Of a stretch of DNA of 64,000 nucleotides, positions 1 through 64,000 are shown one piece after another. The stretch spans positions 254,852 through 318,851 of the forward strand of contig NW_005434615.1 in NCBI RefSeq assembly GCF_000315625.1. Direction: 5' to 3'. The stretch's first letter is position 1. Each line of letters opens with the position of its first letter. Under the pieces are notes generated by a model. The model was given only the letters and a program-made list of their open reading frames with translations, was not told the origin of the DNA and searched no databases. This DNA comes from Guillardia theta CCMP2712 (taxonomy: Eukaryota; Protista; Cryptophyta). The position numbers and the translations under genes were made by a program.

Positions 1-3000
1 CTTTGTTTGCGCTCAAGTCCATCAGCAGCTCTCTGTGAACGAGACCATTGGTGTAGAAGCGCAAGGGGTGTTGCTCAAGTTCGTAGAACGTGGAGTAGCT
101 TCTTTCGACTCAGTGATTGTTCGGTCTTCCGGCAATGATTTTGTTCTTTTCTTTCGCATCTACGAGGTCTCGGAGCTGCTTCCGAACTGCTCAAATCCCA
201 GCTTTGCTAGCACGACGTCCGAGAGGTTCAGCATACTCGCTGCAGAGGTCAGTCAGCTCAAGGTCGTCGAGCAGCCTGCTGGAGCGATCGTAGCAAAGTC
301 AACGTCCAACGTCAGGGTCAGCGTTGCCTTTCAAGATAGTTTCGGAAACATCATCACCAATGCTCAAGGGTTGACTGTCTCTGCGGAGATCGGCCGGTTT
401 CAGGGTACTTGCAGCTCATACAGCACATGCCCATCGAATGGCACTTTCATTCAGAATGGTCTTTCTACAGACGGAATTGTCACGTTTGCAAGTATAAGGT
501 TGTCAACGGTTGGAACGTATCAGCTCAAATTTTTCTCCATGTCCCTTTCTGCTCTAACCACCAATTTTGAAATAGTAAGCAGCACTGCGTACATTATCGC
601 GATGTCGACCAGCCCCACCGATTCTTCATGCTCGTGGAAATCAGGCTCTACGGGAGATGTCCAATGCACTTTTGGAGGAATTTTGATTCCTCAACCGGCT
701 TTCATGATCTATGATCAGTTTGGGAATGTTGCTAACGCAGATAGCAATGTGTATGAGCTCTCTGTCGTCGGAACCGGAGCAAACAGCCCAAGCCTGATTT
801 GCGACGACTCGTTCCCTGCCAACCAGAACTGCAGGGCCTCCAGTGTGGGTGGGATCGTGAAATTCACGGACGTGCGGGTGGACCAGACTAGCTCCCAGCT
901 GCAGCTGCTCCTCTCTTTGCCGAACTGTTACGCTCTGACGAGGTGTGATGACCCCAGCAAGTTCATCAGCACAGCAGAGACAGACCCCTTCAACGTGTAC
1001 GCCATCCGTGACATCGTCCTCAACTCCAACGTGTGGGGGATTGTAGCCGGCTGCCCGTCGCAGACTGGAATCCTGCTCAGAACCTTCGGGTACCTAGAAA
1101 ACACGGGCAAGAACGTTTTCATCCCTGTCAACGGAGGGAACGTCGTCGTCTCCCTCTTCGTCTGCGGGGTACAGTACGATGACTTTCAGCTCTCATCTCC
1201 CGTGCAGGTCGTCGAGCAGTACACTGGAGCCTTCAGGCAGACGACCGAGGTCATCAATGGGAAGAGCGTCTTCAACAAGGAGATTCCTGTCGTCGGGGTG
1301 CCTTACTACGCCTACTTCTGCAGCGCCGTTCTCCCTCCTTGCACGACTTCCTCCTGGATCGTTTCTGCCGACAAGGGAAGCTGCAACATCACGAGACTGA
1401 GCGCTGCCGGCCGCTTCGTCCTCATCTGCGGAGTTGAGAGCGCACCCAGCAAGATCAGTTTGAGTGCTATGAGGTGGTTCCATCCCAAGAACGCTTCTTG
1501 GACACAGGGCACTAGCGCCAACCTCACGCTCAGCCCCATCTCCCGAGCATGCGACACTAGCAGCGGCTCCAGTGAGCTGTGGGGCCAGTCCTCAGCCAAG
1601 TTCGTTGACGGCATCGCCTCCTTCGGCAACCTCAGGATGAACATCTCCGGCCTGCACACCCTTCGCTTCCTGATCCAGTTCGACGGCTCCACGGAGACAT
1701 TCGTGCGCGAGGGTTCGCTGAACGTCTCCGTTGGCGCTGCATGGGACCTCAACGTCATCCGCCAGCCCTCGCAGATGGTCGTCGGGCAATTCTCGTCCCC
1801 CACGTTCGTCCTCCTACTCCTCAACCTCCAGGGCGACGTAGTGAGGGGGTGGAGCTGCGATGGCCTGTCGTGTTCCATCCCCGGGCCCAGCAAGCACCAC
1901 GTGCAAGTCACACTGGTTGCACTCAACGGCTCAGTCCCGGCATACAAGACGATCTCGCAGGAGACTGTGCTTGGGTTGGAGTTTTCCTTCAACTTTACCA
2001 CCCCCGGCTACTACTCCCTACTCTTCACATACTCGTCCGCGGACCTCTGCATTGCCAACTCCCAGCTGACGGCCACCAGCGATGTGTTCGTGGTCGAGGC
2101 TGGCTTACCTGCCTCCATCGTCTTCGTCCAACAGCCTACGCCGGGTTCGCTCGGGGCGGGAGATTCTTTCAGCCTGTCGTTCGCGGTCAGAGACTCGTTC
2201 AACAACACAGTCTCCACCTCCCAGGCGATCGCCGTTGCCGTTGCAGAGTCGACTGACGTCTACTTGTACAGTCGGTGCGATCAGCAGGCATTCCAGCTCA
2301 ATGGGTGCGAAGATCTGAAGATGACAAGCATCCAGATGACGAGTGTAGTCCAGAATCTGACTTTCACCATCGTCAGGCCTGGGGTGTGGAGTGTGAGCCT
2401 CGCTCTTGCCAGCGCTCTCAAGTTCAGCTCCTTCCCTGTTGTCGTCAACCAACCTGTGTTCAACGAGCAGACGAGGTTCCTTGATGTGGGGAAGACAGTC
2501 CCTTCTGCCCAGGCTGGAGACGAGCTGAGCCCGCCGGTGACGTTGGCCTTTCAAGATGTGTTTGGCAATCAGCTGAGAACTTCAAGCATGCAAGTTCAGC
2601 TCATCAACCTCGAGGCTTTTCTCGAGGGTCAACTCGTCTACGGTCCCTACAACATCTCAGGCATCGACCAGAACTTTGTCGTCCAGGGTCTCCGACTGTT
2701 TCAGTTCCAGCCTGCCCTCAAGGTCCGCTCGTCCAACTGTAGCGTTACCGTCTCCTTGTTCTTCTCTGCCACCCTCGTGCATCCCGGCGGGTCCTCAAGC
2801 GTTTCAGGGTCGGCGAGGGCCGCACTGAGGCCTCGAGACGTCTCCAACATCCTTTTCTTCTTCACGTCCTACCAGCCCATCGCCGGCGTGAATTTCTGGG
2901 ACCCACCAAGTGCCCAGCTGGCGGACGATTACGGGAACCTGATCTGCAACCATGGTGTTGCCGGCGTGTCTGTCCAGCTCTCCATCTGCAGCCTTGCCAA

Positions 3001-6000
3001 CCTCTGCGATACTCTTCTCAACAACTACCCGCTGCTGCAGGGAAGTCTCGCCGTCTTTCCCAACGTCTCGGCATCGCGTGTAGGGGAGCAGCAGCTCGTC
3101 GTGCGCTACCTTGTCAACGGGCTCGTGACCTACGAGCGACGGTCTCAGCCCTTCGAGGTCACCAGCGCTGCGGCTGTCAACGGCTCCTTCCTCCGCCAGC
3201 CGACAGCAGCGCTGGAGAGCGAGAGTATCGCGACAGAGAGTGGGAGAGCCGGTTGTGAGCCTTGCAGGGTCCACCAGGGCCTCCTCCTTGAGGTTCTTGA
3301 CAAGTTTGGGAACCTTGTCACGAGCCCAGTCGAGGTCGGCCTGTCAGTTATATACTGTCCAGGTCTGTCAATCATGGGAGATACCAAGGCCTTCTCAGTC
3401 GAGGGGATCGTTAAGTTCGAAGAGGTCGTGTTGGTCAAGTCCTCCTCATCATCATCCTCACCTTCGTCCTCGTACAGTTGCGCGATTGTTGCGACGTTTG
3501 AAGGGGGGGCGATCGAGTCCAACACATTTCCTTTCCGAGGGATACAGTCGCTGCAGTTTGTGTCCCCGCCTGTGCAGACTCTTGTGAGAAGCCGAGTGCA
3601 AGGAGGAAACGTGTCGGTCAGGATGATAGACGATGACGGGATCGTTGTCAATTCCACGTCCTTACAAGTCAACGTGACTCTGGACGACTTGGCTTGCGAC
3701 TGCTCTGCTGATTGCGCCGGGAGCTCGTTGGTGAAAAGTGTCTTCGCCTTCCCATGCATTCTTGCGCCACGCGCTTCGGGAGTTTATTCTTTGACAGCCA
3801 AGTTAGTGTCAAAGTACAAACAGCTACAAGTGACAACGTCCTTGACTGTCTTGACTGACCCTCCTTTCAAGATGACTGTCAGCCCAGTGTCAGATCATCC
3901 GGCACAGGCAAACTCAGTCCTCAGCTTCTACGTGCTTCTTACAGACGTATACGGCAACCGTGTGGTTCCCTTCCCCTCCAATCAAGTAGTCAAAATGAGC
4001 ATCGTCGCAGATCAGTCACAAATCAGCAGCACAGACCTTCAAGATGGCAGGAGGAGGATTTCAATTCCTTCCCCATCTTCATCAGGATCTTACGTGACCA
4101 GTTTCTCCCTCCTTGGCTCAAACATACAACCTGTCTCCGTCACCTTCACAGTCACTCATGCCCCCTTGCACTCTGTTCAGATCATTTCGTATTCTTCCTA
4201 TGCCCTTCAGGACCAACCACTACAGCCTGACCCCCTTCTGCAGCTGCTCGACTCGTACAACAACCCGTTCACTTCCTCAGGTTTCAACTTGACTGTGAAA
4301 GCTGCTCTCAACTTCTACTACCGGAGGCTTGATGTCGACCAGAACGGCTTTTTGCAGCTCCGCAACTTCACCTTTACCACCTCCGGCCAGACTACGATCA
4401 ACATCACGGTGATTGACACCCTGGCTGATCGCTCAGTTCAGAACTCCTCCGGTTCTATCTCAGTTCTCGACCTCGAGACCTTGCTGTCACTCCCTGTTCG
4501 ATCCAGCACTGCAGGTGATTCTTATCTTAACCTATCAGGACCTCTACAGCTCCTTCCTCTCATCGAAACCTTCAAAATCGGTCCCTCTCCTCCCTCCCTC
4601 TTGCTCAGGAGCGTTGTCATCTCCACGGGAGTGCAGGGGGGTCAGACGATCGTGAAGGAGGAGATCGCGCTGAATGGTTCTCAAGTCAACCTTCACTCCT
4701 CTCTCCATCACCTCAACACCACAGGCATGTTCTCAGCTCGACTTGTCTTCTTGGTGATCTCAGCCCACCCTCTGTCCCTCTCGGGCCCATCCTCCCTCTT
4801 CCAGGTCAGGGCTGGGCCTCCCAATGCCTTGATCATTCTGCAAGAGCCGAGTGATCAAATAGCGCTTCATGGTTGCCAAGAGAACTTCCCTTGCCCCCTC
4901 CCGTTCAACTTCTCTTTCCCTCCGCTTCCTGTACAGCCTGTCATCCGAGTGGCAGACAGGTTTGACAACGGAGTTCCTGACGTGACGGTGAATGCCTCGA
5001 TCGTCGACCTCTACAACCAGACATACGAAGGGTGCTGGTTCTCAGTCTCTACGGCGGGCCCGCAAGGCGAAGCTCGCTTCAGGAATGTAACAGCCATCCT
5101 GCCACCAGACGGCCCGTTCCCTTACTTTCAAGTTGTCTTCGCCGTCGATGGGATGCAGAAGCTGTCCAAGGTTTATTCGATCATCTCCGATTACCTCCTC
5201 ATCGTTGAGGCTCCTAGTTCTCCGCCGTCGTCAGTGGTAGCCGGACAGAGTCTGACTGTCACAGTTGGGCTCAGTGACTCCTCCTCCTCCACTCTCCACG
5301 TCGGCTCTCCGCTCTCATTGAGGTTCAGCGACGGGTTGTACACTCAGGACGAGTACAAGGCTTTCTTCACTCAAGGAGTCGCCTCGCGAACAGACGTGAA
5401 AGTCACTAGGACCTCAACCAACATGAGTCTTTTCATCCAGTACCTCGCGGTCACGAGGCAGATTGGCCCGTTCGTCGTTACCGCTGCCTCCTACGATCAC
5501 ATCACCATCCTGCAACAGCCAGCTACAGTCTTTATGGTCGACCAGCCCTCCCCGACTCCAGTACTCCTGGCACTGTACGATGCTTACAACAACCTTGTGG
5601 ACGGAACGTTTTCTATCTCAGCCAAGTCGTCACTGACCTGGACCAACTCCCTCCAATCCTGCCAGGACTTGACCTGCTCCCTCACGACCTCAGGAGGGAG
5701 GGCAAGCTTCTTAGGCTTCCGCTTCCTCACTCTATCCTCTCAGTCTTTCTTGACCTTGTCCATCGGCCAAGTGTCTGTGACAAGCAGCCCGTTCTCAGTG
5801 ATCGCCGGTCCGCCAGATGCTGTGCGAAGCTCCTTCACGGGCATTCCCAGCACGTCCTCTGCTGCCGGAGCGATCCTGTCGGGGATCGTGTGTAACGTCA
5901 AAGACTCGAGAGCCTCTAGTGTGACGGTGGTGGCGGCAGGCAGTGCTGTGAGTGGAGGGAAGGAGTACGTCGTTCTGCCGCAGGCTGCCAGCTCGGAAGA

Positions 6001-9000
6001 TGGGTTCTACGTCAACATGACTATCAAGATCCTGTCGGGGTCAGGAGCGAATCAAAAGGCGACGATCGTGTCGTACAGTGGGAAGTCGAGGACGGCTGCC
6101 GTTCTCTTTGATCGAGCTGCTGGTCCTGGTTCACAGTTTGCCATCTACCGCCCGGCTGAGTGGAGGCTGGTAAGGGTGTCGAACAACGTGGAGGCCGAAG
6201 TTGACCCTGCAGACTACTTTTGGCATGGCCCAACGCACGGGGAGATTGACAACGGACAGGTCGCGGCCTTGCCGTTGGAAATCTTTGCTAGCGGATCCTA
6301 CCGTCTCAAGGTCAAGTCGGGTGACTCTGTGTTGTCCTCAAACGCGCTTGTCATCGCCTCTGGTCCAGCGGTTTCCTTCAAACTTGCGGTGCAGTCCTCC
6401 TCTGCCAATCAGCTTTCAGTGGGGAGCCTTCCAGCCTTGCAAGTGACGGAGGTCGATCGCTATGGGAACCAAGTTCAGAGTTCCACCTCCCGCTCGTACT
6501 CGCTCGTAGCAGAAGCCCGGGTCATCGGGCCTCGGCTAGTGGAGGACTCATCTCCGATCTTGACGGGAACTACCACAAAGGCCTCTTCTTCAGGTGTCGC
6601 GACCTTCACTGACTTGCAAGTCAAGACTGTAGCTCAAGGGCTTACATTCTTGGTGTTTACCACCACCCTAGGCATGAGAGTATCTGATGACTTTGTCATC
6701 CTACCGGGCAGCCCTGTCGCCATGTCCTCTTACGCACACCTCTCCTCGTACAGACTTGACCCATCGGCGGCCACAGCATTTCCCACTCAGCCTGTGGTGG
6801 GGGTAGTGGATGTGTATCAGAACTTTGTCACGGATGTTGAGATAGCGATCGTGCTTATGAGGAATGGCCAAGTTTGTTCATCACAATCAGATTGTCAGGC
6901 TGAGCTCATGGGCAACCAGAACATAGCTGCTGATGCAGATGGCAAGTTCTACTACACGGATCTCTTCGTGGCGTCTGCTGGATACAACTACACTCTCAAC
7001 TTCTCTGTCTCACAGTATCATTACCAGGCTCTGCACGTTGAGCTCGTTTCCAACCTGTTCACCGTCTTTGCGGGCCGGGCTATGTCGTTCAAGTTCATCC
7101 CCTCGATGCCCTGCCCAGCTGCTCCCGCTCCTTGTACGCTCGCTGGACAAGCACTTCCTACTCATCGGCTGATGCTAACGGACTTCTATGGAAACAAGGT
7201 CTCTGAGAACTTCGACGGGGTGGTTGTTCAGGCGAGCCTTGAGGGAGGAGGGCAACTGAAAGGAACCGTCACTGCCGAGGTGAAGGGAGGAGAAGTCTCC
7301 TTCAGTAACCTGCGTGTCCAAGTAGCCCTTGACCCTTCCGCCTTTAACGTCATCTCCGTTGCAGACTACAACTGCGGACAAGTACAGGGAGCGTGGAAGC
7401 TTCGATTCCAAAATCTTGCAGGAGGGAGGACTGGCGATTTCCCCCTGCCCCTGGTCGTCTGCTCCGACCCCTTCGTCATCCTCCCGACTGACCCGTCCAC
7501 GTTACTCGTCTTCCCTTCCACAGTGCAAGGTGCCCTTGCGTACGCCTACCTGCCAGCCCTCATTGTGACCCTCTACGACGAGTTCGGGAACGTCGCGTAC
7601 CAGGCCGGAGGCATCGTCAAGTCGTCGTTGAAGTCATCGACCAACCCAGAGACAGCCTTGAAGAACGCAAGCTCAGTAGATATCGCCCGAGGCAAGGCGA
7701 CCATCACTGGGTTGTACATTGACAGGGAGGATTCTGCGGTCGTCATTGAGTTCTGCTATCAGATCTACTCCTCCTGCCTCATCCTTGGGAGCTCTGACAG
7801 CTTTGCGGTCAGCACGTTGCTGCCGACTACAGCTCTATGGAACCAGCAAGGGAGCATTCTTGCTGGAAAGCCTCTCTCCACCATAACTGTTTACCTTCAC
7901 TCGGTACCCTCCATTTTTTTCTCCCCCGTCGCATTCCAGATCCATCTGTGTCAGAACGGGGTCTGTACGTACGACCAGTACCTGACGGGCTTGAACACTG
8001 TTGTTTCGAACACCAGGTGGGTCAGTTTCGGCAACGTCATCATCACAAAGACCGGAGTTTTCACGCTGAGATTGGATGCAATCAACATCCCAAGCTTCAA
8101 GGTTTTCACCAGCTCATTCACAGTCCTTCCCGCAGACAGCAGCTTGTGCAACAGCCCAGGGAGCTGCTCCTTCCAGGTCGCCGAGTCGCCCGTCAATGGA
8201 ACCCTAGCAGGCTCCAACTTCTCTGTCTCTGCGGACATTTTTGACAAGTATGGGAACCTGTTGACAGCCGGCCAGGTGCAACTTACCATCGCAAGAGGCC
8301 CTGCTGGGGCTCAGCTGGTGGGAAAGACTCTCGGGCAGATCGACGCCAACGGCCGGGTCAATTTCCTTGTATCGATCACCATGAGCTGCAGCCCACTTGA
8401 CTGTCAAGGCGCGTCGGAGGAAGGGTACCAGCTCTTGTTGACCAAGGAGGCTTCCTCGGTCAAGACCGAGCTCTTCAGCGTCCTGAACCTCTTAGAGCTC
8501 AAGTCGCTCTCGTTCACCGTCCCTGTCCCAACTGCCATTGCAGGCATTGCCATGCCACTCAACCCGTTCGTGACAGTCAGAGACAAGTACGGCAACATCG
8601 TCAAGGAATACAACATCCCGCTGAAGTGGAACGTTGGCAAGCCGGTCGACATTCAGGGCTGCCTCGTATGCGCTCACTTTGCCTGGAGCTGCAGTCAGAA
8701 TCTCTCTCAGACGTGTTCAAGTGTTTCCCTACCTAGCGCTGGGCAGCTGGAGTTGGGGCCAACGGTCCTGACCAAGGCGCAATCGAGTGTAAAATTATCA
8801 GTGACGCTTTCCTTCTGGACCGGAGAGACGATCGGGACGGCGCTGTCCAACTCATTCGAAGTCATACCTGCCTTTGCCTCTCTCGTCTCTTTCGTACTTG
8901 TCCCCTCGCAGCATGTTGCTGGCCTTCCCTTCTCATACAGATTGCAAGTGGAAGATGTCTTCGGAAATCTCATCACGCGGGGCTGGGTGCACGCGACCCT

Positions 9001-12000
9001 TCTATCTACATCGGCTGTTCACTTCGACTTGTCTGGCTGCTCGCAGTGCATTCAGTGGACTAACGCTTCGTCGATCACAAGTCAGTTCGAGGTCAAATTG
9101 CAAGTGACTCAATCGGTCCTGGATGATTCACTGGTTGTGCTCTTTGAATATTATGATCCTGATTGTCAAAAGCTATTTGGAAACTTCTCGACCAACACAG
9201 CAGGAATGTCATGCGAGACGCTGAAAACCACGAAGCCTATGGCTCCAGGCTTGGACTGCTCAACAAACCTCAGCCTATCAAGTTCTAACTTCTCTGTATC
9301 CCCAAACATCCCATTCCAGACTAAGTCAACGGCTCAGACTCAGATCGTGAACGGAAAATTGACCTCGATGGAGATCACAATCTTCGACAGACAAATGAAC
9401 AAGGCAGTAGGTTTCAATGAGAGTTTCACACTTTGCTTGCAAAGGCATCTTAGCTGCAATCAAACCTCTGCGTTTGAGGTTCAAGACATCGGCTGCTCGC
9501 CAGCCTTGTTCTCGCAAGGAGTCTTCACTGTTTCCCTTCAGATTCCAACAGTCAGCATCTGCGTCCCCTCGCTCATGACCATGCAGGTGAAGGGATATGC
9601 TGTTAGCTCAGTCTCCTCTGTCAACCTCTCAGTCGTCAGCCCGACAATCTCTGTGACTCCTGGTGAGTTACATTCCTTTGCTCTCCTGCGCAACGTCAGC
9701 TCTATGAACGCGTACGGAGAATATTTGTATGTGCAACCGATGCTTGCTCTCAGTGATGTGTACGGAAACAGACTCACTACCCCAGAACAAGTCAATGCAA
9801 CTCTTCTACATTGCACAGAAGATGATTGCGAGGCAACAGCATCTGTTCAAAGTGACGAGTATGGAGTTGTCAAGTTCACTTCATTGAGAGTGATGCGTCC
9901 TCCGAACGTGAACGTATCAGTCCAATCCTACCAACTCATTTTCCGATCTGGTGCAGTCTCGATACTGACGGACACGTTCAAGGTGTACAACCTTCAAGAA
10001 CTGGTTGTTTTGAATGGTTTGAATCGCATAGCTGTCGGTCTTGTCGCTGAACCCCCGTTGCGCGTGGGACTGCGATACGGCCCTTCGATGGGTTCAGATG
10101 ACATGCAGTTTGTCGACACCTGGCCAGTTCCAGTACAGACAGTAGTGATGCAAGGCAGTAAAGCTCTTCTTCCCCTTGCAGCATACACCTCTTTCATCTC
10201 CAACGGTTCTGCTGAGATCAAAAACTTCTCGATCCCCTCGGTGCTCGTGAATCTCACGCTTCAGCTTTCACTCGTTGGGTATCAACTAAAGAGCACGAGT
10301 GGGACTTTCTCTGTTCAGAGCCTCCAAGCGCTCCATCCGGTATTTGTGACACCTTTTCCCAGCATCATCGAGGCTGGTACAAGTTTTGATCTTCAAGTCA
10401 ATCTGGTAGACGCCACTTTTGAGTCTATCAAGACTTCTATTCTCCATAACTTCTCTGCCTCGTACTTGGTAAAGCTCGACTGTTACAGTGGGATTTCTCA
10501 CAACATCGTTCTTCCTTTCCAAGGAGTCAACTCCACGCTCTCAATCAACGGCTCTGCAGCCTTTCTCAATCTTCGTTTCTATGCAATCGCTGAAAGTGCT
10601 GTTTGTCAAGTTGTAGTTCCTGGGACCGTTGGATATGATTATGAGAAACCAGAGATCTTGATGAGTCCGAAATTTAAAATTTCAAGCGCAAACCCGTACC
10701 GTATTGAGATTGTTCAATTTCCAAGCAGCATAGTATCTTCTGAAAGGCTTTCTTTGTTTCCTGTTGTGAAGGTGTATGACGTGTACAGCAACCTATTCAC
10801 AAAGGATATGTCAGTTGCAATCAAGATCGATTGTGTACAAGACTGTGCTGAGGTCTTTGTCGACAACAATGCTGTTCTTGTCCGAAATGGAATTGCGAAC
10901 TTCTCAGAGCTCATTGTCAACGCTACAGCAAACAAGAATGTCACCTTCAAAGTCTCCCTTTTAAACTCTACTGGCGACATCTTTCTTCAGAACCATGGCT
11001 ACATCCTGGTGCCTTATATCCCCATCCTCCCGAAACTGGTGCAACAGCTCGTTACGTCCTTCGGAAGAATCGAGATCGCACTGAACCCCTCAGACACATC
11101 TTTCAACGCAACCATGAATCCCTGGCCGCTTCTCCGCATCGACGACCTCACTGGGAACAATCGTCTCTTTATCTGCATGTCAATGATCCAGGGAAAGTTC
11201 CTGGGTGCCGTTTCGCAAGTTCGACTGCGACCGGCCGGCGATGATGCAGCAGTCTTCATCAATCCAGACGGTCAGTACGCAAGGTACGAGATCTCTGGGA
11301 GTTTTCTGACTATGAACGGGTTCCGTCTGGACGGCAGCCTGGGAGGGGATTTGCGATTTCTCTTCTCAGCTTGCAACGAAACTACAATTCCAAATGTAGC
11401 AGCTTGCAACCAGAATCCAGCAAACTGCCAAGGACTGCTGTCTTCTGCATTCAGAGTCGTCAATGGTAATCAGATCAACTTGAAGAATGTCTTGGCAGCC
11501 AAGGACATTATCATGGCAAACGACGCTTTCAGCATCAGTTTTATGCTGTTGGATGAAAATGGATTTCCTCTTTCGAGCGAATCTGTTGAAGCTCACCTTT
11601 TGCTGGTTGAACACAAGGATCCAAATGTCAACTTCACCATAGCCACCAACATGAGTGTATCAGGTTATGATCACGCTGATGCTGGAAATCTGTATTTCTC
11701 TGGAGTAAAGGCTGCCTATGTTGGAGTATTCAGAGTCACCGTGTCCATCAGGCAGGATGTGTTTTCATTTCAACACATCACTATCGTGCATGGCAAGCCT
11801 GCCAAGCTGGTCTTTGACCCCATCCGACTCAACGGAACCGTTGGATTCAACTTGGCCTTGCAATCAAGCATCGCAGTCACTATTCGTGACGCCTCAAACA
11901 ACCTTGTCTCTTGTCAGGGTCTCAATGAAAGTGACTCAAAGTTCATACAGCAAAGCGTTCCTGGGTGTGCAACTGCCGCAAGAGTCTCAATCAAGTTGTC

Positions 12001-15000
12001 TCTGTATCAGAAGTGTTCAGGTCAAACAGCCTGTGTAGCGACTTTACAGCAAGGCTTGCTGGAAGGGCAGCTGACGAACGTGACTAACTATGGGAAGGGA
12101 GAATTCAGGAATCTCACGATATCGAAATCTGGGTATGGGTTCTACTTTTCGGCGGAAGCAACGATAGCAAACCTGAATCTCATGGGGGAGAGCAGCGAGT
12201 TCTCTGTATTGGAGACATCCTATGGCGGAATGGTAAATGGTAGAGGAGATGGTCTTGGCAACAATTCTCACTTTCAACTGTCAGGTGGTTGGAGGATGTC
12301 CGGCTGAGGGAGCTGTGTTGAATGTGCACGAGCTTGTAGATAGTCTCAAGGTGTTGCGAGTGTTTTCATCGGATAACCGAAGCATGGATTCCACCACAAA
12401 CGGTGCCTCCGGTTGAAGACTGAAACATGTCGCTGATGATAGTCTTCCAGGAATTTGTTCTTCTGAAGGGTTCTGCTATGTCAATGCGACTTCGGTACAG
12501 GCGTATGGGATTGGAGGAGGATACGATATGGGGTGAATGACCTCTATTTTTCTCTGATCCGATTTGACTTGATGCACTTTACAGTCCGATCCTCTGCACG
12601 TCCGCAAACTTCTCCTGCATAAAGCTATCGTCGATGGGCTCTCGTTTCTCGGATGGGATGGTACTTGAGTTTTGCTAGATCGTTGTTCGTTGAGCTCTTT
12701 CTTGCTCTAACAGGCTGCTATCACAAACCTGCGACTGCCGACAGTCTCAATGCCGAAGCTAACCCTCCGCCTGGAAGTGTCATCCCCCTTTGACGGGAAG
12801 GTTGTGTATCAAGACTGCCCGGCCGTCGAGCTTCTTCCTGGTCCTCCTACGTCGATCGAGATCATGTTGCAACCGCCGGGAGGGAACATCGCAGGCTCAT
12901 CGCTCACTGTGCAGCCTCAACTTCGTGTCCTAGACGGGTGATGCTACGTGCACGATTTGAGGTCAAATGATTGCTTTCTCCCACAGATATCACAACAAGA
13001 TTGTTTCTCCTGTCACATTTAAAGCGACTCTTTGTGCTGCATGCACTTGTCCTTGCACAGACTCTCAGCAGATTTTGCCGGGAGGGGTAATAGTGGAGCC
13101 TTCCTGCAACGCAAGCAAACCCCAGATAAAAGAAGCTTGGATATGCACAAGGTGAAGGTGTTTTGTGGTGGAAATCAGAAGTATTGATGTCTTTCTTCTC
13201 TAGCTCGTCCCCTGCGATCTTCGACAACAGCATGCCGATGAATCAAGCTCGAGGCTTCGCCAACTTCCGGAATATGAGGACCACGAAAGCATACAGCAAG
13301 ATGAAATTAGTGTTCTCGATGCTGGGTATGAACGACCTTCAATCGTCTTCAATATCATTTCAGGTGATGTCACATCAATCATAGGTGCTTGCTAAGTTTT
13401 GAATGCCGTTCCTGCACAGGTCATCCCATGCTCGCCGAAGTACCTCTTTCTCCCCACCTCGCCATCATCCACTTCTCCTTTCGAAGCCGGAACTTTCTTT
13501 TGCAGCGGATCGCTCTGCGATGTTCGAATACTCGATGCTTACAGGAATTTGGCCAATGGATATCCTGTGGAGGTATGAAATAAAACAGTAGCATCCGTTC
13601 CATGTTGACGTCATTCCAGATTCAAGCTATTCTGTATCGAAAGCCGGAAGCTAACCGAGCAGGATTTGCATTGAATCCGTCTTGCGCGTGCAAGGGTATC
13701 AACACTAATTACGCCGTCTCTTCCTCACTGGAAAACTTCGATTATGGAAGGTGACATCATACCTTTTAAACGTACCTATATGACTGAACAAAACTTTGAT
13801 TGCAGATATTGTGCAGTGTGGGATGGTTATGGTTCACAGTGCGGCATTGCTCATCAGACTTGCTCGTCAGGCTGGTTGTGCTGCCAGCCTTGGTGCTATG
13901 TGGACGCCTCTTGCCCTGGCGCTGTTCCAGACACTGTGGTGCCCGGACTCTTCTACTCCTATCAGACCTGTTCGATAGACTTCGTGACTACTCAGAACTG
14001 CGGAGTCATCAATCAGAACAATACGTGTCTAAACAGAGATGGAGGCAGGTATTGGATCTCTACACACACTTCCCAGTCGGAAACAGTCGAGAATCTCTTT
14101 GGAGGCACAACCAAGAGCACGAACACAGGTATTGCAACTTTCACAGACCTGTATGTCAAAACTCCGGGAGACTATCAGCTTGCATTCAGAGGAACCTACT
14201 TGGCACAAATCTTGTACTTCAAAGATGAAGTGACTGTCAGATCAAACATAGTCAGAGGTCTGAACCTGATCCAGTCTCCTGATGATAACTCGATCATCAA
14301 TCTCCCGCTCTTGAAGCAGCCCATAGTACGGCTATCAGACGCATACAGCAACACAATCTTTGTGAATGACTTCTGCGACACAGTCACCGTCTCTATCATC
14401 TCAGATTCCCTGCGAATGTTGAAAGCTACTCCTTCTGGCAACGTCTCAGCCCTCGACCCATCACTTGTTCTGAGCAAGAGATTTGCTAAGGCACAACTTG
14501 GGATGGTGGAACTCAGCGATATGATTGTGGGAGGTCTGACAGCGGGAACAGCTCAGCTGAATTTTACCACAGGTTGCTGCGCCTCTGATCCACGACTCTG
14601 CTTCTGTGCTGACCCCGTAACGGGTCTTGATACTGGTCTTTCAAAGCCCAACAAGGGACCTTGTGCTTGGGTAGCAACTCCTTTGTTTTATGTCAACCAA
14701 CCTTTACATCACCTCACAATCTCTGGAAGTCTTCCGTCCACGATACAAGCAGGGCAACTGTTTGATGTTGTCGTGCTGTTGAAAGATCGTCAAGGGCAGA
14801 CGATGAGGAAGGATGGCGTCACGGTAGTTCTTCAAGTTTCAAACCCTCTGACGAAGCTTCTTGGGCCAAGACAATCCGCCTCACTCCAGGGTGTATGCAC
14901 TTTTTCAGGTTTGCAGATTTTGGAATACACGAATGGTGACCTGCTTTACCTGAAGTTCACAGCGAGTGACAACAGCGACATCTCCACCACATCAAGTCCC

Positions 15001-18000
15001 TTCGTTGTCATTGCGGCTCCTCCATTCAAGCTTCAAGTCACTGCAAGCGTTGTGTCCATCCAAGCCTCGGATATCCAGACGACTGGCTCCATCATTCAGT
15101 TCATCATCGCATCGTTTGATGAGTTTGGAAATCCATCGCTCAAAGGATCGAACGCCTCCGCGATGTTGAGTGTCGATACAATGGCAGTGTCGACGGATTA
15201 TTTTGGAGTTCAACCAACTTCAGCTCAGATCCTGACCGGCACTACCGTTGCATCTTTTGACTCCTCCACTTCTCGTGCTTTGTTTGACAGCTTCTCAGTC
15301 AGGTTTGCTGGGAACTATCGGTTTCTGGTCAAAGTTGACTTCGGCCTCGAAGCTATGACTCCGGGCATTGTTGTCACTGCAGCTGACCCTGCATCGCTTG
15401 TCACCATCGATTTCGCCTATGAGATCATAGCGTATGAGCCGATTCCTCTTCGTTTCGCTATTCTTGACAGGTTCAAGAATGTTGTCACATCGATCATTGG
15501 GTCTGTCTTTTCAATTTCTATGCTATCTGGGCAAGGTTTCATTCTCCTGAAAGACGGCACTGGCACCGCCCAGCAAGAATGTAAAACTACAGCTCAAGCA
15601 GGAATTTTGAACTTCTTGGCTTGTTCCGCTGTCTTCGATTCTGCGACTTCCCAGCAACCTCAAATCTCTGTATCGCCTCCGACGAGTTTGAGTATCCTCA
15701 CGACAGCTATATCAACAACAATCTACCCTGCTGTGTCGTCCTTTTCAGTCTCCTGGTGCGTACCCAAAGACAGGTGCTCACGTTTCAACGTGTGGTGTGG
15801 CTGTTATACAGCGGCACAGTTCAGCGAACAAGATTTTCGATTCATTCTGAATGAGGAACTCTTTTACTTTCCGCGCATCTTTGTGTTTGACCAAAGTCAG
15901 AACTTGGCAACTCGAAGCAGACTGAGTATCTCCAGCTCCACAGCGAGTTCTTCTTGTGTGAAGCTCTTCGGGTCAACTAGCCTGATGGTAAACAATGGCA
16001 CAGTGGACTTTCCAGACATCGGACTGACAAATATGGGGTGCCAAGAGAGTGCTTCTTTGACAAGTGAGACGCTGTACTTCACCATCATTCTTGGAAATGG
16101 AAATCAAATTCAGGTCGCCAATACAATCCTACTGACACCTCCAGTCAACAGGATTGACGTGGAGAATTATCGTTTCAATCAATACGCAGGAAACATAATC
16201 CCCCCTATCATGATCAAAGCATATGCTTGCGTATCCACCGACGTCTGCAACATGGTGAATTACACGACCAGATCGTTCAAGGCAAACATACATAGTTTGC
16301 ACATTCCCGCCTGGAATAAGATTGAGCCTGCGCTCAAGGGGACTACTGTCATATACGCAGCTTATGGAAATGCCACCTTTGCCGATCTCAGAATAGAACA
16401 AGCTGGAATCTTTGAACTTTTGATCTCTACAAGTACGCCGGGGGATCCTAAGACATATTCTGCTCTATCAAGGCCTATCATCCGTATCTCAGCTAATCAG
16501 TTGTACGCAGTCAATGTCAATCAGGCTCCGGGCGTCTGGAGAGCCAGTGACGTCAACGACCCTCTCGTCCTCGAGCTTGTCGACTTGTACGGAAATCGAC
16601 TTGACTGCGACTTCGGCCTGTGCCCCGACAACTCAACCAGTTACTTGAATCTCGGGCTGAAGCCAGCCACTCAGCTGCGCTCGAGCCCGACTCTGAGTCT
16701 GATGCTGGACTATCCGAGTTTCGAGCTCCCTTGTGATTCCACCTCCCTCGACTCTCAATTGGGCTGCGGCTGCTTTAGCGGTTCGGTTCAAGCTAATGCT
16801 GTCAGGGGATTGGCAGACTTCGGTTGCATATCCATCAGCAAGGCCCTCAAGAATTATTCATTGTCGATTTTCATCGACCACACGAGATATCTTGAGATGT
16901 TCTTCGATGTGACACCTGGCTCGCTAAAGCGTCTTGAGGCGGTCAGCCAGCCCTCAGTGTATGGTATTGTCGCTGGACAAGTTGTAGCGCCTGTGGTGAG
17001 TGTCAAACTGCTGGATGGCTGCGGGAATCGGATCATCTCTCGGGCTCAAGACCTCCTTCTAGTAGCCGAGGCCTGTCCAGCATCGGCCGGTCTGTTCGGG
17101 GTCACGGCAAACACGTCCCTCGACGGCGTCGGGTACTTTTCCAACTTGAGGATTCAAATCTCTAGCAACATGCCTTGTGAATTCTCGGATGTTCCGTGTC
17201 CCTTGGACAAACAGCCTTTGAGTATTATGATCTCTGCGGGTGATATCTTCACCATGACAAGAAGCTTCTTCGTGACTAACGGGCCTTTGAACAGCCTTCT
17301 CGTAGCCCAGCAGCCGGCCGGTGTGGTACAAGGTGTAGCCTTCCAGACTCAGCCGGTGGTCAAGCTCGTGGACTACTATGGAAACACTGTCAGCTCGCCC
17401 TCGAAGAATGCCTATGTGGTTGAAGTAGAAATTTCGAGTGAAACATCTTGCGTTGACGGCAACTGCAACACCTGCGGAGATTGGTGTGATGGCTCCATTA
17501 TCAGCGGAAAGTGTTATCGCTACGATTCCAGCCGAACCACCTGGGCTGTGGCTGAGAGCAAGTGTGTGGCCTGGGGTGGAACTCTGGCAAAACTTTCATC
17601 CTCCACAGAGCAGGACATCGTATCGCTGATTGCTGGGAACAACGAGGTTTGGATCGGGCTCCAGTACGATGCTGATTTACGCGCATGGAAATGGATCGAC
17701 AATGTTCGGCTCCTGATCGACCGCTGGGCTGCGTCAGAACCGCACGTGTCTCTCAATTGCGCGTCAATGGAAGGAAGCAGCTGGTACTCCAAGTCCTGCT
17801 CAGCGCTCCTCCCCTCGGTCTGCGTCCGATCCTTCGATCCCACCAACGTCGATCAGTACCGCTGCGAGACCTGCGTGTCTCTCAGCGGCACTCGAGCGCT
17901 GACTGCGGTTGATGGCTTCGTTGAGTACTCTGACCTCAGCACAGCCAGCGATGTCGGTTACTACAAGCTGAATTTCGTCGCCTACTCGATTGACAGCTCT

Positions 18001-21000
18001 ATCCAAGACGTTGGGCGGCCTACCGGAATGTCCGGCCCTTTCTCAGTCGTCCCCCGTGCTGCTGTGATGCAAATTTTCCAGCAGCCGAGTGACTCTTGTG
18101 CAGAGCAGCCGTTCGAGCACCAGCCGATGATTTACGTACTCGACAGCTCCAACATGTTGGTGAAGGGTTCCGTCATGTTGGTCACAGCTTCTCTCAAGGA
18201 TCCCAACGCTACTGTCAGACTGCTAGGCATGCGGACGCAGGCTGCGCGTGACGGAGTAGTTGTGTTCACTGATCTTCGAGTGGACGGGCCCTCGATCTCA
18301 GGTCTGATGCTGGAGTTTTCGATGATGGTTGGAACAACCAGGTTGTTTGTTGACTCTCAAATCTTCGTGGTCCTTCCTCCGGCTACACGAATGATGATCC
18401 GCTCGGACTTCCACGACATTTATGTTGCGGGGCAAAATTTCAATGCTGTACAAGCAAGGTTGCTAAACTCAGTAGGAACAAAGGTTCCGATCACTAACGC
18501 AGTGATCCAAGTATCGGTTTTCACGGATGAGAATGAAGTTGTAGGACAAGCTCTCGGTGGTACAACTAGCTTCCTAGTCACCCGCGGCGAGCAAGTCTTG
18601 GAGGGCATTCAAGCTCTCAAGTCTTCATCTGGCAATGCTCGGTTTCGTTTGCTGTTTTCCTGTCAAGGAATTGGTTTGCAAGCTCTTTCTCCAAGGTAAT
18701 CTCTGATTCTTGCTGTGTGATTGCTTTCTGATTCAACCACAGCTTTCAGGTAAACTCCAATCGCTTTGTCGATTTGGACTTCGTCCGGCAGCCTGCAATT
18801 ATTTCCACTATTGGACTGGTAGATAGATTCACCATTGCTACGAAAGATGCCTGGGGTAATCTAGTATTGACAAACGGCGTGATGATCAGAATCGAAATCT
18901 TTAGAGAGAATTATGCCGACGCCGTTCACTCAGGGACAAATATTTCAATTGACGGTCTCGTACAATTTGATAATATTGTTATTTCAAGATCAGGAACTTA
19001 CAACTTCAAATCTTCTTTCTCCTTCGACATGCAAGCTTGTCTTAACTCAACAGAATTTTGCATAGAATTTGGGACAGAGTATGACCAGGCTTCATCGGTT
19101 TGTGCGCTAAGAAAAGCCGCATTCAAGCTTGTCAAGGTTGTTGTAGACATTCCGATGCGACCTAGTGGCATTCGTTTTGGCCAGCAGCCGGTCATTGAAA
19201 GAGCAGGAGTGAGGTTTCAGGAATTTGTCAGTTGCGAGATGTACGACGAGTATGGAAATGTCTTGAACACAGACGCTTACAGTGTGGAGATTGTAGTTAC
19301 CAGTGCATCTGGCTCAGGATGCTATTTCAATCGCGATTTGCAATCATACCCATACCAAGGCATTCAAGTGCAAGTTGGTGGTCCGAGTGAAAATATGAGT
19401 ATTGCTTCACCTGGAACTCTGCAAACAATTGGTGGGATCGTGATATGGGAGAATCTACTCTGCAACGTAGCTTCTGAAGGATGTTCTGAGTAAGTCTCAA
19501 TGTAGATCATCATCATTGGCACTGATTCATACGGCTTGCAGGTGCGAGGCGAATTCCTGCAATGATCACAACGCCTACACAATGCAATGCAGAGCTACCG
19601 GAGATTTCTGCAACCCGTGCGTATCAGAAGCAAAGTTCCACGTTTATCCAGATGCGCCTTCAGCCATTGTAGGAAATAAGATTGATGTCGTCGTTGCAGG
19701 ATCACCGGCGTATGTATGAACATTCTCACTATTGCTTCTGGTCCATCTGATGCTTCTTTTGCAGGGAGCAAGAAACGCAGGATTCGTTATTCCACCTGAA
19801 ATCAGTTTGGTTGATGTATATGGGAATTTGGTAGTCTGTGGTAATCCAGGATCGATGACGGTGAGAGTAGAGCAGTTCAAAAACCCGTACATCTCAAGCC
19901 TGGATTTCTGCACCTCAGAAACTTCTTTGAATGGCTCTGTATGCCTGGATGGGCAAACAGCATCGCAAGTTGTTGCAGGAAAATCTACCTTTGGAGGTCT
20001 GTACCTTCGTTTTCCCGGCAAAAACTTCATACTCAGATTTGAATACCAAGGCATGACCTATCGCACTGAGCAATTCGATGTTTTACCGCAGGCCCCCAAG
20101 ATCATCGGGTTCAGGCTTTCTCAATACCTCACTGAACTCATCGTAAATTTTGATTCAGAGACGAACATGGCCAACATGGGAGGAAGCACTAGCTGTCGCT
20201 TGGTTTTGCCAGCTTCCATGCTGCCTGTGCTTGGAATAGATCCATTGTGCACGTGGACCTCTCCGAGCACAATGCAGATCGAGCTTGGGTTGAACCCAAC
20301 AGTCAAGCCTGGAGATCTGGTTTCTATCTACGAGGCTTCGAGCCAGAGCTCCTTGTTGTGGTTTCCTGTTGTGCAAGCGAACGGAATGGTCTACCTGCAA
20401 CGGATCACAGGAGTCAGTGACGTGGTTCCTGTCAGGAATATCAGCTCAGTGACGACTCTCAAGTCAAATCAAGTTTCTTGCCACCAGATCACTAAACCTA
20501 TGGCCCTCCAACTGACAGCTCAACTGGAGATCGACAACGAGATCAGTGTGACTGACGTGGAAAGAATCACGATTGATGGTAGGAACTACTACTTTGTATC
20601 CCTCTACTGTAAAGGACAGAATTGTCCCTTCGATATTCGAGTTGCTGCAACATCTGCGGTCTTCGCCTTGAATTCAACGTTGTTCGTAACAGATCAGCAA
20701 GGCAACTTCGTGCCATATCAGCACATCGAGACGTATGGAGCCACTGATATCGAGCCCTTCTACAAGAAAGATGAGGACATGAATGGTGGAATACGGTACA
20801 AGCAGTTTGTGGCCATTTGTAACTACAAGGGAAACAACATGATGCAAAATGGTTTCATCAGCATCTTCGTGTGGGAGAACCAAAAGTTTGAGCTCCGACA
20901 GACCATGCCTTGTAAGCGCTGCACGAGCGCTTCCTATGCCGAGCACAATGAAGAGCACTATCTAGCTTTTACTAACACGGGAGCAGAGAATTTCGTGTCC

Positions 21001-24000
21001 ATCTTTCGTTGGGTGCTCGGATCTTTTCGAGAAGTTCAGGTCTCACCCAACTCCGGCATGATCATGTGGGTCGGCGGGCGCTTCGAAGAGTTCATTCAGG
21101 ACATCCCGACGGAAGACGGAGGCTACTGCAAGCTCTATCACATCCCCTCGCAGCCTTCTCTCTACCTTGGAATAGCTGACCGCAAGCGGCAAGGGCAGTA
21201 CCGATCGAACGTCAAGATCTACCGCTGGCAAGAGACTATCTGTGATGTTCTTCGCAACATCTCGTGCTTTCGATCCTTCATAGAGCTTCCAGCGGTTGGT
21301 CCTCAGTCGTTCACTCCCTTCTCCATGAACAACAAGGATTACGTTGCGATTGCGAACCAGTTCGAGGGGATGGAAGGGAACGAGCATTCGGAGCAATACA
21401 AGCAAGAGTCTTACATCTATCAGATTGACTACCAACTCAAGACGGCCTCCTTCATTCAGGTACTTCTGTTCCTTGCACACTCGTATGCTGACACAGGAGC
21501 GCAGGCAATTCCAACAGCTGGAGCTTACCTGTTCGACTTCCTCACTACCACTCAAGACGGCACCGACCAGCACTTCTTATCTGTGGCGAACTTGCGGGGC
21601 TTCGCAGGTTTCGAAACGACATCGAGGGTCTACAAGTGGGTGCAACCGAAAATTTACAATTCAAGCGTCTTGTGTAACCAAGCGAACACTCGACAAGGAT
21701 ATTTCTCCCTGATTGATGAAGTAACTTGGAAAGCCTCGAAGAAGTTTTCCTTCTTAGGAGTGGATCAAGACAACAATATCAAGTTGTTGCTTGTCTCCCT
21801 CGCTGGAAGTGGCGTGGTTGCAAGATTTTTCGATCTGAGTGAAATCATGTTGAAGCCCAATGTGATAGTGAAATATCCGAAGGTATGCTTCGTACTCTTG
21901 CTGATCCTTCAATAACTCTTTCGACAGGTCACTGGAGCCTGCAGTCGAATATATTTTGATGCGAGGGGCTCGGGCAATGGCGGCGGCAGAACCTTGAAAC
22001 CCGTTTGGAAGTTGCAGAGCTTTGTGCCGTTGCTGCAGAATCAAGCTTCGCCAACGTCAGACTTCTTCAGCAAGATTGCCGGAGCCTCTGCGCTGCTCCT
22101 CGACTTCAGTGAGCTCTTGCCATCGTGCGCAGGAGATCCTGTCTGTATCGACAAATATGTTCCTTCTGGATCGTACACGATGATGCTAAGCCTTCAAAAT
22201 TGGATCGGAGGAAAGTCAGAATCAACATTTTCTTTCATCAAGCACGACTTTCCTACGCCCAGCATCTGGGTGTTGACGAAAGATGTCATTTCCATTTACT
22301 CTGACAAGGAAGTTCTCTTTGAGGTGTCTATGGCTACCAGTGAGTGTGAGAACGTTTCGTCTTTGAGCTACTCGTGGAAGTTTTCACCGAATGTGGTCGC
22401 TCCCAAGACCGATGCATTACAGCTTAGATTGCCGTCAAATGCATTGTCGCCAAAGACGAATTACAATCTATCTTTCTCTGTTACCTCCTACAATTTCCAG
22501 GCTTCTGTAATGTTTCAGGTTCTGACTCTTCGGTCACCTCCTAAGATCACTATCATCGGAGGCAACATGCTCATCTCCATGAACGTTGCTGGAAAGCATC
22601 TTCTTGACGCTTCCAACTCCCGCAGTTCAGCAGGTAGCAACGAGCTTCTGTTCCACTGGAGCTGCTACCAGAACGCACGGTTGGGTCCTGCATTGGCTGG
22701 TCCAATAGCGATCAGTTGCGCTCGTATAATAGCCGATGGATACTCTGAATTTGAGCCAGTGTTACAGCTTGACAAGGCTAAAATGTTGGATCAATCTCGC
22801 GCTTTCACTTCATTGCAGTTGCCGACATATACACTCGGTTGCAACTTGCAAGACCCCTTTGCCGTTCATTGTGATCCCAGCGCTTTCTATGAATTCCAAC
22901 TCGTTGTTTGCGATGATCCTAAACGAGATTGTACTCAGAGCAACCAAGAATTCGTTTCTATCTACCGCACATGGCTTAAAACTTCACCAGCAAACGTGCC
23001 TGAAACATCGCTTGCAACTCTGACAGCCGCTGTAAGTAACTCAAGCAACATTCTCCTCAAGAGTCAGGCAACTGCAAACACACAATATAGATGGGTTCAG
23101 CTGTCACCGCCTGGTTCAAACTTGCTGACGACAAGCAACATTCTGTCAAGTGTTTACAGCAGTTCTCTGGTCCTCAAGTCCGGTCTTCTCCTCGACTCAA
23201 CCAGGTAAACATTTTGAACGTGGAAGGTAGCGTGTAAATGACCTTTGGTACTACAGTTACACAATTCTGATATACTCACAAACGTCTTCGGCTCTGAACA
23301 ATCTTGACGACGTCGCAAATTGCATGTCTTGTGGCTGGGCTCAGGTGAAGATTTGACTGATCTGACCTGCGAAGTTGATAACTGCTCTTGGTTTTAGGCA
23401 CAATTTGAATCAATGTCTGCGATCAGGGGCGGCCTGATTCACGTCTCGCCGACGTTTGGAACTTCGGCTCAAACAAGTTTCTCGTTCTCGACAGAATCAT
23501 GGATGACGCACACGAGCTTCAACCAAGACGATCTCCCTCTATTGTACAGCTTCTACTATGAGTCCGATGGAGTCAGGAAGTACCTCTCTGCAGGCTCTTA
23601 CAGCCCATCCGTCACTTCCATCTTGTCTGGAGGAGAACCCAGCCAAACCTGCTCTCAGAGTGCAACATGCAGGACTAAAACGGTTTATGTATCAGCCGCA
23701 TTTTCGACGGAAAGATCGATTGTGTCCCCTGGAGTCACAGTGGAGTTGTCGTTGACAGATCCAAACAACGCCAAGAGATCCATCGAATCGCAGCTTGCGA
23801 CGATATTAAAGTATCACGCAAGCGATATCGTTGGTAAGTTTGCCTCGTCCACGGGCACTTTGGCAGATTTCATGAATGATAAGACCGTCAATTGGGAATT
23901 CTACGCAGTAGGATTGGATTACAAGAAAGGTGTCAGGGATCAACTTTCAACCTTGCTCAGCAGTACAGTGCAGAATGGTCAACCTCTACCACCTACATTA

Positions 24001-26268
24001 GCATTGCAACTGGTTGGAACTCTTTCAGCTATTGTTGGTTCAAACACTGAACTGTCAACTTTGTCCATAAGCGCATGTTCTGCCTCCTTAAGACAAATCA
24101 TGACTACCCTGATTACAATGTCAAGGGAAGGAACAAGCATTGTTTCACGCAACGAGTTTGAGGATCATGTTCTGTTTATATCATCACAGTTTCTGCAGGC
24201 AAGAAGTGTATTGCTGTCTCAAGTGAGAGATACTTCTGGGCTGGAGCCTGTCTCACAAAGCAGCATCAGAGCGGTAATGCAGCTACCGTCTGCCCTATCA
24301 GCGTCCACAGAATTGCTTCAATTGCAAAACAATGCAGGACTGGAAATCATTACCTCTTTGAATTTATTGTCTGAATTAAGCGTGATTGGGTTTACCCCTG
24401 GACAAGTTCCTGCTCAAATGTCGTCAAGCGACTTCTTGATGGAAACATCGGTGCATGACGCAGCAGGTCTTGGAGGAATGAGCTACACTCTTTCCCGATT
24501 GTGGAGCGGCTGTGCAACATGTATCTACATCACCGCAGCATTGCAAGTGACGTTTCCAAAGGCGCTTCAGATGACTGGAATCTATCAAGTTCAAAGAGCG
24601 ATGGTGCTGAACAACCCTTTCGACATCAGCCAAACACAGCTGTTGTGTATCAATTCAAAATTGCAATCTCTGTGGTCGAGTTCAGTGGTATACCTTCCGG
24701 CTGATACCGCAGGAAACCTGTATCAAGACAGGGTGAGGAAAAATGTGATGAAATTTGGATTTGACTCCTGTGAAATCCTGTCACCTGTCTACGTTATCAA
24801 TGTTCGGCCTGATCAGACAAGTAAGTACCTGGATGCTGTTCTCTCGGACTCCCCTATAGAGTTTGTTCTCTCGTTCGATCCAAAGAAGAATGCGGAAGTC
24901 TCGTCGGGAGTGTCGGATCCGTTCACCGGAGTTTCAAGCACTGCCTCTTGCGTTAGATTTGACGTGTCAACTGGCAAGTGGAGCACGAGTGATGTCCAAC
25001 ACGTTGAAACCAACTTTGGATATGCAAATGGTACTGGAGCCTTCGTGAGATGTCGCAGCAAAAAGCTTGGAATCTTTGCTGTGAGCGAGGTCTGCCATAC
25101 ATTCCTGATTAAATCGCATGCTGACTTGTTTGCCAGGTACCTGCGGATTGCCGGAAGCAGACGTTGGGAAAGACAGTGAACGACGAATGCGGGGTATGCG
25201 GAGGAGACAACTCAGCTTGCTCCGGTTGTGATGGCATACCAAACAGTGGTCGATCAAAGCTGTGCAGGTAAGAGAGTCTTTTATATCAGAAAGCAGTGCT
25301 TGACTTGACAACGTAGTGGTCATGGGAAATGCTCAACCGATCCTGTCGTTACCAACCGCAAGTGCATTTGTGAAACCAAATATTATGGGGCCGTCTGTCA
25401 TGTGGCATGCAGCCGAGACCTCAATTGCAGCAATCACGGAGATTGTGTTGTGACTTCGATGAGTACCTTGAGCATGGAGACTGATTCCAAGTGCGTCTGT
25501 GACTCCAGTAAGCTGCAAGTCGTGACGTGACCACGCTTGACGATCTCTTTCAGAATATCAGCCCATCAGCAACATAACAGGGCTACGACCAGTAGCGACC
25601 TGCGTGAAAATCCCCACCAAGCCCAGGTTCTCACCGATCGTATGGTGGTTCCTGCTTGTGGGAGTTCCTGTGATATCTATTGCTCTTGTTATCCTAGCGA
25701 TTTTGGGATGGTAAGAGCCTGTTTGGATGCTTAATGGTTGAGACATGACTCTTGCATAGGCGAGCAAGACAGGCGAGTTTGCAAGTGCGGAGCTTGCAAA
25801 AAGAAATTGCGCAACTCAAGGATCGAGACTTGATGCTTCAAGACCCTGCCAAGCACTTGCTGCCTAATCGGATGGAGGTCGAGGCTGATCTCTGTCAAGT
25901 CGCTGTGCATGGGGATGCAGTTCCGGCTGTGATGCGGATTCAGTCCATCAAATCTCCCAACACGACCGTCGCCCCTGAGGTAGTGGTCATTACTGTCGCT
26001 TTGACTTCTGACGTGCGGCAGGTCGAGCGTCCAATGCTGCTCGAGAGTGACGAGTCGAGTGGTTCGATCGTCGGCGAAACAAAGGAGGAGGAGGGAGGCT
26101 TGCATTTGAAGTATGGGTCCATCTACAGGCTCCGACAACAGGTGAGGACTATCATGATCTCTTCGCTCTGTGCTCAAGTTGAAATTTCAGGGAACCGGTT
26201 TACAAGCAAGGGAACCAAACCTGAATTTCGCTGAGGAGCAAGTCGATGACTCCGATGGCTCGTTCTGA
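1..26268 (+). CDS. Gene A: giant multi-exon type I membrane protein (Ig-like repeats, C-type lectin, EAR/EPTP, REJ, GPS-like, EGF, TM), 5' partial, roughly 8,000+ aa; polycystin-1/adhesion-receptor-like architecture
   Basis: The frame is open from base 2 with no start codon in the window. ORFs 35-12307, 12750, 13744, 18774, 19732, 21994, 23413 and 25752 appear linked by short GT-AG introns, e.g. 12233-12284 gives ...YGGM|VVGGCPAEG. Not every junction was checked. The last exon reads ...EEQVDDSDGSF* with TGA at 26266-26268. Confidence 0.85.
13686..13972 (+). other. Cys-rich kringle-like 'WCYVD' module in gene A
   Basis: After removing the intron at ~13752-13805 it reads C..DYGRYCAVWDGYGSQCGIAHQTCSSGWLCCQPWCYVDASC...YSYQTC. 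PWCY is the kringle-type signature. Confidence 0.5.
17482..17823 (+). other. C-type lectin-like domain in gene A
   Basis: WC..GKCYRY....TWAVAESKCVAWGGTLAKL.S..EQ......VWIGL......WKW......W...EP....CA.....W....C......VC, including the WIGL motif and canonical Cys spacing. Confidence 0.9.
20540..21835 (+). other. EAR/EPTP-repeat beta-propeller (~7 blades) in gene A
   Basis: Repeats YQHIETYGATDIEPF..FVAICN, LRQTMPC..HYLAFTN, FIQDIPT..YLGIAD, FIELPAVG..DYVAIAN and FIQ|AIPTAGA..FLSVAN, with S.IY.W linkers. Confidence 0.75.
21928..23760 (+). other. REJ/PKD-like region in gene A
   Basis: FDARGSGNGGGR, LSYSW..LRLPSNALSPKTNY, IIGG..LLDASNS..LLFHWSC, YRW..LVLK and GG.IHVSP..G....FSF....W...DLPLLYSF match REJ-module motifs of polycystin-like proteins. 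Confidence 0.7.
24949..25089 (+). other. Degenerate GPS motif at the end of a GAIN-like region
   Basis: CVRFDVSTGKWSTSDV...VRCRSKKLGIFAV compared with the consensus C.FW......W...GC.....C.C.HL(T/S).FA. It follows a long, probably helical segment (~23760-24400). Confidence 0.7.
25137..25710 (+). other. Cys-rich module, two EGF-like repeats and the transmembrane helix of gene A (small exons missing from the ORF track)
   Basis: Spliced translation: DECGVCGGDNSACSGCDGIPNSG; CSGHGKC..CICETKYYGAVC; CSNHGDC..CVCD; then IVWWFLLVGVPVISIALVILAILGW (25637-25710) followed by basic RAR. Confidence 0.8.
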
Positions 26269-26599
26269 ACACCACAACTTCAGGTGTCACCTTAGCATCC
26301 TGACCTTGAAACAAACACACCTGTAAATATGTTGCCATGTAAATGAATATCTTTGATCTGAATTCCTCCAATGAAACCAACTAGCAAATCCAAATGTTCA
26401 AGTCACACCATTGTCTGAAGGAGACGAATATGAGATCGTGAACGTACGATGTACCCCATATTTTACTCATATAGGAACTGCGTTCACTTATGTAAGATTG
26501 TAGTTTACTCAAGTAGTCTGATGACTCACTCTTGTATCAGCTACGTTTACTCAACTATTTCAAACCTTTATAAATTCCGTTTTATCTTGACAAGTGACT

Positions 26600-26910
26600 T
26601 GAAATTTGTTGGGGTGGGGTGTCCTCGTATAGGTTCATACACCGGTACTAGAAAAGGTAAATGAAGGGGTATTGCAAAAAACTCATGGGTGGGGTCATCT
26701 GGCCACTGGACAGTTGAAGGATAGATAATTGGATGGTAGGGTCCAGGGAATTTGGTAAATCAGGGGTGGGGTGGGTGTAAATACATGGGGTAGTGTAAAG
26801 GAAAATTGGGGTGATAGGTTACGATGAGTTGGTTTTGTGTACTCGGTAGGGGGGTGGGTTAGTTTGATGTTCAGATGGTGGGTGGACGGGTGGGCGGGAG
26901 GGTCAATCCA
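26600..26910 (+). promoter_or_regulatory. G-skewed intergenic tract with a canonical G-quadruplex motif upstream of gene B
   Basis: Many GGG(G)TGGG runs, with GGGTGGACGGGTGGGCGGGAGGG at 26880-26902. The regulatory role is inferred from position only. Confidence 0.4.
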
Positions 26911-27282
26911 ACTGACGTCTGATCCGCTCCTCGGGTAGCGCAATGCTGCGGTCACAAGAGGGATGAAGAGGAAGGGAAAGAAAGGTTGAGAGAGATTGAA
27001 AGCAATAATGCTCTATCATGAAGAAGACATGTGCTGATATAGAGAGGTTGACTTAGAACCCTTAGTTCCCAGGAGATTGCATCCTAGCAGATTTTTGAAA
27101 TCAGGTTCATGCAATAGGGAATACCTGAGTCAGTGCGGATGGAGTGAGTGAAAGCGATATTGAGATACTGACCTTTTATCATCTTGACAGTGTGAAAGAG
27201 GTCCAGCTGCATGATTGGTTTCGTATATACTGGTTGTGTCTCTTGGAATTCATGTTTTAAGCAAACCGGGAATTAAGCAGAA

Positions 27283-30200
27283 ATGCAAACAAAATCGAGG
27301 CTTCTGGCCGCCTCAACAAAAGTTTTGGTCGTCTATATCGTGATTGTGTTGTCAAGTTATGCTTCGGCTGAGTCTACCGATGCATCGAAGAGTATTGCAA
27401 CAGGAAACGGCCTTCTATCTGCTACAGCAGGCATTGTGTCAGGGTTTACCATCACAGCTAAGGACGAATCTGGCGTCCGAAGAACCTCGGGTGGTGATGA
27501 ATTCATCGTCGAATTGGAAGGTATTTTGTGCTTTTTCCTTCGATTGAGTATGAACTTTTGATTTTTAAGGCACACGATCGATAAGTGGCTCTGTCACTGA
27601 CTCATTAGATGGCACGTATGATGTATCCTACACTCCGACAAAGAGCGGAAACTACGAAGCATCTGTGAAGTTGGCAAGAAGCGGAGGTCTTTCTGGTCAA
27701 TACTTTGAGAATGTGTGGTTTTTCTACACCCCTGTCAAAACTGTAATCAACCCCACGATCAATCTGGATTGGGGAGAGGGTCCTGTCACTGATATGGGCC
27801 AAGATTACGTCAGCATTCGTTGGCAAGGAAAACTGAAGCCATTGTTTCCCGAAACTCATACGTTTTTCATTTCAAGTGATGACGGTGCAAAGCTGTGGGT
27901 GGACAACGTGCTCATGATCGATCGATGGGACTCTTCTTGTAACGAGACATCAGCTACCATCGCTTTGAAGCCGCATGTCTTCTACAACATAAAACTAGAG
28001 TACAAGGAAGTCACTGGAAACGCTTACATTCGTCTCAGTTGGCAAACTCACTCAACACCAAAAGAAATTATCCCTGCAAGCCAATTGTACTATGAATCGC
28101 AGATCAAGCAGAGCCCCTTCTCCCTCATTGTGTACCCTAATGTGGCCTACGGTCCTCGCTGCTGGGCAGCTGGCGAGGGTCTTGCTCTGGCAACAGCTGG
28201 TACATCAGCTCAGTTGACCCTTCAGGCAAATGATATCTACGACAATGAGAGGGGAGAAGGTGGTGATCTCTTCAGCGTCAGAGTATATCCACAAGGCTCA
28301 ATTGAGGTTGGCAATCAGGGTAGACCCGTCCATGCTGTTGTGGTTGATGAAACTGATTCATCATACATTTCGGAATATACCACGTACACGTCAGGCAACA
28401 ATACTCTTTATGCTACACTTCTGACTGGTGGAGGTGTTGGTGCCACGTACTATTCCGATTATGGATTTTCGATGCCGCAAAAGTACGAGCAGGGCGATTC
28501 TGCTGTTCAGACCTTGATGTACGACAGCTCTATGCAGCACTCACTACCAAGTGAGGGGAACTTTTCTGTCCGATATGTTGGATTCTTGGGACCGGAGGCA
28601 GATGACGTTTACACCTTTACATGGGTTGCATCGGGCAATGGTGGAGCAGTCAGAGTGTGGGTTGACAACATGATTCTGATCAATCAGTGGGACTCAAGCT
28701 CAGTCACTGATTCTGGAACCATTGATCTCCGTGCAACATACTACTATGACTTGAAGGTTGAATACAAGTTTGAGCAGACAAGTTCTTTGAATCCAAGCGC
28801 CAGTTTGCAATGGAAGTATTCTGATTTAGCTCAGACAGTACTTGGTTCCGCTTCCTTGTTCCTCGGCCAGGATGTCATGGATATTCCCTCGCTTGTTTCC
28901 GTTTATCCTGCTGGTATGCATCTTTGTATGCTTTCAATTGTTTTCTGAACTCACGATTCGGTTTTGTCAGGTACTTGCGCCTCCAAGTCAATTGTTACTC
29001 CTCAAACCCTCGGAGAGACTGACAGCCTAGAATTGTCAACAGCTGGGCATCAAGCTGAATTCACAATCACTGCACGAGATTTGTATGGCAACCTCCGACT
29101 GGTAGGTGGGGAGCGATTCAAAGTGCGTCTCACTGGAGTGGATTCGCTTGCTGGTGTCGTCGAAGACATGCAAGTTACAAATCCAGGGAATTACCGTGTC
29201 ATTTTCACTGCAACAAAATCCGGCACGTATGATGTCAGTGTTGTCTTTGGTGCAAGCGGAGTTCATAACTCACCCTATCGTTTAAGTGTGCAACCTGCAC
29301 GAAGGCATCTGATCAACAGCCCAACGACAGGTCTTGCTTTGACTTTGTCTAGCGCTGGTATCTTGTCATCGATCACCATTACAGTACGGGATAGGCATGA
29401 AAATTGGCAACCAGATCCTAGTGTAGCATTCGCAGGAATCAAAATTCTTGCAAGCGATTCTCTCAACAGCACAGACTTTGTTAGCACTAATCAGCAGACG
29501 TTGCAAAGTGGTGACAAGCCCGCCTTTGCAGATCAATTGAGCTATATCGGTGATATTAGCCTCAGGGGCACTCAAATTGCTACACCAACTACTCTAGACA
29601 ATCCAAGATTGATCTTACGGTACATCATCACAAGGAGTGGAATGTATTCCTTGCTCGTCGGGGGCAGTGCAACTTCGCACGAGAGCTCGGTACTCGGATC
29701 TCCGTTCTCACTCGCGATCCATCCTGCACCTGCTTGTGCAGTCACTTCCAGTGTCATGGGCAGTGCTTTGACCATTGCTACTGCTGGAATCCAAGCAACT
29801 TACACCATTCAATCTCGAGGTACCACTTAAATTCTAGATGATGTTTTGCGATATTGACGATTTTGGCAGATATGTATGGGAATGCAAGGAATTGGGAATT
29901 CGGAGACAACTTTGTCGCAGTCGTTCGACAGTACTATGGATACGAAAATGGAACTGATGCCGTCCTGAAACAATACCGCAACGTAGAGTGCTCCACTCTC
30001 ACCCCGCCTGGTCAAGTATGCGACACGTGGATGACGTATAACAGTGACTGGACAACTGTTGGTGGAAGAGATAAGCATCCAATCGTCATGGACCAAGGCG
30101 ACGGAACCTACACTGTGTCTTACACTGCCACCAGAAGTGGCAACAATTACATCTGGACCTCGCTTGCTGTAGCCGGTGGACTACAAGCCACGTACTATAT

Positions 30201-33200
30201 TGGATCTACGAGTGATGTTTCGGATTCAACTCTGTTCGGTGTGGCAGGGAGCTCGCGCGTGGTTCAATCCGATACCACAATCGATTTCAGTGTCACAGCC
30301 GTTGCTCCCACTCCAATTTCAGGACAAACTGCATGGGCTGCGCGATGGACTGGAATGATCTTGCCGAGTGTTTCAGAGGTGTATACTTTCTACTTTGGTG
30401 GAGATGTATCATCCACAGACAAAATGGAGAGAGTGAAGTTGTGGGTTGACAATAGCCTCATTATCCAACAATGGTCCTCTCTCGCTTCATCGTCCGCACC
30501 TTCAGGAAGCATCGCTCTGGAGAAAGGAGTTTACTACGAAATACAGTGCGCAGCTAAGACTGCGACTGCGTCCAGTACTGCCACTTCAAAATTTCAGCTT
30601 AAATGGTCTTCATTCACACATGACCAATCTGTCATTTCAAGCTCTCGATTGTTCTTTTCACAGCATGTAGGGAGCAGTCCACTACAAGTCTATGTCGAGC
30701 AGAATATGACTTGTGCGTCCAAATCACGAGTTTACAAATCCGGCCTGTCCATTGCCACTGCAGGTGTCGCTGCGAGCTTCACTGTTCAGAGCAGAGATGC
30801 ATTTGACAACAAACGACTATTCAACTTTACCGACGACCAGAGACAATTTGAGTGGTAAGTGGAATTCTGTTGGAACTGTATTGAAATAACCTATTTGTCA
30901 GGGCCATTGTTGCAAATGCTACTTTACCAAACAGCAGCATGATGGCACAAAACAGTGATTATGATGGCGGAAGTGTTGTCAGTTTGGGCACAGTTCAGTA
31001 CGTACGTAACGGAGGCTACCAAGTCAACTATACTGTCACAAACACCGAAAGCTACAATCTGAGAGGACGTATCTTATCACCAGGAGGATTGTACGGAAAG
31101 TATTACGAGAACGACGATCTTACGGATCATGCTGTCGCTCCAGATGGGACCTTGAGTCATATTAGAGCTTTCGAGAGGCTTGACCCCGTCATCGATTTCA
31201 CTTGGGGACTTGGACGTCCCGTAGGTTCAGTCACCGACTTGGGCATGGTGATGAGCAAAGGTGTCTTGATATCGGGAGATTTATCTGATCCCTTTGATCA
31301 AGTCACTCTTGATCCGAATTCAGCTCTGTCAAACGCTCAGTACTACGTTGGAGCTAGAATCGTTGTTGGCAACGAAGAAAGACAGATCGTTCAGTTCAGT
31401 CCTGCAGGAAAACATGGATTTGCTGGGGACAACTCAACCGATACCTATGTTCAGTTGAACCTGACAGATACTGCAGCTGCTACAAACCATTATTACGATG
31501 GTTGGACCATTTTCGTTTACGAGAATCTGACAAACAGGCAAGTTTTGTTGCAACGTCTATCTAACCTAAACTGATGTTGTTTTTCACAGCTACGAGTCAC
31601 GCATCGTCCTTGGCTTTGATTCTCGCTACCAAACAGCATTGATCGATCTTCCTTTGACCTCCAGTCCAGTTGGAAAGTCGATCTTTGTAAGCGGCGATAG
31701 AGTAGTTCGAGTCGAGCCGCCATTCATCAGTCCAATTGCCGCAGGCTCAAACTACACAGTGGTTGACATCTCTGACTCCAAGGACATCGGGCCAGATTAT
31801 TTCTCTGCAAGGTGGCAAGGAATGGTTGAGCCAAAGTACAGCGAAGTTTTCACCTTCAGCGTCTACTGTGACGATGGTGCAAAACTGTATGTGAACGACC
31901 TATTGATTCTTGATCACTGGTATTCGCGCATATCAGAGGTTGATGGTACAATTGCCCTCATGGCCGACACCAAATATCCTATCCGACTTGAGTATAAGCA
32001 AGTGAGTGGTAATGCTTCAGTTCAGTTACGATGGAGCAGCAAGACACAAATGAAGGAAATTGTTCCCAGTTCCTCCCTATTCACCTGGACCACAACCGCG
32101 ATGTTGAGCAATTTGGATCAACCTTTGTATGTTGAGCCTGCCGAAGTCTGCTCGACCCAGTCCTCAGCATTTGGTGAAGGGCTTTCCCTTGCAACTGCTG
32201 GTCAAACAGCTTATTTCACTTTGCAATCGCGAGATGAGTACGAGAACAATCGCAAGATTGCCGACTCCGGCGTGAGACCTGGGAACCCAGGCACAGCAAG
32301 ACTCGTCGACTTCGGGACGATGGAGTACATCTCAGCTTCTGTTGTGAAGCTTGGTAACAGCTCGTCTGCTGTCGGTCAAGCGTACAGGAACTACATCCTC
32401 TACATTGATTCAACGAATGAATGGAGACAGATCACTGACTACACCATCAATAGAGTGGCAACTTTAGATTCTCCACTGAGCACAACTGCCAACACGCAGT
32501 ACAAGGTTCTCGACCTGGTTTCTCTGGATTTAACTGGTAGAAGCGCCTTCGATCATGGATACCCTGAGTTCCATGTGAGAATCCTCCCTGTTGTAGACGG
32601 CAGTGAACAGGTTCTACATTCAATCCCTGAAAGGCTTGCTAGCCTCCAGTACTCGGGCGGATTGACTGCCACTTACTATGACGGATGGTCGAGCTCTGCC
32701 AGCGTTGATGCAGATCGGTTGCTCGGTGGGGATACATTCGCTACTCCACGATGGTCAACATGGTGCTCTGCAGGCCAACCTTGTGATTACACGATTGACT
32801 TCAGCAAGAGCTCGAATTTCAAGAAGTTTGTCTATGGTGATGGGTGTGGAGTGCAGTGGATCAACAAGGTGCTGCAAGACACAACCGTCGCAGATGGCAC
32901 CACCCACACTGCAAACTTGAATCCTCAAACAGCTTCTGCTCAACTGAACGCATACCTTGATCACTACATCCTATTTCTAGATGGACTCTGTGAGCGTAGA
33001 TGGACTAAGATTATTAGCTACGCGCAGGATTCTTTCGTGGCAGGGCTGAATGTCTCTGATGATGACCTGTGGTCGGATGGACTGAGGTCTTGTATCCATG
33101 GGTCAAACGCAGCCTACGAGATCTATCAGAATGCTATCGATGGAAGTCAAAAGTCCCAACCACTCTTCCCACGAATGTGCGAGGGAGGATCAGATCTGAC

Positions 33201-36200
33201 TCGTGGTTGGATGGCTTTTGAACCCAGCGAGAACTACCAAGCGTGTGTGACTCAGAGTAATTATGCTGTTCGCTGGTCCGGATATCTCTCACCCACAGTG
33301 TCTGGAGTCTACACCTTCTACGCTGACCTCCCATCTGCTACAGCTTCGGGGGAATCAGATGATCGTGTTAAGCTCTGGATAGACAATGAAGTTGTGATCA
33401 TGCAATGGACGTCTTTGAGCAGCGTCAACGGAGCTCGTTCTGGAACTTACATGCTCGACAGCTATCCTGCTATTCACACAATCAGCATGTATTACAAGAA
33501 CAGCGTCTCCAATTCAGGCCTTCAATTGCGCTGGCAAACTCAAGAAGCAGGACACAAGTCCGCATTCACGCAAGGTTACAGCGGAAAACTTCCCGCAGAC
33601 ACAGTTTGTGCCTCGCCGTACTACACAAGGCTGGGGTCAACTGCAGCTGGAGACGGATTTGCATCATCTACTATAGATGGAATCTACAACATGTACTACA
33701 TCAAGTTCGAAACTTCCGGCAATTGCAACAACAGATGGACTCAAGTGAGCAAGGACAGCGCCACGTCAGCTTCGGAAGTGTATGACAAATCAACGTCGTG
33801 CCTTTATGTGGGTGACACTTGGAGCGATGGTGGCGTCAACTGCTCTTCAGCTCAAGGAGATCAATTCAGATTGATTGAATGGTTGTCTCTTCCAGGAACA
33901 GTGACAAGCTCTTGCTCGGCCGACGCACATGATGGATTCACTTACCTCATGGCTGATGTCGAGTTAGCCGACGCCATTGTCTCGTTGACTCCCTCGGAGG
34001 TGACAAGGCTCAACATTATTGCTTCAAGCATTATCCGCATCGATGACGAGTACATGCGTGTAACTGCCGTCTCATCAGGAACACTCACTGTCACTCGAGC
34101 TGTTTCCTGGAGCACTCTTGCTAGACATCGTGAGGGTGTAAAGGTTTACGCGTTGGCAAACTTTGGAATGACTACTCCAATTCCTCTGCCTGCCACAACT
34201 TTCCAGGATTTAGTGGTTCTTTTCACCACAGGAAGCTGCAAGGGAAGGTATGGCAAGATTGTATCGTGGAATAATGATACCTCTTGCGCTGCCATCGGTG
34301 GAATGTTCCTAGACCAAGGGAACAACTGGCTCGATGGAGGGGCAACTTGTGGTGTACAAGCGGGCGATAATTACCTCGTGAAGTTTGGAATCAACTCTTC
34401 GGTTGTAACCAATGCGACAGGAACTGCAGGATCCCTTCCAGTTGGTGAATGGCTTTCTAATGTAGGAACTCTTCAAGCTGATGATGAATCTTGCAAGAAT
34501 GACCATCAGCATGTGCATTTGAGTACCCTTGCTTCCTCTCGGGATCTTGAGTACGAGAGCTATTACATTCGTTTCACCTCGGGAATCTGCAGCGGTGAAT
34601 GGGCAAAAATATCCTACTACGATGGAGGCAGCCGATGTGCCAAACTTGAATGGGAATCTCTCGGCAAGTCCGGGATCTCGAGTGCAACCAACGCTCTAGC
34701 TGTGGGCAAAAACATCACCCAGCTCGATGAAATCATCTCACTCAGTGATAATGTAATTGCAGATCTCAATCTTGTTGCTGGGCTGTACATCCAAGTTGAT
34801 TTTGAAATAATGCTCGTTCTTGACATCATCGGCTCAAACAGGATTCTGGTCTCCAGAGCACAAGGAAATACAGCTGCGCTTCCACATCTTGAGCTTGCAA
34901 CAGTCTCTGTGGTTGGAATGCGCTGCAGCTATGGCGACACATACACTCTTGGAGTCACTGCAGGGGGCCCAATTGTTCCATCTAGCAGGATGTTCCCTCT
35001 GTCGGGAAGGTACCTAGTTGAGTACACTCCGATCATTCGTGGAGACTATCAAGTCCATACTTCCCTGGCTCAGGGTTCTGGTCTTGATGCAACTTTCTAT
35101 GACGATCAAGATCTCAACAACGTCGCGATGTGGAGGGTTGATCCGGTTCTAAACTTCAGCATTTCTGACACAGACATTGGATATGACAAGTCAAATTGGG
35201 CAAATTTGCTCTCAGACAGGCTGAGCTTCTCTGTTCGCTGGGCAGGTCTCTTGCAGTTGGATGATGACGTCGTAGATCAGGACAATCAGGTTTTTACCTT
35301 TGAAGCTTCCATTGCTGAATACGACGAGCGTGTCAAATTGTGGGTCGACAACAGTCTGATTATTGACAGATGGGACACTTATGACCACCTCAGTTCCACG
35401 GTCTTCTCTGCGACCATTGGGCTGAAACGCCCCAACTATTACGACGTCAAAATGGAGTACAAGCAATTTGCAGGTTCTGAAGCGAAAGCAGTTCTCAAGT
35501 GGCAATGTCAAATTCCAGGTAGCACATGCGAAAACAAGGAAATCATTCCCTCATCGAACCTCTTCCGGATCAGAGAAGTGATGGACAGTCCATTCCCTCC
35601 CTTCTCGGTCATGCCGGCTCCCACGAGTGCCGACAGAAGTATAGTTGATGGTGCTGGCCTTAGCTCAGCTACTGCTGGTGCTCCAGCTCTGTTCAACATT
35701 CAAGCAAACGATGAGTATGACAACGAGAGAGGAGTAGGAGGCGATCTCTTCATCATCAATGCTGTTCCTTATGATACGTGGGACCAAATGGAGAAGTATG
35801 AGCAATCCAGGGCTTCAGCTGATTGTAGTGAGTGTCCGCAAACTATTCATGGGCTTGCCACTGATCTTGGCGATTCCTCGTACCTTGCAAATTTCACGGG
35901 TACCAAGCGTGGTGCTTACAAAGTGCTCACTTCTTATGCCTTGAGTGGAGGCTTGTTTGCCACTTACTACACAGGCACGCCCACATCCTACTACTCTTCT
36001 TTCCACAGATACAATCAGACTGCGGATTCTCAAGCAGACTTCCCTTCAGCCTGCGTGTATCAAAAATGGAAGATCGGCTTTCCCCTGAGTTCGTTTGAGT
36101 GTGCCTCGCCAGGGTACGATCGCTCTGACACTGATCATTTGGAACTTGGTTTCTTGAGGGACGGAAGCAACAGTACCCATCTTCTCCTCGACTCATCGAA

Positions 36201-39200
36201 GGCAAGCCCGAACAGCTACATCGGCATGACGATTGCAATCGTGGGAGGCAAAGCTGCGTTGTCGGTCCGAACAATTATTGGTGAGTTGTCCGATAGGACT
36301 GTTGTTGTTGCTGCCCTCGGGGAAACCCCAGACTCTTCTTCAGAGTACAAGATTGTTGGAAGCAAGTGGCAACGTAATTCGGGTTGGATCAAGGGCCAAA
36401 GCCCAACAGGCATCGACACAACTTCGCTCAGACTTCCTGCCAATGGCTCATGGGATCGTTTGGATGAAGAACCGTACTCAGCCACGATCATTTCTCCAAA
36501 TGATGGCGTCGGAAGCATTCAAGAATACACAGACATGAATCTTCATGGAGGAATCAACTGCTCAATGCAAAATCATTTCAGACTTGGCCCTGAGACATCA
36601 GGCGTTGACGATGATTACAACAACAGGTACATCAAGTTTACATCAGGAACTTGCAAGGGTCGATGGAACAAGATAGAAAGCTACGTTGGACCTGGAAGGA
36701 GATTGGTTCAACTTGAGCAGGGATTGTCCGATTCGGCATCGGTGATGCTTCCAACAGCTATCAACGCAGCTGAAAATTACTATAACTTCTCCACTATCTG
36801 TGTGACGTCTGGTACTGGAAGCGGGGAGTGCAGAAAGATCGTGAGCTACAATGGCACCGTAGCGACGGTTTCACCTAGCTTCTCAGTGGCACTTGATGCA
36901 ACCTCCGTCATTCAGATCATCGGAGGAAGCAAATGTGCAACCTTGGCGTCGACTTGGAGTGACGGCAGTGCGGCTTGCACTCCATCAGCAGGCGATAGCT
37001 ACAAGATCATGGGTGACTGGAGAATTGTCTTTACCAAGGGAACTTGCAAAGGTCAATTCAGCATGATTTCTGATTATGAGGTCTCTACCGACTATGCTGC
37101 GGGAGGTACCATTCATCTGGCAACTGCCTTGAGCCCTACTTCACAGACCGGAGTTGCTGGTCCTTATGGTGAAGTTGCCGATGATTACCGTTTGTCAACA
37201 ATTACCTACAACTTTACTGGTTGCACTCGTCCGGATTCTACGACGGAGTATGTTTTGGTGCCTGGTCTCAAGCCCCCTGGAAGCATTGATTCGTTGACAG
37301 GATCGTTTCAAGTCAGGTGGTCAGGTTTCATCCAACCTACTTCGAACGCAGCGTACACTTTCTTTGCTCAATTGCCCGATGCCGCTGGAAGCCAGGAGCG
37401 TGTCAAGCTTTGGCTTGACAACGTCCTTGTGATTGACCAATGGTCATCCTTGGATGGAAACCTCCCATCCGGTACGATCTTGTTCGCAAATTCGCAAACT
37501 GGTCTTTATGATCTGCAATTCGAGTACAAACGTGACTCAACATCGACCAAGCCACCGCGCGTCAAGCTCACTTGGTTGAACACCTTGTCGGGACTCGAAG
37601 CGAATGGAGAGAATCCAATCATGTCCTCCAGGCTATTCACAAAACTTCCTGTTCCAAATGATGTCATGCTGGACCTCGTGGCAACTGGAACTGATCCACA
37701 ACATTGTTTGGCTACAGGAAACGGCCTCACGACCGCGACGGCTGGAAAGCAGGTGACCATGAGCCTCTTCGTGTTCTGACATTGACTCTGACCTTGATCA
37801 CTTTCAGGCCTTATTCAGCATCACAAGTCGTGATGCTTATGCCAATCTGCGTGACCTGGATGAGGACAGCTATATCGTCTACCTGAAGGGCCCGAACACG
37901 ACCATCTTCTCAAAGCCAGCTTCCATCGTCGCCAGCCCTGGTGTCTATGGGGTTGAATATACTCCGACGCAGAGCGGTGATTACACAGTGAATGTCGAAC
38001 GTCCTCAGGCAGGCGGTCTGGCAGCCAGCTGGTACAACAACATGTGGATGATGGGAGATCCCTCGGACACGTCGATCTCCACAGAGATCAATTACAACTG
38101 GTCGACTTCGTTTGTGACCCCAAGATCCAACGACATGACAAAGACTGGCTCTGACTACGTGTCAGTAAGGTGGACTGGATACTTCAAGCCTGAATTGTCC
38201 GAAGTCTACACTTTTACCTCATCTTATGATGATGGCTTTGCGCTATACATTGATGAGGACAAGGTCATTGATGATTGGGAAGGAGTGAACAAAGAATCAT
38301 GGTGCACCATGAGCCTTGAGGCGAACAGATTGTATGAGATGACTGTCGAGTATCGTGAAGCTCAGGAACAAGCTTACTGCAGGCTGTATTATTCGAGCTC
38401 AAGTGTGATGAAATCTATCATCCCTTCATCTCGTTTGTACTACTCTGCCGAGCACATCTTTGGATCTCCATTCAAGCTGTACGTGAACCCTGCGGTGACT
38501 TGTGGCGCTGTGTCGATGTTGTCTGGTCCAGGGCTCTCATATGCAACCGCTGGGTTGACAGCAGCATTCACAATACAAGCTCGCGATGAGTACTCCAACC
38601 TCAAGACAAAATGGGGAGATACGTTCGTGGTTGCTGCAGCCGCTACCAACGCCATTGCTGCTGATGCTCGTGGCGATTTCTCCACGATGCCATATTCAGC
38701 TCGAGACAAGCACGGAACTGTTGGTGCAGATGTGATGAAAGGACGTTACAGGGTACAATATGAGGTGACCGCAGCTTCCTCAATCACTCTCTACTCGGCC
38801 TTTGTCGTTACCGGTGGTAAGTCAATTACAGTTTAGGAGATCTATAGCGATTGATGTTTTGTGTTACAGGTGTATTTGCTACATATTACAATGACGTTTC
38901 CGCAACCTACTACAACCAACCTTACGAGGCTCTGTCTTCTCCAACGATTTCAAAGATCACAGCTTCAACTGATGTCACGATTCGATATTCTGGACTTTTC
39001 CGAGCCGAATCGACTTCCATTTACACGTTCCAGCCATATCAATCCACGGATTACAACGACAGGGTGAAGCTCTGGCTCGATTCCGAGCTCATCATTGATC
39101 AGGTCGGTCTCGTCCTGTTGAATCTTATTCCTGATTCTCTTGCAGTGGTCTTCGCTCGCTACCAGCATTCCCACGGGAACTTTCTCCTTCCCAGTTGAGA

Positions 39201-42200
39201 ATGAATACTACGAGATCCAGGTGCTCTACAAACAGTCAACGGCTAGCCAAACTGGAGACCTGCAATTCGTTTACAACTCATCTACTGGAGATCAATTCTA
39301 CCAGATCACCTCTGACAAGCTCTTTACTGCTTCTCATGTGAATGGAAGCCCCTTAACGATCACTGTCAATCCAGCTTTGACGGACTTTGATACAAGGTAT
39401 GTTGTCATTGTGTTGAGTTCGCAAGCAAATACTGACTCATTCTCATTTCTTTCTCCCCTGTTTTTATTGTACAGCATTGTCTTTGGAGAGGGCCTATCGA
39501 TTGCAACAGCCGGTGTGACTTCATCCTTCTCAATTCAAGTGAAGGACACTTTCAACAACCTCAGATTGCAGGGTGGCGACAATTTCACTGCACAGCTCAG
39601 CAAGTCGCTTGCACCAATCGTTCTATCTGCAAGCATCGTCGACAATGCAGACGGTACCTACCAAGTCTCATATCTTCCAAAGGTCGAGGGACAGTACAAC
39701 CTCGGGATTTATCTTGGCACTGACCAAAAGACTTCAAGCGTCTATGTCGAGCCGGGCGTCATCTGTGCAGCGATGAGTGTAGTGAACGGATTATCACTGA
39801 CAATTGGCACTGCTGGCTTCACCGCATCCTTCACCATTCAAGCAAAGGATTCGTTTGACAACGTCAGAACCCTTGGAGTTGACAACTTCATCGTGAGGTT
39901 GAATGGCCCAGCAACCGAAGAACACAACGTCCTTGCAAGGTACCTCGGTGCTTCTCCCAACACGAATTTGGGCCGTTGGACAGTGGCCTACCGTACAACA
40001 AAATCTGGAAACTTCGGTAAGTGTTTCATAAAAGTATGCTGCCTTGATTGATCCATTGAACAGGCATGTCCATCTTTGCGGCTTCGAACAAGTAAGTGAA
40101 CATCAGTTTGTTCTAGAAAGGATTGACCATCTGACGCGTATTTGTTTACAGTGGATTGAATACGACATACTACAGAGATCCTGAACTCAACTTTGCTGTC
40201 TACAATGAAATTGTTCCCACTGTGGACTTCGATGTCGGCGACAGCACTCCTAATGAGTACGTTGGAATTGTCGATGGATTCAGCATTCAATGGCAGGGAT
40301 TTGTCAAGCCCCAGTACGCTGAAGATCACACTTTCACTGCCATGGTAGCGGAGAAGGATGAGAGAATCAAGGTTTGGCTCGATGATCAGTGGATCATTGA
40401 CCAATGGTCTTCGTTGGACACCTTGACGCCGTCGGGCACTCTCTGGTTGGTTGGAGATCTCCTTTATGACCTCAAAGTCCAGTACAAGGAGATTTCTGGT
40501 CAGTCATCGGCTGCTATCATGTGGCAATCTCCTTCAATGAGTCAGCTCATTATTCCCAGCTCAAGATTGTTCGCGAGCGCTGATCATATCGCTGGAAGTC
40601 CATTCTCAACGTCTGTGTTCCCAGCCAGAACTTCTGGAGTTTTGTCCACTGCCATGGGACAAGGCCTTTCCCTTGCTACCGCTGGTGTTCCTGCTTCCTT
40701 CACCATCCAGGCACTGGACCACCTTGGCAACATCAAAACAACTTCCGACGATGTGTTTGTGGTCAGGGCCAGATTCAATGGTATCCACAACGACGTCAAC
40801 AAGAAAAATAGGATTGGCATTGTAACAAACATTGCTCCTGGATTGTACTCTGCATCATACACAGCGACTTGGAAGAGAAATGCACTCTCCGATGACGGCT
40901 GGCAGATTGACACGTACTCTGCAAGCAAGTTGGCACAATATCAAGACATCGGCTTCAGCGGAATTCGCAAGAAGTTTCATGACGTGTTGGTCTCCCAAGC
41001 ACTTCCGGGTGGTTTGATGGCGACCTACTATGACATGATCTCTTCAGACTTCGGTGCTGGACCTTGGGATGGCTTCATCAAGGAACCATGGCTAGATCCT
41101 GTCAGCTCCAAGATCAGCCCAGTTGTAGATGTCGTCGGAAGCTCAAGTGCCGTTGACAGCTGGTGCGTGACCGACGCCACCAACTTTGGAGTCCGATTTG
41201 CTGGCTTCTTCAGTCCTGCAACTGCTCAAAGATACACTTTTCGAACCATCATCGGAAACACTGAGACAGAAAGAGTGAGGCTATGGGTTGACAACTTCCT
41301 AGTTATCGATCAATGGCTCTCCTTGGCCACTGCAGTGGATACCTCAACAGGCTGGGCTGTCTATGAAGGAACGTTTCAATTTGACAGCGTCAATGACTTC
41401 CACGACATTAGGATTGACTACAAGCACGTCAACACTACGTCGTATGATTTGACCAAGATTTCTCTGGAATACATCTTTGCTGAACAGATACTGACCGATT
41501 GTCCGTCAACTGTCGGAATCGGTATAGTCATGCTTGACTAGCTGTTTGATCACATACTAACCTTTTTTTCAGATGCTTGCTCACAGTGCGTTGGAAGATC
41601 TTGTCAGTACAATGGTACTGCTGTTTTGATTCCAAGTGCTCGCTTGTTCCAATCCCACGATTTGAACTTCAACATATTCGAAGCTGGAGGACTAACGGCA
41701 ACGTACTATGATTCCTCTGATACGGTTGGAGCACTGCTTGATGGAGGCGTGTACGACGTTCTCGTCACCGGAACTGCCGTGAATCCATACGATACAACTT
41801 GCACAGCAACTTGCAACACTCCTTGCACTGGCAGCGGATTGACTTGTATTTGCAATGTGACCAGTGGAACGGTATCGATGATTACCATCACTGATCAGGG
41901 CAGTGGCTACTCAGCTCAGTATCCACCTACCATCACGTGTGATGGCGGCTCTGGACAGAGCTTCTATCCCAGAATCTCGTTTGCAGGAGGAATCGTAGGC
42001 GGCAACCTTGTGCCCAAGAAGGCTGTGCAGGAACCAGCCGTGGACTGGTCCGGAAGCTCCTTCACTGACAGGTGAATACTTTATCTAGTGTAGTTGATAC
42101 TGACTTGCTAGCAGACCATATCCATCTTCTGTCACAGATGGACGATTCTCAGTCCGCTGGATGGGATTTGTGAGACCAAGCAGAATGGATGAATACACAT

Positions 42201-45200
42201 TCTACGTTTCCCTCCCCTCTCTGGATCCCTCCACCAGCAATGCTCAGAGCTCTGAGAGGGTCAGGTTGTGGGTAGACAACAGTCTGCTTGTTGATCAGTG
42301 GGTATCCCTTGGAGCCGGACCATCATACAGTGGCACTGCTACCTTCCCCATGCCCAACGAATACTACAACATCCAAGTAGACTACAAGATCACATCCACT
42401 CAGAATCTTCGCGGAATCAGACTTGAGTACGAGAACGTGGCTAGTCGCCTTCCGCTCTTGTACGGCGAGCCTGCTGTGAACTCAACCGATGTTGTCACAA
42501 GAGGTAGTATAGATGCTGGATTCGTCGGATCATCCTGACGCACTTTCGCAACAGGTGTCATCCGTTCGGATCGTTTGTTCTCCACTCGTGTCTCTTCTCA
42601 AGTTCAGAGGGACGACTATCATATTTGGGACACAGACTACTATGATTCCAGCAAGGTATGGAATGTAGATTGGAAAGTTCCAAGAATCTCCCAGTGGAGC
42701 AAGACCAACGGGTGAGAATTACTCCGTTATCTACAGCCGTTCGATTGACTTTCTTGTTCAGATGCCCAACGACACCTGGTTCGTTGAGGTACGACGAATG
42801 CAGAGGACAAGGAACAAGAACGAATGAAATCCTTCGAGTCGATGTCAAACCAGCTGAGATCAGTGCTGATAATTGCAACGTGCTAGGAGATTCTCTCACG
42901 ATTGCCACTGCTGGTGTTACAAGAACTTTCACCTTGACTGCACGTGATGCCTACGACAACCAAAGGGACGCCACAGATGATGCCTTCATCGCCCGTGCAA
43001 CGCTTGTCGATTCAACCAGCCAGGCATTCCATGGAACTTTCGTGCACCAAGATTGGCAAACACTGCATGATGTCAATGGTGAGCTGAATAATCCTGTGTG
43101 GGATCAGAACGGAAAGTATGAGGTGACCTACGTTGTAACAAGATCTGGAACCTTCCAGAACGTGATTCAGGAATTGGACACTGGCGGCAGAGGTATGTGG
43201 GGCACTTACTTTGTTGGGTCGCTCTTGGAACAAGGCAAACTGTTGGGAACTGAATTGGAAACTACCTTGGACTTTGCATGGGGCTCTAACAATCCCCTCA
43301 ATGCTTCTTCACCATACCAGGGCTGCTGGAGCGCTCGTTGGGTTGGATTTGTGAATGGCAACTATTCTGAAATCTTCACCTTCACCGTAGTCACTGATGG
43401 AGGAGTGCGACTGAAGTTTGATGACGTCACCATCATCGATCAGTGGAACTCTACAGCAGCAAATGAGTTCTCAGCTACCGTCCAGATGGTTCAGGGAGTC
43501 TTCTACGACCTCGAAGTCGAGTATGTTACAGGAGCAGTTGGAGACAAGAATTTGCAGTTGTACTGGCAATCGAACTCTCAAGTCAAAGACATCGTGTCAA
43601 ACTCCAACCTACGGGTAGAATCTAATGTTGTCGGACTTCCTTCCAACTCTGGAGGTCCCAACGGAGGATTCAACACGTTGTTCGTCCATCCAACTGTGGT
43701 TTGCGCAACGACTTCATCCGTCGCAGGCGCTGGCCTCACCATTGCCACAGCAGGAGTGCAGGCCTCGTTCTCTGTAAGTCGAATTTGATCAAATGTAACT
43801 TGCTGATATCACGAACAGGTTTGGAGCAAAGATATGTATGGCAACCTTAGGGACGATGCCAACGATATCCTCGTTGCCCGTATGTTCCCTGACGACTCTG
43901 ACACAGAGTCTGGCATCACCTTTGCCGGCACTGGTCTCCAGGCCACTTACTATGATGCACTTGGTTTTGCTCTTCCAACGCAGGCAACGGCTACTGGTGC
44001 AACGATCGGCAACGGAGTCGCAAGCACCCCAGGCTATTTCAGCTTCTCTTCGTCTGCAACTCCCTTCGCAACCTCCCAGTATGGATGGAGTGTGCGTTGG
44101 GAAGGAACGATCCGCCCATCTTACTCAGAGCTCTATGACTTCACTGTGAATGTGTCAAGTGCTGACCGAGTGAAGTTGTGGATTGATCAGTCTTTGATCA
44201 TTGATCAGTGGAGTTCCTTGTCATCTACTGCTCCAATCGGATCTTACCAGAACGATGGTCTGGTTCACAGCATCAAGATTGACTACCGCAAGCTCTCTAC
44301 TTCACCCTACGTGTTTGCCCTGCTTTGGAACGCAACTTCAGTTCCACTAGAGGAGGTCTCACCAGTGGTGCTCTATCCTTGCAAGTATCCAAGCACTTTG
44401 AATGCTCATGGAACTGCTTGCCAAGTCGACAGCAAAATACAGACCGACACGAACATGGCACAGAACCTCTCATATGGCGTCACAACCTTCAGCGACTTTG
44501 GATTCTACAGGCTCCAGCCGGTTCCAAACTCTTCGACAGCAACAGGTAAATTCTCCATGCATAGCTCGTTGTTCTTCTGACTCCTTTCCGCAAAGCGTTC
44601 GGACCCTTCTCGGGCAATCGTCGTCCATTTGGATACGTACAGACCCGGGCAGGATCGCACACGGTTGCGATCGATGAGGTTGCCTACAACTTCGATTACA
44701 GGAGCGGCACCTTCCGTAGTGTTCCAGGCCTGGGCCTCATGGCAACGTTTTATGACACTCCTAGCTTCGGAACTGCGCGCAACAGCTTCGACTGCGGCAT
44801 GGGCCAAACGAACTGTCTTACAACAAACATTGACTGGTCAACAGCTGGTTTGGATGGACCATACTCGTGAGTCATGTGATTCTCCTTCTCCTTCTTCTGA
44901 ATCACTTTGCAGTCTTGCCTCGGACGGAAGCTTCAGTGCCAGATGGACTGGCATGGTGAGGATTGATCCGAATGTGTCGGACGGAGTCTTCGCTATGGAG
45001 CTCAACGAGAACGGAAAGGAAGAGCGAGTGAAGCTTTGGATCGACAACAGCCTTCTCATCGATCAGTGGGTCTCTCTCAGTGCAACAGCCCTTGAGACCC
45101 AGAAGAATGCTTACCTCCCTGGAGAAATGTACAGCATTAAGGTTGAGTACAAGAAGGTCCTTGCTTCTTCTGGGTCCGGAGCGTTGCTCAGATTGAAATG

Positions 45201-48200
45201 GAACAATGCTACCGTCCCCCGAGACAGCTTGTACCCGGCTCATGTAGTTTCAGGAACATACAAGAGGGTAAGAGTGAATCCAGCCCTTGCCTTCGCGCCT
45301 TCGTGCGAGGTACATGGAGTTGGATTGACACTTGCCACTGCGGGTCAAGAAGCGTCCTTCTTGATCCAGAGCAAGGATGCGTACAACAATGTCCGTGGTA
45401 TTGGCGGCGATCTGTTCGGTAAGTAACTTCTGTGAAAATCATTTTATTGTTGTGATGGCTTCCACGACTATGAAATTTCTTGGTGACACGTTGCGTTTTC
45501 AGTCGTCCGGGCCTTCTCCGATGGCTGCCAATCCTTGAATCCCGGGCGTGACACTCTCTGCAATGGCTACACTGGATCAAGGTCCCCTGACAGCTCGACA
45601 TACCAGATGGATGCTGCTTGCAGTGACGCGGCAGAATGTGCTCCCTACCCTCCTCAGGTCGGCTCCAACGGCCCGAACCTGCAGGGCGACCTCATCCGTG
45701 GAGGAACATATATCAATGAGATCGTCGGAATCTCTCTTGTTTCAGATTCCACCGGGCGGGTCATTCCCGTCGGTTCATCCACCACTCAGATTATGCTCCA
45801 GCCTGGACATTTTGCAACTGCCGATGTCTACGTAGGGGCAGCATTGACCATCAGCGGCTGTGACGCTGCCAAGTCTGTGAACCTGACGATCGTAGCGTAC
45901 GATTCGAATCGTATTGCCACACTGGTAAATGATGGATCGAATCTTTGTAGATGTTGCTGACCTCTTGTGTGTTTGCAGAGCGAGGCTCTTCCTGCAGTGC
46001 CTGACACGACGTGCGTCTATGCAATTAACGCCTCCAAGACTGTTGCGTACCTGGACAGTGCTGCCAGCGCTGTGGACGATGCTTACACCGATTACAACAT
46101 CATGTTCACCTCAGGTCCTTGCATCGACCGTTGGACGAGGATCCTCGGGTATGCTGGAGGACAGCTGGATGTTGCAAAGGTTGCCTACCTTCAGGCCAAC
46201 AACACTCCTTGGATCCAAGGATCGATCCAGTCGGTTGTGAGCACCAGCCAGCTCGTGTTGGACACTTCGTCGCCGACGAACGATGACTGGAGAGGAATGT
46301 GGTTGACAATCAACGATGCGACGGGAATGCAGCAGCACAAGACCAAGATCATCTCGTCTGTTGGGGCCACCATCACGCTTGCAACCAGCATCCCCTCCAC
46401 GATCAGTTCGGAGGATTTGGTTTCTTTCATCATCCACGGATGGGAAGATGGTGGTCGCCCCTGTGACGCCAGCAGCGGAAGCGTGAAGCTCATCCCCAAG
46501 GTGTGCAACACAGTCATCGACCAGGGAACAGTGCAAGCTGTGGGATACTCGGTCGTTGCTGCCACCATTGACGACCAGGGCTCTGGCTACTTTGCTGGAG
46601 ACTTGGTTGTCAATTGCAGCGGTGGATGCTCAGGATGGGGTTTGATGGGCAAATGCATCAATTCCAGCACTGGAACAGGTCTTAAAATCGTCATCACCAA
46701 CAGCGGAAGGTGAAGCCCCTTCTGTCCTCCCGCAGTGCGCTTGTTCTGACGTTGATGCCTGCAGGTCATACTCACCTTCCAGTCCTCCTCAAGTCTCCTG
46801 CCCTTCGAACAGTCCTTCCTCCCCAATGGTCGTCACGGTATCCTTGGCTGTGAGGGAGATTCAACTTGCTAGCTCGGCCTCCATAACCGCTGGGGCATAC
46901 GTGGGATACACTTTGTCTGCTGATGGGTCCGGGGAGAAGAGGACTATTGCGATGTACTTCGCTAATCGCACTGCTGTCGTCTCTCAGTCCTTCACCGACT
47001 CTCCGCTCGCCTCTCGCAACTTGTACACAGTGTCCGGCTGCCTCGGGTCGCAGGGCCCTCTCTACTGCCCGCAGTGCCCTCGGATCATCCGTGCGGATGT
47101 TGTCGACAACGGAGACTCCACATACAGTGCCGTCTTCACTGGAACGAGGAAAGGACAGTACACTGTCGTCACTTCACTTGTCAGCGCTGGAGGGCTTACG
47201 AGCACCTACTACAATGACCTTGACAACACTGTCTCCTTGAACTTCGGTGAGGGAAATCCTCAATCATCTAGAGTAGACAACATCTTGGATTGGTCGTCTG
47301 CAGACGGAAGCCTCCCTACGTCGTTGAGCGGAAGCAAGGTACCCCTCCTTGCTCCTCCTCTTCTGGCCTTGTGTACTGACTTCTTTCTTTCTCCCAGTTT
47401 GGAGTTCGCTGGGTCGGATTTGTGCGGCCATCGCAAGCACAGCAGTACACGTTCTCGATGAATCTGTTCAGCGCTGGCAACCAAGAGCGCGTGAAGCTTT
47501 GGGTTGACAACAGCATCATCATCCAACAGTGGACTTCCCTGTCCAGCACCTCCCCCAGCGGAACTATCGGATTCGGAAAAGGAAATGGATACTATGACAT
47601 CATGGCCTTGTACAAGTGCACAACAGGCTGTAGCACCGCAGGCTACACTCTCAAGTGGCAGTACCAGACCACCACATCGACCAGCTCCGCCACCACTTTG
47701 GAAACCATCACGTCTGACAGGCTGTTCCAGAGGCTGGACGTCCCCAACGCTGCTTCAGGGCTCCGCATCCAGCCTGCCGTCACCTGCGCCAGCGAGAGCG
47801 TTGCCTTCGCGCAAGGCCTCACCCTGGCGACTGCAGGCGTTGGCTCGAGCTTCACGATCAGAAGCAAGGATGCGTATGAGAACGTGCGGGAGGACACCAG
47901 CGCTTCCTTCACTGTGAGCCTTCATGGGTCGGGCGGCACCCCAGTGTACGCAGGAGCTGTCATTGCCAATGCTCCTTCCACTTTGGCCACCTACACTGGA
48001 TCCTTCACTCTGCAGAACGCCAAGGGCTACGAAGTGTTCATCAAGCATGGCAATGACAACGTCAAGGGTTCGCCCTTCACGCTCACTGTCAAGCCAGCCA
48101 CTACCTGTGGAACCACGAGCACGATCAGAGGCACTGGACTCACCATGTCCTCGATCTCTCCCACCAAGTCTGCCTTCACCATCCAGGCTCGCGATCAGTT

Positions 48201-49160
48201 TGGCAACGCCAAGACCACAGGGCCGAACCAGCAGGAGTTCATCGTGCGTGTGGTGAGAACCTCGGGCATCAACAAGCAGGGAACCAACGGGCTTCCTCCC
48301 ATGTACGACTCCACCGCCATCAACGTCCAGGGCACTCTACATGCCGACTACAACACGCCGACACTGGACGGCAGCCTTTCCGGCTACTACCAAGTTCCGC
48401 CAACTCCTGACCCCGCGAGTTTGATCCACTACCTCTACGCCTCATGGACTTCGGTCGGCGGCGTCGCAGCGACTTACTACACCTACACAGAGGTCGGGGA
48501 GGGCGGGACGTGGAGCTCGCCGTTGGACACTCTAGTGTCAGGGGCGGCAGCGAATAAGCGGATGGGCAAGATCGGAACGAACGCAGACAACACGTCGGCA
48601 GTGAACGAAGCGAGTGCCGGGCTATGGGGAGGCGCAGGGCTGCAGGCAACCGACAGCGCGTTCGCTATCCGATGGAATGGAATGTACATGAACACCAACC
48701 AGACCACCTACTTTAAGTGGGACAGCGGGTTGCCGTCTGACCGCGTTCGCCTGTGGATCGACAACGTTCTTATCATCGACCAGTGGAGCTCTCTTTCTCA
48801 GGTGACCCTCCTCCCTCCCCTCCTCCTCCCCACTCTCATCTCACCCTCTTTTGCTATTCCATCCTCTAACGGCTCCCGCAGAATTCCACGAATGCCTCCT
48901 ACGTCTTTGACAGCATCGGCCAGCTCTACGACATCCAGCTTGACTGGAAGCGAGCAGCGGGCTCTCCGGCCACCTTCGTGAACTTGCAGGACTCCGAGGA
49001 CGAGGTCACGTACACGGACATTCCCAGCAGTCGCCTCTATGTCCAGGTAGACCTCCTCCTCCTCCTCCTCCTCCTCCTCCTCCTCCTCCTCCTTGCCTCT
49101 GACCTTTTCATGCAGGAATTCATATCGGGGTCGCCTTATTATGTTTCTGTCAGCTGCTAA
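27283..49160 (+). CDS. Gene B: giant secreted filamin-repeat/PA14-domain protein, roughly 6,500-6,900 aa, multi-exon
   Basis: Signal peptide MQTKSRLLAASTKVLVVYIVIVLSSYASA|E; first intron 27521-27569. About 18 repeats of S...G.GL..ATAG....FTI.ARD..N.R..GGD.F.V....D..DG.Y.V.Y...G.Y...GSPF (filamin/ABP280-type). About 17 domains of GGL.ATYY...F.VRW.G..P..Y.F...RVKLW.DN..IIDQW...Y.I..EYK...L.W...I.S..L (PA14). It ends EFISGSPYYVSVSC* with no TM helix in the spliced form. Confidence 0.88.
49052..49093 (+). repeat. (CCT)n microsatellite in the last intron of gene B
   Basis: Directly visible inside intron 49047-49115. Confidence 0.9.
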
Positions 49161-49375
49161 GACTCTCCAGTCCCCCTCTTTTCTCTTTCCTCTTTGTTAT
49201 TTTCATCTAGTGAGTGAGTAAACTGAATGCAAATAAATGCTCTCCTCCCTCCTTCCAGTCCTCTCCCCTCCCTCCCTCCTTCCAGTCCGCTGCTCCGTCT
49301 TCCTCTCCGTCCTCGTCCTCGTCCTCGTCCTCGTCCGTTCCGACTGCTTCTGAGCTATCAGAGCTCTCCTTGCTG

Positions 49376-52019
<2,644 letters not shown>

Positions 52020-52199
52020 TGATCATAGACCCGCAGCTGCAGCACTTGCTTCACGATCTCCGCATGCTCGCATCGCGTCACTTGTCCCTGCCGCTTGCTC
52101 GTCCTCGCCGAGACAAGTCTCGAGCATCGACCCGACTTCTCTCCTCTTCCTCCATCTTCCCCTCTATGATCCCTTGACCCTCATTTTCCGTCCATACTC

Positions 52200-52640
52200 G
52201 GTCTGAGGCGGGTTCGGCGTGTAAGGTGCCCGGCCGGGCCGGGGCCCCGGCGTCACGGACCGGGCCGGGCCGGGCCCCCGTCGGGGGGCGGGCCGGGGAG
52301 ACTGGGGGAGGGGTCACAAGGGCAGTTGTGGCATTCCGGACCGCCCCCGTTACTAATAGTTGCCACAATGCGGCCGCAGGGCCGGCCGTAGCGCCCGACG
52401 GACTGTTGCCGGGTGCGGACTTGGAAGCCTTGAAAGACTTATTCGCCCGGCCTACTCGGAGTTCTGTTCGACCCCGGCTGCGGCTTCAAGGCTTGCTTGC
52501 TGCGGCTGCCCGGCCACCGGGTACTAAGACCGACTTTGAACGCCCGGGCCCTGTCGGAGTCCGACTCCCAGTGGCACTGGGACGGTCTGGCCCGGCGCAC
52601 TGCGGCTGAGGCCGGCGACAGAGTCGAGGCGGGCTTGCAA
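52200..52640. promoter_or_regulatory. GC-rich island between the divergent RecQ and TPR genes (putative bidirectional promoter)
   Basis: Dense CCGG/GGCC/CCCGGG words and short palindromes such as CCCGGCCGGG; head-to-head position. Confidence 0.45.
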
Positions 52641-52647
52641 CGTGACT

Positions 52648-54119
52648 ATGGCTGGTCGAGCGAAGGTACGGACTGCGAACATGCAGCGAGGAGGAGGAGA
52701 GGAAGGGAGGAGAGGAGGAGATAACAGAGAAAGGAAGTAGAGGAGGACATGACAAGAGGGAATGGGACAGAAGGACAGATAAAGCTAACGAGATGTGAAA
52801 CGTACTCAAGTAGACACAGGATCTCAGAGAGCTTTATATGCTTGCATGCTTGTTTCTCTGTGTAAACCATCTCATAGGTGGTGGACCCCAAGCTCGTTAA
52901 CATGCATCACTGCGTTGTCAATGCAGTGGACAACAAACAGCTGAAGAAAGTTCTCATGAAGTGTAAAGAGGGTGCGTCTTTGATCACGAGTTGTCAGTAT
53001 TCGAAGGCCACGAATGTTTTCACCAAACAGAAGCCAATGATGGAGTCCAACTCGTCCGTCGCTTGGGTGGTAGCGAATGGTCTCGGCCTCGCCTTACATC
53101 TGAGCGGGAGCCTCCATGCCGCCGACCATGAGCTGAAGAACGCGTTGAGAAACTGCGAGTCGCTCTCATCGCAGGGATACACTCATGACGCCTACACGGA
53201 CTTGGCCGGGTGCCTCAACGACCTCGCGGTGAACGAGAGCGTCATGCAGCTGGAGGAACCCTCTAGCCAGCCGGTAAAGCGCATGAAGAGAGCTCGCTAC
53301 ATGGCGGAGAGAGCATACAGACCCAACCAGCTGGTCCTGCACGGCTTGGACTCAAACCTTACTCTCCTACAAGCGAAATCAAGCTTGCAAGAGGCCAAGT
53401 TGCTAGCAGAGAAGAACGTGAAGGCTACTTCTTTCTTCTCGCCCAAGAAAGACAATCGCGACAACAACGAGTTGAGATTCCTGCACGCCAAGAACCTGGC
53501 AATGCTGGCTGACCTCAGACACAAGACTGGCTCGATCGAAGAGGGGTTGGAGACGGCCGAGCGGGCAAGGGAGATGCTCGAAGTAGAGGAACCGTCGGAT
53601 GTGCTGGAAGCAGCGAGAACTTTGAACGTGCTCGGGAATCTCTTCTGGACTGCAGCCTGTGTCAAGCGGAAGGTAGGACGAGGGACGGGAGCGGAGCAGC
53701 AGGAGGTGAACGCGGGCAGGGTCTATGAGCGCTGCCTTGCGATGATGGGGGACGCTGGATTCCGGAAGAGCCATCCCGACTATCTTGCAGTCTGGACGAA
53801 CTCGTTGGTGGTGAGGCGTTGGACGAGGGGGTTCCAAGAGATCGAAAAGGAGAGGTTGAGTTGCCTTCGAAGCGTCAGGTTGCGAGGGAAAAGTTTCACT
53901 GAGAAGGATCAGTGGACGTGTAACATCCACGACAGCCTCTTGAAGATAGGGAAGGGTGAGCCCAGTGTAACGAGTTGTTGCTGACCCACTGACTGTATGG
54001 ATACCTCAGAGGCCTCAAGGAAACAAGATGAGTCGTTCCAGGCCTTGATCAGCATTCCTCCCTTCAGGGTGGGCTTTGGGTTGTTCGACGTGGTGAATTC
54101 GCTGGAAGGGAAGAAGTAA
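52648..54119 (+). CDS. TPR-like helical-repeat protein (kinesin-light-chain-type TPR)
   Basis: ORF 52878-53984 contains LAGCLNDLA, AKNLAMLA..G..EEGL..AERA, AARTLNVLGNL and YERCL..HPD. Putative first exon MAGRAK (52648-52665); last exon after intron 53956-54009 ends LEGKK*. Confidence 0.65.
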
Positions 54120-54193
54120 GTGGCTATGCGTTTCCTTACCCTTGACGAATGAAACTCCGTTAACACTGAGGACTACGAGCTTCTGCTTCCACC

Positions 54194-55274
54194 CTATCCA
54201 TGTTGCGGCAGCAGCTGCAGGCAATTGTCACTACCTCGAAATGCCCTGTGGCAAATCTTTACCGAGTTGATGTAGACAGACGCAGGCATGCCCTCGCAGC
54301 CCCCTCCCATCCACTTTGGCATGTGGGAGGCAGGAATCCCTTCCTGCTCCATCTGCTTCATCGCCGAGGAGTGACTGGCAGGCTGTCAAGACCCCCACCC
54401 CCCTCGAGTGACTCGACTCACCCTCCAAGTAGGTTCACCTTGGCTACTGTGATGGGATGGAGCCACGGCTTGACTATCGCCCAAATCCCTCGGAAGAGCA
54501 TAGGAGTGTTCACGACGTAGATCTTCCACATCGTCTCCGGGTAGTAGTGAGTCCCGACGTCGAAAATCCTCTTCAGCAAGGCTCTCTTGGAGCTCTTGGT
54601 GAGGCTGAGGGACACTCCGTGCAGATCCACAACGAGAGTGTGTTTGTATCGCTGCACTCCCTTCTCCCTGCTCAGGTTCCTCTTGTACATCCCGTACGCC
54701 AGCATCCGCTGACCTTGCAAGGCTTCCAAACGCTTCTCATCCATCGCCTCCAACTTATCCATGTCGATATCACCAGCCTTCAGGCACTGAAGGAAATGGC
54801 CGTACTTGTCCGTCCCGCACATCGTCTCAGGCCAGTACTTGTGGAAGTTGTCTGCATCCTCCATCTTGTGCTTCAGGAAGTTGTAATAACCAATCTCCCT
54901 CCTCCATGCGTATATCTTCTTCATGGCGTCTATCGTTGCCTGCACACCATCAGTTCAGCTCCACACGCCAGCATTCAGTGCAAGCACCTGCATCCTCGGA
55001 TTCTCTGTGGCAAACCCACGGACGATTATGAGGACATCAAGAGGATCTTGTAACGCAAGTTGCTTCTCTTCTTCTGTCAGCGCAGCGATCACCCTGACCA
55101 AACCAAGTCAAATGATGACATGAAGACAGGAAACAAGTAACAGTCTAGAACATCACAAACAGAACGGTGTCGTGATTATGATGCAGAATACTCTTACCCA
55201 TCAAAGAAAGGCTTCTCTTCCTCAGTCATCGGACTTGCCTCCTCCCTTGCCTGCTTGTCTTCTATCGACGTCAT
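54194..55274 (-). CDS. CRAL-TRIO (Sec14-like) lipid-binding protein
   Basis: GTDKYGH, VVDLHG, YYPETMWKIYVVNTPMLFRGIWAIVKPWLHPITVAKV and IPASHMPKWMGG. N-terminal exons read MTSIEDKQ... The exact stop is uncertain. Confidence 0.85.
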
Positions 55275-55778
55275 CCCTAGCACACGATCCCAGTCATTCG
55301 CGGGTCAATCGCTTGCTGCCAGGAATCAAACATCCATTCTCATGGATCTCTCGATCTCTTTCTCACACTTTGCATCCGAACGTCAACCAACATAACAAGA
55401 ACACACATCATCCCCAATGTCTTCATCATGTCTCACAGAATCATACACGTGGACTATTCTCTATTTCCTGCACGTTCTCATGGTGACAGGATCCATCACA
55501 CGATGAAGCTCTCTACCATGCACAAGATCGCTCTGATGTCTGCATCGTACACAGGTCTCCTCCTCCTCACGTCCACCCTCCCTCGCGTCTCTCCTCGTCC
55601 TTCCAACGATCGTCCTCAGCAGCGCATGCGGGCCCCGACAGAATTGACCCCATCCCCTCAAGCAGGGTGACCCTACCATGTCCTTTCCCACGCACGGGAT
55701 ATAATTACCACCCCTCCCTGTGACCTTCCACCGCCCCCCAAACATTCATACCCGTTCCTACACCAGTGTGCCATTCCT

Positions 55779-55923
55779 CCTGCTCCTGCTCCTGCCCCTG
55801 CCCCTGCCCCTGCCCCTGCCCCTGCTCCCTGCCCCTGCCCCTGCCCCTGCCCCTGCCCCTGCCCCTGCCCCTGCCCCTGCCCCTGCCCCTGCCCCTGCCC
55901 CTGCCCCTGCCCCTGCCCCTGCC

Positions 55924-55978
<55 letters not shown>
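55779..55978. repeat. Compound hexamer repeat (CCTGCC)n(CCTGCT)n
   Basis: Directly visible and apparently intergenic. Confidence 0.95.
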
Positions 55979-56281
55979 TTGCGCATCCTTAACCCCTTTG
56001 GCTGCCCTTGCCTCTTATTCGTGATGCTTGCTCTCTGATCGAGCCTCCATTTCTTGCTTCGGGACAACAGGAGCTTGTCAGGCACTTCTTAGACATCTGT
56101 GCTTGCTCCCGCTGGTGATGCAGAGTTGAACGCATGATAGACCTTTGTTAATTGACGTATAAACTTTCCTTGTATCCCCCTCTTTGTCTTCATCCTATCC
56201 ATTGATCTAGCACCACATCCATCTATCCTACTCCATCCTCCGCCCCTCCCCTTGCAGAGACAGTACAAGGAACCATAACTA

Positions 56282-58513
56282 TCATATCCCGAGCCCTCCA
56301 GCATGATATAGTTTCGCGAGCTTGCCGCACATGGCCAGGTCAGACTGCAGGGTAGCGATAAGGAGGCTAGCGTCCTTTCTCTCGTGGATCGCCTGTAAGA
56401 TCGCCAAGACCTTGGGGTCGCGCAAGATTTTCTTCACCTCCTCGTCCTCCCTCAACCTCTCCATCAGCTCGGGCAAGGGCGCCTGGCGCTGTCGACATTG
56501 ATGTTACCCTCCTCACGCAGATCAAGGAACTACCTGTCTCCCTCCCTCGCAGACGAGCTTCACCAGACAGTCTCGCAGCATCGCAAGGTTGTTCTTGTCC
56601 TCCTCCTTCAGCTCATACGCTCGCAGGCAGCTCTCCAGCATTTTCCAGTCCTCCCCGAGCACCTCGTGTGCGCGGCCCTTGAGCATGTGGCTGACGAGCC
56701 AGTCAGACGATCCTGGAGGCTGATGGAAGAGGAAGAGATCAAGAGACTTACGCAGTGTGCCAGTCGGGCTTCAGCTCTACACACCTCTCTGCATCCGCTA
56801 GCGCTTGCCTGCCACCAACAGTCACTCAGCAGGGGCAGCAGGGGCAGCAGCAGGAGCAGGAGCAGGAACAATCGAGTTCACCGTCCCCTCTTCATCTCAA
56901 TGAAGCACGCAGAACGATTGGAGTAGAGCAAGTATGCGTCTGCTCGCTCAGCCTTCGAGTCTGCTGCCTCTGCTTTGTTGTAGAACTGGATTGCAGCTGC
57001 AAACTGCGACAGAGGAAGTGAGATCTACTCTACAAGGAGGGAGGAAACAACTTACATTGCCCTCCTGAAACATCCTGTCCCCGTTCGCCGTCTCCTCCTT
57101 GGCATCGTCCATTCTCCGTACCCATTCCAACTTCCTGAGGGTCTCCTCCTTCTTCTGCGTCAACTCCTCCTTCATGTTCGCCTCCACATGTCGATCCAGC
57201 AGTGCATCCTGTCAGGACCTTATCCTCGCCCTCCTCCCTCCACTTCTCTCACTCCACCTCCACTGCGCTCAAGATCTGCTCGACCCCCTTTCTCTCGTCT
57301 TTCGAGTCCTTTGCGCTCAACTCCAGGATCCTGCCCATCTTGAGGAGGGAGATAAAACTCTCTGTGCTGCTGTACCTGATCTTCTTCCTGTACACCCGGG
57401 TCAAAGTCGAAAGGTCTTCTCCTTTCCCCGCCCCCCCCATCCGCTCGTGACAGCAGCGGATCGCCTCTTCCATGTCTTTGAGCGCGGCAGTGTATGAGCT
57501 CAGCTCTGTGTATGCCGTTGCCCTGCTGGGAGATAAAAATCTCTGCGAGGAGGTCGACGAGGGTGACCTATTGGAGTAGAGCAGCGGATGAGGGCTCAGC
57601 TTTATCCCTTTGTCGTAGTACCTGCCAAAGCATAAGGAGCCTTTATCTACTCCTCTTCCTTGAACCCCCTCGAGCTTTCCTCCTCCTCCTCCTCCTCCTC
57701 CTCCTCCTCCTCCTNNNNNNNNNNNNNNNNNNNNNNNNNNNNNNNNNNNNNNNNNNNNNNNNNNNNNNNNNNNNNNNNNNNNNNNNNNNNNNNNNNNNNN
57801 NNNNNNNNNNNNNNCTTCCTCCTCCTCCTCCTCCTCCTCCTCCTCCTCCTCCTCCTCCTCCTCCTCCTCCTCCTCCTCCTCCTCCTCCTTGTGCTCCTGG
57901 TGCTCTCCTCATTCTCACCCTATCGCATCGCGATATCTCCTCGCCTTGTACATCTCATTTCCTCTATCCTGAAGTTGGAGCAAGTCAATCAAGAAGTTCC
58001 AAGAGGCCAGCAGGAGTGAGAGGAGCTCAACATCAGTGCAAGTACAAGAGGAGGAGCAAGAGGAAGAGCAGAAGGCACCTTTTGCACGTCTGCCATCTTC
58101 TGCCTCCACGTCGCTTCCTCCTCCACAGCCTCACCCTCACCTTCGAGGGCGCAAGGTCAACGTCCTAGCGCGTTGAGGGGAAGGAGGGACCTTTCCAAGA
58201 GAGCTGAGCCCTCTGCTCGTACACCTCATGGTCCCACAACAGCCGCAGCGATCGCGTCCAGCAATCCCATGCTCCTCTCTGTCAGCTTCAGTCTCAGTTT
58301 CCTTCCTCCCCCCCCCTCTCCCTAACGATTTCTCCTTCTACCTCTTCCTCTTCCTCTGCCCACAGACCCCTTCACACCCCTCTACCCATCCTCCTCCTCC
58401 TCACCTCATCCCCTACACGGCAGCATTCCTTCGCCCTCTTATCCCACTCGCCAGGCTGTAGGCAGCATCAGCAACTTCCAGATGCTCAAAATTCCGCTTA
58501 CCTCCACAATTTT

Positions 58514-58554
<41 letters not shown>

Positions 58555-60802
58555 CCTCACACTCTTCCTTCTCATCACACTCTTCCTCCTTCCTACAACC
58601 ATCTCGGCTGCTCCTCGTGGTTCAGCGATCAGAACTCGTGAGTTCAAGACAAGACTCACCTGCTTCGCTCTTCCTCTTTCTTCAAGTTTGATGGGTGAGG
58701 TGCATTTACAGCTCCTTGCTCAGCAGCAGTATCTCTCAACTTTCGCTCCTCCTTCAACATCGCTTCGTTCGAGCCGTCGACTCCAAACAAGTTGTCGAGC
58801 TTTTCCTTCACCTGGAGGTGAAACAATGAAAACTGTCTCTCCTTTCTCCTCCTCCTCCTCCTCCTCCTCCTCCTCCTCCTCCTCCTCCTCCTCCTCCTCC
58901 TGAAACCGTCCTCTCTGTTTCTTCCTCCTATTCCTCTAGTTCACCTCAACATTATTCGGGTCGAGGGAGAGAGCTTCCAACAGTGCTTCCTTGGCGAGGT
59001 CCTTGTCTCCCATCCTGCACGCGGCAGCTTCAACCCCCTGCTCCTTCTCGAGCATTCATACTGCTTCACCTCATGTGCGCTGTTCCCTTGCGAGCCAGCG
59101 CTCTCACCACGAGACCCTCGCCCACCTCCTCCCTCTGCATCGCAAGGATCTCTTCACACAGCTTCAGGCAGTCTCCTGGCCTTCCCATTTCCAGCAAGCA
59201 CGCAGCAGCGTTGAGAGGATGCTTAGCGCTGGCAGGGTCCAGCTCACCAGCCTCCTGGAAGAGAGACAGAGCTCGAGAGAACCTGCAAGGTTTATCAGCT
59301 CGTTCCTCCTCAAGCTCAGCTGGACTTCTTCTTGCGGTACAGCTCCTTTCCTTCTTCGCCCCTCTCCTCCGCCTGCAGCATGCCACAGGACATGGTCAGA
59401 GAGAGCTCCGAGACAGCTGGAGGAGACCTTCTTCCTCTTGGATTGGACCTCCTCCTCCTCCTTTCTCAGCACATGCACATCCACGAAGCGCCAGACTCGA
59501 CAAGTTGCATCCTCCCCGGCACTGCAGCGAAAGGAACGCTCATCCTCACCTCCTGCACCGCTTGCTCGCACGTTCGTACCTCACAGCACACAGTCTGTTC
59601 GCCGTGATGGCGCAGACAGCAGCACGATGGCCCTCGAGGATGTGAAGGCTCTGCTGAGAAAGCACATCCCACAGCATCACCTTCCCGTCAGCGTGCCCTG
59701 TGAGCGCCAGGTGGCTGAAGCGAAGGGGCGATTCGTCACATCGAGACAGCCTGGGATGGAAGCTTCAGCCTTCAGCAGGAGGTGAGTGGAGCATGCTGGA
59801 CCGGTGGGTCAGGCAGTTGACGGGAGCGGTAGTGAAGGAGCCAAGGAGCCGCCCGTTTGCGATGTTCGCGAACCTCACGCACTCTCTGCCTCCTGCTGGC
59901 ATGGGCCCGTCCTCTCCAGCGCTCAGCAGGAAGTTCTTGACACACAGCATGTGAACAACTCGACCCGAGTGCCTTCGGAGCAGGAAGACTCGTTCACCGC
60001 TGGACTGCCTCCGCACGTCAATGGCTCCGTCCGACCTCCCAAGGATGAACGCATCGCGATCCTCTACGGTCAGGAAGCATGTCACAGAATGGCCTTCATC
60101 TGCATCCAGCAGTCCAGAGATGGTCTTCGTGCCGACATCGGAGAGGATGCGGAGGGAGCCTCCTGTACCCGCGAGAATCGCCTGCTTTCTCCACGTGCTC
60201 ATGAAACTCATCTCGTCGGCTGGGAAGAACGACACGATCTGGAACTCGGGACTGGAGGAAGGTACACTCTCCTCCCCTTTCATGCGCAGGATCCACACAA
60301 AACTTCCCCGCTGTGACCTGCCCATGATGCAAAACACTTCGTCTTCCACTTCCATACGCTTCATGCTGAAAGACAACCACTGACGACCAAGTCAGTTTGG
60401 CGCCACGCACGCAGACCACTCACATCGGGTAGAAGAGATACTCTGAAGTCCATCAAGTTGGTCTCTGCAGACAGAAGACATCCTTCTTCTGACTGCCTGT
60501 CTACTCTCCACAGCTTCACCCTGGCGTCTTTTCCTAGGGTGATGAACGTGATAGGTGAGGCAGGAGTAATTTTGCTGTACACCGTCGCAATGCCCTCTAC
60601 AGGCCCATCATGAGCTTTGATCACGCTGCCAGATGAACTTCACTGCTAACTTTGCACACTTTGCATCTGCGTACCTGATGGGTTTCCTTTTCTGCTCATC
60701 GAGCACTCGCACAGTCCCATCCTGCTCCCCCGACACCAGGAGGTCCAAGTCTGGCAGGAGCAAGAGCCGAGTAGAGCATGCTCCGACAAGCCAAACCTCC
60801 AT
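56282..60802 (-). CDS. WD40-repeat + TPR + C-terminal STI1/DP-domain protein (HOP/STI1-like fusion), multi-exon
   Basis: WD40-like motifs LVSGEQDGTVRV, AHDGPV..TLGKDARVKLW and SAGEDATCRVW. TPR2A-like AEERGEEGKELYRKKKFSRALSLFQEAGELDP..NAAACLLEMG; further TPRs LQDRGNEMYKARRYRDAI and AKEETANGDRMFQEG. C-terminus EVKKILRDPKVLAILQ..LYHAGGLGI*. Confidence 0.7.
57679..57888. repeat. (CCT)n microsatellite containing a 100-N assembly gap (57715-57814)
   Basis: Directly visible; exactly 100 N suggests a placeholder gap of unknown size. Confidence 0.95.
58846..58901. repeat. (CCT)n microsatellite, probably intronic; a (CCTGCT)n tract also lies at ~58516-58551
   Basis: Directly visible. Confidence 0.9.
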
Positions 60803-61237
60803 CCGGTAGCTCCCTGTCCTCCATGATCCTTCCGCTATATCTGAGCTAATCCAGAGCGAGTCAGATGAAATCGCCTCTCTATTTTTGTCGCAGCCCTGCT
60901 ACCCTTCGTGGCACTATTTCACACCAAGTCGCCTCCTTCCAACCGTCACACTATCCCTACCTCCTCCCCCCTACCCCCCCAAGTAACAACCTTTAGCACT
61001 TCTGTTATCCTCCCTTGTCGTTTTGTTCTCCTCTTCCTTCAGCGCGCTTCTCCTCTCCTTACCTCGTCTCCACCATTTCCTCCGACAAACAAAGGATCTG
61101 CAACGGCTACAACGGGCTATGCAACGTCGAAAACGGGCCCGGGCGGGCCGGCCGGCCCCGGTTGGTGTGACTAGCCAGGTGACTAGCAGTGACTAGTGAG
61201 CTTAAGGGGATGAGGGCCGGATTTGGCGTCATCAGCA

Positions 61238-62442
61238 TGAGCGCCTGCGCTGTCGGGAACGAGAGCGCAAGGGATGGGAAGAAGCATGGCGCTGCTCACA
61301 TCATACGGGCAGCTCTAGGAGACATCGTCCCCAAGAGTGGCCCTGTTCTGAGCATCCACTATGACAAGAGAGGAGCGAAGATGGCGGTGCAGTATGATGG
61401 AGACGATTGTGCGGACAAAAAAGGGGAAGTGGAGGATGCTGCAAACAATATCTGTGAGTTATACTCTGCTGAGCCTCCCTAGCTCATGTGTTGATGTATC
61501 AGAATGATCAGAATACCAAATATGCCATGACTTCTTGTGATGTGTTTCGACACTTCTGGAACCCTTTCTGTCATGTGGTTCTTATCCTTGAGACCTTTTT
61601 TCCCTTTGAAATCTGTTGTGTTGTGTTACTGTTGATGTTCTTTACAGGTTCCAAGAACACAGACCTTAACTCTGTAAGTGAATACACTTTTCATCCACCT
61701 TCCGGTATCATGTGCCAGAACCCGCGCTCACCTTTGTATTCCAGCTCAAGTTGTGCGACGCGGATAAAGCCAGCTTGAGCTCATTCGAATCCGCGACAGC
61801 GAGTGACATTGGAGGTAAGTCTCAGAAATTCTTTCTCAATTCCAAGCAAAGGAGATCGTTGCATCATTTTTTTAAATTTCTTGTCACCTCACTTGTGCTT
61901 GTAAGGTGTGACGTTGAAAAAGTTTTCCTGCAACGCCGGAAAGCAGCAGATAATCATCGAATATGCACTTGGAGCGGCGAAAAAAGCTTCAGAACCAGAA
62001 CAAACTCAGGCAAAGGCTGCCCAGCCAAAAAATGCTGCGAAGGGTAAGACCGCAATCTCACAGCCTTCATCCTACGAGAGTGTGCCCCAGGTCTGATCTT
62101 GAGAGTTTCCCACGGCTGCGTGATTCCACTTGAATTTCCAGGTATCGGCCCACATGGCAGAGTCTATTCTTGCCATGCTCTTGCAAGAAGGAGTCACGTT
62201 GGACGGCAAGGAGGAGCAGCTGAAGAACAAGATGCAAGGTGATTTTGGTGGTTTCAAATCGCCCCGGCATTGAACAAAGGACAACAGAGTTGATCACTAC
62301 ACCTCTTGTGGCTCTAAAGAACACGTCGTATACTTCTGGTGTGTTATGAATGCATTCATGTGGTCATGATATTTTGTTTGCAGGTTTCCATTCCAACAGA
62401 AATCAGGCACCCACACCAAACTTTGTGGTTCGAAGGAACTGA
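61238..62442 (+). CDS. Hypothetical multi-exon protein with a degenerate AlaX/ThrRS-AlaRS editing-domain-like N-terminus
   Basis: KHGAAHIIRAAL (HxxxH), EVEDAANNI, TASDIG.VTLKKFS..IIEYALG, then a Lys/Ala-rich linker and a helical C-terminus (..LKNTSYTSGF..). Several splice junctions are unresolved. Confidence 0.4.
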
Positions 62443-62762
62443 AGTAAAGATCGATGACTATATTTTGCAAAAACACAATGAATGCACTGGAGAATGCAAG
62501 ATCAGCAATGAAAACAGGTCCCCCAACACCTTTTCCCCCACTGCCATTCCTTTAAAATGGTTGATGGAGAGTATCCGAGAATACAAACAAGAAGAGGATA
62601 CAAGAAGAATGGAAGTTGTACTACAAACGTAACAAGAATCTTTGTTCGCACATGATTTGACTGTCATAATCTGCTAAGAAAACCAAGGTTCTCGTTCTAG
62701 AGAATTGTCGAGCTGTGCCAGATAGTCAGGTTTTATCTGAGGGGCTCCTGAGCATGTTTAAT

Positions 62763-63764
62763 TTAGTTTCCTTTTTGCATTGCCTCCATCGCATCCCTGT
62801 GCAGCATGTTGTGTTCCTCACCAATGGGATAATTGCAATCAATGTGAAGTTCAGTGTCTTTCACAAACGTCTTGAGCTTCTTATCAAGATCCTCAGAATC
62901 ACTGCCAGTCAACGTTCGAACATACTGGGCAGGACGGCCCTGCCAGACCTCATTTGCTGGAATACGACGACCTGGGGGGACAATAGAGCCAGGGCCAACT
63001 TGGGCACCAGCTTCAACCAAAGCTCCCTCGCAGATCACAGAGTTGGCACCAATGACGACTCTGTCCTGGATGGTGCAAGACCTCAGGTAACATCCTGGTT
63101 CTATCGTGACGTAGTGTCCGATCGTAACACTCTTTTCGAGATCCTCCAGACGTCCTCCACTCTCATCGGTATCGATAGAAATATCGGTCATATCACTGTC
63201 TGATGTGATGACGCTGTTTTCACCCACTTGACACCGAAACCCTATCAGCACAGGTCCTTCGTCACCTCTGATCACTGATCCATAGTACACTGCAGAGTTG
63301 TCCCCGAGAGTGACATCTCCAACGATGGTAGCATCGGGTGCCACAAATGTTCCCTGTGCGATGTCGGGTATCGCGGTGCCAATGGGAATGCTGACCCGAT
63401 GTCTGTGGACTGCAAAAACGAATCACTCGCGATTCTATGTACCATCGCATGGATTAAGGAGACGGCAACACATCATCATATTTTGGTCTAGGATCGAGCA
63501 TGGAGTGATTTTGAAAACACACACAAGCACACCACAAACAAAGAGCTACTCACAAGCTTTGCTGAGCTCCACGATAGACGTTTTGACGTCCATATTCATG
63601 AGCTTGCCAGCTTCACTGTATCGATCCTCGGGCTTCTCAGCCTCTTTGGGGTCAAGGAAAGAGTTTCCAGGATTGTTCATGCTTTGGAGATGCCTGACAG
63701 GGAAGGGCCTGACAATCTTCACCCCCACTGGCATGAGCTTCTTCAGCATGTTTCCGCGGAGCAT
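62763..63764 (-). CDS. CAL: Gamma-carbonic-anhydrase-like protein (mitochondrial complex I CA-module subunit, non-catalytic CAL type)
   Basis: Hexapeptide repeats FVAPDATIVGDVTLGDNSAVYYGSVIRGD, YLRSCTI and VPPGRRIPANEVWQGRPAQYVRTLT; basic presequence-like N-terminus MLRGNMLKKLMPVGVKIVRPFPVR; three exons. Confidence 0.85.
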
Positions 63765-64000
63765 CGCGGCGGCGTCGAGGTCGATACAATTTTCCTATGA
63801 CCTCCCTAGGACCAGTTGCACCATCTCCTCGTAGGATAGCTACAAGTTTTCCTCGGACCAATCAAGATAGTCCCTACCATTTGGTAATACTCTCAGGTCA
63901 TAGAAAGGTACTATTTCCCTAGAGCTGTTCGAACGCCCTACGACACCATTGTGCCTCATCCCCACTAAACCCGGCCACCGCTGTGGTGACTCAGCCGTTC

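What the first reader, a model, noticed from the sequence alone, without database searches (positions are those of the whole stretch)
1..49160. Tandem pair of giant surface genes (membrane anchor plus secreted multi-lectin fibre) sharing a module: candidate undescribed cell-surface system
Seen: two co-oriented genes about 1 kb apart encode a ~8,000+ aa single-pass protein and a ~6,700 aa secreted, anchorless protein. Both are Ig-repeat rods decorated by inserted domains, and both contain the same ~60 aa module (5966-6148 in A, about 14 copies in B). Established: PA14, C-type lectin, EAR and REJ/GPS are adhesion, glycan-binding or mechanosensing modules. Inference: A could tether or sense, and B could form an extracellular filament such as a periplast coat, flagellar hair, or prey or virus trap.
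Basis: partly seen in the sequence, partly recalled or inferred. Interest (0 to 1): 0.8.

Follow-up and report, generated by a model that had tools for sequence, protein, structure and literature searches.

The report
Two adjacent giant algal surface-protein genes
Two very large neighbouring genes of a cryptophyte-like marine protist encode a polycystin-like membrane receptor and a secreted sugar-binding rod that share a small undescribed domain. The two related contigs that could be checked do not keep them side by side, so nothing yet shows that they work as a pair.

Summary
The window is eukaryotic DNA, not human, with 45-70 nt introns.

- **Gene A** (base 2 to stop 26232-26234, cut at its 5' end) encodes about 8,000 aa or more. 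It has at least 36 divergent invasin/filamin-type Ig repeats, one C-type lectin domain, an EAR region and a REJ region. A GAIN fold follows (Foldseek E 2e-10 to adhesion-GPCR GAIN domains), then a Cys motif, EGF, one TM helix and a tail.
- **Gene B** (ATG 27283 to stop 49158-49160) encodes about 6,700 aa. It has a signal peptide, 17 PA14 domains, about 20 filamin repeats and no TM. The poly-Leu near its end lies in an intron.
- **Shared module:** a roughly 55 aa module occurs 13 times in B and once in A. A profile built from B copies alone finds the A copy at 18.9 bits, against at most 4 bits in shuffles. It has no Pfam family and no PDB fold match.

The interpretation as a dedicated system is not supported. 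A B orthologue (L001) has no A within 9 kb upstream. An A orthologue (L009) has no B within about 9 kb downstream. A belongs to a small family that includes the cryptophyte Hanusia phi. B belongs to a broader one.

Best reading: two independent giant adhesion or glycan-binding proteins, each a new variant of a known kind, plus one new small domain.

The parts
2..26234 (+). Gene A, 5'-truncated by the window. It encodes a giant single-pass type-I membrane protein of about 8,000 aa or more.
   Evidence: ORF chain and introns. Stop TGA at 26232-26234. Collinear homologues in L008, L009, L010 and L012.
2..12304 (+). Gene A exon 1: one 4,101-codon open frame holding 22 detectable Ig-like rod repeats of 100-125 aa. 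No Pfam hit reaches threshold.
   Evidence: Weak Big_1 match (E 0.016). The only database relative is a bacterial Big_1/Invasin_D3 protein, P0001.
5984..6145 (+). The single copy in gene A of the shared module of about 55 aa, nested inside one rod repeat.
   Evidence: Profile from B copies only: 18.9 bits against at most 4 bits in shuffles. Full profile: 50.7 bits. Conserved at the homologous position in orthologue L012.
13675..18696 (+). Gene A exon with 11 rod repeats and a Cys-rich stretch at its start.
17533..17826 (+). C-type lectin-like domain. It has EPH..WYS where sugar-binding C-type lectins have EPN..WND.
   Evidence: Pfam Lectin_C 54.7 bits. PDB relatives DEC-205, PLA2R and mannose receptor at E 1e-29. 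The motif was read from the translation.
20707..21423 (+). EAR/EPTP repeat region, probably a beta-propeller.
   Evidence: Pfam EPTP 57.6 bits, with several matched stretches.
21916..23646 (+). REJ-like region spanning two exons.
   Evidence: The window scores REJ 22.8-23.9 bits, below the cut-off of 25. Collinear homologues score 78.8 bits (P0076) and 71.3 bits (Hanusia phi P0069).
23761..25092 (+). GAIN domain: a helical subdomain followed by a beta subdomain. It ends in a GPS-like strand pair that reads K-L-G where cleaved GPS sites read H-L-T/S.
   Evidence: AlphaFold model with pLDDT 82.6 and pTM 0.82. Foldseek hits BAI3, BAI2, latrophilin, GPR110 and CELSR1 GAIN domains at E 2e-10 to 3e-7. 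Alignment A2. Pfam GPS only 14.2 bits.
25125..25268 (+). Small exon with the CGVCGGDNS..CSGCDG Cys motif. It is the best-conserved piece of the family.
   Evidence: 59-71% identity to L008, L009 and L010. Present after the GPS in P0072, P0073, P0075 and P0079.
25309..25527 (+). EGF-like exon.
   Evidence: Pfam EGF_2 32.8 bits. Conserved in homologues.
25637..25711 (+). The only transmembrane helix of gene A.
   Evidence: It aligns with the single TM of P0072, P0073 and P0075. P0076 also has a single TM near its C-terminus.
25749..26234 (+). Cytoplasmic tail exon, with a conserved acidic ..EV.ADLC.. motif, plus the stop codon.
26235..27282 (.). Intergenic spacer of 1,048 nt between A and B.
   Evidence: No tRNA gene.
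27283..49160 (+). Gene B: a secreted protein of about 6,700 aa with no anchor.
   Evidence: ORF chain. Collinear orthologues in L001, L002 and L006. Stop at 49158-49160.
27283..27369 (+). Signal peptide of gene B (29 aa).
   Evidence: Translation. It is the only hydrophobic segment of B. The first exon is 59% identical in L001.
27686..48819 (+). Span holding 17 PA14 domains (18 profile hits, one domain split by an intron) interleaved with about 20 filamin-type Ig repeats.
   Evidence: Pfam. Own profiles. The best solved relative is the Clostridium RsgI3 PA14 pair 6qe7 at E 1.4e-51.
31332..47038 (+). Span holding 13 copies of the shared module, singly or in runs, inside or between filamin repeats.
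   Evidence: No Pfam family. Model with pLDDT 84, a 5-stranded small beta barrel. No PDB fold match with E below 1.
49047..49115 (+). Last intron of gene B. It contains the (CTC)13 microsatellite that reads as poly-Leu in frame.

Best explanation
A and B are two separate giant cell-surface or extracellular proteins of a cryptophyte-like marine protist. They are built from the same toolkit: Ig-type rod repeats with inserted binding domains, including one previously unnamed SH3-like beta-barrel module. They most likely act independently rather than as a dedicated pair.

**Gene A**
- It is a single-pass relative of the polycystin-1 / sea-urchin REJ ectodomain type.
- It has a rod of Ig repeats perhaps more than 150 nm long (inferred from repeat number), which carries a C-type lectin-like domain and an EAR propeller.
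- The REJ and GAIN domains sit next to the membrane.
- Its GPS position reads K-L-G instead of H-L-T/S. It is therefore probably not self-cleaved, and would work as an intact adhesion or mechanosensing receptor. This step is inferred.

**Gene B**
- It is secreted and carries 17 PA14 domains of the bacterial polysaccharide-binding type on a filamin rod.
- It most likely acts as a multivalent glycan-binding matrix or adhesive protein. This step is inferred.

**Shown:** gene structures, domains, topology, the shared module and the lack of conserved linkage.

**Inferred:** ligands, localisation and function.
For: - **Gene structures and topology:**
- **Domains:**
- **GAIN fold:**
- **Family architecture:** homologues P0072, P0073, P0075, P0079 and P0076 show GPS, Cys motif, EGF, one TM and a tail in the same order.
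- **A family is small:** 15 hits among 1.84 billion representatives, including Hanusia phi.
- **B family is broader:** 43 hits in one length band, including Rhodomonas and Baffinella.
- **No conserved A-B adjacency:** L001, L009 and L005.
- **Module in other architectures:** present in P0031 and P0035, absent from P0076.
Against: - Two genes of more than 20 kb each lie 1 kb apart on the same strand and share a rare module. That is a suggestive arrangement.
- The module in A is conserved at the same position in a 23-30% identical orthologue (L012), so it matters to A.
- B has no anchor of its own and needs something to hold it at the cell surface.
- The synteny test rests on only two metagenomic contigs from unknown organisms, with 9 kb of flank each.
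Confidence: 0.6

Rival explanations
1. Anchor-plus-fibre system. A would be the membrane tether or sensor, and B the extracellular filament it holds. The arrangement would resemble a flagellar hair, surface coat or capture fibre, analogous to the Chlamydomonas mastigoneme, in which a PKD2-like anchor protein holds the MST1 filament.
For: - A and B are adjacent, co-oriented and 1,048 nt apart.
- They share a module, which is conserved in the A orthologue L012.
- B is secreted and has no anchor.
- There is a precedent for a polycystin-type anchor with Ig-like and C-type lectin domains holding a secreted filament (PMC11015965; PMC7265326).
Against: - Linkage is not kept in L001 or L009, nor at the Baffinella locus.
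- The module is absent from the distant A homologue P0076 and occurs in unrelated architectures.
- No polymerisation element was recognised in B.
- There are no expression or localisation data.
Confidence: 0.15
2. Artefact: the giant frames result from a mis-assembly or collapsed repeats, or are decaying pseudogenes rather than real genes.
For: The window has a 100-N gap and many microsatellites, but all of these lie downstream of 49 kb.
Against: - One frame runs 4,101 codons and another 2,069 codons without a stop.
- There are no DNA-level tandem repeats inside A or B.
- Introns have consistent GT..AG, branch-point-like CTGAC or ACTAAC, and lengths of 45-70 nt.
- Orthologues are collinear exon by exon in independent assemblies.
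- A 96% identical copy exists in another metagenome (L007).
Confidence: 0.03
3. A and B are one transcription unit or one gene.
For: They are on the same strand and the spacer is short.
Against: - A ends with a TM helix, a tail and a stop codon, exactly as its homologues do.
- B begins with its own signal peptide.
- The B orthologue in L001 starts at the same exon, behind unrelated genes.
Confidence: 0.02

Closest known systems
Polycystin-1 / sea-urchin REJ proteins (PKD1, PKDREJ, suREJ1)
   Same: - Large ectodomain made of Ig-type repeats plus a C-type lectin domain.
- REJ region followed by a GAIN/GPS domain next to the membrane.
- suREJ1 is also single-pass and carries EGF and C-type lectin domains (from my own knowledge).
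   Different: - One TM only, with no PLAT domain, no 11-TM region and no channel-like part.
- The rod repeats are invasin/filamin-like, not PKD repeats.
- An EAR region is present.
- A Cys motif and EGF lie between the GPS and the TM.
- The GPS reads K-L-G, not H-L-T, so no self-cleavage is expected (PMC4810088).
- REJ is below the Pfam cut-off in the window itself.
ADGRV1 (VLGR1) and other adhesion GPCRs
   Same: - Giant repeat ectodomain.
- EAR/EPTP domain.
- GAIN fold. The best structural matches are adhesion-GPCR GAIN domains.
   Different: - No 7-TM domain.
- The repeats are not Calx-beta.
- The cleavage triad is missing.
Chlamydomonas mastigoneme (MST1 filament, MST3 anchor, PKD2 and SIP)
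   Same: It is a known case of a polycystin-type membrane protein, with Ig-like and C-type lectin domains, that tethers a secreted hair-like filament (PMC11015965).
   Different: - No sequence relationship was shown or tested.
- MST1 polymerises through a Cys-rich domain and poly-proline helices, and I recognised neither in B.
- MST3 has a PKD2-like multi-pass domain, whereas A has one TM.
PA14 carbohydrate-binding proteins (Clostridium RsgI3 PA14 pair, fungal Flo/Epa adhesins, anthrax protective antigen N-domain)
   Same: The PA14 domains of B score up to 115-160 bits in Pfam. They match the RsgI3 PA14 pair at E 1.4e-51. GLEYA gives weak hits.
   Different: - There are 17 copies on a filamin rod in a secreted eukaryotic protein of about 6,700 aa.
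- Sugar-binding residues were not examined.
GEX2 / FUS1 gamete adhesion proteins
   Same: - They use filamin- or invasin-type Ig repeats.
- Ig_GEX2_N hits in B score up to 38.5 bits.
- The A-repeat profile gives a weak hit to FUS1p, 9qs0, at E 0.048.
   Different: - GEX2 and FUS1 are much smaller single-pass proteins without PA14.
- The hits overlap Filamin hits and the FUS1 match is marginal.

Membership tests
Polycystin-1 / REJ family | REJ domain (Pfam PF02010) at or above its curated cut-off | tested here: inconclusive
   The window scores 22.8-23.9 bits against a cut-off of 25. Collinear homologues pass clearly: P0076 at 78.8 bits and P0069 at 71.3 bits.
Polycystin-1 / REJ family | GAIN domain with a GPS next to the membrane | tested here: met
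   Model with pLDDT 82.6. Foldseek matches GAIN domains at E 2e-10 with probability 1.00. The GPS is not immediately next to the TM: a Cys motif and EGF exons intervene.
Polycystin-1 / REJ family | H-L-T/S self-cleavage triad in the GPS | tested here: not met
   The window has K-L-G at model residues 556-558. Some homologues keep H-L-S (P0070, P0075, P0077). The role of the triad is described in PMC4810088.
Polycystin-1 / REJ family | PLAT domain and 11-TM channel-like region (PKD1 and PKDREJ proper) | tested here: not met
   Only one hydrophobic helix, at 25637-25711. No PLAT or PKD_channel hit was found.
Adhesion GPCR (for example ADGRV1) | 7-TM domain after the GAIN domain | tested here: not met
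   Single TM. Homologues are also single-pass.
Adhesion GPCR (for example ADGRV1) | EAR/EPTP repeats | tested here: met
   EPTP 57.6 bits against a cut-off of 21, with several matched stretches.
C-type lectin (sugar-binding subgroup) | CTLD fold plus the EPN/QPD and WND calcium and sugar motifs | tested here: inconclusive
   Lectin_C scores 54.7 bits and PDB relatives reach E 1e-29. The motifs read EPH and WYS, so classical sugar binding is doubtful.
PA14 domain proteins | PA14 domain above the Pfam cut-off | tested here: met
   Thirteen B pieces score above the cut-off of 24 bits, up to 160.9 bits. Own profile finds 17 domains. RsgI3 PA14 matches at E 1.4e-51.
PA14 domain proteins | Demonstrated glycan binding, or conserved calcium and sugar-binding residues | not tested
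   Binding-site residues were not compared. This needs structure-based alignment and glycan arrays.
Filamin/ABP280 repeat proteins | Filamin repeat above the Pfam cut-off | tested here: met
   B pieces score up to 57.3 bits against a cut-off of 26.9. The rod repeats of A match only weakly: hhalign probability 46% and Big_1 E 0.016.
Mastigoneme-type anchor plus fibre system | Physical attachment of the secreted protein to the membrane protein, and a filament-forming element | not testable with these tools
   The only computational proxy is conserved linkage. It was not met in L001, L009 or L005.
GEX2 / FUS1 | Single-pass protein with filamin- or invasin-type Ig repeats as the only extracellular domains | tested here: not met
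   B has no TM and is dominated by PA14. A carries lectin, EAR, REJ and GAIN domains. Similarity is limited to the Ig repeats.

The most novel reading that the evidence does not exclude
A and B would be the two parts of an undescribed surface apparatus of cryptophyte-like algae. A would be an uncleaved GAIN/REJ receptor, and B a glycan-binding fibre of about 6,700 aa that A holds or senses. The contact could run through the new SH3-like module nested in the Ig repeats of both, giving a functional parallel to the polycystin-anchored mastigoneme. Loss of adjacency in other lineages would then be secondary.
Probability: 0.12. Interest if true: 0.75.

Novelty: new variant of a known kind. Interest (0 to 1): 0.42.

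Why it matters
GAIN/REJ receptors and PA14 adhesins are well studied in animals, fungi and bacteria. Their giant counterparts in cryptophyte-like plankton have not been described in the literature I could search.

- **Gene A:** it shows the polycystin-type ectodomain logic (Ig rod, C-type lectin, REJ, GAIN) in a single-pass form that probably cannot self-cleave, far outside animals. This is useful for asking what the GAIN domain does without cleavage or a channel.
- **Gene B:** it defines a widespread family of very large secreted proteins with many PA14 domains in marine eukaryotes. These could matter for cell-surface coats, aggregation or prey capture.
- **Module:** the shared module of about 55 aa is a candidate new domain family. 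It has no Pfam entry and no PDB fold match, and it is nested in Ig repeats.

If the anchor-plus-fibre idea were true, it would be a second, independent example of a polycystin-like protein holding an extracellular filament. Present evidence does not favour that reading.

Tried and rejected
**Searches that failed or gave nothing**
- Exact look-up of an ORF-level product of A (13744-18696): not on record.
- Word search with exon 1 of A: one weak bacterial hit only.
- Word search with the 1,674 aa exon of A: only bacterial Big-type proteins. No close A orthologue was found this way. The exhaustive search with the GAIN exon was needed to find any.
- jackhmmer from a single A repeat did not spread. 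A motif-seeded profile worked instead.
- phmmer of three C-terminal exons of A against PDB sequences: no hits. The GAIN relationship is visible only at the fold level.
- Pfam scans of module copies: nothing.
- Foldseek of the module model: only generic KOW/SH3-like barrels at E of about 1.
Whether the module occurs in prokaryotes was therefore not tested.
- P0076 was too long for a context look-up.
- The last 7.9 kb of the L012 contig could not be fetched.

**Ideas rejected**
- An alternative genetic code as the explanation for in-frame stops between ORFs. The stops are TGA, TAA and TAG, and all lie inside short GT..AG introns.
- A C-terminal poly-Leu anchor for B. It is intronic.

**Not established**
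- The organism was not identified. The named relatives are cryptophytes: Hanusia, Rhodomonas and Baffinella.
- The contig is not human, so the operators' restriction on human contigs did not apply.
Full report
**What the window is**

The window is eukaryotic nuclear DNA and is not human. Long + strand reading frames from base 2 to 49160 are interrupted by very short introns of 45-70 nt. These introns have GTATG- or GTAAG-type donors, CTGAC- or ACTAAC-like branch sites and CAG acceptors. The in-frame stops between frames are TGA, TAA and TAG, and all lie inside such introns. No alternative genetic code is involved. There are no DNA-level tandem repeats inside either gene, so the protein repeats are old and divergent rather than an assembly artefact. 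Downstream of 49.3 kb lie ordinary genes, microsatellites and a 100-N gap: a RecQ-like helicase on the minus strand, a WD40 protein and a hexapeptide-repeat protein.

**Gene A (base 2 to stop 26232-26234)**

The frame is already open at base 2, so the 5' end is outside the window. The pieces sum to about 8,000 aa.

*Rod repeats*
- Exon 1 is a single frame of 4,101 codons with no Pfam hit at E 0.01.
- A profile seeded on the recurring D-x-[FY]-G-N motif finds 36 repeats of 100-125 aa: 22 in exon 1, 11 in the exon 13675-18696, 2 in 18732-19490 and 1 in 19720-21912.
- These are invasin/filamin-type Ig repeats, on weak but consistent evidence:
  - Big_1 at E 0.016.
  - The only database relatives are bacterial Big_1/Invasin_D3 proteins and myxobacterial S8 peptidases.
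  - A PDB profile search gives FUS1p at E 0.048.
  - hhalign against the filamin repeats of B gives probability 46% over the shared AG...D-x-YGN strand.
- The fold of these repeats was not modelled.

*Domains that follow the rod*
- A C-type lectin-like domain: 54.7 bits, with PDB relatives at E 1e-29. It reads EPH..WYS in place of EPN..WND.
- An EAR/EPTP region at 57.6 bits.
- A REJ-like region that scores just below the cut-off in the window. It scores 71-79 bits in collinear homologues.
- A region of 565 aa that was modelled with 15 homologues (pLDDT 82.6, pTM 0.82). The model shows a beta sandwich, a helical bundle and a beta subdomain. Foldseek matches it to the GAIN domains of BAI3, BAI2, latrophilin, GPR110, CELSR1, GPR126 and CD97, at E 2e-10 to 7e-5 with probability 1.00.

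*GPS site*

The last two strands read ..FVRCRS-KKL-GIFAVSE... The cleavage triad H-L-T/S is therefore K-L-G here, while some homologues keep H-L-S. The Thr/Ser nucleophile is essential for cleavage (PMC4810088). Self-cleavage of this protein is therefore unlikely. This is an inference.

*C-terminal end*

After the GPS come a small exon with a CGVCGGDNS..CSGCDG motif, an EGF exon, one TM helix (25637-25711) and a tail of about 160 aa. Un-spliced or intronless homologues P0072, P0073, P0075, P0079 and P0076 show exactly this order, which validates the exon chain.

**Gene B (ATG 27283 to stop 49158-49160)**

- It starts with a 29 aa signal peptide and a filamin repeat.
- Own profiles and Pfam give 17 PA14 domains and about 20 filamin repeats.
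- The PA14 domains are closest to the polysaccharide-sensing PA14 pair of Clostridium RsgI3, 6qe7, at E 1.4e-51.
- A hydropathy scan finds no TM segment other than the signal peptide.
- The poly-Leu just before the end is a (CTC)13 microsatellite inside a 69 nt intron (49047-49115). Spliced, the protein ends ..IPSSRLYVQ-EFISGSPYYVSVSC. This matches the end of the L001 orthologue..IPTDRLFTTEDISGSPYAVTVST.
- B is therefore secreted and has no TM anchor or hydrophobic C-terminal signal.

**The shared module**

- A profile built only from B copies finds exactly one place in A: aa 1995-2037 of exon 1, window 5984-6112, at 18.9 bits and i-E 1e-5. Two hundred shuffles of exon 1 reach at most 4 bits.
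- With copies from homologues added, B has 13 copies between 31332 and 47038, and A has one at 50.7 bits.
- The consensus is roughly L..AS....Y.G..I.I..G.G.G..R.I..Y....R.ATV...F...P...S.Y.I.
- None of 58 copies hits a Pfam family.
- A model from the 58-copy alignment is confident (pLDDT 84) and shows a five-stranded small beta barrel. Its best PDB matches are generic KOW/SH3-like barrels at E of about 1, so there is no significant match.
- In A the module sits inside a rod repeat. The repeat's first strands precede it and its last strands follow it. In B, filamin half-repeats flank modules in the same way.
- The module is kept at the homologous position in the A orthologue on L012, which is 23-30% identical overall (28.3 bits). 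It is not detected in the more distant A homologue P0076.
- It also occurs in cryptophyte B-like proteins from Rhodomonas and Baffinella, and in proteins that combine FG-GAP, MAM and PA14.

**Relatives and linkage**

*B family.* B has many relatives. There are 43 hits in the 1,138-3,620 aa band, with the best at 50-61% identity from marine metagenomes including Tara Oceans. L001, L002 and L006 carry collinear orthologues.

*A family.* A is rarer. The exhaustive search with its GAIN exon found 15 proteins among 1.84 billion representatives:
- a 96% identical copy (P0067),
- a 36% orthologue (P0068, on L009),
- Hanusia phi A0A7S0HJ60 (P0069),
- a 7,667 aa single-ORF homologue (P0076) with the same Lectin_C, EPTP, REJ and EGF order.

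*Synteny.*
- In L001 the 9 kb upstream of the B orthologue holds unrelated genes on both strands, one of them with a CFAP99 domain, and shows no similarity to A.
- In L009 the roughly 9 kb downstream of the A orthologue holds small ORFs and a PH-domain gene on the other strand, and shows no similarity to B.
- The Baffinella B-like locus, with 10 kb on each side, has no A.
- L002, L006, L010 and L012 have too little flank to decide.
The sample is small, and the contigs come from unidentified organisms.

**Interpretation**

The most economical reading is two independent giant surface or extracellular proteins.
- A is a single-pass GAIN/REJ receptor that is probably not cleaved. It is of the polycystin-1/suREJ1 type with an ADGRV1-like EAR insertion.
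- B is a secreted, multivalent PA14 glycan binder on a filamin rod.
- Both use a new nested beta-barrel module.

The anchor-plus-fibre idea has a real precedent in the Chlamydomonas mastigoneme. There a polycystin-type protein with Ig-like and C-type lectin domains tethers the secreted MST1 filament (PMC11015965; PMC7265326). It stays possible, at about 0.12-0.15, because B needs something to retain it and the adjacency is striking. Nothing computed here links the two beyond proximity and one shared domain.

I found no paper describing such proteins in cryptophytes.

**Verdict**

Novelty is a new variant of known kinds plus a candidate new small domain. Interest is moderate.

Noticed in passing
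window 27686-48819 (PA14 domains of gene B): The closest solved relative of the PA14 domains is the bacterial Clostridium RsgI3 PA14 pair at E 1.4e-51. Anthrax protective antigen reaches only about 1e-5. This suggests a bacterial-type polysaccharide-binding PA14, possibly acquired from bacteria.
   Followed up: partly
window 2-19490 (rod repeats of gene A): The only sequence relatives of the rod repeats outside the A family are bacterial: a Big_1/Invasin_D3 giant protein, myxobacterial S8 peptidases, and proteins on the contigs L003 (bacterial by its neighbouring genes) and L004 (origin not checked). The origin of the repeat type is unclear. It could be ancient shared ancestry or transfer.
   Followed up: partly
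window 13800-13990: A Cys-rich stretch at the start of the 13675-18696 exon contains a ..PWCYV.. motif. It has no Pfam hit and its nature is unknown.
   Followed up: no
window 17533-17826: The C-type lectin-like domain has EPH and WYS where sugar-binding C-type lectins have EPN/QPD and WND. It may not bind sugars in the classical way.
   Followed up: partly
window 49376-50761 (- strand): A RecQ-like helicase exon (Helicase_C, RecQ_Zn_bind) converges on the 3' end of gene B. It contains a perfect (GAT)50 microsatellite at 50194-50344.
   Followed up: no
window 49052-58901: This stretch has a dense set of tri- and hexanucleotide microsatellites and a 100-N assembly gap at 57715-57814, flanked by TCC repeats. 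Genes A and B contain no DNA-level tandem repeat apart from the (CTC) run in the last intron of B.
   Followed up: no
window 59765-60376 (-) and 62763-63344 (-): Two ORFs match a CDC20/Fizzy-type WD40 domain (weakly) and a hexapeptide-repeat / dynactin-p25-like protein. They look like ordinary housekeeping neighbours.
   Followed up: no
window 1-8000 and 46000-54000, against 10000-44000: G+C is about 0.55-0.60 at both ends of the A-B region and 0.47-0.50 in between. The cause was not examined.
   Followed up: no
alignment A2 (P0070, P0075, P0077 against window 25060-25092): Within the A family some members keep the H-L-S cleavage triad in the GPS. The window protein, its 96% relative and several others have K/R/W-L-G. 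The family seems to include both cleavable and non-cleavable GAIN domains.
   Followed up: partly
L010 and the P0076 cluster: A distant A homologue is encoded as a single uninterrupted frame of 7,667 codons on contigs of 26-28 kb. It was seen in at least seven assemblies. It has 23 rod repeats and no copy of the shared module.
   Followed up: partly
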